Below the pieces are notes generated by a model. It worked only from the letters and a program-made list of their open reading frames with translations, ran no database searches and was not told where the DNA came from. 64,000 bases of DNA. Origin: a virus (taxonomy: Duplodnaviria > Caudoviricetes). Of this stretch, positions 1 through 64,000 are shown in pieces. Location of the stretch: positions 64,001 through 128,000 of the IMG/VR virus record IMGVR_UViG_3300028603_000018; one strand, written 5' to 3'. The position numbers and the translations under genes are program-made. Every line of letters starts with the position of its first letter. Within the stretch, counting starts at the first letter, position 1.

Positions 1-1424
1 GTTAGATTACGTAATCGAGCTAAGAAGTCAGCTTCAACAACATCTACATAAGCGTTAGTTAATTCTTGCTGATGTAACGGATTACTACAGTCAAAGTTAC
101 CGTTATAGTTACTTTTTACTCGTTGTAATAAACTACTAGCAAAGTTTTGATTACTTGGATTCATTTGGAAAGAACCTTGAAAGTCTTTCAATGAATCTTT
201 AGTCAGAAAATTACCAGTAGAATCAAGTAGAATAAAAGCACCTACCTGTCTATTTTCTTGTCCTGGTACAAATACTGGAATAAAAGATTCAGCAGGTGCT
301 TTTAATACAAGAGGCTCACCAATAGAGCGTCGGGTTAATTGGTCTTGGGTTCTAATGATACGAATGGTGTCGTTAGTTTTATGTCGTGATTTATAGACCA
401 GTGAACGAATCGAGCGATCACTCATATCAGTATGCTGGAAGTACTGATCAAACGACTCTGTTGAGAATTCTTTTTCTTCAACAGGAAGCGTCTCCATAGA
501 AATTTCATTTTCTTCGAATGAAACTTTAAAAGAGCTATTAGTTTTATTACTTGCTTTTTTAATAACGTTATTAGAGAGTTCATCTCGTTTAGCAGAGATG
601 ATGCTTGGAATCTTTAAGATATTGAAGTTATCAATAACATTAATACCAAGAGATACTTCACTCTCTTCATCTTTATCCGTTACAACTTTAATCTTAACTT
701 GACTATGATCAGTAGATTTCAGATTCTCTGTCCGGATAAGATCCAAGTCCTCTAAGCTAAAACCCGTTTTAAAGTAATCAGGTTCAGGGTTATTTTTATA
801 AGGATTGGCTAAAAGACCTAAGGGTTCTAAAGCCTTAGTAGTTTTATTAAATAAGCCGCCACTATATAATGATTCTGATGAATAGTTAGATCGACCGTTG
901 ATTAATTCATCAATTGCATTCTCTGGTAAAACTAAGAGAGGATGACTTCCATCATGAATTAAAATATTCTCGATGATGGTATGTATCTGGTCTTTAATTC
1001 TATAGTCTTTATCGAAATAATCTCTAATCTTACTGATTAATTCAGTTTTTAAAGTAGGGTTAAATAGATCAAACTCAGAACTAATTACAATCTCTTTAGT
1101 GATAAGATCATGAGGCGAGATAATAGAGGAAATAAGCAGTTGTGCCATCATCTCTATATCGGGCATAGTAGCGAGGATATTCTCAGAATCCCTTTGATTA
1201 CTTGCAATCTGCTTAGCTCTTTCTTGGAGATGGCGAATAGAAGGAGTGCCTACCTTCATCTCACCTTTATCTGTAAACTCAGGTCGTTTAGTCGACTCAT
1301 GGAGTTTAGATAAAGCAGCAGCAGTAGGTGGATCAGAACGAATCATCGCCCTGACTGAGATAGTATCGTCATTTGATCCTCTACCACCTATTACATTTTT
1401 ACTAGGTTGACGAGTTGTTGCCAT
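1..1424 (-). CDS. Probable portal protein, phiKZ gp129-like (5' part; runs off the window)
   Basis: Absent from the ORF track because no stop lies in the window. Frame starts at ATG 1424: MATTRQPSKNVIGG...LATMPDIEMMAQLLISSIISPHDL...IGEPLVLKAPAESFIPVFVPG...GAFILLDSTGN. These motifs resemble phiKZ-like portals, and the gene is divergent from a gp128-like gene. Confidence 0.6.
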   Translation of the reverse strand, partial: MATTRQPSKNVIGGRGSNDDTISVRAMIRSDPPTAAALSKLHESTKRPEFTDKGEMKVGTPSIRHLQERAKQIASNQRDSENILATMPDIEMMAQLLISSIISPHDLITKEIVISSEFDLFNPTLKTELISKIRDYFDKDYRIKDQIHTIIENILIHDGSHPLLVLPENAIDELINGRSNYSSESLYSGGLFNKTTKALEPLGLLANPYKNNPEPDYFKTGFSLEDLDLIRTENLKSTDHSQVKIKVVTDKDEESEVSLGINVIDNFNILKIPSIISAKRDELSNNVIKKASNKTNSSFKVSFEENEISMETLPVEEKEFSTESFDQYFQHTDMSDRSIRSLVYKSRHKTNDTIRIIRTQDQLTRRSIGEPLVLKAPAESFIPVFVPGQENRQVGAFILLDSTGNFLTKDSLKDFQGSFQMNPSNQNFASSLLQRVKSNYNGNFDCSNPLHQQELTNAYVDVVEADFLARLRNL

Positions 1425-1514
1425 TTTATATTTAGCCTCAAATATTTTTAATAAGGGAAAAGCTTAAAGTGGATACTAATAACCATATCCCTGAAAAGAA
1501 GGTGTCCTACGACA

Positions 1515-3752
1515 ATGGAAACTAATAACCACTATGAAATATTCTCAGACAATTGTTTTAATTTAGCAGAAACAATTGTAATGAAGTCAGAGTATTCAGC
1601 CAAAGCGCTAAATAATTATTTACAGTATAGTGCTCCAGGGACTTTCGATCCTAATGATCCTAAGACTTGGAAGTACTACCTTAATTTAGCAGGTGAATAC
1701 TATCTTTCTGATGAAGTTATGATCATACAATCTGTCGATACTCAAGAGACAATTGTATTTAATAAAGAAAATTTACGACTACATAGAGCAACAGCTAGAG
1801 AGTATCGATATGGTACAAAGCTCTATAAAGAACTTTTAGCATTGTATCCTGAACAAGAGCAACTCATCTTAGGTATTCTTTATCCAATTGACATTGATAA
1901 GGCTATTGAAGCAGAGGATTGGACAATTCTTGGTTATGCTCCAGAATTCGTAGAGAGTAACGAGTATAGTCTTATTTCTGATATAGAAGCATTCATTAAA
2001 AGATTTGTATCTCGCTGGCATATTAAAGGCTATCGTCTAATCGATGAGAACTATGAAGTCGCTTTCTTTGGACAAGTTGCTTTACTTTTACCTGCCCTTA
2101 TTAATAAACTCCGTTTAGATAGAGCAAAGACTAATCAAGCCCATAGCTTTCATATCAGACAGTACCTCGCCTCTAACTTAGGACTGGATCGTTATTTCGA
2201 CGTAATGAATTTAGAACAGAGGTTATGGTTCTATAGGAATATTCGTTACATTAATAGAAATGCTGGACATAGTACGACTTTTGAGACTCTAATTGAAAAC
2301 ATCATGTCTAAACGCCATCTAGCTCTCACAAGCTATACAATGGCTCATGATGTTGAGAAAGTCATTGAGGAACTCTCATCCAAACCTATCTTTAAACGAG
2401 AGCCTAAGAATAGGTATGTTAGTACTACTTTTTCTGAACCTATTGATTTAGAAACCCTACTTGATAAAGAAGATAGATTAGCTAAAGATAACGTAATTGA
2501 AAAAGAAGACAATGCTGAAGATATTGACTTTACTTTCAGACATGCTCTTGCTAATATAGGTCAGACAAAAGTATTAGAATCAGCAATGTATGATTACTCT
2601 GATGCTACGCCTTTCCCATTTAGTGACATTTTAATGAACCACTGGCCTTACTTAGCTAATTTAGGTATTTACCGAGCATTCGTTAGAATCACTAACCCTA
2701 GAACAGGAGATATTATCCCTCTCTCTGTTAAGGACGCGTATGTCTTAGCTCAGTATTTATTACTTCACGCTTACGGTGTTACACTGGATGAAGTCCAGCC
2801 TGTTATCTGTAGAAAGGTTCAAGTAATTCCTTTTCCAAGTACGCAAGATATTCTCAAAATGACTAGTGGGAAGTATTTTGATGAAGAGTTTGTTGAGGAT
2901 TTAGTTCAATACAATCCTGAACTCACTGACATTATCTCTACAGATTCTTATTGGGAGAAATGTCGAGATATCTTTACAGCACTCCGTTATCAAAGAAATA
3001 GAACTGCTTTTGAAGAGCATTTTGTCAAACGTGGTGAAGTACAAGGTATGAGTGCTAGGTTATATGGTGTCAAACTCACCTACTTAGAACCAGCAGGTAC
3101 AAAATATTCAAATTGGTTTAATGAGAAAGGAATAGACATTGCTGACTTTCCTGAAGAACAGTTTGAATTAATTTATGTACGTATCGTAGAGCAAGCGCTT
3201 GGATTAGATGTTAGAACTACCCAGTCATTAAGTAACTTACAAAACTTAATGATTAATATGTTTAGTGAACTCTCTAGTTACAGTATTCAGTTCTTAAAAG
3301 AAATCAATGATAATCCTATTAAAATTATAGAATGGCCAGCGATTCGCTTAGGTGATATTAATGCAGAAGCAGAATCTCAAGCCTACTATGTGGATATGGC
3401 ATTAGATTTCTTTAATATGGAAGCTGATGGAAAGCAAAACGTTCATTATGACATTAGTGAAGGCTTTCGTTATACGAATGCTAAGATAGATGGTGAACAT
3501 AATCTTAAGTATTGTTTAAGTAAACAATTCAATATTAGTCCCCAGAAAGATTTCTCTAGTATGAATTATAATATTCATAGTCCTGGCTTTAGTATGCAAT
3601 TACCAAGAAAGACATTATATCCAAACGGACAGTTTCCTTTACCAGGCATTGATACAACTTTTAATATTTTAACAGAAGAACAAAAGAGAAGTTTACCAGA
3701 TATGTATCAAGATGATTGGTGGAATACTGTTGAGACACCGATGGTGGATTAA
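1515..3752 (+). CDS. Virion structural protein, phiKZ gp128-like (baseplate-associated)
   Basis: 745 aa; TWKYYLNLAGEY and AHSFHIRQYLAS...QRLWFYRNIRYI motifs typical of phiKZ-like structural proteins. Confidence 0.65.
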   Translation: METNNHYEIFSDNCFNLAETIVMKSEYSAKALNNYLQYSAPGTFDPNDPKTWKYYLNLAGEYYLSDEVMIIQSVDTQETIVFNKENLRLHRATAREYRYGTKLYKELLALYPEQEQLILGILYPIDIDKAIEAEDWTILGYAPEFVESNEYSLISDIEAFIKRFVSRWHIKGYRLIDENYEVAFFGQVALLLPALINKLRLDRAKTNQAHSFHIRQYLASNLGLDRYFDVMNLEQRLWFYRNIRYINRNAGHSTTFETLIENIMSKRHLALTSYTMAHDVEKVIEELSSKPIFKREPKNRYVSTTFSEPIDLETLLDKEDRLAKDNVIEKEDNAEDIDFTFRHALANIGQTKVLESAMYDYSDATPFPFSDILMNHWPYLANLGIYRAFVRITNPRTGDIIPLSVKDAYVLAQYLLLHAYGVTLDEVQPVICRKVQVIPFPSTQDILKMTSGKYFDEEFVEDLVQYNPELTDIISTDSYWEKCRDIFTALRYQRNRTAFEEHFVKRGEVQGMSARLYGVKLTYLEPAGTKYSNWFNEKGIDIADFPEEQFELIYVRIVEQALGLDVRTTQSLSNLQNLMINMFSELSSYSIQFLKEINDNPIKIIEWPAIRLGDINAEAESQAYYVDMALDFFNMEADGKQNVHYDISEGFRYTNAKIDGEHNLKYCLSKQFNISPQKDFSSMNYNIHSPGFSMQLPRKTLYPNGQFPLPGIDTTFNILTEEQKRSLPDMYQDDWWNTVETPMVD

Positions 3753-3802
3753 AACTAACTACATCTTCTGAAAAGAATTCTTTATAGGTATTTTGAAATA
3801 AC

Positions 3803-4660
3803 ATGGATAATATTACTCGAACTATTTATGGGTCTACTTTACAAACCTATATGTTTTTAGGTAAAACAGTTAGGTATGTGGATAACACGACCCTTAACGA
3901 ACGATTCGATATTTTACGAGGTACACTACCGACAGCAGGACAAACCCCTAAGATGGGTTACTTCTCTATTGGTAATGGCGGTCATAGAGCTATTATTGGT
4001 GAAAACGGGATTACAATTAATAACCCTGTTATTCACTTAGCTACTGATGCTGCTGCATTTAAACCCATGCCTTTTGTTCTAGTAGACCCTGCTGCGGATC
4101 TACCTCCTGCTGAATGCGCTAAGTACGCACTGCGTCGTCCTGAACAAATTAAAGGGAAAGCTTACATCGCCTATTACTTACGTCGTATTGAAAATATCAG
4201 TAACAACGTAGAGATGGAAATTAAGGTAGTGGATGGTGACACTGAAGTATCTTCTCCATTTGTTCCTACGGAAGATAACTTATATCCAGAACCACCTGAT
4301 CTTACACCTGAGAACATTAACGTATTAGATGGTCAATATGCAGTGGCATCGAGTAAACTCTCATTATCTTTTACTCGTGCTGAAGTTGACCATCTTCGTA
4401 ACGTTGCTAAAGTACTTTATGATAGTGAGCATTACGCTATCATTTCAGAAATTCAAATGGTTTGTGCTGTGGATTATCCTATCCAAGTCAGTCAGCCAGG
4501 TGGAAGTTCCTTTAGCTTCTTAGAAACAATTGGTGCTTTGGTTGCAGCTCACTTAAACGTATACTATCAGATGGTTTACTTAAACAATAGCTTAGAGATT
4601 GCTGTTGATGCAGGTGCACAAGAACCTCTGTTTAAGACTGAGTTGTTAGTTACTCCGTAA
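3803..4660 (+). CDS. Virion structural protein, phiKZ gp139-like
   Basis: 285 aa; ITRTIYG..LQT, TTLNERF, YFSIGNGGH and YIAYYLRRI motifs; directly precedes the RuvC-like gene as in phiKZ relatives. Confidence 0.65.
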   Translation: MDNITRTIYGSTLQTYMFLGKTVRYVDNTTLNERFDILRGTLPTAGQTPKMGYFSIGNGGHRAIIGENGITINNPVIHLATDAAAFKPMPFVLVDPAADLPPAECAKYALRRPEQIKGKAYIAYYLRRIENISNNVEMEIKVVDGDTEVSSPFVPTEDNLYPEPPDLTPENINVLDGQYAVASSKLSLSFTRAEVDHLRNVAKVLYDSEHYAIISEIQMVCAVDYPIQVSQPGGSSFSFLETIGALVAAHLNVYYQMVYLNNSLEIAVDAGAQEPLFKTELLVTP

Positions 4661-4680
4661 GACTTAAGTAAATTGTTACC

Positions 4681-4714
4681 AGCTAGGGGTATTTAATTTT
4701 ACCCCTAGCTTTTT
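4681..4714 (+). terminator. Intrinsic terminator
   Basis: AGCTAGGGGTA...TACCCCTAGCT stem followed by a T-tract. Confidence 0.7.
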
Positions 4715-4733
4715 AATTAGAATAAAAAAAGAA

Positions 4734-5339
4734 ATGTTAATTATTCCTCAACCAGATGATCGTACTGCTTGTATTATTGGTATCGATCCAGGAACACGTT
4801 TTATGGGTTTAGGCGTAATATTCTTTAATGTTCTTAATTTAGAGATTATCCAATCAGGTAGTACGCTATTGAGAGGAGATGCTCTAATTGAGAATGAAGA
4901 TCATATCGCTTTTCACGGTAGTCGATTTGCTAGGTTACATGGTATTGAGAATAGATTACATAGCTTCTTCACAAGTCTTAATCCACTCTGTGTAGCTGCT
5001 GAGAGTAATTTCATGAATACTAACAGACCAACAGCTTATGGAGCTTTAGTAGAATCTGTTGCTTGTATTAGAAGCGCTTTATTTAGACACCGAGCATTAA
5101 TGGAGCTAGATTTAATAGAACCTTCTCCAGTTAAAAATGCCGTAGGTTGTAAAGGTAACGCCGGTAAAGAAGACGTCAATGCTGGAGTTGAGCGACTAAA
5201 TCCTATTTTAAAATACGTAGGTATAAGTGCAATTAAAGATTTAACAGAGCATGAGACTGATGGACTAGCTATTGCTTATTGGCGCTATCTATTATTAGTT
5301 AATCACGCTCAAGCACTTAACCAATTTAAAGGCAGTTAA
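4734..5339 (+). CDS. ruvC: RuvC-like Holliday junction resolvase
   Basis: IIGIDPGT (catalytic D), VAAES (E), VKNAVG..GNAGKE and HETDGLAIA motifs of the RuvC family. Confidence 0.85.
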   Translation: MLIIPQPDDRTACIIGIDPGTRFMGLGVIFFNVLNLEIIQSGSTLLRGDALIENEDHIAFHGSRFARLHGIENRLHSFFTSLNPLCVAAESNFMNTNRPTAYGALVESVACIRSALFRHRALMELDLIEPSPVKNAVGCKGNAGKEDVNAGVERLNPILKYVGISAIKDLTEHETDGLAIAYWRYLLLVNHAQALNQFKGS

Positions 5340-5341
5340 TT

Positions 5342-5875
5342 ATGTTCTTAAGTGGTTTGAAAATTCTTTCTATGTTAAGTAGTTTGAAAAGCTTAACAAG
5401 TAAGATTAAAATACCGAACAAGATACTTTTTTGGCTGGTATTAGTTATTCTCGTTATCGGTTCTCTTTTTGTTAGTCATTCTTACTATTACCAGAAAGGT
5501 AAACAACATCAAAAAGAAAAGATCGAAGAACAAATTAAAAAAGAAAATGAGATAACAAAAGAAGTTATTGAAACTATTAGTAAGCAAGCAGAGATTAGTG
5601 AGGAGCGTAGTGAGAAAGAACTCACTGATACTGTTGAAGAGATAGAAGAAGTTATTAAAGAAGAACTGCGATTACACCAACAAAAACAAGAAGAAATTAA
5701 AAAAGAGACAAAGATAAAAAAAGCTATTCAATCTAATAAAGAAATACCACTTCTTATAGAAGAAGTTAAAGAAAAGGATTTTCTTGATGATGAACAAGCT
5801 AAGATTTTAATCAAACGCGAGTGGATGATCTATTGCATAGATAAAAACACTTCTCTTTGTGAGAATTTTAAATGA
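5342..5875 (+). CDS. Putative i-spanin (Rz-like)
   Basis: Single N-terminal TM helix (ILFWLVLVILVIGSLFV), long E/K-rich coiled coil and C-terminal Cys pair; ATGA overlap with the downstream lipoprotein gene. Confidence 0.6.
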   Translation: MFLSGLKILSMLSSLKSLTSKIKIPNKILFWLVLVILVIGSLFVSHSYYYQKGKQHQKEKIEEQIKKENEITKEVIETISKQAEISEERSEKELTDTVEEIEEVIKEELRLHQQKQEEIKKETKIKKAIQSNKEIPLLIEEVKEKDFLDDEQAKILIKREWMIYCIDKNTSLCENFK

Positions 5876-6189
5876 AGAAATTTGTATTTATTTCTTTAGC
5901 ATTTATTACACTAGCTATTACTGCTTGTACTCCGCCTATTAAAAAAGAGTATATGCTCCTACCTGATAGGTATTTACTTGACTGCGAGCAAACACCTCCT
6001 TTCACTATCGAAGAGTATCTGTCATTAGAGACTTTTTCTCAGAGAGAGAAATTATTGTTCGATACAACAATCTCTTTAAGGAAAGATATGCTCATGTGTA
6101 ATCAAAAAAATAAGAACGCACGTCAATACCAATTTGATTTGATTCAAAATCTAGAAGAAAAAGGTATTGGAGTATATAAAATTGAATAG
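5872..6189 (+). CDS. Putative o-spanin lipoprotein (Rz1-like)
   Basis: Signal peptide MKKFVFISLAFITLAITA-C (lipobox), followed by P..YLLDC..PP and ..CN, typical of o-spanins. Confidence 0.65.
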   Translation: MKKFVFISLAFITLAITACTPPIKKEYMLLPDRYLLDCEQTPPFTIEEYLSLETFSQREKLLFDTTISLRKDMLMCNQKNKNARQYQFDLIQNLEEKGIGVYKIE

Positions 6190-6197
6190 AGATTACT

Positions 6198-6632
6198 ATG
6201 ATTATAGATGAGATTATTTCAAGAATAGATAGAGAGGCTCCGCTAAAAGACCAATTCTTTGATAATGAAATCGAACTCTTTTACCACGCTTACAATAAAG
6301 TAGCTATTCGGACAGGTAGGTTGCATCCTGTTAATGAGGATGACCGAGGAGCTACTTTAATTGAGCTGACAGCTATTTTGTATCCACTAGATAAAAAAGC
6401 TGTTAATGTCATGTATTTAGAGGGAGTGAGGATTTCAGAAGGTCGATATACTTTTAAAGAAAGAATGATCCAACGATTCTTAAGTGTGTTTTATTTAATC
6501 ATAGGTATCTTCGTCTGTACGTATATGTTTACAGTAGTAGTCAGAGGAAAAGATACAGATATGGATTTTACCACTTCTATACTTGAAACATTACTTAAAC
6601 TATTTGATCTACTCATTGGAACAACTATTTAA
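6198..6632 (+). CDS. Membrane protein (possible holin/lysis accessory)
   Basis: C-terminal hydrophobic helix FLSVFYLIIGIFVCTYMFTVVV; follows the spanin pair. Confidence 0.4.
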   Translation: MIIDEIISRIDREAPLKDQFFDNEIELFYHAYNKVAIRTGRLHPVNEDDRGATLIELTAILYPLDKKAVNVMYLEGVRISEGRYTFKERMIQRFLSVFYLIIGIFVCTYMFTVVVRGKDTDMDFTTSILETLLKLFDLLIGTTI

Positions 6633-6649
6633 AAAAAAGAAATATCGAC

Positions 6650-7249
6650 ATGCGTACTAAAGTAAACAAAAAGAAAAAACTTTCACTATCACTTGAAACT
6701 ATTAGTGAAGGTACTTCAGTAGAAAGAGAATTAGAGATATATGCTTTACTTGACGATCTATCAGTACTAACACAAGCTGATGCTGTAGAACAACAGGAAC
6801 AATTCTCTATTGTCCCAGTCATTGGTGAAGGTCATAAAGGTTCTACTAGGGTAAGAAAGACCATTAATAAAGATGGTACAACTTTTATTCACACTACAAA
6901 AGTTAGGCAGACTGATGGTAGTAATCTAGAGACTGAAGAAGAAACTACTGAGGACATGTTTAATGCTTATAAAGCACTAGCTAATGACGGACTCATTAAA
7001 GATCGTTTTTTCTTTCCCGTTAAAGGCCATGACTTATTGTGGGAAGTCGATGTTTTTCCTCAAGATAATGGGGAATATGCTCAGTGGGTGAAAATTGATT
7101 TAGAGATTCCGGAAGGAGTTGTCTTAAAAGAACTTCCAGAACTTCCCTTTCCTTATAAAGAAAAGATTGTTAAAAGTAATGATCCTGAAGTTAAAAAGCG
7201 AATCGGTAAATTATATAAAGACTTTTTCTCTTTTAAGAAAGGTAATTAA
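6650..7249 (+). CDS. CYTH-like (triphosphate tunnel) protein
   Basis: ERELEI (ExE), TRVRK, LETE, KDR, WEVDVF and IDLEI motifs match the CYTH superfamily. Confidence 0.65.
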   Translation: MRTKVNKKKKLSLSLETISEGTSVERELEIYALLDDLSVLTQADAVEQQEQFSIVPVIGEGHKGSTRVRKTINKDGTTFIHTTKVRQTDGSNLETEEETTEDMFNAYKALANDGLIKDRFFFPVKGHDLLWEVDVFPQDNGEYAQWVKIDLEIPEGVVLKELPELPFPYKEKIVKSNDPEVKKRIGKLYKDFFSFKKGN

Positions 7250-7252
7250 AAG

Positions 7253-7290
7253 TAAATAGGAGGATTTATTTAGATCCTCCTATTTATGCC
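7253..7290 (+). terminator. Hairpin of the TTTATGC family
   Basis: TAAATAGGAGGAT...ATCCTCCTATTTA inverted repeat followed by TGCC. Confidence 0.7.
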
Positions 7291-7310
7291 TTCTATATTT
7301 AATTCTAGAT

Positions 7311-7330
7311 TATTTCAATTACATATAACT
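7311..7330 (+). promoter_or_regulatory. Putative early (virion-RNAP) promoter
   Basis: TATTTCAATTACATATAACT, nearly identical to TATTTCAATCACATATCACC at about 20566-20585; resembles the phiKZ early TATATTAC element. Confidence 0.55.
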
Positions 7331-7370
7331 GTTATGAGTTGTTATAATAAGTATTTGAAGGAATGTTATA

Positions 7371-7490
7371 ATGAGCACTAAAGAACTAATGGTCTTAGGT
7401 TGTGTTACAGCAAGTATTCTTGCTATTGCTATGGTCGTTACAGAAACCTCCCGTATTACACGAGCAGTTATTATTAAATCTAAAAACTGA
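7371..7490 (+). CDS. Unannotated 39-aa membrane microprotein
   Basis: AAGGA RBS, then MSTKELMVLGCVTASILAIAMVVTETSRITRAVIIKSKN*; has its own promoter motif upstream and a terminator immediately after the stop. Confidence 0.65.
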   Translation: MSTKELMVLGCVTASILAIAMVVTETSRITRAVIIKSKN

Positions 7491-7540
7491 GCATAAATAG
7501 GGAGTCCTTTTGGACTCCCGTCTATGCTGTCTTTTTTTTT
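7491..7540. terminator. Bidirectional terminator (GCATAAAT family)
   Basis: GCATAAATAGGGAGTCC-TTTT-GGACTCCCGTCTATGC plus T-tract, between convergent genes. Confidence 0.75.
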
Positions 7541-8631
7541 TACCAAGGAATGTTATCAACAGACAAGGTTGTCAGATGTGTATGGCCTGTAACGTCTAAT
7601 GTACCAGTTATCGATACATTGTTTAAGAAACGAGCTGATCCTTGTAACTCCATTTCTCCTGAACCACCATAACTACCTGATCTAGAATAAACACTACCCA
7701 TAAATCCAATACCAGGAGCATCTAAAGAAATACCACTAGGACTCGTTACACTATTACCGCCATTAGAATGCACACGAGAAGAACCATTAGAACTAATATT
7801 GGTATTACCTTGAGTACTGACGCTTGTATTACCTTGGGTGCTAATTGAAGTATTGCCATCAATAGAGCTTGTGTCATTACCTTTTACAGTCAAGTCCTTA
7901 TTCTTATCAACTAATCCAGTCATGTTACCCACAGCATGGTATTCAATATTAGGACCATTTAATCTAAAGAAAGTACCATCACCATTTCTTAATTCTAGTA
8001 ACCGTTGTTTAGATTGAATAGTGAAATAGTTCTCATCATCATCAGTGATAGTAAAAGTACTTTTATCAGTATCTAACTCAAGTGTCCATTCATGAGGCTC
8101 TCCATTAGCTTTACTGGTTTGGAGTAGGATATTCTTCATGTGGGTAGAGATTTGTAAAAAGTATACGTTTTTATTCTCTATACTCGCTTCTTTATTTAAA
8201 GAAGGTTCGCCACTAAAAGCATATATCACTGTTTCTAATCGACGTAACTTAATATGATTTTCTAATGTATCCCAGAAATAAGTATTAGTATCTCCAAGAA
8301 CATAAATCATTACTTTCTCACCACGCCTAACGTTTGGTGCAGTGATTCTATTACTGTTACCTAAAGACAGCCAAGTGGCTTTAATTGTTTTCGTTACATC
8401 AACAGTGGAAGTATACTCCTCACCATCTAATTGCGTTCCTTGAGCTTGTAGTGTTTGTACGTTGTCAGTGATCTCACCATTTAAGAACTTAAGTACCTCA
8501 CTTGGCTTAACTTCAATAGTTAATGAAAAGATATCATCATCTTCATCTTTATTGGCACCAACCTCACCGATTGAAAAATCCTTTAACAAGGAGACGTTTA
8601 TGCTATTTCCTAAATAGGGAGAGTCAGACAT
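7540..8631 (-). CDS. Baseplate central spike / gpV-gp5-like protein (phiKZ gp164-like)
   Basis: ATWL..GNSNRITAPNVRRGEKV OB-fold motif, LRRLETV and C-terminal beta-helix repeats (VKGNDTSSIDGNTSISTQGNTSVSTQGN). Confidence 0.7.
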   Translation of the reverse strand: MSDSPYLGNSINVSLLKDFSIGEVGANKDEDDDIFSLTIEVKPSEVLKFLNGEITDNVQTLQAQGTQLDGEEYTSTVDVTKTIKATWLSLGNSNRITAPNVRRGEKVMIYVLGDTNTYFWDTLENHIKLRRLETVIYAFSGEPSLNKEASIENKNVYFLQISTHMKNILLQTSKANGEPHEWTLELDTDKSTFTITDDDENYFTIQSKQRLLELRNGDGTFFRLNGPNIEYHAVGNMTGLVDKNKDLTVKGNDTSSIDGNTSISTQGNTSVSTQGNTNISSNGSSRVHSNGGNSVTSPSGISLDAPGIGFMGSVYSRSGSYGGSGEMELQGSARFLNNVSITGTLDVTGHTHLTTLSVDNIPW

Positions 8632-8657
8632 ATTTAAAAATAGACCTTCTTTAAAAT

Positions 8658-11195
8658 ATGAGTAAAAAGAACATAACTAGAGTAACCATCATGAGATTAA
8701 TTAGTCTAGAATTAAAAGACTTTAAACCGTTAAGTGTAAATAGAAAAAGATTCTTTAAAATAACCCCTAAGGAAGTTGTCCAAGTTATCTTAGGTACTAA
8801 CGGTTCAGGTAAGACAAGTATTATTAAAGAGATCGTCCCAGCAGCAGCTAATCCACAACTCTTTCGTAAAGAAGGACATAAAGAAGCGATCTACTATCAC
8901 AATAATAAGCACTATAAAATTAGATACGAAGCCAAAACAAATAAACATTTTCTTTTTGAAGAACAAGAAAGTGGTGAATACAAAAATTTAAATGAAGGAG
9001 GTACTTTACGTGTACAGGAAGAAACTGTATTAAGTATCTTTAAAGTAACGCCGTTTATACGCAGTGTCTTAATTGGTGAAATGAATTTCTCTGATCTAGG
9101 TCCTCAAAAAAGACGGGAATTATTTACTATGATGAGTCCTGTACCTTTTGACTATGGGTTAGAATTCTTTGCTAAGGCGAAAGATCGTTTAAATGATACA
9201 ACAGCTATTTTACGCCATAACAAACGTAAACTCATTGATGAAATAGCTAAGGTAATGAATGATGAACAGTATGAGAAACTACAAAAAGAAAATAAAGAAC
9301 TACATCATGAATTATCTATTCTTTTAAGAGAAAGAAATAATCAAATCCAACCCTTAGATAAACTAAAGAAAGAAGAAACAGATACTTTAGTAGAGATTAG
9401 TCGAATTACTGCTACTATCTTTTCGACAAACATCTTAGCTCCCCAAGATAAAAGCTATTCTTCAATCTCCGATCTACGTGAAGAGATGGTTAAAGAGCGA
9501 GAACTTCTCTCTTCATTAAACACACAGTTAAGTGAACGATCTGCTCAATTTGAAAAACTATCTAAAGAAGTAGATATTGTTAATCAGAGTGGTGGTCAGG
9601 GTATTGAGGATATCAATGCTAAGATAGAAGAATTAGAAAAAGCTAAACAAGTTCTTATTAGTAAATTACGTAATAAAATTGAACCTCATCAGTACAAGTA
9701 CATCAAGCAAGGTTTAGATAGCGAAAGTGAGAATTTGTTAAATGAAATCTTCTCTACTTTACCTTTAAATGATGATTTACGTTTCTCTAATACAGAATTT
9801 AAAAAGTTAAAAGCTGAAGATGATCAATTGATTGAAAAGCTTCGTCAATTGTCTTTAGATAGAGATAGACTTAACTTCGAACTCAATGAGTTAGATAAGC
9901 ATAAAGCTAATGGGAGTATTTCTTGTCCTGAATGTAGACATAGTTGGATTATTGGTTATGATCCTCATCAGTACAATAAGAAGAAAACGCAATTAGATGA
10001 GACTCTAACTGCTATAACCCAAATTGAAGAGAGAAGAAAAGAATTAGTAAAAGATCTCTCTGATATGCAGGAATTCTTTAACAAGTATAAAGACTATATC
10101 CATATTAGGAATAGGAATAATCACTTAAGTATTCTTTGGGAACAATTAGAGTTTGACAATACTGCTTTTAAATATCCTAGACATGTATTAAGTATCATTG
10201 ATACATTTCAATCAGATTGTCGTATTGTGAATAACATTCTTGATATTGATGAGAAGTTAAATAAAGAACTCACTCTTTTTGAAATGGTTAAGAAAATAGA
10301 CCAGCAAAAAGTCTCTGAGAATAAAGCAGTCCTAACCCAACTAGAACTGGAAATTAATCAGATCACTTGGAATATTCGAACTAAAAAAGAATACTTAAAT
10401 AAGCTGACAGTTTATTATAATAGCCTAGCTAGTCTGATTAATGACGTAAAGCCACGCCTAGAGTATCTTCAGAGGCATTTAGAGGACCTACAAGGCGATG
10501 TAATAGAATCAGTGAGACAAGATATCCTCTCAGATTTAATTCGCTCTCTACAGTCTAAATTAGCTTTAAATGAAGACATTTTAAATAAGGTAGATTATCA
10601 ACGAGGATTAGTAGAGCATCTTCAAAATGAAATTACTCAACTTGAAGTTGAAGAGATTGCATTAAAGCGACTTATTGATGAAGTCAGTCCTACAAATGGT
10701 TTGATTGCGGAAGGTTTGATGCTTTATATTAATACCATCCTTGACCAAGTCAATCAGATTATTGCTAAGGTATGGTCGTATTCATTTAAGATTCTCCCCT
10801 GTGAAGTTAAGACAGAAGGAGAAGTAGGTTTAACTTATCGATTCCCTATTGATATTGCAGATGGTCTTAATGATATCAAAGATATCGTAGATGGGTCTAA
10901 AGCTCAAAAAGAAATTACTAACTTAGCCTTTAGAATTATTGCTATGAATTACTTAGGTTTTTCAGACGCTTTTCTTTTCTTAGATGAGTTCGGTGATGGG
11001 TTTGACCCCACCCACAAAGCGAGTGCTATTCATGCAGTCAATACAATCATTGAACAAATGAACTTTAGTCAAATCTTTATGGTATCTCACGTAGAAACAA
11101 GTTATGGTGCTTTAAAGAATAATGACGTTTGTTTATTAAATGATTTAAACATTCAAGTGCAAGGTGTTTATAATGAACACGTTGAAATGTATTAA
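8658..11195 (+). CDS. sbcC: SbcC/Rad50-like SMC ATPase (start may be ATG 8691)
   Basis: Walker A GTNGSGKTS, long coiled coils, CPEC zinc hook, GSKAQ signature, FLFLDE Walker B and MVSH. Confidence 0.9.
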   Translation: MSKKNITRVTIMRLISLELKDFKPLSVNRKRFFKITPKEVVQVILGTNGSGKTSIIKEIVPAAANPQLFRKEGHKEAIYYHNNKHYKIRYEAKTNKHFLFEEQESGEYKNLNEGGTLRVQEETVLSIFKVTPFIRSVLIGEMNFSDLGPQKRRELFTMMSPVPFDYGLEFFAKAKDRLNDTTAILRHNKRKLIDEIAKVMNDEQYEKLQKENKELHHELSILLRERNNQIQPLDKLKKEETDTLVEISRITATIFSTNILAPQDKSYSSISDLREEMVKERELLSSLNTQLSERSAQFEKLSKEVDIVNQSGGQGIEDINAKIEELEKAKQVLISKLRNKIEPHQYKYIKQGLDSESENLLNEIFSTLPLNDDLRFSNTEFKKLKAEDDQLIEKLRQLSLDRDRLNFELNELDKHKANGSISCPECRHSWIIGYDPHQYNKKKTQLDETLTAITQIEERRKELVKDLSDMQEFFNKYKDYIHIRNRNNHLSILWEQLEFDNTAFKYPRHVLSIIDTFQSDCRIVNNILDIDEKLNKELTLFEMVKKIDQQKVSENKAVLTQLELEINQITWNIRTKKEYLNKLTVYYNSLASLINDVKPRLEYLQRHLEDLQGDVIESVRQDILSDLIRSLQSKLALNEDILNKVDYQRGLVEHLQNEITQLEVEEIALKRLIDEVSPTNGLIAEGLMLYINTILDQVNQIIAKVWSYSFKILPCEVKTEGEVGLTYRFPIDIADGLNDIKDIVDGSKAQKEITNLAFRIIAMNYLGFSDAFLFLDEFGDGFDPTHKASAIHAVNTIIEQMNFSQIFMVSHVETSYGALKNNDVCLLNDLNIQVQGVYNEHVEMY

Positions 11196-11215
11196 ATAAA
11201 AAGGAAAGATATAAA

Positions 11216-12034
11216 ATGAGTAATCCTTATTTAGATAAAGTTTTTAGTGTCCCTGAAGCTACTCCAGTAGTTACTGAAGCAGAGTTATCTACTAATGTTC
11301 ATGAAGGTGTTCATCCTGAAGATGACTTTCTTAGTATTGATCAAGAGAAGGTAGACCGATTCCTTCGTTATGCTGAAGCTGCTGCTAAACATTCTGCTGA
11401 CACTATTACTCAAACTGCTACGTTAATTAGTGATCTAACTCAGTCGATCATTATTCTAACTAAGTACGTGGATGGATTAGTTAAAGAGAATGCGAAACTA
11501 AAGGAAGAGCAAAAGTCTATTGCTTTACAAACAGCAAGTACTCAAGTACATAATGAAGCAAAGGAAGTAAAAGAAGAGTTTAAACCTGTTGAATTCCTTG
11601 GTAGTATTAATGAGCATCAAAACAAGATGCGGGAAAACTCTCCTTTGATTAAGTTGAATAAGTTAGTCTACAAATACTTCTCTAGTGAGTATATCAACGG
11701 CGGACAAGGAAAGATTAAACCTTATACCGATGGTTATCGAGCATTAATTTTTAATGATCTAAAGAAGCATCCTGTAGTAGAGGCTCGTGCTTTATTAGAA
11801 GTCATTAATGAGTTAATCTCACGAGAATTAGCTGATCACGGTATTATGTTCCTCTCTGATGAACTGGCTATTAATAAAGCAGTTTTGATCTGGAACTCTA
11901 GTTACGCTGTTGTTGTTAGTAATATCACTCACACTCAATTAGGAATCACTCCAGTTGGATTAAACGGTGAGCGCTTTACCTTTAACAGTCTAGAAGAGAT
12001 TAACGGCTTTGAAGACCTCTTAGCTCGTTTCTAA
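11216..12034 (+). CDS. Hypothetical protein with coiled coil
   Basis: 272-aa ORF with AAGGA RBS; no recognisable motif. Confidence 0.7.
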   Translation: MSNPYLDKVFSVPEATPVVTEAELSTNVHEGVHPEDDFLSIDQEKVDRFLRYAEAAAKHSADTITQTATLISDLTQSIIILTKYVDGLVKENAKLKEEQKSIALQTASTQVHNEAKEVKEEFKPVEFLGSINEHQNKMRENSPLIKLNKLVYKYFSSEYINGGQGKIKPYTDGYRALIFNDLKKHPVVEARALLEVINELISRELADHGIMFLSDELAINKAVLIWNSSYAVVVSNITHTQLGITPVGLNGERFTFNSLEEINGFEDLLARF

Positions 12035-12041
12035 TTATTAA

Positions 12042-12094
12042 GACTACACTATCTGGAATTCAATGTTCTAGGTAGTGTAGTTCTTTTTATGCTG
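12042..12094 (+). terminator. Terminator hairpin
   Basis: GACTACACTATCTGGA...TCTAGGTAGTGTAGTT followed by CTTTTTATGCTG. Confidence 0.6.
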
Positions 12095-12111
12095 TATTTT
12101 AAGAATTGTTA

Positions 12112-12128
12112 GTTATATATCACTAGTT
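12112..12128 (+). promoter_or_regulatory. Putative early promoter
   Basis: GTTATATATCACTAGTT (core TATATCAC at 12116-12123), about 50 nt before an RBS and ATG. Confidence 0.55.
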
Positions 12129-12174
12129 AGTAACATCTACAAATATCCTCTCTACCATAAAAGGAAATACAATC

Positions 12175-13230
12175 ATGTCGGAAAATAAACTCACCTCACA
12201 TCTAACTATTGTAGCTAAGATGCTTAACCTCGATAAAATCTTAACTGATGTTGTATATGCAGCAACTCACGATAATGATTTTTGTGATTACTTCAACGTA
12301 AGTGGTAAGACTGTTGTTATTCGTAATTACAAACAAGTGGATTTATATTCTGACACTTCAGAAAGAGTGTTAAATTCAACCACAGAGAAATTAAATGACT
12401 TTGTTGTTTGTGTGTACGACAGTAATGCAGATGATGTAGAAGCTATGTTCTCCTTGTCTAAAATCTTGGGTTCTCATCCAACTGCTATTAAAACCCCTGA
12501 AGACTTAGTTGTAATGAGTTGTAAGTTGGCTGGTGTTGTTTCTCAATATTTAGGGTTTGAGGGTGAGGATATTAGCCACTTGACTCAATATCTCAGTGAT
12601 GAAACTGCTGGGCGGGGTAAGAAAGTAATTAATACTATTGGTATTAATTATAAGACCTTGTTGGAAGAAGTAGAGGATACTATAAATCTTTATTTAATTG
12701 TTAAAGATATCTTTAATAAGGCTGCTCCACTTAAACCAACTCATCTGAGTATTGTTGATTATTTTAACGTTCACTCTAATTACACTAAACAAAACTTTGA
12801 TGTCAGTACACGTATTGAGAGAATGTCAGGAAAACTTGTTCTTGTGTTAAAAGTTTTTGATTTTAACGGACGTGTTGTTTTGTCATTAGAGTTAGGTGCT
12901 ATTGAAACGTTAGCAGACCCTTCACTGAACATTAAAGATTTCGTTACTGAAATCCTTACAAAGTCATTCAGCGTTTTAACTAATATGACTGAATTGCTAA
13001 ATATCGCAGGAAGTTCTAATCGATATAAAGCTGCTCCAAATGAAGATGAGTTGTATAAAGGCTATCCTGTTCCTCCAACGCATCCCGCCCACCCTTCAAA
13101 CTACCCTTTCCATCCCTTCCCTCAACAACCAATTTGGATGCCTGATCGTACTGGCACTCCAATTAATCCGATGTATCCCTACAGCTCTTCTTCCATGTCA
13201 AATGAAGACGTAGATAAAAACGACCGTTAA
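12175..13230 (+). CDS. Hypothetical early protein with Pro-rich C-terminal tail
   Basis: 351 aa, AAGGA RBS, tail YPVPPTHPAHPSNYPFHPFPQQP; flanked by the early motif and a terminator. Confidence 0.7.
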   Translation: MSENKLTSHLTIVAKMLNLDKILTDVVYAATHDNDFCDYFNVSGKTVVIRNYKQVDLYSDTSERVLNSTTEKLNDFVVCVYDSNADDVEAMFSLSKILGSHPTAIKTPEDLVVMSCKLAGVVSQYLGFEGEDISHLTQYLSDETAGRGKKVINTIGINYKTLLEEVEDTINLYLIVKDIFNKAAPLKPTHLSIVDYFNVHSNYTKQNFDVSTRIERMSGKLVLVLKVFDFNGRVVLSLELGAIETLADPSLNIKDFVTEILTKSFSVLTNMTELLNIAGSSNRYKAAPNEDELYKGYPVPPTHPAHPSNYPFHPFPQQPIWMPDRTGTPINPMYPYSSSSMSNEDVDKNDR

Positions 13231-13235
13231 GTAAA

Positions 13236-13290
13236 CAGCATAAATAGGGAGAGCAATTAGCTCTCCCAAATATGCCTTTCTTTTTTTCTT
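13236..13290. terminator. Bidirectional terminator (GCATAAAT family)
   Basis: CAGCATAAATAGGGAGAGC-AATTA-GCTCTCCCAAATATGCC plus T-rich tail, between convergent genes. Confidence 0.75.
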
Positions 13291-14163
13291 TCAGACTTCA
13301 AAGATACCATCGTCTTTATCACGAGGATCATTAAATACTTCACCGTCTTCCGTTCTTTGAATAGGACTCTCAGGCTTAGTGCTTATACGACACTCATCAA
13401 TATCTTCAGGTGTAATCCCTACATCTAGATTACCAGCAATAGAAAATAACTTAACATCTACCATAGTCGTAGGAATAATCCTACCTGCTACAAACTCTAA
13501 CCATTTTAAAGGATGTTGTCCTTTAGCCATCATTTCTTGAATCTCTGGATCATCTTCAGCTTTATCTCTAAATAGAGCTGGAGTAAATGCAGTAGTATGA
13601 AACAATAATGTTTTCTTAAAGTTCTCAGCTTGAGCATTCATCCAATCAAAGAGATCATACATGAACATCCCTTTGAAAGTATTATGACAATAATCTGCTG
13701 TTAACTCTTCATTGCTTTTATGGATAAAGGTAATATCCATAGAATGATCAAAGTATTGTAGTAGACGAGCTTTATAAATAAACTCAAACTCTTTTCTTAG
13801 CTCATCACTAAAATCATAAGGATAGGTATTAATAACTAGTTGAGGAAAGCCTCTAAAAGGCTCAGCCATATGTTCATTGAATGAATCCTTTAAGATCGAA
13901 ACAAGAAGAACCTCTACATTAGAGAGAAGAGATAGTTTTAATGTCTCAATATTTCTTAAAGCATATTTTTCTCTGAACATCTCATAAGTAACAGGACCAA
14001 ACTCATCTCTACGTCGTAAATGATAAAGACCTGTTTTTAAATGAGTTTTAGTATACTCTTCAAAGACTTCTGGAAAGTGTTGTCTTAGCGTACCTAGTCG
14101 TGTATCAAGAATTTCATCTAAACTTAGATAATAGATCCGTCTAATTTCTTCAGTAGGTGTCAT
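13291..14163 (-). CDS. Conserved jumbo-phage protein (phiKZ gp147-like; HAD-like N-terminus)
   Basis: YLSLDEILDTRLGT and INTYPYDFS motifs; located next to the gp149-like RNAP gene. Confidence 0.5.
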   Translation of the reverse strand: MTPTEEIRRIYYLSLDEILDTRLGTLRQHFPEVFEEYTKTHLKTGLYHLRRRDEFGPVTYEMFREKYALRNIETLKLSLLSNVEVLLVSILKDSFNEHMAEPFRGFPQLVINTYPYDFSDELRKEFEFIYKARLLQYFDHSMDITFIHKSNEELTADYCHNTFKGMFMYDLFDWMNAQAENFKKTLLFHTTAFTPALFRDKAEDDPEIQEMMAKGQHPLKWLEFVAGRIIPTTMVDVKLFSIAGNLDVGITPEDIDECRISTKPESPIQRTEDGEVFNDPRDKDDGIFEV

Positions 14164-14166
14164 GTA

Positions 14167-14766
14167 TTAACTTAGTATTAGAATATCAATGGGATTAGGA
14201 CGAGAAAGATGTAGTAGTGCTAATGTTAATAAGAAACCATTATTCTTAGTTATGAGTTTCTTTACCTCGACTTGATTAGGAATGCGAATAAGTATCTCAC
14301 TAGGCAATTCCCATGAAGTAAGTTGTGAGGTCTTATTCTCTACTTCTAATCGATTAACTAATAACTCCCTATCCAGTGTAATCAAACCATCTACTACACA
14401 CGCACAAACCTCATCATATTCTCTTTGATTAGGTGCCCAACTTGATTTAAAAGTAATATGTAAATCAAACAGAAAATCTTGAACTGCTGGACTAGCTTTA
14501 AATACAGGTAAAAAAGAAGTAGTAAAGAACCTATCAGTAAAAATAGTATCGTAAGAAACCCTAAGCAAGAATTCGTATAGAAATTGAGCTAATGGACTTC
14601 TAGGACCATAAGTACTGCCTTCTGATCTATCAATCGTCGTGTATGCATTCCTAGCAATAGGGAGTTCTGTTACATGCATAGGAAGGATACGTTTAAAAAT
14701 CTCTTGAATTAAAAGAAGAGGTCTTTTTAGATTAGGTGAATGATGTTCAAAGGTCCGTATTTCCAT
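14167..14766 (-). CDS. Hypothetical protein (real start may be internal, e.g. MHVTELP)
   Basis: 199-aa ORF in the operon following the RNAP subunit. Confidence 0.6.
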   Translation of the reverse strand: MEIRTFEHHSPNLKRPLLLIQEIFKRILPMHVTELPIARNAYTTIDRSEGSTYGPRSPLAQFLYEFLLRVSYDTIFTDRFFTTSFLPVFKASPAVQDFLFDLHITFKSSWAPNQREYDEVCACVVDGLITLDRELLVNRLEVENKTSQLTSWELPSEILIRIPNQVEVKKLITKNNGFLLTLALLHLSRPNPIDILILS

Positions 14767-14785
14767 TTGCTTTTTCTATATCAAA

Positions 14786-15451
14786 TTAAAGTGTGTTATT
14801 AAGATGCATACCGTAAAGATAAGAGCGTAATGTAGCAACAGATTCTGCTTCACTGCCTATTTTCATTAATGCTTCAATAGAAGCACCACCAGTAGCATCA
14901 ATGGATTTATTCATAGCTCTAAAGGCTAGAATATCACCGCCTCGAACTTTCATGAATTCTAATAAGCTCTTCTCTAAATCATAACCTAAGATGACTTGTG
15001 CCTCTACGTTAGAAAGCGTAGAGCCTTTAGATTCACCTGTAGCTTGACCAGTAATCTCATCAATAGTGTTGCTATGCTTAGGTAAAGTTTTCTTATCATC
15101 TAGAATTTGAGCTTGTCTTCGAATAGGGAGTTGGAGAATGAGGTATTTCTTATTAGAAAGATATTTTGGATTTTGTCCATCATCAATCCAGATACGTTCT
15201 CGTAATGCAATACCCCACTCTTCAGCGATATCTATTTTCTCATCCCTTGTAATCGTAGGTTCTTTACCGTTTTCTCTGAATACAACAAGGGATTCTTCGC
15301 CTGTAATTAATCTATTTACAAAAGCATCGATATCAGAATCACTCATTTGAGAAAAGGCAACTCGATAATACTCGGCAGTATTACCGCCAGGATCAACACG
15401 CTCACAATCAGCTAAGACTTGTGTTTCAAAAGCTTTTCTATTTCCAGCCAT
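14786..15451 (-). CDS. rpoB: Virion RNA polymerase beta subunit, C-terminal part (phiKZ gp149-like)
   Basis: LPIRRQAQILDDK...IDEITGQATGESKGSTLSNVEAQVI...LEFMKVRGGD corresponds to the RpoB C-terminal QQPLGGK..GQRFGEME..LTVKSDD region. Confidence 0.85.
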   Translation of the reverse strand: MAGNRKAFETQVLADCERVDPGGNTAEYYRVAFSQMSDSDIDAFVNRLITGEESLVVFRENGKEPTITRDEKIDIAEEWGIALRERIWIDDGQNPKYLSNKKYLILQLPIRRQAQILDDKKTLPKHSNTIDEITGQATGESKGSTLSNVEAQVILGYDLEKSLLEFMKVRGGDILAFRAMNKSIDATGGASIEALMKIGSEAESVATLRSYLYGMHLNNTL

Positions 15452-15541
15452 AACCTTTCTTCTATATTAGGTGTTAAGTAGACTTCTTACAAAATAACAG
15501 TTATAAGAAGTCTAAGTAAGATAAACATTCAAAAGATTGGT

Positions 15542-16009
15542 TCAAAGCTTAATATTAACGTTGTGAATAATTAACCCTCGTTCTTCAGCTCGTTTAATCA
15601 TGTCCTTTGTTCCTGGAGATTGACCATCCCAGTAAGTAAGTAGATGACTAGCTTCATAAGACATATCGTCATTTCTTAAAAAGCCTGCTCTCTTACCCAA
15701 CTCATTCCACTTAGCTGTAAACTTATAACATTCAAAAGGCGTTAACTCACACCACTTAATAATTAGATTATCAGCACCACTAGGAGCATCACCTGAAATA
15801 AAAGCAATATGTTTTCCCTTATGCTCTTTAACCAGGTAATCAGTTAAAGTCTTTCTAAACCAACCTACATCAGAGAAGCCTCTCGTACCAGCAATAATGA
15901 TACGAGAGTCATAATGTTTCTTTCTTAACTCACTGATGTTAGATGGATGAGAACTTACTTGTTCTCGATCAGTACTGGAATCACATCCAGTTTCAGCGAT
16001 CCTAACCAT
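15542..16009 (-). CDS. YspA/SLOG-family (DUF2493-like) protein
   Basis: RIIIAGTRGF, ISGDAPSGAD, AGFLRNDDM and YWDGQSPGTKDMI motifs of the SLOG/YspA family. Confidence 0.8.
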   Translation of the reverse strand: MVRIAETGCDSSTDREQVSSHPSNISELRKKHYDSRIIIAGTRGFSDVGWFRKTLTDYLVKEHKGKHIAFISGDAPSGADNLIIKWCELTPFECYKFTAKWNELGKRAGFLRNDDMSYEASHLLTYWDGQSPGTKDMIKRAEERGLIIHNVNIKL

Positions 16010-16287
16010 GTTTCATTCAACCCATCGTTATAAAGAAGACTACGAGTTCCGTACGTAGAGATATCTTTTTCCAATTCAATCTTAACTAAACGACGACGAA
16101 TGTCTCGGTTAATAGCTAAGCGAGCTTGGCTGTCTGTAATATCAGTATTGACTTCAATACCATCTTCAGAAACACGAGCAATAGGAGGCAGTTCATTTTC
16201 CTTTAGATATTCGTTGACTGTCTGTACGAGTGGATGAGGAATAAATTCATCAATGACTTCTTTTTGATCTACTTCTTTATTTTCCAT
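15955..16287 (-). CDS. Hypothetical protein
   Basis: 110-aa ORF translationally coupled to the upstream gene. Confidence 0.6.
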   Translation of the reverse strand: MENKEVDQKEVIDEFIPHPLVQTVNEYLKENELPPIARVSEDGIEVNTDITDSQARLAINRDIRRRLVKIELEKDISTYGTRSLLYNDGLNETWLGSLKLDVIPVLIENK

Positions 16288-16613
16288 TATTCAAACCTTA
16301 AATTAACAAAAGTGAAATTATTACCGTACTTCTCTTTAAAGACAGACCATGTAAAAGTACCTAAATCAGATTCTGCATGATCAGCTTCTATATTTACTAT
16401 TAAGAAATGAAAGACATTATTAATGCGAATAAGATAATATCCTGTTTCATTAATAGTTCCTTCATTCCAAGCGTATTTATTAATATATACAAACTTAGGA
16501 GGAAGTGGATTATCGATGTTAGGAGCTTTTGCTTTGGTGTTATCTTCCACTGCTTTATAAGTAGCTTCAAATTTATCTAGACAAGCTCTATCATAACTGT
16601 GATTTAAATCCAT
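16287..16613 (-). CDS. Hypothetical protein
   Basis: 108-aa ORF with AAGGA RBS, following uvsX. Confidence 0.6.
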   Translation of the reverse strand: MDLNHSYDRACLDKFEATYKAVEDNTKAKAPNIDNPLPPKFVYINKYAWNEGTINETGYYLIRINNVFHFLIVNIEADHAESDLGTFTWSVFKEKYGNNFTFVNLRFE

Positions 16614-16622
16614 ATTACTTCC

Positions 16623-18131
16623 TTATTTTGCTTTCTTATCTTTAAAAGCGTCATATCGAGGGACATCTTTAACAGCTTCAGGAACATCCTTATCTTCTAA
16701 CCAAAAAGGAACGTAGCGTTTTAAACGCATGTCAAGCAAGTCTTTCGTAGATAATGGTTTATCACCTTGCTCGTAGTGATCCATACAACTATAACCACGA
16801 GTATCTAATAGAACATCCCAATCGTAACCTAAAGCTTTAATATCATCGTAAAGTTCTTTAGGAGTGCAGTAGTACTCTGGAGCCATATTCCAGAAGTATT
16901 GCATCTGGCACATTTCTGATGTAATATTAACAGCTCTACGTAACTTGACATCAGAATCTAGTTTATTTCTAACTGTAGTTCGAGAAAGCTTGCAGTCTGG
17001 ATAGAGTTCCAAGTAATAGTTTTGTAAGTTACCACCGATACCAAAACCTTTGCTATTTTTAATATAGTGGAATTCACTCAACGCAGGCTTAACTCCTTCT
17101 ACCTGAGAAACAATAATAGAAAGACTAAATCCTGAAGAACCATACTTACCACGAAGTTGAGTTACTCTCACTTCGTTTAGATCTGTAGAACCTGTACGTT
17201 CATTATCAAATCGATCACTTGGATACTCAGGTCCTTTCGTTCCTCGGTTAGCAAGAATACTTGCTCCATTAGCCCACCAACAGTTATGTGTCAAGAAGGT
17301 AAACTTCTCAGGCACACCTTTAATCTTTACGTTAGACTTTAAGTGTTGGAGTTTCTTAGGATTAGGATTATATTGATCCATATTAAACTCAGCACCGATA
17401 TGAGCAGTCATGATCAAGTAATGTGAGCTTGCCATGGTCAAAGAAGGTAGAGTCATTAAGAACCTAGTCTTTTGCATTCCTTGACGCATGAAGATCATAT
17501 TAGCACCAGAATCACCAAGACTATTATCATCTTGCATTTTCTCTACGTCTTTCGTAGAGAACTCAGTAAAAGAATCTAATAATGAAAAAGTAGGATATGG
17601 AATTTTAATAAAACCATTACGTTCACGATTAAGGTAAGGGGTGTTACCTGTCACCGTTGCTTTATTCTCTGCTTTATCAAAAAGGAATTCTCTAAGAATA
17701 TCGAAGTATTCGTCACCTTCATGCATTGACTTATCAGTAAACATGAGACGATCTTGATCTACAATACCTTCACCAACTGACATTCCCATTTCATCAGTTT
17801 CAATACCATATTCTTCCATGGCATTATGAAGCGAAATGACACGGTCTTCATCTACGTTTAATTCGGTATCGTAGATATGTCCTTTAGCCAGTTTATTCCT
17901 AGCTGCCATTTTACCATACATGTAGTGAGCAATGGTAGATTTGAAGTTATTACCGTGACCTACAATACCAGTGATGTGTGCTAATCCACCCACTAGAATA
18001 TTTTCATTATAGCGACCTTTTACATATCTGCCTGTTGGGATATCAAATAAGCAACCAATAGGCCATAAGGCTTTAGTAGGCATACTAGCAGTCAAGCCAG
18101 TAGTCTTTGAATCTTTGTTCTCTTTACTCAT
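16623..18131 (-). CDS. uvsX: RecA/UvsX-like recombinase (phiKZ gp152-like)
   Basis: Walker A variant GHGNNFKST, YDTE, Walker B LLDSF and IMTAH; GCLFDIPTG N-terminal motif typical of phiKZ-like UvsX. Confidence 0.85.
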   Translation of the reverse strand: MSKENKDSKTTGLTASMPTKALWPIGCLFDIPTGRYVKGRYNENILVGGLAHITGIVGHGNNFKSTIAHYMYGKMAARNKLAKGHIYDTELNVDEDRVISLHNAMEEYGIETDEMGMSVGEGIVDQDRLMFTDKSMHEGDEYFDILREFLFDKAENKATVTGNTPYLNRERNGFIKIPYPTFSLLDSFTEFSTKDVEKMQDDNSLGDSGANMIFMRQGMQKTRFLMTLPSLTMASSHYLIMTAHIGAEFNMDQYNPNPKKLQHLKSNVKIKGVPEKFTFLTHNCWWANGASILANRGTKGPEYPSDRFDNERTGSTDLNEVRVTQLRGKYGSSGFSLSIIVSQVEGVKPALSEFHYIKNSKGFGIGGNLQNYYLELYPDCKLSRTTVRNKLDSDVKLRRAVNITSEMCQMQYFWNMAPEYYCTPKELYDDIKALGYDWDVLLDTRGYSCMDHYEQGDKPLSTKDLLDMRLKRYVPFWLEDKDVPEAVKDVPRYDAFKDKKAK

Positions 18132-18234
18132 TAAGATTATAACCTCATTTTATGATTATCATCGTGAATGTTCTATCGTTCCAAATGATCTCAGGATAGA
18201 GTTATTTTTTACATTAAAAAGGAATTACAATAAC

Positions 18235-19053
18235 ATGGTTTCTTCAGCACAGAGAACTTTAGCTGAATTGAGCTTATTAAGCACTGATGCTCAAGCAGAC
18301 ATGCAATCCTTATTTACCACCTTCATCCCTCGTTTAGGCGATGAATTACGTAAGGGTTGGCAGACCTTATTAAGCTATACACCTAAAGAAAAGATTATTA
18401 GTAATGCTGATCGATTTATCGAATTGGTTGGTAAAGAAAACTATTTAGATATCTCATCTTTCCATATTGCTTGTCCTGAAGGATTAGCTGTTGATTACTT
18501 AACCTATACTGATGTTTTAGCTAAAGCTGTAGAGTATGCTTTAGAGACACAAAAGACAAGTGTTAAGAATTTAAAAACACACTTATCTAAAATGCTTAAC
18601 AATAGTGTCATTTCTTATTCTCCTTCTGGGTTAGAGAAAGCAATTACAGACCGAGTTAAGATTAGAGAGAATATCGTTAAAGAGATTAAAGGTTCTTTAT
18701 CTAATCAGACTTATCGTAAGATGGCTTATGGTAATGCTATTAACCGTAATAGTGATTGGGTCCAAGTATTTAAGAATATCGATAAGATTCAACTCTTAGA
18801 TTCTGAAGAGCGTAAATCATTAGCTAAAGATTTGAGTGACGTACAAGAACTACTGGATGCAGTTATTGCTAAAGTAGAGAGTCCAGAGAATAAAAACGTT
18901 AATAAACAAGCTGTAAAGTATACTTCTGATTTAGTATATGCTGTAGCAGAAGAAGTTAAGTTTGTAGCTCAGACTTACTATCTAACTGAATCCTTAGTGA
19001 ATCGTTTATCTGATGGTGTAGATAACACCATTAAAGTATTTGCTAAAAAGTAA
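18235..19053 (+). CDS. Virion (head) protein, phiKZ gp153-like; start moved from 18115 to ATG 18235
   Basis: AAGGA RBS before ATG 18235; NYLDIS..IACPEGLAVDYLTY motif; divergent from uvsX as in phiKZ relatives. Confidence 0.55.
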   Translation: MVSSAQRTLAELSLLSTDAQADMQSLFTTFIPRLGDELRKGWQTLLSYTPKEKIISNADRFIELVGKENYLDISSFHIACPEGLAVDYLTYTDVLAKAVEYALETQKTSVKNLKTHLSKMLNNSVISYSPSGLEKAITDRVKIRENIVKEIKGSLSNQTYRKMAYGNAINRNSDWVQVFKNIDKIQLLDSEERKSLAKDLSDVQELLDAVIAKVESPENKNVNKQAVKYTSDLVYAVAEEVKFVAQTYYLTESLVNRLSDGVDNTIKVFAKK

Positions 19054-19063
19054 TACCAAAGTA

Positions 19064-19102
19064 CAGCATAAATAAGGAGACTAAAAAGTCTCCTATTTAT
19101 GC
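19064..19102. terminator. Bidirectional terminator (GCATAAAT family)
   Basis: GCATAAATAAGGAGAC-TAAAAA-GTCTCCTATTTATGC. Confidence 0.75.
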
Positions 19103-19114
19103 TCTTTAATGGAA

Positions 19115-19990
19115 TTAGAAATCTTGAGTATTGGTTTCGGGATAAGCTCTATTAGGACCCCAAATAATTCTTACACCACCATTTTTCTGAACATGTGTGG
19201 TGGCTGTTCTTGAAAAACCGCCCATGCCATGAATACTTGTTCCATTAATAACTGAACCTGATGACGTTATAATATTACTAGTGACAACACCATCAGGTCC
19301 TTTTCCTCTGATTCCTACACCACCACCACCTGCGCCACTACCACCCTGTCCAGCTCTTGCTGGGAGATTACCAGAGCCACCAGTTTGGTTAATATTACCA
19401 CTTCCACCTCTTTCAGAATACCCACCACCACCTCCGCCTTTTAGTACTGCGGAGCTAGCTTGAGGGCTATTTTGAGAACCTCCTGCACCACCATTTCCAC
19501 CACCAAAATCTATCCCAGTGGTTCCAGATATATTATAAATCGCATACGTTCCTCCCGCCACTTGTGTAGATGATCCTGATGAGTTACTTCTCCCGCCTTG
19601 ACCACCATTAGCTACCATAAAGGCCGGGAGAGCTACATCACCATTATCATCATCATTGTTTATTATAGCGATACTGGAATGCCCTCCTGCTCCTCCATGT
19701 CCGTTTGTAGCGCCCTGATAACCAGCTCCTCCAACAACGACTTCAACTTTTCTACTGGTAGGAACGTCAACTTTAGCAACCCAACAAAGCGCGCCACCAC
19801 CACCAGACCCAACAGAACCAGTAGTCCGAGTACCACCTCCACCTCCACCTCCACCTACTGCTACAGCAGAGAAGGAGGTAATTCCTTCAGGAAATTCAAA
19901 AATATAAGTGCCGGGTTCAATGAATTCTACTTGACCGCTTAAACCATCGTCGAGAGGAGGGAGTAATCCTACCAATAAATCTTTACTCAT
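19115..19990 (-). CDS. Glycine-rich putative adhesin / fibre accessory (MSKDLL family)
   Basis: MSKDLLVG start, F.FPEGITSFSAVAVGGGGGG, Gly-rich loops and C-terminal GGVRIIWG..RAYP; paralogue of 53327-54173. Confidence 0.6.
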   Translation of the reverse strand: MSKDLLVGLLPPLDDGLSGQVEFIEPGTYIFEFPEGITSFSAVAVGGGGGGGGTRTTGSVGSGGGGALCWVAKVDVPTSRKVEVVVGGAGYQGATNGHGGAGGHSSIAIINNDDDNGDVALPAFMVANGGQGGRSNSSGSSTQVAGGTYAIYNISGTTGIDFGGGNGGAGGSQNSPQASSAVLKGGGGGGYSERGGSGNINQTGGSGNLPARAGQGGSGAGGGGVGIRGKGPDGVVTSNIITSSGSVINGTSIHGMGGFSRTATTHVQKNGGVRIIWGPNRAYPETNTQDF

Positions 19991-20021
19991 AACTTTTAAT
20001 ATCTATAAAATATTTCAATAA

Positions 20022-20528
20022 TTAAGCAATAAAGTCATCAGCACTTAACTTCTCTACACCAATATGAGTATTACCAGGAACAGTTTCTACTTTAGGGATA
20101 TCATCACCTAATTCCTTAGCATTACCTTTATTTTCTTCAGCTCCACTAGGATTAAAACCAGGTAACTTATCATTAGAAGGCAGTCCCATTAACATATTAC
20201 CGATCTGTTCAGCAAAGCCTTTAAACGCAGCAGAGTTCTCACCCTCTTTCTCCATCTTCATTAGGTCAAGTTCTTGCTTGCTAAAGTCATTAATCAATCC
20301 AGCTAAGGATTGATATGACATCGCGCGAGACATGTCTAAATTCTGCATTCCTTTATTAATTAGCATCTTTCTTAAATTCTGAGAAAGTTCTAATCGTTCA
20401 GTAGGACTAAACTCTGGGGACAGTAAAGTAGAGAAATCTAATTCAGGCACAGGTTCTTTTTGCTTACCAGGTTTTCCTTCATCAATTTTAACCATTGAAT
20501 CAGCAACTGGATTACCTGTAGTATTCAT
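20022..20528 (-). CDS. Hypothetical protein
   Basis: 168 aa with AGGAG RBS. Confidence 0.7.
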   Translation of the reverse strand: MNTTGNPVADSMVKIDEGKPGKQKEPVPELDFSTLLSPEFSPTERLELSQNLRKMLINKGMQNLDMSRAMSYQSLAGLINDFSKQELDLMKMEKEGENSAAFKGFAEQIGNMLMGLPSNDKLPGFNPSGAEENKGNAKELGDDIPKVETVPGNTHIGVEKLSADDFIA

Positions 20529-20565
20529 TTATGCACTCCTTTTATTGTTTGTATGTATATTTAAA

Positions 20566-20585
20566 TATTTCAATCACATATCACC
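20566..20585 (+). promoter_or_regulatory. Putative early promoter
   Basis: TATTTCAATCACATATCACC (core CATATCAC at 20577-20584). Confidence 0.55.
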
Positions 20586-20715
20586 TTAGTGTCAGTAATC
20601 AATACTCATTGAGGTAATTGCTAATGAAATAAGCTAACAACTAAAAATATTGTCTTCGTATAAGGATTTCTAAGCATATGATACTTCACTTAAAGGAGCT
20701 TTATATAGGACCGTT

Positions 20716-21216
20716 ATGTTTAACTGGCTAAGGTCAAAGATAAAAACGAAGCGTAAGAAAATCATTATTGATGAAGTTCATGATAAAGAAATAGATGTTT
20801 ATACAAAAACACTTGTTCTCTTTGAGCTTCTTGGTAAAGAACACTTCCGTATTTTCTATACTCAACACTTTCTGTTTGATCTATACTTACCTAATGCAAA
20901 GGAGTTAGTTAAACTACTTAGGGAGTTAAATAGAACTGTTGAAAATAAACGCCCTATTAACGAAAACCGTTTATCATTTCCTCTAAATAATTTTGATAAT
21001 GATAGTTTCTTTTATCAAGATGAAAGTTACTTAAATAAATTTAACTATTTAGAGGCTATCAAAAAAGAAGTTATTAAACTTATAACAAATGTACAAACCT
21101 ATCAGAGTTCTGATGAAGATCTCATTCTCCCCACTAAGGAGTATTATGAAAGGAACTTGTATTCCGTTATTTCTGATTTACAGTCCTTTGCTGAACTGAT
21201 TATCAGAAGAGTGTGA
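20716..21216 (+). CDS. Hypothetical protein
   Basis: 166-aa ORF with AGGA RBS. Confidence 0.65.
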   Translation: MFNWLRSKIKTKRKKIIIDEVHDKEIDVYTKTLVLFELLGKEHFRIFYTQHFLFDLYLPNAKELVKLLRELNRTVENKRPINENRLSFPLNNFDNDSFFYQDESYLNKFNYLEAIKKEVIKLITNVQTYQSSDEDLILPTKEYYERNLYSVISDLQSFAELIIRRV

Positions 21217-21249
21217 TGACTTCAACATTTCATGGATTAACTTACGTCT

Positions 21250-21672
21250 ATGCAGAAGCGAAGCAAAAATACGCAACTCAATAGGCTACTTACCTCTAAA
21301 GATAAAAATGCTTATTCAGTAACAGGCATGAAAGGTGTCTTAGCACACATCTTTCGTAAGTATCTGTCGAGATTAAAAGTTGATGAACCTAACTGGTCAT
21401 TAAAGATTAATCAATACATTAAGAAATACGAACATGAAGGTATTTCTAAACGACAAAGGTCGAGTATTGGTAATAACCTCACAAAAGCCTTATCCGCAAG
21501 AGAGATGTCTTGGATTACATTTCTAAGAGGTCTTAACTTTCTAGGCGCTATTAAAATTGAATTTACAGTAAAAGCAACTTTTCACAATAATCGAGTTATC
21601 GAAGAACATGTGGAGTTTACTTATGACGAAACAGAAGTGAAATTTGACTTTGAAGAACAGGAAAGGAAATAA
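21250..21672 (+). CDS. Conserved basic jumbo-phage protein
   Basis: 140 aa; GVLAHIFR and GNNLTKALS..EMSWITFLRGL segments resemble conserved phiKZ-like proteins. Confidence 0.6.
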   Translation: MQKRSKNTQLNRLLTSKDKNAYSVTGMKGVLAHIFRKYLSRLKVDEPNWSLKINQYIKKYEHEGISKRQRSSIGNNLTKALSAREMSWITFLRGLNFLGAIKIEFTVKATFHNNRVIEEHVEFTYDETEVKFDFEEQERK

Positions 21673-21674
21673 AA

Positions 21675-22268
21675 ATGAGTATCTTAAAGGTATTTAAAAA
21701 GCAAGACAGGTCAACGCTACCCGTAGCAGTATCTAAGAAAATTAACTTTAACCTACCTACTGTTAATGTACACAAGTTAGGAGATGATGGTGAGGATCAT
21801 ATTAATATCCATCCCATCTATGCAGAAACAGAATTAGGTAAAATGCTCTCTATGCATGACTATACTCCATTTACTCATCCTGTTCTTGGAACTTTCTCTA
21901 CTTTGATTGGATATTGGTTTTATATCAAGACAAAAGGAATGAGTGATGATTTCAGACTGGGTCGAGACGGAAAAGCTTTTCGTAAGAAAGCCGGTGAGAT
22001 GCAACAGTTTCGTTTAGAGAACTTTCAAGAATATATCTTGGACGGTTACTATGAAATGATTTCTCAAAATGAAAATGTAAAAGAATTATTTCTAGCATCT
22101 ACTCTCCCCTTTACACAATATTGGATTTCTAGTAAAGTACGAGCTGTTCCTCCTGGTCTAGAATTTATTAATTCTGGATTACATTCTCTTAGAGAAAACA
22201 TGAAGTTAGGCATTGAACCTGATCGACCTGATTTTGTTCGAGACTTCAAAGAGCTAATTCGATATTAA
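21675..22268 (+). CDS. Conserved phage protein with NADAR-like features
   Basis: DHINI...TELGKMLS..YTPF...GTFSTLIGYW..IK and MISQNENVKELFLAS align by eye with NADAR/YbiA segments. Confidence 0.45.
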   Translation: MSILKVFKKQDRSTLPVAVSKKINFNLPTVNVHKLGDDGEDHINIHPIYAETELGKMLSMHDYTPFTHPVLGTFSTLIGYWFYIKTKGMSDDFRLGRDGKAFRKKAGEMQQFRLENFQEYILDGYYEMISQNENVKELFLASTLPFTQYWISSKVRAVPPGLEFINSGLHSLRENMKLGIEPDRPDFVRDFKELIRY

Positions 22269-22278
22269 AGAATATATT

Positions 22279-22321
22279 TAGGGAGGGTTATTTACCCTCC
22301 CTATTTATGCTCTTATTTTTT
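22279..22321 (+). terminator. Terminator (TTTATGC family)
   Basis: TAGGGAGGGT-TATTT-ACCCTCCCTA followed by TTTATGC. Confidence 0.7.
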
Positions 22322-22348
22322 ATAAAAATTGAATTTCGTAACATGGTA

Positions 22349-22365
22349 GTTATACATAACTAGTT
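22349..22365 (+). promoter_or_regulatory. Putative early promoter
   Basis: GTTATACATAACTAGTT, 15/17 identical to the motif at 12112. Confidence 0.5.
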
Positions 22366-22402
22366 TGAATTATGTTTTTATTTATCTGAAGGAATATCTA
22401 AC

Positions 22403-22945
22403 ATGAAAGTACTGCGTAATCATTTTAACAATAACCCAACTGTTGTTATTCATGGACGTATTATCAACGGTTGTAGGAACTTTACATTAGAAGAAGCACC
22501 TAATATCTTAAAGTACTATAAAGTACCAGATGACATTTGGCAAGAGGTCTTAGATGTTTACTCTCCTACGTCCACTGACGAAGAAATCGAATCTTTCATC
22601 AATGATGAGAATTTCTATATCCGTAAGTTAGTAGCTATCTATGGCAATGATAAACATAGAGATGCTCTCATTAACGATAAAAGTATGGATGTTAGAAATT
22701 CAGTAGCTATCTACGGTAACGATTCACATCGAGACATTCTAGTCAAAGATAAAATTTCGTTTATACGTGAGGCAGTGGCTCGGCACGGCAATAGCAGTCA
22801 ACACGATATCTTAGTCAAGGATGAAGATTGGGTTGTTAGGGTTAACGTAGCTAGGTTTGGCAGCAATTCTCACCGAGAACTTCTTAAAAACGATACTGAC
22901 TTACATGTTAGAAATATAGCAATCTTTAAATTAAGAAAGAAATAA
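22403..22945 (+). CDS. HEAT / leucine-rich-variant repeat protein
   Basis: About four to five 24-aa repeats D....VR..VA.yG.d.HRd.L.kD. Confidence 0.75.
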   Translation: MKVLRNHFNNNPTVVIHGRIINGCRNFTLEEAPNILKYYKVPDDIWQEVLDVYSPTSTDEEIESFINDENFYIRKLVAIYGNDKHRDALINDKSMDVRNSVAIYGNDSHRDILVKDKISFIREAVARHGNSSQHDILVKDEDWVVRVNVARFGSNSHRELLKNDTDLHVRNIAIFKLRKK

Positions 22946-23078
22946 AAGAAAAGCATTCATTCTAGAAGAGATCCTTTAATTAGGGTCTCCTCTACCTCTC
23001 TTTCTTTTTTTCTTTGTTACAAGTAAGATTCAGCCTTTAACGGCGTGATAGTATAGTAATGATTTATAGAGATTTGAC

Positions 23079-24134
23079 ATGGATCTTAATACCGTTAATA
23101 ACCGAGTAGCTAATAGTGTCTACTTGAGTAAGCCTACAGATAAAGTCGCTGTAGCAGATATTTATAAAGATAAAAAACAAGGCGTTATCAATAGCATCCG
23201 TGACATAGGTAAAGAATATGGTTTTAATGAATCCCTCACTGCTTTACTTAGAGGAAGTCAAGATGTTATCCGTCTCTTTCCTGTAGTGAAGTCAGGATTA
23301 GAAGGTTTATCTAAAGAGAATATTCTAAATCGAGTAATGACTAGTACTAATCTACTTCGTGGTGTGGGTGCTAATCAGTTACCAGAGGGTTGGAATAATA
23401 CAGTAGATAACTTCTATAAAAACTACGGTGACTATGTTGTTCAAATAGGTAATGTAAGTAGGGTTGTTAATGGGACTAATTTTGATAACTTACAATCAGT
23501 AGGTAATTTAGTTAATCGATTAGCAGGCGAAAGCACATTACTATTTGAAGATAATGATGGATTAGCCTCCTTATCAGCTTCCATTATTAAAGAAGCTACT
23601 CAATACGGAATTCCTAATAGTTTTGATAAAGTGTTACAAACTGTTCAAAACTCTGACATTATGCTAAAGACAGCTAATAGCTGCATTCCTGTAGCTATTG
23701 AATATAGTGATATTGGAATGTTAAGATCAATTAGTAGAACATTAGGTCAGGGTAATCTACTTAACAATATTCCATCTGTATTAAGTACCTTCTCTCGTCA
23801 ATACGGTAGTTTCTTTGGTGAGACTTTCCTAGATACTAAGAACCTTCTTAATTCTCTATTAGAAACTTTCGATGAAGTCGATGAAGGGTGGAGAACGTAT
23901 GAACGTTCTGGTACTTCTACTGAGATTGATGATGTTTATGTCATGACTACAGCTTCGGCTGATATGAAGAACCTAATTAGTGGTGTGAAGACTTCTTATG
24001 AGTGGGATGATCAAAAACTACAGATAGGTACTTCCTTTAGTAGGGTAAGTGTGGATGAAGAGATCAAACGCCAATTACCTAGAAAAGCGGATATTAATTA
24101 CTATAACGAAGTCAGTCCGTATTTAGATATTTAA
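23079..24134 (+). CDS. Putative virion (tail/baseplate) protein
   Basis: 351 aa; first gene of an operon with the gp182-like gene that converges on the tape measure. Confidence 0.5.
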   Translation: MDLNTVNNRVANSVYLSKPTDKVAVADIYKDKKQGVINSIRDIGKEYGFNESLTALLRGSQDVIRLFPVVKSGLEGLSKENILNRVMTSTNLLRGVGANQLPEGWNNTVDNFYKNYGDYVVQIGNVSRVVNGTNFDNLQSVGNLVNRLAGESTLLFEDNDGLASLSASIIKEATQYGIPNSFDKVLQTVQNSDIMLKTANSCIPVAIEYSDIGMLRSISRTLGQGNLLNNIPSVLSTFSRQYGSFFGETFLDTKNLLNSLLETFDEVDEGWRTYERSGTSTEIDDVYVMTTASADMKNLISGVKTSYEWDDQKLQIGTSFSRVSVDEEIKRQLPRKADINYYNEVSPYLDI

Positions 24135-24153
24135 AAAAAGGAATAAATAGACA

Positions 24154-26166
24154 ATGGCTTCATATTTAGAAAAAAGATTTGAAGAACAACGTAATTATGT
24201 TTTAGGTATTGATAACAGGAGTTGGTTACGTGATTCTTTACTAGCCAGAGGAGCTTTATCAAAATTAGATGAAGATTCCCCTATCTACTATTCTACTGCT
24301 GATACCAAATATACTGATACGACATTAGGTGGTAACTTTGCTATTAACCCTCCTCCTCAATGGACGCGTAGTGCTGATATTAAAAGAAGAGGGAGAAGTA
24401 AGTATGGTCACGGTATGGGAAGAGCTTATAGTGAAAGAATTGATGACTACAGTCAGCTTGTCCATATGCGTTTAGGTGTAGCGTCTTTTAACTCACTATC
24501 TACTTTCGTTGGAAACTTCTATAACCATAACTTAGGCACTTTATCTAGAACAGGTCGTGGTCCTGGCGTTATGTTCATGGCAGGTAAAGCAGTAGGTTTC
24601 GTTGTCGCTATTGCTGCTTGGAAGATTCAAGCCCTTATGTTAATTGGACAAGGCGTCGCATTCTTCTTGGAAAAAGGTTCTACTCGGTTTTATAAGTTAA
24701 AACCTACTATGCCTATTTACTGGAATACAGTGCAAACCATTGTTAACCAATTAGCAGTTAACTTAGGCGTATCTCCTAGAGCTATTCAAAATGCCCCAGT
24801 AGGTAATGCAATCTTACAAGGGTATCAGTTTACTGAAGGTGATGCTAATCGACTCAGAGAGGCTTTTCCTGGCTTATTTACTAGAATGGGTTCTATTGAT
24901 GTTTGGGCATTAGCTAATAGATCTCAACGTATGTATATTAACCAAATCTCTAAAGCAGATAATTTATACGGTAAATATGAAGGCGGGATTAAAGATAGTT
25001 TAGAAAATGATATTAGAGAACTCTATCAAGGTGAAGTGACTGATCCTGGTAGACGCGCTTATGTTGATTATCTAGATAGTTGGTTAAATACCGCAGCAGG
25101 AACTCCAGAAGGTGTTGTTACTGATGAACAAGGTCAGATTGTTAGTGCGGGTATTGAGACGATAAACTCCTTAGAAAGAGGAGATGTTCCTAGACTCGTC
25201 GACTACTATGAAGCTGAACTTTATGATGGTAGTGCTTTTATTACCTTTAGAGTTAACTATACGGGTTCAGTCTCTGATTCTGTTTCTAACCAATCAGGAG
25301 AATCCGATATCGGTAATACTCTAAATGGCTTAGTAAGTAAAGCTAAAGAAGCTACCTTTGCATTTGCTGGAGGTAACATCGCTCCTGGTGTAGGTGAAGT
25401 TATTAAAATGGCTGGCAACTTTGTATCAGGTGCTCTAGATAGTTTTGGATTGACTGGTGTAGTTAACGCAGCAGTAGGCGGGGCTTTTGTTGATATTCCT
25501 AGTCAATGGAAGAGTTCTTCTGCTTCATTTAACAAATCCACTTACACAATCGATTTAGTCTCTCCTTATAACCATCCAATGGCTAAACTGATGTTTCAGT
25601 ATATTCCAATGGCTATGTTAATGGCAGCAGCTTTCCCAAGATCAACAGGTACGCAATCGTATTACGCTCCACCTATGTTAGAGTTCTATGACCAAGGTCG
25701 TGCACAAACTCGATTAGGTATGATTAGTGATCTTAGTTTTGAGAGAGGTTTCACTAACTTAGGTTTTAACCATAGTAACCGAGCTATGGGAATTAGGGCT
25801 ACGTTTAGTATTGCTGATATGTCTAATATTGTTCATGTACCTATTTCTGTTAATAATGGTTTATTAGAATTGATTACTGGTACAGTATTAGGTGGTGGTA
25901 GAGGTGCTGTTACAGGCATTATGAAAAACATCGGTAATCAGATGTTCGATGATGAAAGTCCTTTTAACGACTATTTAGGCGTCATAGCGGGCTTAAGCGT
26001 AGCTGACCAGGTCTTCACCTTACGTAAAGCTAAACTACGTGCTACAAGAGCTTTAATGAACTGGGAACGATGGACTTCTCCAGCTCGCTTAGCTCATATT
26101 ACAGGTGACTGGATTCCTTCTAGACTTCTTTCAATGCTTTATCCAGTTAACCATAAACTGGGATAA
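24154..26166 (+). CDS. Tail/baseplate protein, phiKZ gp182-like
   Basis: TDTTLGGNFAINPPPQWTR.AD, GMGRAYSE.IDD and DGSAFITFRV motifs; adjacent to the gp181-like gene. Confidence 0.7.
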   Translation: MASYLEKRFEEQRNYVLGIDNRSWLRDSLLARGALSKLDEDSPIYYSTADTKYTDTTLGGNFAINPPPQWTRSADIKRRGRSKYGHGMGRAYSERIDDYSQLVHMRLGVASFNSLSTFVGNFYNHNLGTLSRTGRGPGVMFMAGKAVGFVVAIAAWKIQALMLIGQGVAFFLEKGSTRFYKLKPTMPIYWNTVQTIVNQLAVNLGVSPRAIQNAPVGNAILQGYQFTEGDANRLREAFPGLFTRMGSIDVWALANRSQRMYINQISKADNLYGKYEGGIKDSLENDIRELYQGEVTDPGRRAYVDYLDSWLNTAAGTPEGVVTDEQGQIVSAGIETINSLERGDVPRLVDYYEAELYDGSAFITFRVNYTGSVSDSVSNQSGESDIGNTLNGLVSKAKEATFAFAGGNIAPGVGEVIKMAGNFVSGALDSFGLTGVVNAAVGGAFVDIPSQWKSSSASFNKSTYTIDLVSPYNHPMAKLMFQYIPMAMLMAAAFPRSTGTQSYYAPPMLEFYDQGRAQTRLGMISDLSFERGFTNLGFNHSNRAMGIRATFSIADMSNIVHVPISVNNGLLELITGTVLGGGRGAVTGIMKNIGNQMFDDESPFNDYLGVIAGLSVADQVFTLRKAKLRATRALMNWERWTSPARLAHITGDWIPSRLLSMLYPVNHKLG

Positions 26167-26175
26167 TAGTAATCA

Positions 26176-26216
26176 CAGCATAAAAAGGGAGAGCTAATTG
26201 CTCTCCCCTTTATGCC
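26176..26216. terminator. Bidirectional terminator (GCATAAA family)
   Basis: GCATAAAAAGGGAGAGC-TAATT-GCTCTCCCCTTTATGC; close copy of the 13236 hairpin. Confidence 0.75.
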
Positions 26217-26219
26217 CTA

Positions 26220-29200
26220 TTAAATATTTCTACGTGTATTTACAATTGGAGTAGGCCAGTTATCTTTATTTCGTTGCCGATTAAAGTAAGCAGCTTCCTC
26301 TGGAGTAGTAGGTTTATTTAAACCACTGACCTTACTAAATAGTTCAGTCATACTGTCTTTACTTAGTGCATGACTAATCTTAGAGATGTCTTTACTCATT
26401 GACTGTAGTACAGTGAGTTGCTCTTGAGCAATGTCTCTTGATTTTGTCATAGCTTCTAAATGAAGATCTTTATCAGTTTGTTGCTTAGCAGCAGCTTGCT
26501 GATACATTGTCTCAGGCATGAGACCAGTGATGCTTTGATTCCCTAAAGCAGTGGGCATACCAGTGCGCTTATCCTCAGAAGGATAAATACCAACACGCCC
26601 TTTGTTTTCCTCTACTGCTTTTTCAGCTGTAGTGGTGAGATTTCCACCTGTTACACTAAAACGTACTTTATTATCCCCAATTTTTGACATCAGAGTGTTA
26701 AAAGCAGTTAGTGAGTTTCTGATAGTTACATCACCAGCTTGTTTATTAATAAGCTGACCAATGATAATTTCATTGTTTCTACTCACTGTTTGGTCAGCGT
26801 TAGAACCATTACCAGAGCTTAATACACCTACTTTATTATTTCCTGACCAAATCTCATAAACAGAACCTTGAGATTTATTAACACTAGGAATAAGTTCGTA
26901 TGTACCTGGCTTAAAGTTATCACTGAGTTCAATAGTAGAGAAAACTTCACCATTGGACAATTGTAATTTACCTACCATTACTTTTTCTTTAGTTGTAGTG
27001 CGTGTTAAAGATAAGGTAAGGGTAGTTTTTGTAGAGATATTATTCTCTCCAACAGAAGTACGAGGATCATGACCTTGTATTCGATTAGAAGTAATACCTG
27101 TACCACCTAGAGGATTATCTGAAGGTGTTGATACGTTAACATTAGCTCCAACTTCAGAACGATACTCACTTGGATCACGACCACCATCTTCTTTAGGTAT
27201 AATAGAGCCGCCTAAAGGAAGTGTGGAAGATCTACTTACAGTTTCAGGTGCTACTGTCGGTACATTAGATTCACTGATTGAAGTATTAATCCCTTCACTA
27301 GAACCTGTAGCAGGTAGAATTACACCACTGTGTGTATCTGGTGGTGGAAAGTGTCCTGTCTCAGTACCAGCTTTAATCCCTAAATGGCGTTTACGTACAG
27401 AACGAATACGACTCTGGAAATAATTAATGATATCAGCAAAAGTTCTTGGTCTGCGTGTTTCCTTATCATAGAAAACCCATTTATTAGCATTAGCTGCTTT
27501 AGGTAAGAGTTGAGCTGCTACAGCACCAGGGTTATTACCCATGGCTTTTAAAAAGCTAGTAGCTCCACCTGGACCTAAGAAGTGCGCTAAATAAAGATCT
27601 AACATACTAATTTTCCTATTAGGGAAATTATTCGTTAGTGTCTTATGGTTTTCTTTCATGTACTCAGCAGTCATTAAAGAGTTAGCAATGGGATCTAAAC
27701 GACTTACACCTGGTTGGAGTCCATACTTACCTCCATAGCGTTTAATCATTGCTTCCCACGTACTTTTAATAAACTGTCCTAAACCCATTGCAGAAGAAGT
27801 ACCTGGCCTAGCTTGGTTCCTAAAATCAGATTCTAATCCAATATAGGTAGCTAGATCCGTAGCACTGACTCCAGCAGCTTTTGCTACACCATCAATCATG
27901 TCCTTATAATGCAAATAGCTGTTATCTCCTGTCGGTAAAGGGATACCTTCGTACTTAGTATCAGTTCCTTTACCTAAAGAAACTTCACCTAAGTCAGTTG
28001 GTAATGCACCTCGATCTTCACCGGGTAGACCAAAACCACTCACTTGACCATGAATACCGTAGACTTGAGGTTCACTTTTTGTCCTGTACATCGAACCATG
28101 ATCTGCACCACTTGCATGTGCTTCTGTTCGATTAATAGGACTGCCTAAACCTCGTACATTTGATTGTTCTTGTGGTATAAAGGTAGATAGCGCAGCTTTA
28201 GTAGAAGAACTCGTAGTATTTAGTGCCTGTTCTTGGTTAAGCTTAGTATCACTTGCTTCTTTCTCAATAGCTTTGATATTTATTTCAACAGTCTTGCTAT
28301 CTGTGTTGAGTTCAATATCATCCCAAGGAGAATCAGTAATAGACCAAACACTAACTTTTATTCCGTCTACAGTTGTCATGACAGAGCTAACGATTCTAGC
28401 AAATTCTAATCTATCACTAGCACCCATCATGTCTAACTGATATTGTACTAGGTTAGATTTTGTTTTTTGCTGAATAATAGAAGCAGCAGTCGTATAAACA
28501 GGTAAGAAACGTAAACTAAACCAACGGTTAAATAAAGCAGCTCTTTCGCTAGATGGACTACTAATACCAAAGTGAGGAAGGAAGGTTTCATGCACACTAC
28601 TTAAATCACCTTCCCAGATAACAGTTTCATTATCTTGAACTCTTAATCCTTCAGTACAGTATGATTCTAACTCCCTTAAGATCTTTACTTTACTTAATGT
28701 AAATTCAGATAAGCCGTAAGTTTTAAAACGTACAGCATCAACTGCTTTAATATAACTAGGTACGCGGTTATTAATTAGTTCTACTTTAGAAGCATAACTA
28801 CTTGTAATAGTTTTACCTGCTTCTTTAACAGATTGTCCGTGTAGTAATTTAGGATCAGCTTCTTTACTTTCTTCTCCTTCTTTCTTAGGTTGTTCCGTAG
28901 CTTTATCCTCAGGATTTGCACTTTGCTCTTTAAGAAGTTCTGCACGTTTCTTATTACCGATCTTAGTACTTAGTTTCTTATCGACTTCATTCCAAATAGA
29001 ATCAACTTCCACAGGACCCATAACTAAAGGTTTCTCTGAGAAAGGGTTAGAATCTACTTCATAAGGTCCATTTTTGAAACGAGTAGCTTGATGGTATCTA
29101 ATCTTATCTTCTGGTTTTAACTTGTCTACTTTTTGTAAATCAGTATTACCAGCGATACGACTAATGATTCCAATATGGATTAAGAAAATAGGAATAAACC

Positions 29201-32200
29201 TTAACCTTAGCCATTCATCAACGCGAGCATATTCTTCTTCATCATCAATCTCTATTTTTAAAGCATTAAGAATTTCTCTAGGATCAATCGTGCTTCTTAA
29301 ACTCGGAATTCCTTCTGGACTAAAGTTTAAATGACTTGTTAATTTATCTTCCAATGCAAAAATGCGTTCAAAAGCAGAGTCATCTGAACTAAAGCCGTAT
29401 TGAGCAATTCGATAAGAAGAAACTTCACCAGGTTTTGGCCTAGTTACGTATTTGTAAATACTGTAAGCTGCATGTGCTGTTCCTGCTATAGCTAAACCTT
29501 TAAGAATGATAGGAGAAGCGATAATGCCAGCAGTAGCACCTAACCCAATACCTAAAGTACGTAGAGCAAGACCAAATGCAGGTTTAACTAACCGCATTGC
29601 TGCATTATCAACCACTCTACCGACAACACGAGCATTCTTAATTAATCCAACACCTTTCTTAGCAGCCCATTTACCACCAGCAAAACCTTTACGTAAGCTC
29701 TGACCAGAGAATAGTCGCTTGATAAATCCACCAGCTTTTTTAATTGGTTTAATTTTATTAAGTGTAGCACCTATATTCTTAGTAGCATTCGCTACATTTT
29801 TAGCACCAGCTCGTATTGAAGTAGCAGCTTTCTTACCTGTAGCAAGCCCGCCTCTAAAACCACCAGGACCTTTAGCAACCTTAGCAGCTCCTCTACCAAA
29901 GATCTTACCAAGACCTTTACCTATCGCCTTACCGCCTAATAGACTACCTAAGAGAGAACCTACAGATCCTAAAGAACTTATTCCTAGCTTACCTAAAATA
30001 GCCTTTAGCGCTTTACCTTTTAATCCACCAAATAGATTCCCGAATAAATCATTAAAGATATTACTTTGTTCACCCTTTTCTTCACTCTGAGTATCTACTT
30101 CATCCGAGACCTCACTAGTAGCTCTACTCATTAAATCTTCGTATGAGCCTTTACGTGGTCCTTTTTCTCTTTGCTCTCTATCCTTATCGATTTTAAGCAT
30201 CTCTTTTAATACATCAAGAGTTTGACTTAATTTATCAGTAAGAGAAAGATTCATGGTATCGATACTGTCAGTGACAGGACTTTCTTCATCCTCTTTAGTC
30301 TTCTTACTAAACCAGTTATAGTTACTAGCAAAATCTAACGCTTTATTCTTTAAAGTTTCTACGTGGTTTTTAATTGGTCCAAAACCTACACCAACGCCAG
30401 AAAGACCCAAAGTAAACCGGCTCTTTTTAATAGCGTTAGTGATTCGAGTAATTCTACTCTCACCGTCTATTTCTCCTTTCTTGAATCGCTTAAAAGGATT
30501 GAGATTATTAAAGACACCTAAACGAGGTGAAGTACTGTCATCATCTTTACTAATGACTTCTTCTGCATCTTTAACAAATGCTTTAATTTGATCAATGACT
30601 TTCTTACCTTCTTCTGTAAGAGGATCTAAATTCGTGACATTGTCTAAGATTTCTTTAAAATCAATACCAGATAGTCTACCTTCTATATCAGTCTGAGCTT
30701 TCTGATATAAATCTTTAACTTTCTGAACAACATCTTCTTTTTCTAAAAGACGTTTAGCAGCTTCAGCTTCTGTAATGACATATTCTTTAACTTGTCGTGC
30801 TTTTGATCTAGCCTTTACTTTAGCGTCTTGTAAGTTTTTAAAGAATTTACTCTCAGTGAGTTTTTCTCTACCTTCTCTAACCCGACCTTTTATACTGTAT
30901 TTATCATCTAAGTTATCAAAGAGTTCCTTAGCGTCTTTAAAGTAATCAGGTTTCTTTACTTCAGGTAGTTCATCATCATAATCACCATCTACATAAAACT
31001 CAATTAAGCGCTTAGGATCAATTCTGCCTTCTTTAATAATACCTGCTTCTTCTAAATAACTACTTAAACCAGATTCTACATAGTTCTGAATAACACGATG
31101 ATTAGAAGAAATAGTACTACCTAAATCTCTAAAACGGTTAGAGAATTCTACTTCACGTTCTTTAAACTCATCATCCTTATAATACTCTTTAAATAAATCA
31201 CTAACTGTCTTAGCATCCTCTTCACCTAAATCAGCAAAGAACTCAGCACTACTAAAGTTTTCTCTAGAAGGTAGGATTTCTCTATAGTTATCACTTAAGA
31301 ACTTAATAGCTAATCTACGTCTTAACTCAGGATCGAGATTCTCTCCTCCGATTTCATCAATTAGATTATAAGCATCGCTCTTTACCCACTTACCACCATC
31401 CTTATTGATAATGTCACGAACAATGGATTGTCCGATACTAGAGCTATCTGTAAAACTATTAGAAGTATAATCGTAAGCTACTAATCCTGCTCTTTCATTA
31501 CCTGTTCTTAAGATGTGAATTTCACGATGAATCCTAGAGAGTAAACCCGGTATAATCTCAGTTAAAGATTTAGAGTCCTGTCGTTTCCATACAGCTGGTT
31601 TATTAATACTACTGATATTATCTACTGCTATATCTGTACGGGATTTATCGCTTTGAATTAATCCACCTAAAATACGAGCAGCAGGTGAAAGTAGTCGATC
31701 TTTCTTACCGTATTCTTCTAACCAAGGTTTGTAGTTTCTAGTAATGAAGTTTAACTGCCCACCTAATCGCCGAAGTCTTGGTCTTTCATTGAGCTTTTCT
31801 TGGATACGCCCACCAAAAGCATGAGCTAAGATAGTTGGTAAGAAACCACCTATCATCTCACCAGCCATGCGCTGATTAGACATCCCTCCCAGACCACTCA
31901 TACCAGACATCATTGATGCACTCGATGCCATCATATCAGCACCGAACAACATAGACTGAATACCAGTAGAGACTTCTTTAATAGCCTGACGGCTATTACG
32001 CATCATGTTCTCACGCATCTGTTGGAAATCATCAGCACGATTACCAAAGAAACGGTTAAAGCTTGTTCGCGTAACTCCTTGAGCAAAACGAGCACGAGTA
32101 TCTTCATGCTGCTCTACTTTTAGTAAGTCAGGCTTTTTAACTTCTTTAATTAATTCAGATAAAGCACTAGCTTGAAGAACTTGAGCTTCTCGCAAAACTT

Positions 32201-32930
32201 CTAAAGTTTTACCTTGAATAAAGTATTGCTTTAATTGTAATTCTAAACTCTTTCTTTGGAAGTTAATCTGTAGCTTATCATTATAAGCATTTAAACGACT
32301 AACACCTGTAGCAATTTTCTCTAGTTGATTATGAGTGCGAATTTGATGACGGCCTTCTACAGCCATTTTTACTGCTTCTCGTGCCTCAGTTCTTACTTCA
32401 GCATTTTCATCAGCTTCGACTTGTTCACCAAAGATCTCTTTTAATGTATTACTAATTTGCTCTTCAAAGACTTGAGTCTCAGTAAGAGAACGTTCTGTTT
32501 TCTCTCTATCTCTAGCCCAAGCATCTACTCGACCTTTTACTCCTTTAGGAATATAGTCACCAGCTAGATTACTCAAGCTCTCAACAGTACGTTTAACAGG
32601 AGAGATGACTTTACTATACTCTTGAACTCCTTCATCGTATAGTTGTTTTACACCCTCTCCTAACTCCATTAAATCACCGACAGCCTGACCATACCCCACA
32701 GGTAAAGTCTTACTAGCGACTGTTCTAGCGGTACTAGAAGAGAGCATAGAACTACCTGCTCCTGACAGTATGCCCTTCGCAAAGTCTTTAACCTTATCAA
32801 ATCTAGTCTTAGGCTTGTCGTTAAATAAATCCCCAAACCCATCGTCAAAATTATCGAAAGGGTCTGTGATAAAATCTTCAGTTTTCTTAACCATGTAAGA
32901 AAGCTCCGTTATTTTAATATTCAATAGCAC
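26220..32930 (-). CDS. Tape-measure / virion lytic transglycosylase (phiKZ gp181-like); start probably ATG about 32894 (MVKK)
   Basis: 2236 aa; FQRKSLELQ and SLTEIIPGLLSRI motifs; SLT domain IGLESDF...SSAMGLGQFIKSTW...LYLAHFLGPGGA (about 27400-27900); divergent from the vRNAP beta' gene. Confidence 0.85.
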   Translation of the reverse strand: MLLNIKITELSYMVKKTEDFITDPFDNFDDGFGDLFNDKPKTRFDKVKDFAKGILSGAGSSMLSSSTARTVASKTLPVGYGQAVGDLMELGEGVKQLYDEGVQEYSKVISPVKRTVESLSNLAGDYIPKGVKGRVDAWARDREKTERSLTETQVFEEQISNTLKEIFGEQVEADENAEVRTEAREAVKMAVEGRHQIRTHNQLEKIATGVSRLNAYNDKLQINFQRKSLELQLKQYFIQGKTLEVLREAQVLQASALSELIKEVKKPDLLKVEQHEDTRARFAQGVTRTSFNRFFGNRADDFQQMRENMMRNSRQAIKEVSTGIQSMLFGADMMASSASMMSGMSGLGGMSNQRMAGEMIGGFLPTILAHAFGGRIQEKLNERPRLRRLGGQLNFITRNYKPWLEEYGKKDRLLSPAARILGGLIQSDKSRTDIAVDNISSINKPAVWKRQDSKSLTEIIPGLLSRIHREIHILRTGNERAGLVAYDYTSNSFTDSSSIGQSIVRDIINKDGGKWVKSDAYNLIDEIGGENLDPELRRRLAIKFLSDNYREILPSRENFSSAEFFADLGEEDAKTVSDLFKEYYKDDEFKEREVEFSNRFRDLGSTISSNHRVIQNYVESGLSSYLEEAGIIKEGRIDPKRLIEFYVDGDYDDELPEVKKPDYFKDAKELFDNLDDKYSIKGRVREGREKLTESKFFKNLQDAKVKARSKARQVKEYVITEAEAAKRLLEKEDVVQKVKDLYQKAQTDIEGRLSGIDFKEILDNVTNLDPLTEEGKKVIDQIKAFVKDAEEVISKDDDSTSPRLGVFNNLNPFKRFKKGEIDGESRITRITNAIKKSRFTLGLSGVGVGFGPIKNHVETLKNKALDFASNYNWFSKKTKEDEESPVTDSIDTMNLSLTDKLSQTLDVLKEMLKIDKDREQREKGPRKGSYEDLMSRATSEVSDEVDTQSEEKGEQSNIFNDLFGNLFGGLKGKALKAILGKLGISSLGSVGSLLGSLLGGKAIGKGLGKIFGRGAAKVAKGPGGFRGGLATGKKAATSIRAGAKNVANATKNIGATLNKIKPIKKAGGFIKRLFSGQSLRKGFAGGKWAAKKGVGLIKNARVVGRVVDNAAMRLVKPAFGLALRTLGIGLGATAGIIASPIILKGLAIAGTAHAAYSIYKYVTRPKPGEVSSYRIAQYGFSSDDSAFERIFALEDKLTSHLNFSPEGIPSLRSTIDPREILNALKIEIDDEEEYARVDEWLRLRFIPIFLIHIGIISRIAGNTDLQKVDKLKPEDKIRYHQATRFKNGPYEVDSNPFSEKPLVMGPVEVDSIWNEVDKKLSTKIGNKKRAELLKEQSANPEDKATEQPKKEGEESKEADPKLLHGQSVKEAGKTITSSYASKVELINNRVPSYIKAVDAVRFKTYGLSEFTLSKVKILRELESYCTEGLRVQDNETVIWEGDLSSVHETFLPHFGISSPSSERAALFNRWFSLRFLPVYTTAASIIQQKTKSNLVQYQLDMMGASDRLEFARIVSSVMTTVDGIKVSVWSITDSPWDDIELNTDSKTVEINIKAIEKEASDTKLNQEQALNTTSSSTKAALSTFIPQEQSNVRGLGSPINRTEAHASGADHGSMYRTKSEPQVYGIHGQVSGFGLPGEDRGALPTDLGEVSLGKGTDTKYEGIPLPTGDNSYLHYKDMIDGVAKAAGVSATDLATYIGLESDFRNQARPGTSSAMGLGQFIKSTWEAMIKRYGGKYGLQPGVSRLDPIANSLMTAEYMKENHKTLTNNFPNRKISMLDLYLAHFLGPGGATSFLKAMGNNPGAVAAQLLPKAANANKWVFYDKETRRPRTFADIINYFQSRIRSVRKRHLGIKAGTETGHFPPPDTHSGVILPATGSSEGINTSISESNVPTVAPETVSRSSTLPLGGSIIPKEDGGRDPSEYRSEVGANVNVSTPSDNPLGGTGITSNRIQGHDPRTSVGENNISTKTTLTLSLTRTTTKEKVMVGKLQLSNGEVFSTIELSDNFKPGTYELIPSVNKSQGSVYEIWSGNNKVGVLSSGNGSNADQTVSRNNEIIIGQLINKQAGDVTIRNSLTAFNTLMSKIGDNKVRFSVTGGNLTTTAEKAVEENKGRVGIYPSEDKRTGMPTALGNQSITGLMPETMYQQAAAKQQTDKDLHLEAMTKSRDIAQEQLTVLQSMSKDISKISHALSKDSMTELFSKVSGLNKPTTPEEAAYFNRQRNKDNWPTPIVNTRRNI

Positions 32931-32966
32931 TCTATATATGAGTGTTTCTCAATTAGAGGTCATAAC

Positions 32967-35228
32967 ATGTCTGTGTCTAATCTAGACAAAGCATTTAATA
33001 TTAGTATTCTCTATCTAACACCATTGAATCTAAGAGGCTTAGGATTAATCGATACACTGGATACTTACGATGTAAATGGTGAGTTCAGTGATCGTGGTCT
33101 TTACTCTATTGATTACTTTGGTCCAGTAGGAGATCTACGACGTTCTCGTCGACTTGCATATATTGATATCAAGATGGAGGTTATTCATCCTCTTATCTAT
33201 AAATCCTTAGTAAAACTAAAAGGCTTTTACGAAGATATTATCCTAGGTAAGAAATATGCTATTTGGAATAAACTCACTAAAGACTTCGAACCAGCAGATG
33301 CATTAACTGGTCAAACTGGTTTTAATTTCTTTCTTAATCACTGGATGGATATTGATCTCGTTAGAAATAAGAGTACAGCTAGAAACGAGAGAGTTACTTT
33401 TATTGAGAATAATAAAAGTAAAGCACTTACTAATAAAATCCTAGTTATTCCAGCAGGTATTAGGGACATGACAGTAGGTGCAGATGGTAGACCAGTTAGT
33501 GATGAGATCAATAATATCTACCGTCGATTAATTGGGGTATCAAACACTATTACTGAAGCAGCTATTGAACACAACCCAGAACTCTTTGATAATTCTCGAT
33601 TACGATTACAATTAGTCTTTAATGAGTTATATGAGTATATTACCCAATTACTTAAAGGAAAAAAGAAACTCATTACAGGGAAGCTAACCTCACGTAGAAT
33701 CCATAATGGGACTTCAAACGTTATTAGTGCTTATATCCCTACAGTAAAGCGCTTAGGTGAGCCAGGATCTATCTCAGTTAATAATACCATTGTAGGATTA
33801 CAACAATTCTTAGTCTCTATTGGTCAAACAGCTAAGTATTATATTAAGAATGGTCCATTAAAAGAAGTATTCATCTCTCCTGACCTACCAGCTCGACTCA
33901 TTAACAAAAAGACACTAGAGCAAGAAGAAGTCGATATCTCTATTGAAGCTTATGATTACTGGATGTCAAATGAAGGTCTTGATAGAGTACTCAGTGAATT
34001 TGCTAATGGTAATATCAGACACCAGCCTGTTGAGATTGAAGATCATTATGTCGCTTTGATTTATAAAGGACCTGATAATACTTTTAAAATCTTCTACGAT
34101 ATTAGAGAATTACCTGCTAACTTCTCTAAGAAGTATGTTAGTCCTATTACGCTATTAGAACTCCTATACCTCTCTGTTTATGAGACTTCAGCACAATACC
34201 CAGCCTTCACTACTCGCTATCCCGTATCAGGAGATGGCTCAATCTATCCTTCTTTCTCTTATGTTAAAACAACAGTGAAGTCTGAGAAGAGATATCCTCT
34301 AAATGAAGTATGGCAAAAAGACGATACTCTACCTATTGCTTTTGAGTTCCCTTTACTTAATTCGAGTTTCTACGATACTCTGACTCCACACACTTCGAGG
34401 CTTGCTGGTCTCGGCGCTGATTATGATGGTGATAACGCCTTAGCCCTTATTTATAAGGGATAATTCAAGAAAAGTGTATAACACCTTATCCTAGTAGTAT
34501 GAAAGTCGTTAAAAACTTTTATAACTTATATAGATAATGTCGAAGCTTTTACTAATAAAAATACTCAAAGTAATTTTATTAACCATATACATTTTTCATT
34601 ATTATTCCTTATTTATATTACGTCACCTATTAGTAGAAATACTAATACAATAAACCTCTTTAATTGACGGGAAAAGACTGTTAAAGTCTATCTACCAAGC
34701 TATGCATTGGAAACAACATAGTGGCTGAACTAATCACTCAGGTAAGGTAATAAAGATAGAACTGGTTTAATCCGCAGCGAAGCTCCTAGAGATACTTTCT
34801 ATAAGTATACGGAGTGCGTTCAACGACTAATGAAAGGCGTGTGTTAATTATAACACTAAACCGAGTAAAGTAGCGCCTAGTGGTAGGGTGTGTAGATTGA
34901 GAATGGGTCTACACAGTAAAACCCTTTAAAGCGAAATGGGAGGCACCTGACTGCTATTGTTAGAATAGTAAAAGGTGAAGATATAGTCTGAGCGTCTAGG
35001 GAAAGCCTAGAGTAGTAGTTATCTTAACTACGGGTATAGATTAACGAGCTATACTGAACATAACTGAGAATGTCATTTAATGCTTTATATACCGATGAAG
35101 CAAAAGAAGAAATACGGAAATTCTTAACTGAACCTAGAGCATATTTAAATACTAATGGTGAATTAAGAATGAGTGCTTCTTTCCCCACTATTGATTTAGT
35201 ACTCTATAACCTAACTTCTAGGAAGTAG
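32967..35228 (+). CDS. rpoC: Virion RNAP beta' subunit (phiKZ gp180-like), spliced: join(32967..34433,35067..35228), 542 aa
   Basis: GLYSIDYFG, TRYP and LGADYDGD catalytic motif. Exon 2 (RMSFNALYTDEAKEEIRKFL...LTSRK*) restores ADYDGD-RM, homologous to NADFDGD-QM. Confidence 0.88.
34434..35066 (+). mobile_element. Group I intron (633 nt, no intact homing endonuclease) in vRNAP beta'
   Basis: 5' exon ends in U (GGTGAT) and pairs with IGS GTCACC 34622-34627 (U.G wobble). P AATTGACGGGAAA 34662, Q AATCCGCAGC 34769, R GTTCAACGACTA 34818, S AAGATATAGTC 34978; terminal G at 35066. Confidence 0.9.
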
Positions 35229-35236
35229 AAAAAGAA

Positions 35237-38200
35237 ATGTTAATTTACGATACTTATTATAAACGCAGAGCTTCTTTTCGATTAGGTCAGATTGCTTCTC
35301 CTAGGAAAAATCCTTTAGAGACGATGGAAATGCCTAAAGGTTCCGTTTACCATTACTTAGGTGAAAGTGCTACACAAGTAGGTCCACCTGAAGATCTCTA
35401 CATCTATCGAGCAGTTAGTGATCCTATTCAAATGAATGTGGTCTCTAGTTATAGTACTGATTTTGAATGGAGAGGTAATCCTACTGTATTAGGTAGGAAT
35501 ATTCAATCTGATATTGCTAAGTACTTACGACTGCATCGACGCTATCGTCGTTTCCCTGAAGTCAGTAAGATCAAAGGTACACCTCATATTCAGTTACTTA
35601 TTAACTACGCTAACATTAATAAGAGTTATCGATATATCCAAAATCGATACTCTAGTTATAATGCTTGGTATAATAAGTTTGCTAGTGTATTAAGTAATGT
35701 TAATGAAGTAGCTACTAAGACTAATAGACAACAGTTCTTAATCTTTAGTTTACCTGAATTTATTCCTAGTGCTTCGCATCTACTCATAGCAGAAGGTCAA
35801 GCTGTTATTACAGGTAACTTATTAAATAGCTTTAGCTCTAATGAAAGTAGAGTTATTTTAGAGTTGTGGAAGTGGTTAAGTGAAGCTAGAACTAATTCAT
35901 TGTTTAATCTGATTAGTCCTCAGAACTACGATAAAGTCAACATCATCTTCCAGGACATGGGAGTATGGGTGGGTTATCGGTTAGATTCATTAAATAACTT
36001 TAGACTCCCTAGTAAGGAAGAATTAAAAGCTTATGAAGATGATCCTACTGGTAAAGTTGAGCCTAATACTAAAGGTATTCTACCTGACTTATTAAAACGT
36101 ACTTTCTTACGTGGATTAACTACTGTTACTAAGTTTAGGAATGGGGAGTTAATTGAAGAAGAAGAAGAACAAGATGTACTTGATGATGAGTTAGATGAAG
36201 AAGAAGATATTCAAGTACTCGATAAGGATGCTTCAGGTAATGCCGTTGTCTCTAGTCTGAAAAACATTAAAAAGAGTTTAGATGAAGCTGAAGCTTCTCG
36301 TGCTGAAAAAGAAGTCTTATCTCGTATTCAATCTATCGAACGAGAGTTAGAAAAAAGAAATGAGGCGAGTGACTTTATCAGTACTATCGATGGTATTGAT
36401 TTAGAAGAGTTTAGTAATCTCATTGATGAGGATCTTAGTGCTTTAGATAAAATCAATGAGAGATTGGTTTTAAATAAAGAAGTGGTGGGTCATTCTACGG
36501 TAGGTACTGGTTTAGGTGAACTAACTGAAAGAAATAAGAACCTACCTAATACCTTTGAAGATGGGTTAATGCGTATTGCTACAGACTATGCTGAAGCTGG
36601 TTTGTTATCTGCTACGGATTACCAACGCTTTGTTAGGCATAGTGAAGCTTATAAGTCAATTAAGATGCCTAATGGACAGACATTAGAAGAGTATATTCAG
36701 ATCGATAAGAAAGACTTAGAGATCGATTATAATAAACCCGTTCCTTCTGTTGATACTGTTAATGATCCTAGCTTGATTGGTTCTACAATGGTAGAGTTTA
36801 ACCGTAAGTATAATACGGAGCTTCTCTATAAAGACATTGCTAGGATGGTTCTAAATATGCAGTTCGGTGGCGTAGCTGTCACTAACATGAATATCTACAA
36901 GCAAGAAACTGTCTTAGGTAGTAATTACGTTTATGAAGTTAGGTTAGTTCCCGTAGATGGAGAGCCTGGTACGGTTCGCTTTACGATTCCAGAAGTATCT
37001 AAAGACGGTACATTTAGAATCAATGGTGTGAAGTATCGGTTTAGAACTCAGCAAGCGGCTCAATTACCTATTAAGAAAACAGCTCCGTATCAAGTAGCAT
37101 TAACAAGTTACTACGGGAAGCTCTTTATTAATCGAACACAAAGAAAGGTTAATGATTACGGTAGTTGGATTACTCGCTACATTAAAATGGAAGCATTAGA
37201 AGGGACAACAGATAAGATTCGTGATGTAGAGACCTTTCCTACTTTCAAAGCTAATGTTAAGCGTCCTAGAATCTTTACTATCTTAGCTCAGACTTTTAAA
37301 CAGTTCTCTGTTAAAGTAGATGCATTATCAGAAAGACTTTCTTTTGTTTTAGATGAAGACATCTTAAAAGAGAAAGACCCTACTACTTATAATGCTCTTG
37401 TAGATGAAGGGTTTATTCCTTGTGGTATTGTAGGTAATGATTTCTTAGTTGTTAATATTAACAATGAATTCTTTATCAATCGAAAAGAAGGTAAAGAGGA
37501 CATTGGTACTATTGAAACTATTTTAGACTTAGATATTCGAAAAGCACCTATCGAATATATTGAAGCAGGCATTAGTGGTAAAGACATCCCTGTTGGTTTC
37601 ATGTTAGGTTTAGAGATGGGTTTAGAGCAACTCATTGTCTTACTTCAACCTAGGATTCGACGTGTTCCTAAAGGTCAGTCTGTTAAACTTGAAGATGATG
37701 AGTATCGTTTAATTTTTGAAGATGAAACATTAGTCTTTAATAAAAACGATAAGACGGCTACTTTACTCTTAGCTGGCTTTACTAAGTTTCACCGTAGCCT
37801 ACGCCTTTATACAGTTAATGATTTCAATAGTGTTGCTGCTTATATTAACGTATTAGAAGAACATGGGATGACTTCCCGTATTGCTGCAAGTATTGATACG
37901 CTTAATAAACTCTTTATTGACCCTATCATTAGAGAGTTATTAGTAGATATGAATGAACCTACTCATTTTAGAGGCTTGCTACTGCGTTGTGCTGAGCTAT
38001 TGGTGGATGATTATGTCCCTGATGTAAAAGACCGTGTACGGGGCTATGAGAGGTTTGCAGGGGCTGTTTATAGTGAGCTAATCAAAGCTTATCGTGCTCA
38101 TCAGTTTAAACCTTCTCGTTTTAAGCAACCTATTGATATGGCTCCCTTTACTGTATTCAATAACATCAGTACTGATCCAGCTAAACTCTTAGTTCACGAT

Positions 38201-39998
38201 ATCAATCCAGTAGAAGACGCTAAGCAAATTGATGCTTTGTCTTATACAGGTTCAGGTGGTCGTAGTAGTCGTTCTATGACTAAAGAGACGCGTCTTTATA
38301 CTGATAAGGATCAAGGTCTAGTTTCTGAATCTACGGTTGATTCTGCTAAAGTAGCTATTAATAACTACAGTTCAGCAAAGCCTAAGTTAACTAGTGTACG
38401 TGGTACTTATGAGCAATTCAATTTAGAAGAAGATGGTGTAGGTAGCTTAATTAGTACTGCTGCCTCATTATCTCCTTACGTGCTGTACGATGATTAACAA
38501 TTAAATAATATTTGTATATTGTTTAACTAGTCCACTTAGTTAGTAATAACTAATGTGAATGCTTCTTAATTGCTGGGAAAGGCTTAGAGCTAAAGTAACC
38601 ACTGCGAGACGAAAGTCAAAGCCAAGGTTTGAAAATACTTTAGATTGCTCAATCAGCAGCGGAGATTCTACGTCTTATTATTTATAGTAAGATATGAATA
38701 GCGTTCAACGATCAATCCCTTATCAGGATGTAGGTCACAAGTGTGATCCAAACAGAAGCCTTCCTAATCACTAGGAAGAAGATATGATCTAGACATCTAG
38801 GGAAAGCCTAGAGCTGCAAGTAAAGTTGCGGGTTAGTCCTAACGAGACTAATTGAATACAATCGGGAAAAAGGGTCTCCTTTATCGGGGTCCAGCACGGT
38901 CATGGAATTGCATGTACAGGGTATACTGCTCCTGTAGTTAGGACAGGTAAAGAAGCTAGCTTAGCTCAACAAACTAGTGAAGTGTTTGCTAAAGCTGCTG
39001 AACAAGACGGTGAAGTTATCTCTGTTAAACCAGAAGGTATTATTGTTCGCTACGCAGATGGTAGTGAAGAAGGCTATCCTTGTGGGAAAGTCTTTGGTAA
39101 TAGTGCTTCATTATCTTTTCCTTTTAACATTGTAAGTAATGTTAGTAAAGGAGAGGTATTTAAAGCAGGAGATATTCTCACGTATAATACGGAGTTCTTC
39201 ACTAAAGATACATTAGCTAGAAATACTGTTGTCTGGAAGAATGCTGTGCAAGTAAACGTAGCTTTAGTTGAAGTACCTTCTACTTATGAAGATGCTTCAG
39301 CCATTACTCAACGCTTAGCTAGTAAACTTACTTCTAAGATCTCAGAACCTATTAACATCACTGTTCGGTTTAACCAAGCTATTCATGACTTAGTTAAAGT
39401 AGGTGATAAAGTTAAAGCTGATGACCATCTTTGTGTTATTGAAGATGAAGTTACAGCAGGTAGTGATCTTTTCGATCAGGACTCCTTAGATAACTTACGC
39501 ATTCTGCGCTCTCAAACACCTCGTGCTAAAGTCGATGGTGTTGTAGATAAGATCGAGGTCTTCTATAATGGCGAGCTTGAGGAGATGTCAGAATCATTAG
39601 CTGAAGTAGCGATGGCTGCTGATAAACGTTTAGCTAAAGAGTTATCTTCAGTAGGTAAGAAGCCCATGACAGGTTCTACCTTAGGAGAGAGCTATCGTAT
39701 TGAGGGTAATGTTTTACAGTTAGATGAACTTGTTATTCGTGTTCATGTTACTGAAGACAAAGGGATGGGTAATGGTGATAAAGCCGTATTTGCTAACCAG
39801 TTAAAAACTATTATCTCTGAAGTATTACCTGATCCTGTTCAAACAGAATCTGGCGTAGAGGTAGATGCTTTATTTGGTATTAAGTCAGTCGGTAACCGTA
39901 TCGTTAACTCACCTTACGATATTGGTATTGATGCTAGACTCATGACTAAAGCAACTGAGCGAGCTATTGCTGCTTATACCACTCCTATTAAAGGTTGA
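35237..39998 (+). CDS. rpoB: Virion RNAP beta subunit (phiKZ gp178-like), spliced: join(35237..38494,38865..39998), 1463 aa
   Basis: DGTFRINGVKY, ESTVDSAKVA and GNGDKAVFANQLKT motifs. Splicing gives SPYVLYDD-GKRVSFIGVQ, homologous to RpoB PFLEHDDANRALMGANMQ. Confidence 0.88.
38495..38864 (+). mobile_element. Group I intron (370 nt, ORF-less) in vRNAP beta
   Basis: Exon ends in U (GATGAT). P AATTGCTGGGAAA 38568, Q AATCAGCAGC 38651, R GTTCAACGATCA 38703, S AAGATATGATC 38779, P3 GCTTCT/AGAAGC. Terminal G 38864 rejoins the reading frame. Confidence 0.9.
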
Positions 39999-40010
39999 TA
40001 TTAATTATAG

Positions 40011-40054
40011 TAGAAAGAGGTTCCTTTTATCAGGAGTCTCTTTCTTTTTTTTTT
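40011..40054 (+). terminator. Intrinsic terminator after the RNAP operon
   Basis: AGAAAGAGGTTCCT...AGGAGTCTCTTTCT followed by a long T-tract. Confidence 0.75.
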
Positions 40055-40139
40055 AAGCCTTTAGAGGGTTTAGGTTAAATAAGTCTTTTAAACCTATGAG
40101 ATAATATAAACAGTCCCTTAGCTTAAGGATATTTTTAAA

Positions 40140-40352
40140 ATGAAGAAAGTAGATAGAGAACACACCACTCTCCAAACATTATCAACAGCTGTTGAATTTG
40201 GATTAGGTGTAGCTCAAGAAGTTTTAACAGGTAGTGACTTAGGTTCTTTCTTAAGTAAGAATGGTCGCACTAACCTAGCCCAACAAATGTTAACTGATAT
40301 TCAAACTAAATTTAATAAAGAATTAGGAGCTGCTCAATATGCTAAGCGATAA
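40140..40352 (+). CDS. Small hypothetical protein
   Basis: 70 aa with AAGGA RBS; overlaps the start of the next gene. Confidence 0.6.
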   Translation: MKKVDREHTTLQTLSTAVEFGLGVAQEVLTGSDLGSFLSKNGRTNLAQQMLTDIQTKFNKELGAAQYAKR

Positions 40353-41811
40353 AATTGTTAAAGCTAGTATTCCACTTACAGCTCTTTGGACTGAAAATGA
40401 TTTAGTAGCCACTGCATACGAAGGCTCTCCATTAGCTTTACTAATTCATCATCAATTAGAAAAGAATATTCAAAGTAATGTTTTTTATGCTTCAAATAAA
40501 GACTTTGGTAATTCTGATTTAGAAACTCGTTTAACGACTATTGCTAATAATCTAGCTAACATCGGTTCTCTCAATGGTGTTGAGTCTGTAACGGGTATTG
40601 ATACTAACCAAGTCTTAGATACGCATATTAGTGCTGCTGCTGGTAAGATTAAACAACATATCAGTATTATTAAAAACGTCGTTAAACCTGCTGTTATGGA
40701 TTTAATTGAACGTATTAATGCTGCTTTAAAATCCGTTACTAATGAATCGATCTTAGATGTAGAGATTATTCAGTTTGAAGTCCCTAAGAGTTTTTCTAAT
40801 AACTTCTTTGTAGCACCTCTTGGTAAGTACCAAGATAAGGATAATGCAATTCCTTATAAGTTAGTTGGTTTACCTAATTTAGACTGGACTACTTTAGTTG
40901 AGAAATTAGCGATTGGTGATTCTGAAGTTGATGACGAAAACTTAAGCTTTATTCTGTCTGCTGGTAAAGAAAACATCCAGCAACTATTTGATTCTGTTTT
41001 TGGTAATGGACAATCTCCAGTTAAAACTAATAAGAATATTGGTGATTTCTTAAAAGATAGTAAGTTTAACACCCAATACAACTTAGCGATGTATCTGTGG
41101 GCTAATAACTTTTTTGATAATCCAGTAGAAGGCACTAATGCTACCTTAATTGATTACAATAATCAATTAGCAGCTATTCGTGAAATGGCAGGTGCTAATT
41201 TACAGCGATTAGTACAAGTACATCAAAGTAACTTAGAAAGTAAAGTCTTAGTTAAAAGCTTTGGTGATGGTTATGTTGAAGTCTATTCCAACGTATATGA
41301 AGACTTTTTAGAAAATGGTGGAGTGCCAGAAGCATTACTGGGTCTGATCTACTCTGATAGCAAGTCTTATACGTACGATAATATCATTGCTCGTACTGCT
41401 GAATTAGAGCGTATTTGGAATACTCAAGTCGGTAGTCTTAAGCTCAATGAAAAAGCTCGTCGGGCTAACTTTATTTATCGTATTGCTCTAGCTTCGTTTC
41501 ATGAACAGATGTTAGAGGAGCAAGACGGACAAGCAGGACTGGATAATAACATCCTCTCTATTTTAGAGAAAGCACGTAATATTCTAGACGCTCTTCGTCC
41601 TGAAGAACTCAATAATATCACTGAAGTCTCTTTACTGTTAGAGTGTAGAGCGCGTTTTCCTAACACGGCTTCTGAGCAATTCTTACGAGATATTGTTGAT
41701 GTAGTGGCTGATTGTCCTGATACTGATGTAGAAGAAGCTGCTGCTGTAGCTACTCTGCGTTATATTACGACTTGGATCTCAAACCAACTCTCAGTTAAAT
41801 ACGCACGTTAA
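40339..41811 (+). CDS. Virion/head protein, phiKZ gp177-like
   Basis: 490 aa; lies between the RNAP beta and protease genes; HISIIKNVVKPAV and FLENGGVPEALLG motifs. Confidence 0.55.
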   Translation: MLSDKIVKASIPLTALWTENDLVATAYEGSPLALLIHHQLEKNIQSNVFYASNKDFGNSDLETRLTTIANNLANIGSLNGVESVTGIDTNQVLDTHISAAAGKIKQHISIIKNVVKPAVMDLIERINAALKSVTNESILDVEIIQFEVPKSFSNNFFVAPLGKYQDKDNAIPYKLVGLPNLDWTTLVEKLAIGDSEVDDENLSFILSAGKENIQQLFDSVFGNGQSPVKTNKNIGDFLKDSKFNTQYNLAMYLWANNFFDNPVEGTNATLIDYNNQLAAIREMAGANLQRLVQVHQSNLESKVLVKSFGDGYVEVYSNVYEDFLENGGVPEALLGLIYSDSKSYTYDNIIARTAELERIWNTQVGSLKLNEKARRANFIYRIALASFHEQMLEEQDGQAGLDNNILSILEKARNILDALRPEELNNITEVSLLLECRARFPNTASEQFLRDIVDVVADCPDTDVEEAAAVATLRYITTWISNQLSVKYAR

Positions 41812-41825
41812 TAAAAAAGCTAATT

Positions 41826-42548
41826 ATGGATATTTCTACTTTAAAAAGAGATCCAGCATTAGTAACCAGTAAACTCATCAGTAGTGGCGATCAATACTTA
41901 GCCAAAGAAAGAATTAAGATCATGATTCCTGCTTTCTATGAAGCAAAGCAATTAATGACTTATGGTACAGAAACGTACTTTCTTGGTTTTTATTGTATCA
42001 TCACTGCTGATGGTCATTATGCTATTGACATTGCTCCGACTATGATTCAAACTGAACCTAGTCAAATCACCCGTGTAGATATTGATGATATGGAATATAT
42101 TGTCATGATCTATGATAAAGGTGATGCAGTTATTGCTAATGATAACGTTGTAAAAAACGAAGCTATTGGTTACGCTGTCTTTAACGAGATTCTCTCTAAA
42201 GGGTTATTCCCTTGGTGGATGACTTATGAAGATGCTGCTAAAGTATTTTCTAAAATGCGAGAATTCACAGGCTCTTCTGTAGGCGATAACCGAGTACTTT
42301 ATGAAGTTATTATCTCTACATTAGCGCGAGATCCTGATAATAAATCATTACAATATCGACAAGGCTTTAGTAATAAAGCAGAACTAATTTCTAGACCTCC
42401 TTCTTGGGCACCGTTACGAAGCGTTCAGTACTCAGCTACTAACACCGTAGCTAAAATATCAGGTAGTTATTTTGAGGAAGGTGTTATTAGTGCTATTAAT
42501 GACCCTACTGATCGAATCGAGCGTGGTGAGAAAATCCTAAGACTTTAA
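41826..42548 (+). CDS. Conserved protein, phiKZ gp176-like
   Basis: LKRDP start, KG.FPWWMTYED and ATNTVAKISGSYFEEG motifs; synteny. Confidence 0.6.
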   Translation: MDISTLKRDPALVTSKLISSGDQYLAKERIKIMIPAFYEAKQLMTYGTETYFLGFYCIITADGHYAIDIAPTMIQTEPSQITRVDIDDMEYIVMIYDKGDAVIANDNVVKNEAIGYAVFNEILSKGLFPWWMTYEDAAKVFSKMREFTGSSVGDNRVLYEVIISTLARDPDNKSLQYRQGFSNKAELISRPPSWAPLRSVQYSATNTVAKISGSYFEEGVISAINDPTDRIERGEKILRL

Positions 42549-42567
42549 CTAAGAGAAAAAAATAAAC

Positions 42568-43383
42568 ATGCTTAATTCGATTGTGTTTGAATGCACAGCT
42601 ATGAGAGGGCTAAATAAGAAAGGCATTATTCCAGCAATGGATGAGTACGGCTATAGAAAAGTCGTACTCGGTGCTTTAAATGTATTTAGTCGTAAAGGTG
42701 AATACTACGCTTTAGAAGGTGCTGAAGATCTATTTAAGAATAGTTCTATCTTCATGAGGAAAGTAGAAGGCGAAGCATTACGAGGAGAGTTAGGTCATCC
42801 TATTCCTACTCCTGGTATGTCTGAGGAACAATTCTCTATTCGTATTCGTCAGGTCATTGAACCTCGTATCTGTTTACATATTCGTCGTGTCTGGTTAGAT
42901 CACACTAATGTAAAAGACGATATGGGTAGGACTGTCATTGCTATTATGGGTGAAGTCGCTCCTAGTGGTGAATTGGGTCATATCCTAGAGAAAGCGTTTA
43001 ATAATCCTTATGAGAACGTGGCTTTCTCTATTCGTTGTTTCTCTGATGTAGACCGCTCCTTTGGCGGAGCTGTTACTCGTAAGATGCGAGAGATTGTGAC
43101 TTGGGATTATGTATCTGAACCTGGAATTAAAGTAGCAGATAAATATTACAGTCCTTCTCTAGAAAATAACGATATTATCCTACCTAAAAAGCAAGAGATT
43201 TTAAGAGCTGATACAGTAGATAACCTGATCAATCGAAAATACTCTAGAAGTTTCTTAAGGAAAGTAAGTGAAAATAAAGATCTTACTTATTCTGAAGAAT
43301 CTGTATTTTTAACAACTGATGAGTTATTTACTAGCTTAGGTTGGAATAATGTAGAGAAACCACCCGCTTTCCATAATTGGTAA
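42568..43383 (+). CDS. Prohead maturation serine protease (phiKZ gp175-like)
   Basis: LRGELGHP (catalytic His), NVAFSIR (catalytic Ser), TWDYVSEPG; C-terminal SPSLE candidate autocleavage site. Confidence 0.85.
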   Translation: MLNSIVFECTAMRGLNKKGIIPAMDEYGYRKVVLGALNVFSRKGEYYALEGAEDLFKNSSIFMRKVEGEALRGELGHPIPTPGMSEEQFSIRIRQVIEPRICLHIRRVWLDHTNVKDDMGRTVIAIMGEVAPSGELGHILEKAFNNPYENVAFSIRCFSDVDRSFGGAVTRKMREIVTWDYVSEPGIKVADKYYSPSLENNDIILPKKQEILRADTVDNLINRKYSRSFLRKVSENKDLTYSEESVFLTTDELFTSLGWNNVEKPPAFHNW

Positions 43384-43388
43384 TTTAA

Positions 43389-43438
43389 CAGCATAAATGG
43401 GAGTCTTAAATGACTCCTATTTATGACGTCTTTTTTTT
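43389..43438. terminator. Terminator (GCATAAAT family)
   Basis: CATAAATGGGAGTC-TTAAAT-GACTCCTATTTATG followed by a T-tract. Confidence 0.75.
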
Positions 43439-43552
43439 ATATCTTAACTAGAATTAACGCTTAAGTAAAAAGGATGGTCTTTTCCCTTACGATGCTTTAG
43501 ATGTATGGTGTCGTAATAGAGAGTCTTATTGACTTCCTAATACATTGGTTTT

Positions 43553-44233
43553 CTAATCAACGCGTTCAAAAACTGGTCTCCAACATCGGTATAATGTATA
43601 AGCACCACCACTATTAATGACATTAGTAGCACTTGCTTTGTCATAAGGTCTAATATCCGTAATACTTGGGGTGCTCCAGCCATAACCTATAATAAAAGCT
43701 TGATTCTCGTTATTAGCGTTTACTTCTCTACACCAAAAAGATTGCTCTCTAGCATTTACACTATTGGCTGCTAGATTAGCGTATTTTGGTCCTGTATAAG
43801 TATACCCCCAACCATTATATACGGAAGCTGATAAAATTGGTAAAAATAATCTGCAAAATTCACTATGGTTAGGTTCTAACTTCATTGCATTTACATAACT
43901 AGGTAGGCTATGGGTTTCATCACTTACTCTAATAGCCCTGCAAATATATTTTACACCAGCTATCTCTATCTCTACTCCATGGATGAGACCTCTGCTATTT
44001 AACGCGTTCCAAGTTACAGATTGATAAACGTTAGAACTGGGTATATATAATTGCTTATCATCTAAAGTAAAAGATAACCAACTACTACTATTTAAACTAG
44101 TTCCACCACTTAAACCAAAATGATTGACTAAGCTAGCGTTAGTCATTAAACCACCAACTTGACCATGATACATGTAAGGGACTTTTATCCTATCCCCTCC
44201 ATCTACTGTTTTTATTAATAGTTCTTTACTCAT
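43553..44233 (-). CDS. Putative fibre/virion protein, phiKZ gp131-family-like (MSKELL family); start ATG 44233
   Basis: MSKELLIK; G..LN..SWL.F.LD.K.LYIP...VTW..L...GL..G...KY..R; C-terminal WRPVFE; paralogous to the C-terminal half of 51727-53313. Confidence 0.55.
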   Translation of the reverse strand: MSKELLIKTVDGGDRIKVPYMYHGQVGGLMTNASLVNHFGLSGGTSLNSSSWLSFTLDDKQLYIPSSNVYQSVTWNALNSRGLIHGVEIEIAGVKYICRAIRVSDETHSLPSYVNAMKLEPNHSEFCRLFLPILSASVYNGWGYTYTGPKYANLAANSVNAREQSFWCREVNANNENQAFIIGYGWSTPSITDIRPYDKASATNVINSGGAYTLYRCWRPVFERVD

Positions 44234-44256
44234 GTTAAATATCACTTATATAAATA

Positions 44257-44294
44257 AAATAGGAGATCTTCTTAAGGATCTCCTATTTATGCTG
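44257..44294 (-). terminator. Hairpin of the GCATAAAT family between two co-oriented genes
   Basis: AAATAGGAGATC...GATCTCCTATTT followed by ATGCTG. Confidence 0.6.
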
Positions 44295-44302
44295 TCTTTC
44301 CA

Positions 44303-45247
44303 TTACCACGTAGCTAAATCAATACCTTCTGGCGGTGTATACTCAAACCATTTATTTTGATAGGCGATTGGAGATGATGTACTGCCGCCATATGTGTATA
44401 TTTTATTATTATAGTGAAATAATAATGGAGAACTTAGTGGTTTACCATTAAGGTGAGGATGTACTGCATCATTTCTTAATGTTATATCTGTGAAAGTTAA
44501 AGTAGTTAAATCTAATTTAGTGAAGTTACTATCAAACAAATATAAGTTCTTACCGACTTGAACGTAACCGCAATTATTTTGATTAATCGCATTAGTAAAA
44601 TTAATAGCCGTAAAAGTTTCAGTTAGATGATTAAATAGATAACCTTCCCTAGTAGAAGCAGAGGCTCCCGTTCCTAAGAGATAAAAATCATTACCTAACC
44701 TAGCATTTACAGAAGGTTGAAAAAAATAAGGCCATTCTGTTAATGTAGTAAAGGTAAGACTAAACGTATCTAGATTTAACTTAGCTATTCTTTTTAATGC
44801 GCTGTTAAAGAGATATAAAATATTTCCAAATTGCACACCAGGAACATAAGAAAAGTCTCCTAAACCAACTATTTGTCTGGTTGTCAGTTGTGCTGTATTT
44901 AAATCGATTTCATAGTAAGTATTAGGGGTATAGACTCTGGGGTATGTTAATGTTGAATCGTCATCTGTTATTAGCCTAGAACCACTGAGTGCTTTACCTG
45001 TTCCTTCAGGGTCGTTAAAGAAACTCCAGTTATTTGATGGGATGTGATAAATTGATACGTATCTAGGGGGATCTATGCCATAACCCCTATACCCTCCTCG
45101 CATCACTAAATATTCACCTTTACTCCATGAGAGTGTTATAGAAGTACCTGTACATATTGAGTCAGGACTGCTTTGCATCTCAGTAGCTTGACGCCACCCC
45201 CCCTCCATCTTGTTAGATGAGGTGGTTATTAAGAATTCTCTACTCAT
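44303..45247 (-). CDS. Kelch-like beta-propeller protein (MSREFL family)
   Basis: Repeats YLVMRGGY, GNILYLF, GNDFYLLG, GKNLYLF and NNKIYTYGG; ends WFEYTPP. Confidence 0.7.
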   Translation of the reverse strand: MSREFLITTSSNKMEGGWRQATEMQSSPDSICTGTSITLSWSKGEYLVMRGGYRGYGIDPPRYVSIYHIPSNNWSFFNDPEGTGKALSGSRLITDDDSTLTYPRVYTPNTYYEIDLNTAQLTTRQIVGLGDFSYVPGVQFGNILYLFNSALKRIAKLNLDTFSLTFTTLTEWPYFFQPSVNARLGNDFYLLGTGASASTREGYLFNHLTETFTAINFTNAINQNNCGYVQVGKNLYLFDSNFTKLDLTTLTFTDITLRNDAVHPHLNGKPLSSPLLFHYNNKIYTYGGSTSSPIAYQNKWFEYTPPEGIDLATW

Positions 45248-45256
45248 GTTATTTCA

Positions 45257-46534
45257 TTACCAAATAGTTGTTGTAGATATCTTAGCTAAATAAGCAGATG
45301 CTGATCTAAAAGGCCAATACGGAAAAGCTCCAGTTCTAGCATCATCAATATTATCTAATTCATCTTCATTAGTTGTTCTGTATAGATAATGATCGTCTCT
45401 ATTTTCTTGTACACTTAATGACCATAATCCACCAAACTCTGTCTTACTCCAATAATTACCAATAACTCCTCTAGCCATGAATAAAGGATAATCAGGTTTT
45501 ATTCCACTACCATAAGAAAGAAGTCCCTTACCATTTCTAAAGACAAAGACTTTTTCCTTAATAACATCTTTAGCCTTTAATAACACAATAAAGGATTGAG
45601 ACATAGTTAAGTACTTTGTAATAACTTCATCTGAATAGAGTTCTTCTTTACTTACAAAGTAAGGATTAATAGGAGATTGACTTAAACCTAATTGAGTCAA
45701 ATCTAAGAAACGTCTTGAATCTAAATAACGATCAAGAAAGTTAAATGAAGAGAAGTCAACATTAAGTAAGTTTACACCTGTTCTAATAAATAGTCCATCT
45801 TGGTAGGTATGTAGATAACCACCAATAACTAATAGAACTGTACAATCTTCACATTCGCTATCTATCTTAATACCAAACCCATCTTTCATAGGTCTGTTAT
45901 CAGAGAGTTTAAAGAGTTTATCTTCAGTAATAGGCTCGAAGTGTAGTTCACCTAAATTCTCAAAACTAATCAATCCAACATGATTAACTTGTGCAATATC
46001 TAAAGACTTTACACAATCTCTAACATAAGCACCATTCACATCATAGTCTGTCGCATGGATATAACCATTGATACTAACTAAGATATGTTTATAGAAATGT
46101 TCGAAGTCTGTATCTTCTCTAGTTAACTTAATACCTGTTTTACCATCTTTACCTTGATCATCAATACTAGATGAACCATCTGTCAACCATACCTTATACC
46201 CAGCTCTAAAAGCATCTTGGTATTTTACAAAGTGTTGCTTTAATTCTGGGATGATGTGTTGTGTAGGTAAGGTGTTATTACCATTAAGTACTAACATCTC
46301 AGCTACAGTTTGTTCTGTACCACTTAACTCTGTGCGTATTTCTTCAGCGTCCAGAGATAGTGTCTCTGGTAAGATAGGATGCTGTAGAACAAACACAACT
46401 TCTCTATATTGGTTAAATAGATCAATACAACGAATATTACTACTATCAATCTCTTCCCATTGACTAAAGGGTTCTTTACTTTTTACGAAAGTAGTTATTA
46501 AAGTATACATATTTAGAATCTCTTCCCTAATCAC
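45257..46534 (-). CDS. Virion structural protein, phiKZ gp130-like
   Basis: VKYQDAFRAGY, LVSINGYIH, LVIGGYLH and YLTMSQSFIV motifs. Confidence 0.6.
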   Translation of the reverse strand: MIREEILNMYTLITTFVKSKEPFSQWEEIDSSNIRCIDLFNQYREVVFVLQHPILPETLSLDAEEIRTELSGTEQTVAEMLVLNGNNTLPTQHIIPELKQHFVKYQDAFRAGYKVWLTDGSSSIDDQGKDGKTGIKLTREDTDFEHFYKHILVSINGYIHATDYDVNGAYVRDCVKSLDIAQVNHVGLISFENLGELHFEPITEDKLFKLSDNRPMKDGFGIKIDSECEDCTVLLVIGGYLHTYQDGLFIRTGVNLLNVDFSSFNFLDRYLDSRRFLDLTQLGLSQSPINPYFVSKEELYSDEVITKYLTMSQSFIVLLKAKDVIKEKVFVFRNGKGLLSYGSGIKPDYPLFMARGVIGNYWSKTEFGGLWSLSVQENRDDHYLYRTTNEDELDNIDDARTGAFPYWPFRSASAYLAKISTTTIW

Positions 46535-46650
46535 TAGTATTAGTACTCAATGGATTACGATTAAGAAGATAATAGGGCAAACTTAATGATATAGTCCTGA
46601 ACGACATATTTTTTTATTTAAAATAAATAACTGCCTCGGAGTTTTTCCTC

Positions 46651-49404
46651 ATGGCTACAAGTCCTATCGTACCAACCTATCCCTTTGATCCAACAGGGAC
46701 TGCTGTTAGTAATAGAGTTACTAATGAGCAACATCCCTTAACGGCATCGAATTATAGGGATTACCAATTAATTATTCCGAGATATGCTCCGTTCTATGAG
46801 ACGGGACTTGTCTTGCGTTATCGAGATTTAAGTGGTAATATTCGTCCATTAACATTTGGTATCGATTACTATTTAGGTCACCAGTTTCAATCCGCTAGTC
46901 GTAGTGTTGGTAAGAGTTTATATGGTTCTATCTATATTCTAGATAAAACGCTCACTGGTATCATTATTATTGATAACTACCAAACTATCGGCGGTATGTG
47001 GAATATTGACGAGAATAAGATCGCTGAGATTTTAGCTGATCGAACTCATAATCCACTAATCACAACTTGGGAGCAAGTCAACGACTTACCTGTTTATTTC
47101 CCGCCTATCGACCATCCATGGAATATCTATGACATGGTGGGTATGAGCGATGTTAAAGAAGCGTTAGATAGCATTCAAGATGCTATTCGTGCTAGTGGTG
47201 AAGGTAGTATTGATGACCACATCAATAACCATAACAACCCTCACAACGTAACTAAAGCTCAAGTCGGTCTAGGTAATGTTAATAACTATAACATCGCAAC
47301 AGATGCTCAGACCGTAACAGGTACAGCTACTAATTTATACGTCGTTCCTTCTGGTGTTAGAGCGGCTATTACACAACTCGCTATTACGCCATTAACGACT
47401 CACACTAATAACTTATCAAATCCCCACAATGTGACTAAGGGACAAGTGGGACTTGGTAATGTTAATAACTTTGCTACCGCCACTATTACCGAAACCACTA
47501 TTGGTTCTAGTTCTAGTTTATATACCACACCTGCTGGTGTACGAGGTGCAATTGATGAACTCGTTGCTATTCCGTTAGCTGATCATATTAACGATCAATC
47601 TAACCCTCACCAGGTCAATAAAGCCCAAGTGGGTCTGGGTAATGTGAATAACTACGGTACTGCAAACAATAGTCAGACAATTGATGGTGTAGCAACCGAT
47701 CTTTACGTAACACCTGCTGGATTGAAAGCTGCGCTCGTAGCAGCAGGAACAGGTGGTGGTGGTGGTGAGATTTCTGATCACGTTGCTGATATGAATAACC
47801 CCCACCAAGTCACTAAGACGCAAGTGGGTTTAGGTAACGTAGATAACTATAGTACTGCTACTGTCCAAGAAACTGTTTTAGGTGCTGCAAATAACTTATT
47901 TGTCACACCTGAGGGAGCTTCTGCACTTATTGAGAATTTAGTTGGTACTTCATTGACCAACCACGTTAGTGCTATTAATAATCCTCACCAAGTCACTAAA
48001 GGACAAGTAGGCTTAGGTAATGTAAGTAACTTTGGTACTGCTTCAGTGGCAGAAACACTTGAAGGGACTTCAGAGAATTTATTTACTACGCCTTTAGGAG
48101 TATTTACTTTAGTTAAGAATTTAGCTGAAGATCCTCTTAATGCTCACGTAGCTAATACTAATAATCCTCACAGTGTGACTAAGACGCAAGTAGGATTAGG
48201 CAGTGTTAACAACTATGGTACAGCTACCCCTGCTGAAGCTAGTACAGGTACAGCAAATAACTTATATGTAACACCTGAAGGATTAACTAGCGCTATTAAT
48301 ACTAGAGCTGTTACTCCCTTAAATAATCACCTTAGTGACACTAATAACCCCCACAGTGTAACAGCTGCTCAGATTGGTGCTTACGATCAAGGACAGGTTA
48401 ATACACTTCTTCAATCTAAGTTAAATACTACTGCAACTGCTGCTGACAGTAGTAAGTTAGAAGGTAAGACTTTAGCTGAAATCTTTACTGATGTCGCTGC
48501 TATGACTGTCGATAACAGTAATAAATTAGAAGGTAAAACACTTACTGAAATCAAGGCTGAGATTGGATCTGGAGAAGCTGACGATACAACCCGTTTTGAT
48601 GGTTATACAGTTACAGAATATGCTGATTACATCATTAAACAGAATAAGACACCAGTTTATGATACTATCTTAGCTCCTGTAGGTAATGCTTCTACACCTG
48701 TTGAATACTATATTCCTTTGGATGTAGGTTTCATTGATCCAGTTTCCTCTACTAATGTGCGAGCTGCTCTATATCGTTTTGATTTATTTAGCACTAAAGC
48801 AGAAGAGAAATTGGTAACGAGTTACTATATTTATCAAAAAGGCTCTGTTATTCGCTGGTATGGTAATAATGGTAGTGATATTGTTAAAGGTGTTTATTAT
48901 GCTTTTAGTAGTGATGCTGAAATCATTGATGAAACCACTTTTAATAAAGTATATCTGTACCTGCACTTAGAATATACAGGGTTAGCTGATAGATCTATTC
49001 GTGTTACTCGTTTAGCTGGTGAGAACAGTGGTAAGATTGATCGTGATACATATCCCATCGTACCTACCTTACCATCTGGTGCTTTTGCAGCAAGTGAAGA
49101 TCCTGATATTATTCAGAGCTTTATTGGTCCTCAGGGAGTTGCTGGTGAAGATGGTGAGCAAGGCGTTCCTGGTGTAGGCGTAGAAAGAGAATTAGTCACA
49201 GGCACACTTAATCCTTCAGATTTTATTGAGATAACTGAATTTGATTGGGACAGTGTTATTCAAGCTATGGTATCTACAGTTGCTGATCCTGATGATTATT
49301 TTGATGCTATTTCTAAACTCACTATTATTAGACGCTCAACTAACATTACTGTTACTAACGTTTCAACCGAAACTCTGAACTACCGAATTACAGGTATTAA
49401 ATAA
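46651..49404 (+). CDS. Tail fibre protein 1 (phiKZ gp145/146-like N-terminus) with 7 NPH repeats and a short collagen-like segment
   Basis: YPFDPTG..SNRV.NE.H, IIP..APFY and FPPIDH N-terminal domain; ~61-aa NPHxVTKxQVGLG repeats; GPQGVAGEDGEQGVPG. Confidence 0.75.
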   Translation: MATSPIVPTYPFDPTGTAVSNRVTNEQHPLTASNYRDYQLIIPRYAPFYETGLVLRYRDLSGNIRPLTFGIDYYLGHQFQSASRSVGKSLYGSIYILDKTLTGIIIIDNYQTIGGMWNIDENKIAEILADRTHNPLITTWEQVNDLPVYFPPIDHPWNIYDMVGMSDVKEALDSIQDAIRASGEGSIDDHINNHNNPHNVTKAQVGLGNVNNYNIATDAQTVTGTATNLYVVPSGVRAAITQLAITPLTTHTNNLSNPHNVTKGQVGLGNVNNFATATITETTIGSSSSLYTTPAGVRGAIDELVAIPLADHINDQSNPHQVNKAQVGLGNVNNYGTANNSQTIDGVATDLYVTPAGLKAALVAAGTGGGGGEISDHVADMNNPHQVTKTQVGLGNVDNYSTATVQETVLGAANNLFVTPEGASALIENLVGTSLTNHVSAINNPHQVTKGQVGLGNVSNFGTASVAETLEGTSENLFTTPLGVFTLVKNLAEDPLNAHVANTNNPHSVTKTQVGLGSVNNYGTATPAEASTGTANNLYVTPEGLTSAINTRAVTPLNNHLSDTNNPHSVTAAQIGAYDQGQVNTLLQSKLNTTATAADSSKLEGKTLAEIFTDVAAMTVDNSNKLEGKTLTEIKAEIGSGEADDTTRFDGYTVTEYADYIIKQNKTPVYDTILAPVGNASTPVEYYIPLDVGFIDPVSSTNVRAALYRFDLFSTKAEEKLVTSYYIYQKGSVIRWYGNNGSDIVKGVYYAFSSDAEIIDETTFNKVYLYLHLEYTGLADRSIRVTRLAGENSGKIDRDTYPIVPTLPSGAFAASEDPDIIQSFIGPQGVAGEDGEQGVPGVGVERELVTGTLNPSDFIEITEFDWDSVIQAMVSTVADPDDYFDAISKLTIIRRSTNITVTNVSTETLNYRITGIK
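47215..48385 (+). repeat. Tandem ~180-190-nt coding repeats (7 NPH units)
   Basis: HxxxxxNPHxVTKxQVGLGNVxN...ATxxE...GT..NLYVTP.G repeated in the translation; synonymous sites have diverged. Confidence 0.85.
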
Positions 49405-49418
49405 AGGTATAATAAACA

Positions 49419-51635
49419 ATGTCTAATCCGATTATCGTAAGGTATGATTTAGATAGGACTGGTATCAGTCCAGATAACAGAGTGGTCGGTGAAATCCATG
49501 AATTATCTAATCGACGTATTCGACCCATTTCACCACACTGTGGTCCTTTCTTCTTAGATAACCTTCTTGTTAGAGATAGTTTGACTCAACAAGAGTTAGT
49601 AATGGGAGTGGACTGGGAGCCTTCAGAACTCTACACGGTGGCTTCCTTAGATTTAGCTAAAGAGATCTATGCTCTAATCTTAATTACTAATCCTGATGTA
49701 TCTAACTCTGTAGAGATTGATTATCAAGTAGTGGGTGGTGAGTATAGCTTTAACACGTATGCTATTGTAAAGATGATCGAGGATCTAGAACTCGATAATC
49801 GTCCTGTAGATTGGCCTAACATTATTGGTAAGCCAGATGAATTCACACCAGCACCTCACTTACATGACGTAGGTGATACTTTTGGTTGGGAATATACAGT
49901 ACAAGCGCTTTACAATATCCGTGACGCTATTCTGATGGGTGATAGGGCTTCTCATGATCAAATTTTAGATTATATTGATAGTCAAATCACCTCTTTTGAT
50001 GATTTGGTTAGTAATCACATTAATAACACCAATAACCCTCACAGTGTAACTAAAGCTCAAGTAGGGTTAGGTAATGTGAGTAACTTTAGTACTGCTACAC
50101 CCGCCCAAACATCAACAGGTACAGCTACTAACCTATTTGTCACGCCTGAGGGTGTAACTTTAGCTATTACTAATAGAGCAGTTACACCTTTAAACACTCA
50201 CATTAGTAATACTAGCAATCCGCATAACGTAACCAAAGCACAAGTAGGATTAGGTAGTGTTAATAATTACAGTACAGCCACACCAGCAGAAACCAATACA
50301 GGTACAGCAAGTAACCTGTATGTAACACCTGCTGGTGTACTTAATGCTATTAACACTAGGGCGGTTACGCCGCTTAATGCCTTTATCGCACGAAGGGACA
50401 ACCCTCATGTTGTGACGAAGCCTCAAGTAGGGTTAGGTAACGTAGATAACTTTGCTACAGCAAACAATAGTCAGGCAGTGGCAGGTACAGCTACTAACTT
50501 ATTCATTACTCCAGCGAGTTTGAAGGCAACGATTGATAGTAGAGTTCCAGCTGGTATGGTGGATCACGTCACTAATATCAATAACCCTCACCAAGTGACA
50601 AAAGCACAAGTGGGATTAGGATTAGTTGATAACTATGGCACAGCTTCATCTAGTCAAGCTGTGACTGGGACAGCTACTAACCTCTTTGTAACTCCAGCAG
50701 GTCTACGCGCCGCAATTGATAATCGTGTGCCTTCTGGTTTTGCTACTCACCTTACTAATACTAATAATCCACATAGTGTAACAAAAGCACAAGTGGGTCT
50801 TGGTAATGTGAATAACTACGGCACGGCTACACCAGCAGAGGCTAACACAGGAACAGCAAGTAACCTGTATGTAACACCTGCTGGTCTGTTAAATGCTATT
50901 AATACTAGAGCAGTTACACCATTAACAACTCACACGAGTAATACCAGTAACCCTCACAACGTAACTGCTGCTCAGGTAGGCGCTTATACTAAATCAGAGA
51001 TCGATACCATGGTCTCTAATTTAAGTAATTCTTACCTGCCTTTAGCAGGTGGTTCCATGACTGGCAGGATTACTAACACACCTAATGCTGCAACTCGTGT
51101 TCAGATGGATTCCAGTCCAACAACATTAGGAGCCATCCTTTTCGATGCTGGCACAACAGCTACAGGAGATGCTGAGGTTGCTGGTTTCTCTTTCCGAGCT
51201 GGTACTAACATTGTTAAGATGGGTCTTAATAATACGGGTGTTTTTGGTTGGGGTGGTGGTACAAGATCGCCTTGGTCTTTCTATTCGTTAAACAACGGTG
51301 ATGTTGTCGCATCAGGTGATGTTACAGCTTACTCTGATCCTCGTTTAAAAGAAAATGTGAAACCTATTCTTAATGCTCTAGATATTAATAGAAAATTAAG
51401 TGGAAAGTATTTCATATGGAAAGACTTACCTCATGTAAGAAATAAAGCTGGTACGAGTGATCTAGGTGTTATGGCTGATGAAGTAGAGGCTGTTCTTCCT
51501 GAAGCAGTTAAAGAGTCTGTTGAGTATGATGGTCAGACTTATAAGACTGTAGCCTATGGAAAAATTGTTCCAGTACTTATTGAAGCCGTTAAGGAATTAG
51601 AGTTAAAAGTATTGCGTTTGGAATCAATGTTATAA
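49419..51635 (+). CDS. Tail fibre protein 2 with 6 NPH repeats and C-terminal peptidase S74 intramolecular chaperone
   Basis: Paralogous N-terminal domain (YDLDRTG.SPDNRV); NPH repeats; GDVTAY|SDPRLKENV...LGVMADEVEAVLPEAV...VAYGKIVPVLIEAVKEL is an S74 domain. Confidence 0.85.
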   Translation: MSNPIIVRYDLDRTGISPDNRVVGEIHELSNRRIRPISPHCGPFFLDNLLVRDSLTQQELVMGVDWEPSELYTVASLDLAKEIYALILITNPDVSNSVEIDYQVVGGEYSFNTYAIVKMIEDLELDNRPVDWPNIIGKPDEFTPAPHLHDVGDTFGWEYTVQALYNIRDAILMGDRASHDQILDYIDSQITSFDDLVSNHINNTNNPHSVTKAQVGLGNVSNFSTATPAQTSTGTATNLFVTPEGVTLAITNRAVTPLNTHISNTSNPHNVTKAQVGLGSVNNYSTATPAETNTGTASNLYVTPAGVLNAINTRAVTPLNAFIARRDNPHVVTKPQVGLGNVDNFATANNSQAVAGTATNLFITPASLKATIDSRVPAGMVDHVTNINNPHQVTKAQVGLGLVDNYGTASSSQAVTGTATNLFVTPAGLRAAIDNRVPSGFATHLTNTNNPHSVTKAQVGLGNVNNYGTATPAEANTGTASNLYVTPAGLLNAINTRAVTPLTTHTSNTSNPHNVTAAQVGAYTKSEIDTMVSNLSNSYLPLAGGSMTGRITNTPNAATRVQMDSSPTTLGAILFDAGTTATGDAEVAGFSFRAGTNIVKMGLNNTGVFGWGGGTRSPWSFYSLNNGDVVASGDVTAYSDPRLKENVKPILNALDINRKLSGKYFIWKDLPHVRNKAGTSDLGVMADEVEAVLPEAVKESVEYDGQTYKTVAYGKIVPVLIEAVKELELKVLRLESML
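50016..50990 (+). repeat. Tandem coding repeats (6 NPH units)
   Basis: Same unit as in fibre 1; a 33-nt identical block occurs at 50304-50336 and 50853-50885. Confidence 0.85.
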
Positions 51636-51660
51636 TACATTTTTAAGTATGTACTTTATC

Positions 51661-51698
51661 TAAATTAGGGACTTTTTACAAGTCCCTAATTTATACTG
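51661..51698 (+). terminator. Hairpin between fibre 2 and the downstream gene
   Basis: TAAATTAGGGACTT-TTTAC-AAGTCCCTAATTTA. Confidence 0.6.
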
Positions 51699-51726
51699 TT
51701 TTAAATGTAAATAAAGGAAAATATAA

Positions 51727-53313
51727 ATGAGTTTGCCTGATTGGACTGATGATCCCTTAACTCCTCTTTCAATTGGAGACATCAGGGACGAATGGGGCGC
51801 AACATTTGGGAACCCTAGACTTAGTTGGTTTTATGCAAACGGTCCTTATGTTGATGCTAATGCTAAAGGATATCCATTTGGTGTAGAGACAAATATCCCT
51901 ACCTCTGGGCGTATTAGTATTAGTAATTTCTACGGTAGTGCAGCTGATGTAGCTATTTGTAATAGAACAGGTAAATGGGCTACTTATATTGCACGAAATA
52001 CCAACTCTGGTGGTTTAGGTAGACTTAACCCTATCAACTATGTTTGGAGAGGTTTAAGATTTCCTATTTTCCCTTTCTTGACAGATTATCCTGCTCCCTT
52101 TACATCTACTGAAAATCTAATCTTTAAAACACCTGACGTTACCCAAGGTCAATTAGCGTTATACGGTTTAGAAGATGCTAACGTTGTTTGTATTGGTCCT
52201 GATGATTATCTTTATATCAACTTCTATAGCTATACTGACCACATTGTAAGACCTGGTATCTCCATTCTTAACCCTGTTACAGGTCAGTTCACTGCCTATC
52301 ATGGACAGAACTATATTGAGAACATGGATGGTACTGGTGGCTTAGGCGGAGAGATGGTAGTCTACGCAGGTAAAGATCTCCCAGCTAGTGGTGTATTCTT
52401 TCCTGGTTATACTTACGACGGCTCTCCTCACTATTGGGTGAGGATGGAGGTGAGATTAAGACGTAGGAATGACACATTTGCTTGGGGTAATTCAGCTGGA
52501 TTAATGTATCGTGGCGAGCATAATGAGAACAATGTTATCTCTTACTCTGGTATCTCATCTTTAGTTGGCTTTAACTCTGGTACACTAATTAATAATAAAG
52601 ATAGCGGTTGGTTAAAAGTAACGTTAAATAATAAAGAGTTATATGTAGCTAAGAAAAACGTTAGACGAAATGTTACACTATCTCAATTAAACGCAGCTAA
52701 CCTCGTTACAGGCAATAGAACAGTTACTGTCAGAGGAGTTAATTATCGTATTCGATTACTAACTGCTTCTGAATGGGTTTCTTTATTCCCACCTTTATCG
52801 AGAGAGACACTATTAGGTTATTCCGGTGTTAAGTTAGCACAGTTTGAGCAAAGTGAGTTTGTAAGACATACTGAATTAGCTCAAGTAATTACTAAAGGTG
52901 GGTATGATCCTGAATGGCCATTTAACTCTACTCGTACCTTTGATTTCATTCGAAATTATCAGAGTTGGGGTGGTCATGGTGGTGGGTATCTCAGACCAGG
53001 TCATATTCAAAACTTTGTTCCTGGTACAGGTACTATGTATAGTTCCCGCTTATTATGGAACTACGGCTATCCTTTAGCCAGTCTTCTTCAGGATGGTACG
53101 GCTCGTGGGGCTGATGGTGCTCAATGGAAGTGGACTATTAGTGAATCTGAATACTGGGCAGAATTTGAAGAAGGTGCTATTCAACATGGTATTCAGTATA
53201 CTGCTGGTGCTGTAACCATTCCTCCTTCATCACCAAGTCCTATTGGTAGTGGTACATTTACTTCTTCTAGGAACTATGAATTGGGTTGGCGGCCTGTGTT
53301 AGAAGAAATTTAA
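51727..53313 (+). CDS. Putative fibre-tip / receptor-binding protein
   Basis: N-terminal LSIGDIRDEWG...LSWFYANG...IPTSGRISISNFYG motif seen in proteins encoded after S74 fibres; C-terminal gp131-like domain ending GWRPVLEEI. Confidence 0.55.
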   Translation: MSLPDWTDDPLTPLSIGDIRDEWGATFGNPRLSWFYANGPYVDANAKGYPFGVETNIPTSGRISISNFYGSAADVAICNRTGKWATYIARNTNSGGLGRLNPINYVWRGLRFPIFPFLTDYPAPFTSTENLIFKTPDVTQGQLALYGLEDANVVCIGPDDYLYINFYSYTDHIVRPGISILNPVTGQFTAYHGQNYIENMDGTGGLGGEMVVYAGKDLPASGVFFPGYTYDGSPHYWVRMEVRLRRRNDTFAWGNSAGLMYRGEHNENNVISYSGISSLVGFNSGTLINNKDSGWLKVTLNNKELYVAKKNVRRNVTLSQLNAANLVTGNRTVTVRGVNYRIRLLTASEWVSLFPPLSRETLLGYSGVKLAQFEQSEFVRHTELAQVITKGGYDPEWPFNSTRTFDFIRNYQSWGGHGGGYLRPGHIQNFVPGTGTMYSSRLLWNYGYPLASLLQDGTARGADGAQWKWTISESEYWAEFEEGAIQHGIQYTAGAVTIPPSSPSPIGSGTFTSSRNYELGWRPVLEEI

Positions 53314-53326
53314 AACGAGATAGAAA

Positions 53327-54173
53327 ATGAGTAAAGATTTATTGATAGGAGTAGGTGGAGGGGAGGGGGTAGCACCTCCTGGACAGGTTCTTTGGGGAGT
53401 AAATATTGTCAACTCTTACTACGGTCCTAATGGTTTATTCCCCTTTGTTGTTCCTCAAGGCGTTTATTCTATTTGTGCTGTCACAGTGGGTAGGGGTGGT
53501 TATGGACCGGGACATACGAGTGGCAGGACTGCCGCCGGAGGTGGTGGAGGATTATCCTATCGTAATGATATTCCAGTGACTCCTGGCGAAACATTGACTA
53601 TTGACTATTGACTTCAATGCCGAACATGTAGGTATTCGTAGAGATGCTGAATGGTTATGCTATGCTCAATGCAGTGCTGCTAGTAGAACGGGCGGTTTAG
53701 GTGGTAAAAGCCTCTCTGTTATACATACTGGTGGTGGAAATGGTGGTCTCGGCGCGAATAATACAGGCAGTACAGTCCAGCGTTTAGGAGGTGGTGGAGC
53801 TGGGGGGTATACTAGTAACGGCGGAAATGGTGGTGGACATAACACTACTCAGACCACTAGTTTTGATGGTGGTAGTGGAGGTAACTATAATGCTTCATTC
53901 AACACATGTTCTGGTGGATTTGGTGTAACCTTACTGGGATCACGCGTACCTGGATCTAATGGAGTTCCTGTAGGCTCTCCTTACCCTCCTAATGTGAATA
54001 ATACTTCCACTGCACTACGTAACGCTCCTCCTAGAGGTGGTGGTAGATATGGTGGTGGTGCTGCTGTTATTTATAATACTACCTCTGGTAATGTGAATGG
54101 TCAGTCTTCTGGTGGTGTAAGAATTATTTGGGGTGAAGGTAGGTCTTACCCTTATAATGCTTTAGATGTATAA
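53327..54173 (+). pseudogene. Frameshifted Gly-rich adhesin (MSKDLL family); 279 aa if one ATTGACT copy is removed
   Basis: ORFs 53327-53611 and 53601-54173 are halves of one paralogue of 19115-19990; the break falls exactly at (ATTGACT)3. Confidence 0.85.
53593..53613 (+). repeat. Perfect 7-nt tandem repeat (ATTGACT)x3
   Basis: ACATTGACTATTGACTATTGACTTCAATG read directly from the sequence. Confidence 0.95.
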
Positions 54174-54212
54174 GGCATAAATGGGAGGTTAGAAAACCTC
54201 CCATTTATGCTG
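54174..54212. terminator. Bidirectional terminator (GCATAAAT family)
   Basis: GCATAAATGGGAGGTT-AGAA-AACCTCCCATTTATGC, a perfect 16-bp stem. Confidence 0.8.
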
Positions 54213-54283
54213 TACTAAAGAGAATACTAACTAAAACAAAGGAATAAGAGATGTTGATTTCCTTGAGTGTATCCTTCATTTTT

Positions 54284-55109
54284 TTATTCTTCAGGTGTGT
54301 ATTCCCAAATCCTAGCTTCTGGTACATCACCTATTACTATGAAACTATAGAAGTATATCTTTCCGTTTAATACACAAGGAAAGCAACTAGTAGACGATAA
54401 CCACATATTAAAAGGATCAGGAACAGGTATTTCAGTTACTTTATTTGTAACATCATTATACTTATAGAAAGAAGCACCAATAGTACTATTACCAGCTATG
54501 AAATAAATATCATCACCTAACGAACATCCTCTTCCCCATACACCACCGCCAGCATCATTAAACTCCCATTCCTCATCTAGCTCAATATACTCAATTGTTT
54601 CATCTAATAAATTATACTTAGATATTAATTTAATTCTATCAGGCTTAGTTAAATCTACGCGGGGTAAAATACTATATATGTAATTTTTATGCAGAACTCT
54701 TAATACAGGGTTTCTGGGCATAATTATATTTTTATATACTTTAGTATTAGTGCTTAGATTAACTACATCCATAACTTGATCACTTATCGCGTATAAATGA
54801 TTATCAAACACAAAACCATTCCAACTGGGTAAGGTAAATGGATTTGTTAATGCTAAAGATGAAATATGATCTGAAGCATAAGGTTTGATTTTAAGCATTC
54901 CTACGTTAGCTGTAGTCCCACCAATATAACCACCTAATGAATAAATAAACTCACCATCAGTAACAACTCCATACCTATTTCTAGTAAGTAATTGAGTTAT
55001 TGACCAAGCTATCCTCAGATAAATTCTTCTTGATATTGGATCGATGATGAAGTATTTAACACTACCACTCTTCAATCTCGTGAGAACTTATTAATATTTC
55101 TTTAGACAT
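54284..55109 (-). pseudogene. Kelch-like protein (MSKEIL family) with an N-terminal frameshift
   Basis: ATG 55109 reads MSKEILISSHEIEEW*. The Kelch body (DGEFIYSLGGY, DNHLYAI, GDDIYFIAG, NGKIYFY, IWEYTPE) is in the +1 frame, open only from 55087, with a TTG start. Confidence 0.65.
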
Positions 55110-55114
55110 AATTA

Positions 55115-55723
55115 TTACAGATTCTCCTGTATGTATTCTTGCAGGACAGTTAACTGTTCTCGCAGAGAATTATTCTCATTAACTAATTGATTTACATCAG
55201 CAGTTAATGTAGTGTTAGAAGTAATCAAGTTTTGTCTGGCTTGTTCTAAAGACTCATGTTCTTGTTGTGGTACTAACTTAGTCTCACTTAACTTAATTAC
55301 CTTCACCTCAGGCTCTAAACCAATGTTATCTTTAACTAAATCTTCGATCTTACTAATAAGACTGTCTAACGGAATTTCATCAGCTATAGCTCCTAACTTT
55401 ACTGCTAAAGCAATAACATTATACGGAACACCACCTACTAAAGGACAATTCTTAATATAAGAAGTAGGGACAACAATTTGCTGTCCGCTATCGGATCGTA
55501 ATGTAACTAGTCTAACATTATTCTGAGCATCAGTTTCATAAACAGTCTTATCTAGATCTACTGGGTAATAGACTTCTGTATAGGGGTCTTTCCCCCAGCT
55601 CTGCATTTCACTAAAACTGCGAAGTGCTGTACACTCATAGACAACGTTAGCAACGATTTGGGTATCAAAAGGAGCTTCTAGTTCATAAATACCTTTAGCT
55701 CCAACTACTGGAATAACACTCAT
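55115..55723 (-). CDS. Conserved jumbo-phage protein with C-terminal coiled coil
   Basis: GAKGIYEL.APFD, YEC.ALRSF and VPTSYI...P..GGVPY motifs; AAGGA RBS. Confidence 0.6.
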   Translation of the reverse strand: MSVIPVVGAKGIYELEAPFDTQIVANVVYECTALRSFSEMQSWGKDPYTEVYYPVDLDKTVYETDAQNNVRLVTLRSDSGQQIVVPTSYIKNCPLVGGVPYNVIALAVKLGAIADEIPLDSLISKIEDLVKDNIGLEPEVKVIKLSETKLVPQQEHESLEQARQNLITSNTTLTADVNQLVNENNSLREQLTVLQEYIQENL

Positions 55724-55743
55724 TACTTATCCTTAGAGTTTTC

Positions 55744-57054
55744 TTAACTCATGCTCTTCTTACAAAGAACTAAGTGATTAATATTTTCAATAGAAGTAGT
55801 TAAGTAGAGCTTACCATTCCTAAAGACTTTTAAGATACCATTAGGTGGAATATCAAAATCTTGGAAATCTTCAGCTAAGTAGATCATTTGTTGCATAACT
55901 GTAAACCAATCCCGAGTACGTTTTGTCATTCGGTTAAAATCAGTATCTGTTGATGAAACAGCAATCCAATCAGGATAGACCTCGTTGATTCGGTATTGTG
56001 CGTCTCTATTCTCATTACTACCAATAGACACAACAGCTAAACTCCTCCAAGGCCAACCAGTTACCATCGAGTAGTTGTTAATATGTGCTACAGGATAACC
56101 TACAGTATTTGCTTGAATGATAGTAGGAACTTCTCTATAATCTAACACTGAGCTATAAATACCTTTAACCGCTTGCTGATCTGGTACTGCTAATTTATTC
56201 CAAACAGGCACGTATACAAATTCAGTGCGTTTGAAAATATCAGGTAAGATTTCAGCCCACTCTTCACGCGTGTGGTTGGAATTACTTAAGATATGGTCTT
56301 GAATAGCGTCTTTAATAGAATCAATGTTATTACCAGCAATACCATAAATAAGAATACCCCAATCACTTGGAATAATGCGAGAAGAGTTATTAGGGTCGTG
56401 ATAATTAAAAGAATCAACTCGAAGATACGTTTCTGGATAACCTTCTTTAGCTGCTTGGATCTTTGCAGCAGTATCAGTCATTGTAATAGCTTCTAAAAGC
56501 GCTTGTACCTCAGCACCAGGTCTAAAGAAGATATCTAAAGGATATTGACCACTTGCTTCAATAGGTGGGACTACAGTGATAGTGTAATTAGGATATTGTA
56601 CTCTGAAAGCAGAGTCTGAGAACCAGATAGTAATATTTGCATTAGTTACTTTCATTGTCCAGCTAACGAACTCTGGAACATAATAAGTCCCATCAGTACG
56701 AATAGCACCCGCTGAGAAACTCTCTGCTGTAGCACTAAAAGCAGTAATTAACTCATTTAGGATTTCAACATGATCGACTTGTACACCAGGATTATTAATC
56801 GTATAGTCGTAAACAAATTTACTTACCGCTAAGATGTGGTCTCGAACAGCAATAGGCATCTCAGTATCAACACCCTCATCTTGACATTCAAATGAGATGA
56901 TGGTAATGTTCGGAGCCTGTTGTTTATTACTATAAACTCCTTTATCTTTAGCGTAAGTAAGGGAGAGAGTATGAATCTCTCCTACCTCATTAACAGCATG
57001 GGAATTATTATCAAATAACCCTGCGTGAGGTGCGAATCCTTTAATAACAAACAT
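55744..57054 (-). CDS. Virion structural protein, phiKZ gp157-like
   Basis: MFVIKGF, IWFSDSAFRVQY and ILPDIFKRTEF..VP.W motifs. Confidence 0.6.
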   Translation of the reverse strand: MFVIKGFAPHAGLFDNNSHAVNEVGEIHTLSLTYAKDKGVYSNKQQAPNITIISFECQDEGVDTEMPIAVRDHILAVSKFVYDYTINNPGVQVDHVEILNELITAFSATAESFSAGAIRTDGTYYVPEFVSWTMKVTNANITIWFSDSAFRVQYPNYTITVVPPIEASGQYPLDIFFRPGAEVQALLEAITMTDTAAKIQAAKEGYPETYLRVDSFNYHDPNNSSRIIPSDWGILIYGIAGNNIDSIKDAIQDHILSNSNHTREEWAEILPDIFKRTEFVYVPVWNKLAVPDQQAVKGIYSSVLDYREVPTIIQANTVGYPVAHINNYSMVTGWPWRSLAVVSIGSNENRDAQYRINEVYPDWIAVSSTDTDFNRMTKRTRDWFTVMQQMIYLAEDFQDFDIPPNGILKVFRNGKLYLTTSIENINHLVLCKKSMS

Positions 57055-57148
57055 AAATACTCCAGCGTATTTTTTAATCTAGAAATTAAAATTCTATTTT
57101 TTCTATTAGAAATCATAGGATTGACTATGACTAAGGTAATAACAAAAG

Positions 57149-57460
57149 ATGTTTCATTTAATAAGAAAAATATTCCCTTTCATAAAAGAAATGATTATTG
57201 GCAGGGGTTCTGTTTGGCAGTCTTTCCAGTACGATAAAAGAAGGTTCTTTTTCTTCGTCATTGTCTCTCTATCTATTTTCATAGCAGTTAATACAACAGG
57301 CTATTATTTAGAGGATGCGAGGAGACGCATTTTTAGTAAGTTAAATAACGTACCTTACATTTCTTTAAAAGATGATTTAAGAAAGACAGAAAAAGAAATT
57401 GAAAGGCTAAAATCTATTATCACTTACTATGAATCTAGATATGGTTTATACGAAGACTAA
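57149..57460 (+). CDS. Small membrane protein with coiled coil
   Basis: TM segment FFFFVIVSLSIFIAV; precedes RNase H. Confidence 0.55.
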   Translation: MFHLIRKIFPFIKEMIIGRGSVWQSFQYDKRRFFFFVIVSLSIFIAVNTTGYYLEDARRRIFSKLNNVPYISLKDDLRKTEKEIERLKSIITYYESRYGLYED

Positions 57461-57517
57461 ATTGAAATTAATGCATTTGCTCTTCTATATGAGTATCGAT
57501 ATGAAAAGGAAAAGGAA

Positions 57518-59026
57518 GTGGAAGCGACGGTTGAGCAAACTAAACTACCTTATGATTTAGCTATCTGGACTGACGGAGGATGTCGTCCTAACCCAGGCCA
57601 TGGTGGTGTAGGAATTCATGGTTATTTTTACAAACAGAAAGAATCCAAGACAGGTAATGGTCATCCTACCCATATTCTAACTAATGAAGGGTATATTCTT
57701 AAAGCTGACTACAAACAAATTGAGAAGAGTAAATTTCGTTCAATTGCTGAAATTGAAGTAGTCTCTTATATTGATGTCGTTGCAGCAAATCCTAACAGCT
57801 CGAATAATCGAGCAGAGTTACTAGCTTTAACTATCGGATTAGAAAAAGCTGTTCAGTATGGTGTGTTGAGTCTAACATGTTATCTTGATTCTCAATACAC
57901 GATTGATAGATACAACAGCATCGAAAAAGGTAAAGCTAATAACTGGACATCTAACGGTGAGAAGGTTAAGAACTGGGACCTTTTAGAAAGACTCTACCAA
58001 GCTCACATTAAAGCTAAAGAGGCAGAATTCAAAGTCTCCATTAAAAAAGTGGCGGGTCATTCAGGTGAACCGGGTAATGAAGCTGCTGATCAACTAGCCT
58101 CTATTGGCGTGGCTTTAACTGCAAATGGAGAAGCTGCTTTTGAATGTGTAATATCAGACGCTAAAGGATATTGGAAATCTGATGTAGAACGTCATCCATT
58201 CCTGCAATCTCAGTGCTGTTATTTCCATACGAATCCTAATGATATTAAATCAGGAACTTATCTTCTTGGTAGTCATGGTAAAAAGAGTGAACTTCTTGGC
58301 ACTAGAATGACTGAAGGTAGTTATGCTATTGTTCAGATCGATGAGGGTGTTGATGTACTAGAATCAGTAAGAGATACAGCTGTTAACAAATCAGACTACT
58401 TTGGTAGACATTGTTTAATGTTTGCTAACTTAGATAAGATCTTCAATCCTAATGTCTTTAGTTTAATCACGACTTATAAAGATCGTGTTATGCTTCAAAA
58501 ACCAAAAGAGCAAGATCTTTATCTCTTATCAACAAGATCAGATAGAATGTTTGTTGAAGCACTAGAACCACCTCGACTAGCATGGCGAGCTATGGATGCG
58601 CTTAATTATCTAAACAGCATCTATCAGGATGTTGAGAGGAAATCTGGTAAAGTCGTCGTTACTGATATCACTCATTACTTCTACGAATCTATCGAAAAAG
58701 CAGGTAAAGGAAAAAATAGTGAACCTATTCTTCTTACTCAATTAAAGAAAGAGTTCGTAGTAGGATATAGAAATTTAGATGTTGATGCTCATTGTAAATA
58801 TGAAGATAATGAGTATAAATTAACAACACGCCTAATCTTAGGTGTAGATATGCCTAATAGGAACTCTCTAAAGCGCTTAGAGGGCCTTAATCCTACTATT
58901 GAGCTAGTTACCTGGCCTGAGTCAGAAACTAGCTTCAGATACGCTGTAATCATTCGAGTCGACGGTGCTAGAGGTATTTGGGCGGGTTATTATTCTAATT
59001 TCTTATTTGTTCCTAAAAAGAAATAA
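57518..59026 (+). CDS. rnhA: Ribonuclease HI with phage-specific C-terminal extension (phiKZ gp155-like)
   Basis: WTDGGCRPNPG, NNRAELLA, LDSQY, VKNWDL and VAGHSGEPGNEAADQLA. Confidence 0.9.
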   Translation: MEATVEQTKLPYDLAIWTDGGCRPNPGHGGVGIHGYFYKQKESKTGNGHPTHILTNEGYILKADYKQIEKSKFRSIAEIEVVSYIDVVAANPNSSNNRAELLALTIGLEKAVQYGVLSLTCYLDSQYTIDRYNSIEKGKANNWTSNGEKVKNWDLLERLYQAHIKAKEAEFKVSIKKVAGHSGEPGNEAADQLASIGVALTANGEAAFECVISDAKGYWKSDVERHPFLQSQCCYFHTNPNDIKSGTYLLGSHGKKSELLGTRMTEGSYAIVQIDEGVDVLESVRDTAVNKSDYFGRHCLMFANLDKIFNPNVFSLITTYKDRVMLQKPKEQDLYLLSTRSDRMFVEALEPPRLAWRAMDALNYLNSIYQDVERKSGKVVVTDITHYFYESIEKAGKGKNSEPILLTQLKKEFVVGYRNLDVDAHCKYEDNEYKLTTRLILGVDMPNRNSLKRLEGLNPTIELVTWPESETSFRYAVIIRVDGARGIWAGYYSNFLFVPKKK

Positions 59027-59124
59027 ATGCTTCTTTATAGAAAGGGTTGGTTAATGTTATGGTCACATGTAACAACTAAGTAGACTTTTTATTTTTTATT
59101 AACTCTTTCCAGTGTTCTTTCACT

Positions 59125-59553
59125 ATGAAAAAAAGCAATTTCTTAAAAGTCTGCCTGGGTAACGTGATTAAGTTCTTTGCTGGTATCATGTTACCTAATC
59201 GCATGAAGAGAATTGTCTTCGTTTCATCCCTAGCTTGTCAGATGAGTCCTGAGAAGAAGTTAAGTCCTGAAACCATTAATAAACTCAATCTACTTATGGA
59301 TCTCGTAGAAGATAGTAAGAGTTTAGAGTTGGGTTCGGACTTCTCTAATGCTATTTGGAAAAATCGTCAATGTCTTACTGTCTGTCAAAAAGTTGCTCAA
59401 GAAGAAGTCAGTGATGATCAGTCCGTTTCTTCTATAGTAGCTTCAATTAAGGAGTCAACAGCACATTGGTTGAAATACGGAGACGAGAAGTTAATGGAAC
59501 GGGATATTCAATTCCTAGTAGAAAACAAAGAAGTAATTGCTGGTCGCTTTTAA
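59125..59553 (+). CDS. Hypothetical protein
   Basis: 142-aa ORF followed by a terminator. Confidence 0.65.
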   Translation: MKKSNFLKVCLGNVIKFFAGIMLPNRMKRIVFVSSLACQMSPEKKLSPETINKLNLLMDLVEDSKSLELGSDFSNAIWKNRQCLTVCQKVAQEEVSDDQSVSSIVASIKESTAHWLKYGDEKLMERDIQFLVENKEVIAGRF

Positions 59554-59557
59554 AAAC

Positions 59558-59598
59558 GCATAAACTAGGGACTCCTTTTACAGAGTCCCTAGTTTTGC
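59558..59598 (+). terminator. Terminator (GCATAAA family)
   Basis: GCATAAACTAGGGACTC...GAGTCCCTAGTTTTGC. Confidence 0.75.
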
Positions 59599-59617
59599 CT
59601 TAAGTGTTAAACAACGT

Positions 59618-59640
59618 TATTTCGATGACATATCACTAAA
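59618..59640 (+). promoter_or_regulatory. Putative early promoter
   Basis: TATTTCGATGACATATCACTAAA (core CATATCAC at 59629-59636). Confidence 0.55.
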
Positions 59641-59795
59641 TGGATAGAGCTAACTTCTCTTTCATTCAGCTCAACAAGAGAGTTAAGTAGTATAAAAAAA
59701 TATTCACTTACTTCTTCTTGTGTAAGAGCTAAGCTTGCAAGCTTATTTTTAATTAGTGGTAAAAAATAAAGTATTTCTTAATAAGGAAAATTTAC

Positions 59796-60251
59796 ATGTC
59801 GTCGATCAAACCTGAAACCTTAGAACTCTCGAAAATCATTGATGAAGCTTCTACTATCTCTAAAGATGGTGCTGTTGAATACAATAGCGATCTGTATGAG
59901 AATCTACTCAAAGCCCGAGGTGTTGAACTCAAAGACGCTAAAGTGGTTAACTCTGCAAACGTTGAGATTGCAGTTGCTCTGGCTCACAGTGGTGGTAGCA
60001 AAGCTATTCCAGTTCTAGCAGGTAACAAAGACTTAGAGCGGGTTACAGGTAAACTAAATCAAGGTAATGCTGAGATTTGGTTTGATACCCGTCGTGAAGT
60101 TACGACTCGCAATCCTAAGACGGGTGAAACGGGTGTTTCTTATGGTGCGACCTCCATGGGTGTTAACCTGAAAGGTCTGAAAGGTGGACAAGCTGCTGCT
60201 GTTAAAGCAGAACTCAAAGAGCTGGCTGCTAAGAAGCTCGGTAAGAAGTAA
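59796..60251 (+). CDS. Putative DNA-binding protein with an HU/IHF-like beta-arm
   Basis: RREVTTRNPKTGE resembles the HU arm R.GRNP.TG; basic C-terminus; strong TAAGGA RBS. Confidence 0.55.
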   Translation: MSSIKPETLELSKIIDEASTISKDGAVEYNSDLYENLLKARGVELKDAKVVNSANVEIAVALAHSGGSKAIPVLAGNKDLERVTGKLNQGNAEIWFDTRREVTTRNPKTGETGVSYGATSMGVNLKGLKGGQAAAVKAELKELAAKKLGKK

Positions 60252-60278
60252 TTCTTATTACTGAAGTAAAGTAAATGT

Positions 60279-60328
60279 AAAGGAGGGAGAGCATTTGCTC
60301 TCCTTCTTATGCTGGTTATTTTTCTTTT
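60279..60328 (+). terminator. Terminator (TTATGCTG family)
   Basis: GGAGGGAGAGCA-TT-TGCTCTCCTTCT followed by TATGCTG and a T-rich tail. Confidence 0.65.
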
Positions 60329-60354
60329 GTTATTCTAGATAAAGGATTTAAGAC

Positions 60355-60612
60355 ATGCGTAATATATTTAATACTCTAGCAGTAATACTCTTTATAATTG
60401 CTATTATTTCAGCTGTTATAATTAATCTCACCACTCCCTCTTATAGCGTAAATCAAATTACACGAGCTGTAGGATATTGTGCTAATCAAGGTCTAAGTTA
60501 TCAACTAACTTCCACTTTCATTTTTCCAGGGAAGAAAACCATTACTTCAATCAATTGTATTGAACCTAATTCAATCACTCCTGTACCAGAGCACGTACTT
60601 GGAAAAAAATAA
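60355..60612 (+). CDS. Small membrane-anchored/secreted protein
   Basis: N-terminal TM helix, two Cys, AAGGA RBS. Confidence 0.65.
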   Translation: MRNIFNTLAVILFIIAIISAVIINLTTPSYSVNQITRAVGYCANQGLSYQLTSTFIFPGKKTITSINCIEPNSITPVPEHVLGKK

Positions 60613-60635
60613 ATGCAGTCAATAAGTAAAATCTA

Positions 60636-60675
60636 TAGCCCGAGTATTAACTCGGGCTAATATGCTATATTTTTT
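60636..60675 (+). terminator. Terminator
   Basis: TAGCCCGAGT-ATTA-ACTCGGGCTA followed by ATATGC and a T-tract. Confidence 0.7.
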
Positions 60676-60801
60676 CAATAACACATCATCTTTATATAGT
60701 TAACATTTATTGGCATAAAAAGTACTTTGAAAGTACTCTATAATAATTATCTCTTAAATATAACATATCTTCTTTATTCAATAGGTAGTCTTTTATGGTG
60801 A

Positions 60802-61131
60802 GTGGTTATGGGTATTTCTGATATTTTCCTAAATGACGAATTATGTTTTAAAGATAATGAAGATATGGAGAATCCATCTAATACTGAAGTTAGAGCTGAA
60901 CTTTTGAATGACAGTATGATGAAGCGTAGATTATTTCAACTAGGCTTTGGACTTAAGCATCGTATATTGGTAGAAGAGCATCATTTTCTTTTTCAAACAG
61001 AATTTATGATTATACCTAGTCATGCTGGTGAATCAATATTAGGTAAATCACACCTAATACGTACAGAAACCGTTGCAGCTAAGCACTTGCTATTGAATGA
61101 CGGGTGTGAAGTGGGAGGGAATTTCAGATAA
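60802..61131 (+). CDS. Hypothetical protein
   Basis: 109 aa; first gene of a tightly packed small-gene run. Confidence 0.55.
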   Translation: MVMGISDIFLNDELCFKDNEDMENPSNTEVRAELLNDSMMKRRLFQLGFGLKHRILVEEHHFLFQTEFMIIPSHAGESILGKSHLIRTETVAAKHLLLNDGCEVGGNFR

Positions 61132-61415
61132 TGCTTTGTATAGAAAGGGAAAACGAAAAGGATGTTTTTATCAAGTATCTCTGTTCAGATGCTAATATTC
61201 GTTTACAAAAAGAAAGAGTTTCTCAGAGAGAATTTAAACACCCTATCTCTGTGCTACACTATGAATTTTTTTCGCAGATAACGTTACCGAATTTCCTCAC
61301 CCTAGAACCTGAGTCTCCAATAAGAATATTTAGTCATGATCCTAGTAGCATAATTTATAAGAAAGGTCCTGTTGGGTTAAAGCATAGTTTATCGAACTTA
61401 TTTTATACGGATTAA
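61131..61415 (+). CDS. Hypothetical protein
   Basis: 94 aa; TAATG stop/start coupling. Confidence 0.6.
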   Translation: MLCIERENEKDVFIKYLCSDANIRLQKERVSQREFKHPISVLHYEFFSQITLPNFLTLEPESPIRIFSHDPSSIIYKKGPVGLKHSLSNLFYTD

Positions 61416-61419
61416 ATAA

Positions 61420-61794
61420 ATGGATTTAACAGACGTTTTTGATATACCTAATATTGATTCAGAAATCCTTCATTTACCAGAATCTGATAACAGTCATGAA
61501 TGTAGTAAAGAAGAACTTGAAGATTTAGATCTTGATGATACTGATGTAATTGTATCGAAAAAACATATGCGCCGCAATCCTTCTAAACCTCCTATAGCTA
61601 ATTATCTAGACGGCTCTTCTCTTTATATGCCTTCTATGGAAATAACAGATCTTACTTCTGCTTTTGAAAAAGATATGTATGTGGTCTATAAAGCTGAAAC
61701 AATGATTCTAGCTCAGACTAGAGACTTCCATATTCTTCAATATACATTTGAAGCGAGTGTCGAGAATAACTATTTAATTAAACTAATGGAGTAA
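61420..61794 (+). CDS. Acidic hypothetical protein
   Basis: 124 aa with a D/E-rich N-terminal half. Confidence 0.6.
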   Translation: MDLTDVFDIPNIDSEILHLPESDNSHECSKEELEDLDLDDTDVIVSKKHMRRNPSKPPIANYLDGSSLYMPSMEITDLTSAFEKDMYVVYKAETMILAQTRDFHILQYTFEASVENNYLIKLME

Positions 61795-61801
61795 ATACCT
61801 A

Positions 61802-62128
61802 ATGATCCATTTAGATAAGTGTTGGGAGATTAATCCTTGTAGCACTTTTGACTTTATGTCATCAAAGACGGAAGAACTCCATAACGGATTAATTAGACAA
61901 GTTAGATTTGACGAAGGTAATTATGACAACGAAGAAATGACAGAAAGTAACTATTTGAGTCATCGTAATCCCTTGAGTTTTTACTTAGATCATGCTGTGG
62001 TTGAAGATGATTATGTTATTAGTGAACAATTCAATAAAGACTACACCGTCTTCTTTGGTCATGGTGATACAGCTATAACTACTATCTTTATCCCAATAAT
62101 AACAGTTATGTTCTTAAGACATGAATAA
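61802..62128 (+). CDS. Acidic hypothetical protein
   Basis: 108 aa with GGAG RBS. Confidence 0.6.
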   Translation: MIHLDKCWEINPCSTFDFMSSKTEELHNGLIRQVRFDEGNYDNEEMTESNYLSHRNPLSFYLDHAVVEDDYVISEQFNKDYTVFFGHGDTAITTIFIPIITVMFLRHE

Positions 62129-62164
62129 CAAAAAATAACGCTTTTTATTAAAGAGGATATAGTA

Positions 62165-62467
62165 TTGCTAGACTACAAATTAAGAGATGATTTTATATTT
62201 CATACAGAGTCTTATTGGGATAAATTTGAAATCCATGATAAAGGTATTAATGAAATAGAATTCTTGTTAACACCTACTGATATTTTAAGTAAGAGATTAG
62301 AAGCTGATTGGGGAAGTATTCTCTACTCTGATGTACATGATTTTATCAGGGAGAAACTATCTGGTGAAGGGTTTGCTTATACTCTTACAGAAGTTACAGA
62401 CGGTTATACTTTTCTATCTTTGCTTATGATGGACTATAATACCAGCCTAATGAATAATCTAGACTAA
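62165..62467 (+). CDS. Acidic hypothetical protein (TTG start)
   Basis: 100 aa with GAGGA RBS. Confidence 0.6.
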   Translation: MLDYKLRDDFIFHTESYWDKFEIHDKGINEIEFLLTPTDILSKRLEADWGSILYSDVHDFIREKLSGEGFAYTLTEVTDGYTFLSLLMMDYNTSLMNNLD

Positions 62468-62559
62468 GGAGTAAAAAAAGAAGATATGTCTTTTACTTCA
62501 GTATTAGGTATACAAAATAATTAAAAACGCATCTCACTAATAGTCTGTATTCTAATGGA

Positions 62560-62582
62560 TATTAAAAACATATCACTAACTG
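62560..62582 (+). promoter_or_regulatory. Putative early promoter
   Basis: AAACATATCACTAACTG (core CATATCAC at 62569-62576) upstream of the AAA gene. Confidence 0.55.
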
Positions 62583-62643
62583 GTATAGTTTAGCAATATA
62601 CATTTAATCTCCCTTCATTTATCTCTATTAGGGCTAAAAATTA

Positions 62644-63924
62644 ATGTCTAACAACTTTAACGCTACTGCACCTAAAATTTTATATGACAAAATTGATCCT
62701 ATTGAATCTATCAATGAATCTAACAATCATTTTGATCCAAAAGAAGTAGCTGGTCTTACCGGATCTAGTTCTAATCAAGAAGTAAGTAGCAATGCTTTTG
62801 TTCCTACTAGCATCCGAGGATCTCGTGTGTCAGAAGCAGCCGTTAATAAAGATCTTACCCTACCTCAGTGGTTAGCTTCTATTTGTCCTTTTATTGATTT
62901 CGACTCAGCTCGCTTTTCTGAACTGTGTTGGGCTATCCGAGCTGATCATAATCTCTCTACTGTTACGCGTATCAAACATTTCAGCAGTAACACCACTGCT
63001 AATACAAATGAGATCTTCGATTTCCTTCGAGATAAGTATAAGATTCATTATGAATCTGATCATACCTTCCGTACTTTCCAGGAAGATCCTAAAGTAAAAG
63101 GTGTCTTAGGTCTTTACCTTATCGCTGGTAAAAGCAATGGTACGCCCATTATCATTGCTACAGGTGATAAGGAATTGGTTGATGAAGTCATCAACCCTAT
63201 CAGTGAGCGTTATAATGAGCCTTCCGTTATTACTATTGAAGAACTCAGTAACTTCTCTAAAGATGGTCCTATTACTTCCACTATTGAGATGGTTGAAGGA
63301 AAGGTCTCTAAAGTAGGCCATGATGCTTTCTATCCGTTCTTGAAGCTTAAAGACGATACCCCCTTCTCTATTAAAGAATTCGCTAAGCGTTATAAAGAGA
63401 GTTCTTCTAATATCCTGCTTCTCATTGGTGATGTCGGTCTTGGGAAGTCTGTTCTCTTGAAAGCACTAATGATGGAATTGGGCTTTAAGAAAAACGGTGT
63501 TGCTAATGGTAATAACACCACAATGAATCCTCAATTTATCGAATGGTTGAAGGATTTCAAGGACAATAGTATTGTCGTTATTGAAGACGCTCATGACCTT
63601 GTACTGAGTCGTGATGAAGGTAACGCGCAAATGTCTAACGTTTTGAACTATGCTGAAGGTATTACCTCTCGCAATAACAAACTCGTTATCTCCACGAACT
63701 TAACTGATACTTCTAAAGTGGATCGTGCTCTGCTTCGTGCAGGTCGTTGCTATGATGTATTGGAATTTCGTGAACTGCGCGGTGAAGAGATTAATGCGGC
63801 TCGTACCGCAATTGGTCTAGACGCTATTGAAGTAACTGAAGCTGCTCAGATGAGTTTGGCTAAAGCGCTTAACTTTGAAGAGACTACAGAACGTCATAAA
63901 CCTTCTGGTGGCGTGGGCTTCTAA
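62644..63924 (+). CDS. AAA+ ATPase
   Basis: Walker A GDVGLGKS, Walker B VVIEDAH, sensor-1 ISTN and SRH ALLRAGRCYD. Confidence 0.9.
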   Translation: MSNNFNATAPKILYDKIDPIESINESNNHFDPKEVAGLTGSSSNQEVSSNAFVPTSIRGSRVSEAAVNKDLTLPQWLASICPFIDFDSARFSELCWAIRADHNLSTVTRIKHFSSNTTANTNEIFDFLRDKYKIHYESDHTFRTFQEDPKVKGVLGLYLIAGKSNGTPIIIATGDKELVDEVINPISERYNEPSVITIEELSNFSKDGPITSTIEMVEGKVSKVGHDAFYPFLKLKDDTPFSIKEFAKRYKESSSNILLLIGDVGLGKSVLLKALMMELGFKKNGVANGNNTTMNPQFIEWLKDFKDNSIVVIEDAHDLVLSRDEGNAQMSNVLNYAEGITSRNNKLVISTNLTDTSKVDRALLRAGRCYDVLEFRELRGEEINAARTAIGLDAIEVTEAAQMSLAKALNFEETTERHKPSGGVGF

Positions 63925-63954
63925 TCTATAAAACAAAAAAAGGAAAGTAATTTC

Positions 63955-64000
63955 ATGTCTAAAGTAGTCTTTAGTAAATTGTACCGTAAGTTGTTAGCTG
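63955..64000 (+). CDS. 5' fragment of the next gene
   Basis: AAGGA RBS, then MSKVVFSKLYRKLLA, running off the window. Confidence 0.55.
   Translation, partial: MSKVVFSKLYRKLLA

Follow-up and report, generated by a model that had tools for sequence, protein, structure and literature searches.

A single short peptide heads 11 otherwise unrelated binding-type proteins, of four fold classes, encoded on one contig of a phiKZ-like phage. These proteins are probably small accessory adhesins of the virion, in each of which the peptide would be a leader that serves as a plug, followed by a linker and a head, and their repertoire would be switched by slippage. The stretch analysed here (the window, 64,000 nucleotides) is part of the 244-kb contig C90, within an assembly of 4.13 Mb; the source phage is uncultured.

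An earlier note on this DNA had described five tagged starts in the window, and all five, at 19990(-), 44233(-), 45247(-), 53327(+) and 55109(-), were recovered: in a six-frame translation of the window, they are the only places that fit the regular expression MS[KR][DE][LFI]L[IV], each 1-20 codons from the upstream stop, and the 23/24-nt identity that had been noticed between the 19990 and 53327 starts is correct. The note had also proposed that this and related genomes be searched with the expression. A slightly wider form gives nine strict matches across the whole 4.13-Mb assembly, all nine on C90 and all nine at the starts of open reading frames, versus a chance expectation from residue frequencies of 0.058 on C90, and the reversed pattern, which served as a control, gives none. 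Looser patterns add two further genes of C90, at 33306 (MSKELML) and 32588 (MREILIA), which brings the membership to 11. When N-termini were clustered blind, a cluster of 12 was found on C90, 10 of them real; three other jumbo phages each gave, at best, a spurious cluster of three. None of phiKZ, PhiPA3, FLC9, RP12, Goslar and two complete IMG/VR relatives has the strict tag. The tagged family is therefore confirmed as real, and it is larger than first reported.

Three members in the window are in the ON state. The first (19115-19990, minus strand; 291 aa) has the leader MSKDLLV, an LLPPL linker and a glycine-rich domain that matches Pfam Gly_rich_2 (PF21722, E 3.8e-9), and its PHROG matches are to the C-terminal parts of the longer families phrog_4474 and phrog_863. 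The second (43553-44233, minus strand; 226 aa) joins the leader MSKELLI to a C-type-lectin-like head (phrog_1062, E 3e-19), and the third (44303-45247, minus strand; 314 aa) joins MSREFLI to a Kelch-type head; 44 nt past the ATG of this gene, a census of homopolymers located a G7 run (45197-45203, minus strand; C7 on the plus strand), which encodes the Gly-Gly of the linker. The two members that had been reported as frameshifted are indeed broken and represent the OFF state: one (53327-54173, plus strand), with the leader MSKDLLI and a glycine-rich head, is split into 94 + 190 codons by a perfect heptanucleotide repeat, (ATTGACT)x3, at 53593-53613 (plus strand), and the other (54284-55109, minus strand), with the leader MSKEILI, has a stop after codon 15 (55062-55064), its Kelch head lying in the +1 frame (54284-55075). 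Four of the five genes flank the tail-fibre locus, as had been stated, around two genes at 46651-51635 (plus strand) that encode proteins of 917 and 738 aa (phrog_2163 and phrog_13857, E 1e-99 to 1e-160). Next to these lies an untagged 528-aa paralogue (51727-53313, plus strand), in which the same lectin-like domain stands behind a long N-terminal part. The window also contains beta-subunit genes of the phage's own non-canonical RNA polymerases.

The constraint on the tag acts at the level of the protein rather than of the DNA, because its Ser, Leu and Lys codons vary synonymously (AGT/AGC/TCT; TTA/TTG/CTA/CTG/CTT) and the family genes have unrelated DNA before them, with no motif in common over the upstream 100 nt. 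Mean identity is 73% in the tag; the bodies, even within one fold class, are ~27-38% identical or undetectable to one another by BLAST. The order of parts is the tag, then a Pro/Gly linker, then the body. In the one member that was modelled, the 44233 protein (AF2, pTM 0.79), residues 1-17 have a pLDDT < 50 ahead of the folded head, and its tag and linker are thus predicted to be disordered. The heads comprise three Laminin_G_3, four Kelch, two Gly_rich_2 or phrog_4474 and two CTLD-like domains, and where they match PHROG families, the aligned part is internal or C-terminal in long tail, baseplate and virion proteins. The bodies are of unrelated folds, as the earlier note had it, and over the whole family they fall into four classes (C-type-lectin-like, Kelch, LamG and Gly-rich).

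The lectin-like body had been called gp131-like, for which gp83-like should be read: the C-type-lectin-like profile matches phiKZ only in gp83 (E 9e-10) and has no match in gp131-135. In a fold search with the 44233 head, 42 chains had a Z of at least 5, and the chains listed were almost all of the CTLD/FGE type; the best Z values, for Lcl (7.2), TvpA (7.1) and Mtd (6.5), are middling, and Foldseek gave an E of 0.085 or weaker. The likeness to TvpA and to Mtd of Bordetella phage BPP-1 would lie in the putative C-type-lectin-type fold of this head. As a candidate, the target of a diversity-generating retroelement was rejected: a search of the assembly for the reverse transcriptase family PF00078 found matches on contigs C87 and C102 and none on C90, and variation is therefore not by such an element.

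The tag may be this phage's own version of a more widespread leader, M-x-E-x-L-L, followed by a linker, to which MREILI is an exact fit and MSKELLI fits with one extra residue. A profile search returned 2411 representatives, among which 84 short forms have E at position 3 in 39/84 and L, I, M or V at position 6 in 55/84, and a related leader is carried by many metagenomic phage homologues. In phiKZ, gp83 and gp298 start with MFELLLS; PhiPA3 has three leader genes, with starts of the MFELLLS and MLELMLS types, among them its gp298 orthologue (54% identical), which starts with MFEILLS. The link between the tag and MFELLLS is a fuzzy motif, and if it is accepted, the leader would be older than this phage. 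The likeness between the tagged proteins and gp298 and gp83 of phiKZ and gp360 of PhiPA3 extends to a leader of the same pattern, a short linker and a Kelch or lectin-like head, and also to genes that are scattered rather than confined to a tail module. The differences are that this phage has 11 such genes in four fold classes, against two in phiKZ and three in PhiPA3; that the leader is one residue longer here; and that phiKZ, judged from the N-termini alone, has no homopolymer codons after the leader. The Kelch heads have marginal BLAST scores against gp298 (E 0.002 and 0.98), with the fold class alone in common. In the literature on gp83/gp298-type proteins, no mention was found of a leader common to them.

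What the leader might do is suggested by two sets of published observations. A 2025 preprint reported phiKZ gp298 to be a low-abundance virion protein, citing published mass-spectrometry data for its presence in the particle, and required for adsorption to particular isolates; a transposon screen showed adsorption to some clinical isolates to depend on gp298. Neither gp83 nor gp298 is mentioned in the phiKZ cryo-EM atlas, and in the preprint on the structure of Goslar the terms Kelch, lectin, propeller and receptor-binding do not occur. In other phages, receptor-binding proteins are known to dock via a heptapeptide, as with MALxxLV in KP34 phages and with the 7- and 11-mers of K1-5/SP6; that such peptides bring the proteins to a shared branching site was validated by deletion and swapping (PMC6872550, PMC13352976). 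The tag resembles the hepta- and undecapeptides of K1E, K1-5 and SP6, MALxxLV of KP34 and RBP2 of KP32 in being a short peptide, of as few as seven residues, with conserved hydrophobic positions on otherwise unrelated binding proteins. The K1-5/SP6/KP34 proteins, however, are large trimeric podophage tailspikes that sit on a T4gp10-like domain, whereas the chimallivirus proteins considered here are small and of lectin type, with a single domain each, and their docking is putative. Counting against docking, a sequence search of the assembly with one family of the T4 gp9/gp10 type (PF07880, T4_gp9_10_N) gave no match, a distant or different socket being possible, and no candidate for a partner came out of a screen of phyletic profiles.

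We infer that the proteins attach to the virion via the leader. Each would consist of a heptapeptide (M-S-K/R-D/E-L-L-I/V), a short flexible Pro/Gly-rich linker and one globular ligand-binding head; the leader would most likely be a plug by which heads of unrelated fold are anchored in the same socket of the virion, probably at the periphery of the tail or baseplate, and the heads would give the phage extra receptor- or surface-binding activities. The proposal in the earlier note that the tag loads interchangeable heads to make a variable repertoire is supported indirectly by the presence of one peptide on unrelated lectin-type heads, by the gp298 phenotype and by the heptapeptide precedent; docking itself, and the fibre repeats as its site, are putative, and the part that tied the genes to a hairpin did not survive (see below).

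The leader might instead direct the proteins to the head, either as a Hoc-like decoration of the outer capsid or for packing inside it, as does the capsid-targeting sequence of the hypervariable internal proteins of T4. The RefSeq note on phiKZ gp83 reads 'structural head protein', and the attachment site could therefore be the head; the sole cultured-phage match of the lectin-like head in a tblastn search falls under a 'Hoc-like head decoration' gene, and the labels on PHROG neighbours read 'head and packaging / virion structural protein'. The S-K-E of the tag also fits the motif at which the phiKZ prohead protease reportedly cleaves, S/A/G-X-E, but cleavage past MSKE would take off only four residues, and although most tags contain S-K-E, two carry D and another has M at P3. 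Heads of the lectin, Kelch and LamG types are better suited to binding on the outside than to internal proteins, four members flank the tail-fibre genes, and the gp298 phenotype is a loss of adsorption, which a capsid decoration could in principle also affect. We consider targeting to the head quite unlikely.

It is highly improbable that the tagged proteins are not in the virion at all, the leader being an element of expression or stability, or of targeting in the cell, for lectin-like proteins whose action would be intracellular or would follow lysis. Starts with MSK- are indeed common and favourable (10 among some 230 C90 ORFs that were tallied), but four of the other MSK/MSR starts lack the [DE]-L-L continuation, and relatives are headed by leaders that do not contain MSK (MFELLLS and MLELMLS). 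Moreover, the tagged proteins have no hydrophobic signal-peptide stretch, and phiKZ gp83 and gp298 both have annotations as structural proteins, the latter with the mass-spectrometry data cited above.

Attachment via the leader, which we favour, would be combined with control over the presence of the head. The earlier note had recorded frameshifts without seeing that they occur at repeats of the hypermutable type near the junction of tag and body (the break in the 55109 gene, which has no repeat there, is an exception, and this gene may be no more than a pseudogene). C90 has 15 G/C runs of at least 6 nt, of which five are found no further than 60 nt past the ATG of a family member (binomial P = 4e-10), and all three runs of at least 9 nt are located 30-34 nt after a tag ATG. 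The C10, G10, C9, G7 and G6 runs lie 30-44 nt past family ATGs and within the reading frame. The repeats after the tag appear, from their sequence and placement, to be a contingency-type switch that turns single genes ON and OFF. Slippage by one unit, at these runs at or near the junction of leader and head or at the 7-nt repeat inside one head, would bring leader and head into one frame or take them out of it. Since the gain or loss of a unit shifts the frame of the head, each gene would be an independent switch and a population would contain mixed repertoires of adhesins; a high rate of switching is likewise presumed.

A comparison with a near-identical contig of 210,701 bp bears on this switch. 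There, the 53327 gene is intact (P0014, 279 aa) and identical to both pieces found here, and the residues at the join, TLTIDFNAE, are those expected from two copies of ATTGACT. Two homopolymer-bearing genes, 42695 and 45247, lack the tag in the gene calls of that contig (the latter is called only from M24 or V48), with 100% identity in the shared residues. Hence, between two independent genomes and as gene calls in a protein database rather than as DNA, 3/3 comparable repeat-bearing genes differ in state, the proteins being otherwise 100% identical.

An alternative explanation is that the broken members are decaying pseudogenes, or errors of sequencing or assembly at homopolymers, and that the runs are by-products of Gly/Pro linkers without any switch. 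In its favour, the sole form on record for the cluster of the 55109 gene, broken without a repeat, is a leaderless one of 263 aa, the database records no ON form of the 33306 and 137510 genes, long homopolymers provoke errors in certain sequencing chemistries, and the comparison is one of two genomes. We nevertheless regard it as unlikely. The genes broken at tracts are each exactly one unit out of frame, and the downstream frames of broken genes are open for 190-263 codons, with matches to family profiles from end to end; the linkers are built with GGG and CCC, which are rare (8.1% of Gly and 8.1% of Pro codons, respectively); a change in the copy number of a 7-nt repeat is atypical of base-calling, and the other genome encodes the exact two-copy product; finally, the three comparable genes all differ in state.

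Slippage might also occur in the RNA, with a phage RNA polymerase slipping on the C9-C10 and G10 runs to give a fixed mixture of messages, which would amount to a control of dosage and not to a heritable switch. Transcriptional slippage is known for other polymerases at runs of 9-10 identical bases, a range into which these runs fall, and this phage has non-canonical RNA polymerases of its own. This mechanism would leave the 7-nt repeat and the G6 and G7 runs unexplained, heritable differences between genomes exist, and we find it very improbable.

The switch proposed here, at the level of the DNA, has counterparts elsewhere. In Neisseria, about a dozen scattered paralogous opa genes encode adhesins and have a conserved leader-coding region with a slippage-prone repeat; these genes switch independently to give combinatorial surface repertoires. 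The tagged genes resemble them as scattered adhesin genes with a conserved leader and a slippage-prone repeat, but the opa genes are bacterial, their leader is a secretion signal, their repeat is a pentamer and their bodies are homologous, in contrast to the four unrelated folds found here. Phase-variable receptor binding by phages is not known experimentally outside Campylobacter phages. Hypermutable polyG tracts in the genes of these phages were described by Sorensen et al. (2021, Cell Rep 35:109214, as cited in PMC10877375), and, as far as that citation goes, the likeness to the Campylobacter Fletchervirus consists of G/C homopolymers in surface-binding genes and of ON/OFF variants in the phage population. 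In the present case, the phage is of another family, several genes are involved, the tracts occupy one defined position, the junction of leader and head, poly-C and a 7-nt repeat also occur, and switching is deduced from two genomes.

A broader interpretation, which is possible but on balance doubtful, would be that M-x-E-x-L-L(-S) is a widespread plug, in phiKZ-type and many uncultured phages, that loads small accessory adhesins of lectin-like type onto a socket of the virion, and that in this phage it has been elaborated into 11 cassettes with slippage switches of their own, a counterpart of opa that would make adsorption stochastic and combinatorial. The choice of host by giant nucleus-forming phages is poorly understood. 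A common leader, if it exists, would explain how scattered accessory proteins reach the particle, and would provide a simple sequence rule for finding such proteins in other phages. Repeats at the junction, if they act as proposed, would extend phase-variable receptor binding beyond the Campylobacter phages, and switching may let the phage vary the bacteria that it binds. The combinatorial switching of many genes also bears on how host range is read from genomes, since a gene that looks broken may be one that is switched off.

The hairpin at which the tagged genes had been said to end is not specific to them. Between the convergent 53327 and 55109 genes lies a GCATAAATGGGAGG...CCTCCCATTTATGC stem-loop (54175-54210), which is one copy of a genome-wide element: C90 has 46 occurrences of the GCATAAAT 8-mer or of its complement, and most of these copies are intergenic GCATAAATAGGGAG...CTCCCTATTTATGC stem-loops distributed over the genome, as befits a generic terminator-like element.

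The five genes that an earlier note had reported in the window, at positions 19990, 44233, 45247, 53327 and 55109, are all real, with the coordinates that it gave, and they belong to a larger family. When the N-terminal pattern used to define them, MS[KR][DE][LFI]L[IV], was slightly widened and searched in six frames across the whole assembly, all nine matches lay on C90, the contig that includes the window (C90 positions are window positions plus 64,000), and all were the starts of open reading frames; 0.058 matches were expected on C90 from residue frequencies, and the reversed pattern gave none. Looser patterns contributed the genes at C90 33306 (leader MSKELML) and 32588 (leader MREILIA), which brings the family to eleven, five of them those of the note. 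Blind clustering of all first-ATG N-termini gave a C90 cluster of 12, of which 10 are real; applied to phiKZ and to two complete relatives from IMG/VR, the same procedure gave clusters of three members at most, which were spurious.

Conservation in this family begins at the ATG: no motif is common to the 100-nt stretches that precede the leaders, and no shared promoter or ribosome-binding-site motif was found there. Within the leader, the codons differ synonymously (AGT, AGC or TCT for serine; TTA, TTG, CTA, CTG or CTT for leucine), so selection acts on the peptide, for which the mean pairwise identity is 73%. The 23/24-nt identity between the starts at window 19990 and 53327 is genuine, yet the two glycine-rich proteins concerned are only 38% identical across their first 88 residues; the remaining pairs with the same fold are 27–32% identical or go undetected by BLAST.

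The leader is followed by a short Pro/Gly/Ser-rich stretch (SSTPPP, GVGGGEG, LLPPLDDG, ERGGGED) and then by one globular domain, or body. Naming the members by the C90 position of their starts, the body is Laminin_G_3 in 32588, 137510 and 151725; glycine-rich (PF21722 or phrog_4474) in 83990 (window 19990) and 117327 (window 53327); and a domain of about 200 residues ending WRPxxE in 33306 and 108233 (window 44233). Kelch bodies were assigned by Pfam in 42695, by a sub-cut-off Kelch_6 Pfam match only in 109247 (window 45247) and 119109 (window 55109), and by structure look-alikes (TM 0.64–0.68) in 197848. The PHROG matches for all of the bodies are to internal or C-terminal portions of long proteins of the tail, baseplate or virion. 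No homologue of the Kelch member 109247 was found beyond its own cluster in a search of 5.8 billion proteins, and a database search with 137510 returned only its own shortened 140-aa call.

The AlphaFold2 model of the 108233 protein, based on an 18-sequence alignment, had a pTM of 0.79, with residues 1–17 at a pLDDT below 50. Foldseek found no significant match to this model. The list from an exhaustive structure aligner, uniform with middling Z scores, consisted almost wholly of C-type-lectin-like and formylglycine-enzyme-type folds, among them Legionella Lcl (Z 7.2), the DGR variable protein TvpA (Z 7.1) and the BPP-1 tropism determinant Mtd (Z 6.5). The label 'gp131-like', previously attached to this body, is not right because the profile of the lectin-like domain matches gp83 alone in phiKZ. 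C90 also encodes an untagged lectin-like domain in a 528-aa protein (window 51727–53313) and, outside the window, eight such domains in tandem, without the MSK leader, in a 2179-aa protein (C90 156580–163116, minus strand), which is probably the 2172-aa top match of the profile search (P0039). Variation of the lectin-fold bodies by a DGR was considered and rejected since no reverse transcriptase is encoded on C90.

A census of C90 found 15 G or C runs of at least 6 nt. The three longest each lie 30–34 nt past the ATG of a family member (C10 in 42695, at C90 42725–42734; C9 in 137510, at 137541–137549; and G10 in 197848, at 197882–197891); a G7 run (109197–109203) lies 44 nt past the ATG of 109247, and a G6 run (33348–33353) 42 nt past that of 33306. 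Of the 15 runs, five are thus in the 60-nt stretches after family starts, which together make up 0.27% of C90 (binomial P = 4e-10). The runs consist of GGG and CCC codons, each of which accounts for only 8.1% of its own codon family on C90; the runs themselves look to be under selection. In 33306 and 137510, leader and body are out of frame at the run, and a G7 (one G more) or a C8 (one C fewer), respectively, would restore their join; past the run, 229 and 215 codons, respectively, stay open, with end-to-end matches to their families. Of the two window genes described as frameshifted, 53327 is interrupted by a perfect repeat, (ATTGACT)x3, at window 53593–53613. In 55109, codon 15 is followed by a stop, and the break has no repeat. 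The sole form of 55109 on record is leaderless, and the gene may be a plain pseudogene.

Exact-sequence look-ups found the same proteins on two further contigs, of 249,759 and 210,701 bp, for which tract lengths were inferred from protein records only. In those records, the 249,759-bp contig has the same forms as C90 wherever the genes are comparable. On the 210,701-bp contig, the 53327-type glycine-rich gene is intact, its 279-aa product being identical to both C90 pieces and reading ...TLTIDFNAE... at the join, the exact product of two ATTGACT units. There, the Kelch genes 42695 (268 aa, from M36) and 109247 (291 aa from M24, or 267 aa from V48) are called from internal starts only, again with the shared residues identical. 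By these gene calls, three repeat-bearing genes thus differ in state between two independent genomes, with no amino-acid difference in the proteins as recorded. These differences look like those of slippage-prone contingency loci, for which the polyG tracts in genes of Campylobacter-infecting Fletchervirus phages (Sorensen et al. 2021) offer a phage precedent. A possible alternative to such a switch in the DNA is transcriptional slippage on the long runs.

Leaders of a wider type occur in other phages. A profile search of 1.84 billion representatives with the lectin-like domain gave 2411 proteins, many of which have 200–260 residues and a domain that begins at residue 10–40. Their N-termini follow a fuzzy rule, M-x-E-x-L-L and then a Lys/Gly/Pro-rich linker (for example, MNELLLSS, MLELLLGS, MKEVLLTT, MAEEILIGGGGN and MSEILLPPPPDS); in 84 short forms, position 3 is E in 39 and position 6 is L, I, M or V in 55. 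The last two leaders, from the metagenomic homologues P0030 and P0031, suggest that linkers coded by Gly or Pro homopolymers are present in other phages too. A stricter leader pattern selected two phiKZ proteins: gp83, which has 504 aa and combines lectin-like and Kelch parts, and gp298, a Kelch protein of 335 aa. Each starts MFELLLS and is annotated as structural. PhiPA3 has three such leaders: two lectin-like proteins start MLELMLS and MFELLLS, and gp360, the gp298 orthologue (54% identical), starts MFEILLS. In Goslar, neither the leader nor the lectin-like domain was found. Judged by where it occurs, the leader is older than the source phage. None of phiKZ, PhiPA3, RP12, FLC9 and two complete IMG/VR relatives has the strict MSK[DE]LL form, and the source phage therefore has an expanded local dialect of the wider motif. 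In the strict-tag scan of IMG/VR, the pattern was absent from six of ten contigs, the other four being left out; one contig had two overlapping matches on opposite strands, one of them with TGA as its second codon, and Xoo-sp14 had a single match, which is at chance level. In still other phages (proteins P0113, P0140, P0149 and P0152; loci L028, L029 and L031), the lectin-like body is preceded by another N-terminal module, a well-known one (MRTRFLRG...GELS.D.E...R.HDG.T.GG), so this body has been exchanged among two or more kinds of attachment module.

A transposon-mutagenesis preprint from 2025 reported that orf298 of phiKZ is dispensable on PAO1 and that gp298, a virion protein of low abundance, is required to adsorb to particular isolates. 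In this relative, these experiments support the idea that small leader-bearing Kelch proteins are strain-specific adsorption factors. It is established that receptor-binding proteins can dock via N-terminal peptides of as few as seven residues, such as the MALxxLV peptide of KP34 phages and the 7- and 11-mers of K1E/K1-5/SP6 (PMC6872550), and such docking has been validated through deletion and swapping (PMC13352976). Taking the adsorption role of gp298 together with heptapeptide docking, we read the leader as a plug that would fit a common socket on the particle. A search for the socket with PF07880 gave no match, and no protein fitted a phyletic profile of presence in phiKZ and PhiPA3 and absence from Goslar, FLC9 and one IMG/VR phage. 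The phiKZ structural atlas makes no mention of gp83 or gp298, and the Goslar structure preprint none of Kelch, lectin, propeller or receptor-binding. Attachment at a site on the phage head is possible because the RefSeq note on phiKZ gp83 calls it a 'structural head protein'. Precedents exist for each ingredient of the proposed plug-and-switch arrangement: docking by heptapeptides, switching by polyG tracts, and the accessory role of gp298 in adsorption. In the literature consulted, we found no description of the leader common to gp83/gp298-type proteins and thousands of metagenomic phage proteins, of its expansion to eleven genes and four folds in one phage, or of slippage repeats placed at the junction of leader and body.

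The earlier note had also placed a GCATAAAT hairpin at or near the end of each tagged gene. A role for this hairpin as a cassette boundary was rejected: GCATAAAT or its complement has 46 half-sites on C90 versus about 17 expected, most of which form the arms of GCATAAATAGGGAG...CTCCCTATTTATGC stem-loops located 3' of genes, on both strands and genome-wide, with near-identical examples at window 19066–19102, 44285 and 54175–54210. The stem sequence is unusually conserved, and the stem-loop is probably the standard terminator-like element of the phage. Being genome-wide, it is uninformative on the tagged family.

C90 (244,062 bp) has a G+C content of 35.8% versus about 65% in the other large contigs of the 4.13-Mb assembly, which marks it as a phage contig that was placed in the bin of an unrelated bacterium; none of 52 genomes from the bacterial family of the bin carries the phage. 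The top cultured-phage matches of the virion protein at window 55744–57054, at 31–38% identity, are phiKZ-like jumbo phages with Burkholderia, Ralstonia, Xanthomonas and Pseudomonas hosts. The window also has split genes for a multisubunit RNA polymerase, along with genes for a head maturation protease and for a tail protein of 2236 aa that contains a transglycosylase domain. The source phage is of the chimallivirus type and uncultured. No near-identical DNA turned up when 22 kb of the window was compared by megablast with 50,697 phage records, and a search for related loci in viral, metagenome and genome collections, using two proteins of the family and two conserved neighbours, gave relatives at 31–33% identity or none. 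Five other low-GC contigs in the bin (C38, C39, C57, C87 and C93; 37–40% G+C) probably represent one or more other phages; C87 encodes a reverse transcriptase. LamG proteins encoded on some of these low-GC contigs have different N-termini and were placed outside the tagged family. Finally, two plus-strand group I introns (Rfam RF00028), at window 34605–35012 (60.8 bits) and 38508–38813 (65.6 bits), sit in the gaps (about 34.5–35.2 and 38.5–39.0 kb) between the open frames of RNA polymerase beta-type genes at window 32967–34463, 35237–38497 and 38982–39998.

Follow-up and report, generated by a model that had tools for sequence, protein, structure and literature searches.

A predicted ORF-less group I intron behind the metal-binding motif of the virion RNA polymerase β′ gene in a phiKZ-like jumbo phage

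Does the open reading frame at 32967-34463 of this phage sequence encode a complete polymerase subunit, or is it the first part of a gene interrupted at its catalytic motif? Uncorrected, the ORF ends in ...LGADYDGD followed by nine codons and TAA, and a first-pass annotation had read it as the virion RNA polymerase (vRNAP) β′ gene, broken by a group I intron at 34434-35066. The window, i.e., the whole 64,000-nt stretch of DNA that was analyzed, comprises bases 64001-128000 of contig C90 (244,062 bp, 35.8% GC); coordinates are those of the window unless contig numbering is stated.

The β′ gene and its exon junctions

32967..34433, + strand: exon 1 of the vRNAP β′ gene (phiKZ gp180-like), 489 codons, ending GADYDGD; phrog_2986, E = 7.5e-168, positions 7-488 of 539
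34434..35066, + strand: predicted group I intron without an ORF, 633 nt; Rfam RF00028, 60.8 bits; excision restores the frame
35067..35228, + strand: exon 2, 53 codons plus stop (RMSFNALYTDE...); phrog_2986 positions 490-539 of 539

Comparison with other phages supports this gene as an orthologue of phiKZ gp180, the vRNAP β′ N-terminal subunit, because identity between the predicted protein and gp180 is 39.8% and both phages have the gene order gp181-gp180-gp178-gp177. A 2236-aa SLT-domain tail protein is encoded upstream on the opposite strand, and β′, β (phrog_3148), a small ORF, and a phrog_3841 gene follow, which is the order of phiKZ gp181-gp180-(gp179)-gp178-gp177 and of FLC9 gp42-gp38. 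By tblastn, exon 1 showed 45% identity to FLC9 gp41 and 40% to phiKZ gp180. Neither exon matched Pfam, and a single-sequence phmmer search of the PDB returned no match; annotation needed the family profile, which matched PDB entries of RNA polymerase β′ (E = 2e-15 for the AR9 non-virion enzyme, plus plastid and bacterial β′) with the motif aligned to NADFDGD. The assignment of the gene to the virion polymerase was thus upheld by the phrog_2986 match, the identity to gp180, and synteny, with packaging in this phage assumed by analogy; phiKZ gp180, a vRNAP subunit carrying DFDGD, is packaged at ~10 copies per virion (PMC10612078). The β′-like subunits of these phages end just past the double-psi barrel (review PMC7598289), and the 53 residues lost without splicing would therefore belong to the catalytic domain.

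The junction GADYDGD|RMSFNALY proposed in the first-pass annotation was reproduced by joining 34433 to 35067. Its further statements about the reading frame also proved accurate: the unspliced frame runs nine codons (NALALIYKG) past the motif to a TAA at 34461-63, and the exon missing from the ORF track, 35067-35228, encodes 53 aa plus a stop. The two exons cover phrog_2986 positions 7-488 and 490-539 of 539, and the unaligned first residue of exon 2 fills position 489. The spliced 542-aa protein is colinear and gap-free across the junction with the intronless homologues FLC9 gp41, P0003, and P0005; for FLC9 gp41, itself 542 aa, a single tblastn segment spans residues 5-540, and in cultured relatives the matches to exons 1 and 2 adjoin, in that order. 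The intron's final base, 35066, is G, as had been claimed, and no other G nearby would restore the frame. The predicted junction-spanning tryptic peptide is LAGLGADYDGDR, and a further predicted peptide is MSFNALYTDEAK. As sequence-based predictions, the group I identity, both splice junctions, the 53-aa exon absent from the ORF track, and the host gene are independently supported, with identity and junctions drawing on the covariance model, on protein colinearity with intronless homologues, and on a compensatory P1 change in the related locus L004 (Ga0182744_1001630).

One emphasis of the first-pass annotation was unwarranted, namely, that on DYDGD in place of the canonical DFDGD. Among 105 homologues having the motif, 94 carry DFDGD, 9 DYDGD, and 2 DHDGD; DYDGD is also present in 11 of 68 intronless IMG/VR loci. 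The solved AR9 non-virion RNA polymerase β′ (PDB 7S00/7S01 chain d) likewise has DYDGD rather than DFDGD at the metal-binding loop. We rejected DYDGD as a meaningful active-site change and regard it as a recurrent natural variant.

Ribozyme core and the oversized P1 loop

The Rfam check returned a match to RF00028 at 34605-35012 on the + strand (60.8 bits, E = 6e-13), above the gathering score of 50 bits and covering the whole model (positions 1-253). The anatomy below comes from a fold constrained by P1, P3, and P7, read alongside the Rfam alignment.

34428..34433, + strand: P1 5′ strand, GGUGAU; U34433 is the 5′ splice-site U; complementary to 34622-27
34434..34621, + strand: oversized P1 loop (L1), 188 nt, AT-rich and non-coding, a long imperfect hairpin (fold compared with shuffles)
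34622..34627, + strand: internal guide sequence GUCACC, the P1 3′ strand, directly 5′ of P2, as also in L004 and phiKZ
34628..34647, + strand: P2, 8-bp hairpin with a GAAA loop (constrained fold and Rfam alignment)
34655..34988, + strand: catalytic core P3-P8 (Rfam alignment, constrained fold, and compensatory changes)
34655-60 / 34938-43, + strand: P3
between 34662 and 34817, + strand: P4-P6
34662-73, + strand: P block, AAUUGACGGGAA
34769-78, + strand: Q block, AAUCCGCAGC
34818-29, + strand: R block, GUUCAACGACUA
34825-29 / 34984-88, + strand: P7
~34834-34930, + strand: two hairpins in P7.1/P7.2 fashion, between P7 and P3′
34944-48 / 34973-77, + strand: P8
34977-88, + strand: S block, GAAGAUAUAGUC
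34995-35011, + strand: P9 (Rfam alignment and constrained fold)
35015-31, + strand: P9.1
35033-55, + strand: P9.2, a hairpin conserved in the phiKZ, L004, and L005 introns
up to G35066 (segment 34995..35066), + strand: 3′ tail with terminal G, ACUGAACAUAAC(U)G

All four blocks of the P/Q/R/S core, which had been described as complete, were located within 34662-34988, and the 6-bp P1 with its U.G splice pair was found as claimed, GGUGAU (34428-33) pairing with GUCACC (34622-27) through U34433.G34622. In L004 the P1 at the same place reads GGAGAU/GUCUCC, a two-sided compensatory change. The ACUGAACAUAAC(U)G tail behind the P9.2 hairpin is conserved in the phiKZ, L004, and L005 introns, with a G at the junction each time. 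P10 pairing is weak by eye (~5 bp with an offset). In related introns at the GAD| site (phiKZ and L005) P1 is imperfect, so the rules for the guide sequence appear to be loose in this lineage.

Nine related introns, i.e., five in contig C90 together with those of phiKZ, L004, L005, and L008, show two-sided changes with pairing kept in P3, P4, and P7; this covariation was read from anchored motifs rather than from a full-length covariance model of the lineage (~350 positions). P7 occurs as GACUA/UAGUC, GAUCA/UGAUC, or GACCA/UGGUC and is fully paired in all nine, P3 is altered on both sides in phiKZ, L004, L008, and another C90 intron, and in P4 a G-C to U-A switch occurs together with Q.

By blastn, the core is similar to introns of SPO1-like Bacillus phages. 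The helix order P1-P2-P3-P4-P5-P6-P7-P7.1/7.2-P3′-P8-P7′-P9-P9.1-P9.2 resembles the layout of subgroup IA2 phage introns, which makes the intron a putative member of that subgroup. Introns of the IA2 type (T4 td, nrdB, and sunY; SPO1 DNA polymerase) likewise interrupt conserved motifs in genes for nucleic-acid enzymes, but the host gene differs. An intein was ruled out, as the insert has stops in all frames.

The distance between the 5′ splice site and the guide went unmentioned in the first-pass annotation: the guide sits 188 nt downstream, past a structured P1 loop. The minimum free energy of the loop hairpin is -39.5 kcal/mol, compared with -21.6 ± 3.3 kcal/mol for shuffled sequences (z = -5.5), and none of 200 shuffles was as stable. 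No + strand ORF of at least 40 aa was present inside 34464-35023, and therefore the intron has no intron-encoded homing endonuclease ORF. The loop itself (34434-34621) has stops in all six frames and is unique in the assembly. No credible translated similarity was obtained for it by tblastx, either against the whole assembly (E at least 3.3) or against the full set of retrieved loci, in which the HNH and LAGLIDADG genes of related introns were included (E at least 0.08). A decayed antisense GIY-YIG endonuclease relic in the loop was rejected as unsupported, all frames being closed and tblastx similarity being absent. In phiKZ, the HNH gene gp179 occupies the corresponding P1 loop, with its last codons running into the guide and P2, and in another C90 intron a 470-aa HNH gene ends where the ribozyme core begins; the P1 loop therefore appears to be the usual endonuclease slot of the lineage. 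In the intron at 34434-35066, an endonuclease gene would have been either lost from this slot or never gained. For an intron without an ORF, a P1 loop of 188 nt is unusually long, and its size could delay P1 formation.

Related introns and the insertion hotspot

According to later papers (PMC10914365, PMC11512511), a 2002 prediction (Mesyanzhinov et al.) placed group I introns with the endonucleases gp56, gp72, and gp179 in RNA polymerase subunit genes of phiKZ, including gp55 and gp180. We confirmed the gp179 intron: annotated gp180 stops at ...LGAD, a group I core scoring 92.2 bits follows gp179, and exon 2 starts FDGDTVSFNAVY. Like the intron described here, it interrupts the Mg-binding motif of the β′ orthologue, and the two ribozymes are homologous (blastn matches the 3′ part, and the P9.2 hairpin and ACUGAACAUAAC(U)G tail are common to both), each with the guide directly 5′ of P2 behind a large P1 loop. 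It differs in being inserted 12 nt (4 codons) upstream (GAD|FDGD versus GADYDGD|R), in carrying a 357-codon HNH gene in the P1 loop where the present intron has the 188-nt non-coding hairpin, and in its length of 1443 nt versus 633 nt.

The intron of L004 is closer in position. Its β′ protein is 69% identical to ours, and the intron (59.1 bits) lies at the identical codon boundary, TADHDGD|TMSF, with a homologous core that includes the P5 extension and with the compensatory P1. By contrast, its P1 loop is short (~34 nt), the intron is 1442 nt long, and a 257-aa ORF with two LAGLIDADG-like motifs (positions 7005-7778 of L004) lies in the 3′ peripheral region. Among these homologous ribozymes the endonucleases thus differ in both family and slot, LAGLIDADG-like and 3′ peripheral in L004 and HNH in the P1 loop in phiKZ.

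Introns are also known from the vRNAP β gene. That of 201phi2-1 is interrupted (PMC11512511), and in PhiPA3 the gp210 intron interrupts the β gene (gp211/209) behind a pair of conserved aspartates (Birkholz et al. 2024, PMC11620839); gp210 is an active HNH nicking endonuclease that acts in phage-phage competition (PMC11620839). The PhiPA3 intron and the one at 34434-35066 both lie in a vRNAP subunit gene of a phiKZ-like phage, right after conserved aspartates of the catalytic region, but the former is in β rather than β′ and has an endonuclease, of which the latter has none. The β gene of the present phage is itself interrupted at that position, and further group I matches lie elsewhere on the contig.

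38495-38864: second ORF-less group I intron, in the vRNAP β gene; Rfam, 65.6 bits
C90 168285-168610 and 168680-168999, + strand: group I matches in tandem after an RNA polymerase subunit ORF (phrog_2987); Rfam
C90 183032-183372 (+ strand) and 200577-200969 (- strand): two further Rfam group I matches

Joining 38494 to 38865 yields a 1463-aa β protein that is gap-free against FLC9 gp40 and phiKZ gp178, and the exons meet (..LYDD|GKRVSF) immediately behind the residue that aligns with phiKZ gp178 D1072, which is exactly the site of the PhiPA3 gp210 intron. The four further matches, including the tandem pair, are given in contig numbering and lie outside the window; one is in another RNA polymerase β gene (phrog_3295), where it is preceded by a 470-aa HNH ORF, and one interrupts the gene for DNA polymerase (phrog_3011) near position 490 of the 576 in the profile. 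The 244-kb contig thus holds at least six group I introns. Its assembly, G000, has a median contig GC content of 64.5% (109 contigs), and besides C90 it contains ~20 other contigs of 31-42% GC (e.g., C39, 145 kb), which may belong to the C90 phage or to another phage. The low-GC contig in a high-GC assembly reflects either a host together with its phage, as with Pseudomonas and phiKZ, or a mixed bin.

Interruption of the motif is recurrent among homologues of the β′ gene. Truncation inside the motif was seen in 22 of the best 120 homologues; ~15 of these end after GAD, the phiKZ site, and five end after the full DxDGD, namely, this phage, P0002 (the same as L004), P0049, P0056, and P0077, the introns of the last three being putative. 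Twelve of 80 IMG/VR loci were interrupted and 68 were not, and overall ~15-18% of homologues are interrupted within the motif. An Rfam scan covering 10 of the 12 interrupted loci found a group I core after exon 1 in nine; at L080, no group I core above the Rfam cut-off followed exon 1. Within 12 nt, the interruptions use four different sites, all preceded by a U: GAD|, GADF| (L030), GADFD| (L080), and GADxDGD| (this phage and L004). In two distant relatives, L065 and L078, a pair of tandem group I introns flanks an exon of only 6 nt, TTCGAT (encoding Phe-Asp; positions 5335-5340 and 5452-5457 of the respective IMG/VR contigs), and the β′ pieces read GAD + FD + GDTMS. As read from these loci, no fewer than four insertion points lie within a 12-nt stretch of the motif.

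A megablast search of the locus against the phage collection gave no DNA-level match, and an IMG/VR protein scan for close relatives recovered only one locus, at 43% identity. By protein, Burkholderia phage FLC9 and Ralstonia phage RSL2 (43-45%) come closest among cultured phages, followed by the phiKZ group (~40%). The three nearest relatives differ in occupancy, P0003 (67% identical) being intronless, L004 having an intron at the same site with a LAGLIDADG-type ORF, and L005 having one 12 nt upstream with no ORF; turnover therefore appears to be fast.

Predicted splicing and its consequences

In the mechanism that we propose, the last six exon bases of the pre-mRNA, GGUGAU, would pair with the guide GUCACC 188 nt downstream, the stable long hairpin filling the P1 loop bringing splice site and guide together. 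Free guanosine would attack after U34433, and the freed exon would then attack after the terminal G35066, joining the codon for D489 to that for R490. The ligated product would encode a subunit of 542 aa whose double-psi barrel is complete; from unspliced RNA, a 498-aa product without the conserved last 53 residues would be made. We infer that the ribozyme is catalytically active, while its identity, the junctions, the colinearity, the helix covariation, the orthology, and the synteny come directly from the comparisons. In a phiKZ long-read transcriptome, splicing of the predicted introns was undetected under the conditions used (PMC10914365), which leaves the requirement for a reconstituted motif as the main argument for activity in this lineage. 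It is reasonable to suppose, as the first-pass annotation did, that splicing would be required for infectious progeny: the 53 post-motif residues are conserved family-wide, and when phiKZ lacks the subunit neighboring gp180 in the vRNAP, virion production is blocked (PMC11620839).

Two other accounts of the locus were weighed. The ribozyme may have decayed and no longer splice, leaving a gene that is either dead or effectively divided into a 498-aa polypeptide and a 52-aa peptide translated separately from an ATG one codon into exon 2 (35070). The β and β′ genes of these phages are, after all, already naturally split (PMC7598289), the splicing of the phiKZ homologues went unseen in that one long-read data set, and the intron combines an oversized P1 loop with the lack of an endonuclease gene. 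Nevertheless, we consider decay very unlikely, as all core blocks fit the consensus, every core helix pairs, and P1 and the terminal G are intact. On inspection of the sequence, no convincing ribosome-binding site precedes the ATG at 35070, and other relatives have no ATG at the start of exon 2 (TVS in phiKZ, TAS in FLC9); moreover, the gene is essential for this phage type, and the catalytic barrel would be severed by a break right behind the Mg-binding loop.

A narrower alternative keeps the same junction but places the guide nearer, for example at AACACC (34480-85), so that most of the 188 nt would be P2-like peripheral structure and not a P1 loop. This element could pair with GGUG..U at five of six positions, and ORF-less P1 loops of very large size are uncommon. 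It would, however, introduce an A-A mismatch and put U-A in place of the near-universal U.G, whereas GUCACC forms a perfect pairing and abuts P2 on its 5′ side, exactly like the L004 and phiKZ guides, and the L004 guide covaries with the L004 exon; a nearer guide is thus extremely improbable. We therefore hold with high confidence that 34434-35066 is a self-splicing-type group I intron of phage-like architecture (P7.1/P7.2, P9.1/P9.2), without a homing-endonuclease gene, in the vRNAP β′ gene of a phiKZ-like jumbo phage, which is the best explanation of the whole and includes a presumed splicing activity.

An ORF-less intron at this site might also be useful and not merely tolerated. By occupying and breaking the conserved DxDGD coding sequence it would give immunity to homing endonucleases with which co-infecting relatives attack this hotspot, and the 188-nt L1 hairpin would be a functional element that adjusts the rate or timing of virion polymerase mRNA splicing in the phage nucleus, where translating ribosomes cannot be relied on. 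We regard this idea as speculative and rather unlikely to hold.

On sequence grounds, the intron is confirmed at 34434-35066 and the gene model needs correction; the intron is of a kind already known for phiKZ-like phages, its insertion after the third Asp codon and its large structured P1 loop are minor variations, and taken alone it opens no new question. For annotation, β′ would be 542 aa and not 498, and the neighboring β would be 1463 aa instead of being two ORFs; both genes are cut short by automatic gene calling, as happened with phiKZ gp180. For the biology of the family, the intron adds one data point to a known picture in which the codons of the RNA polymerase metal-binding loops of phiKZ-like phages are a hotspot for group I introns, where related ribozymes occupy several sites that lie a few bases from one another and where endonuclease genes come and go quickly.
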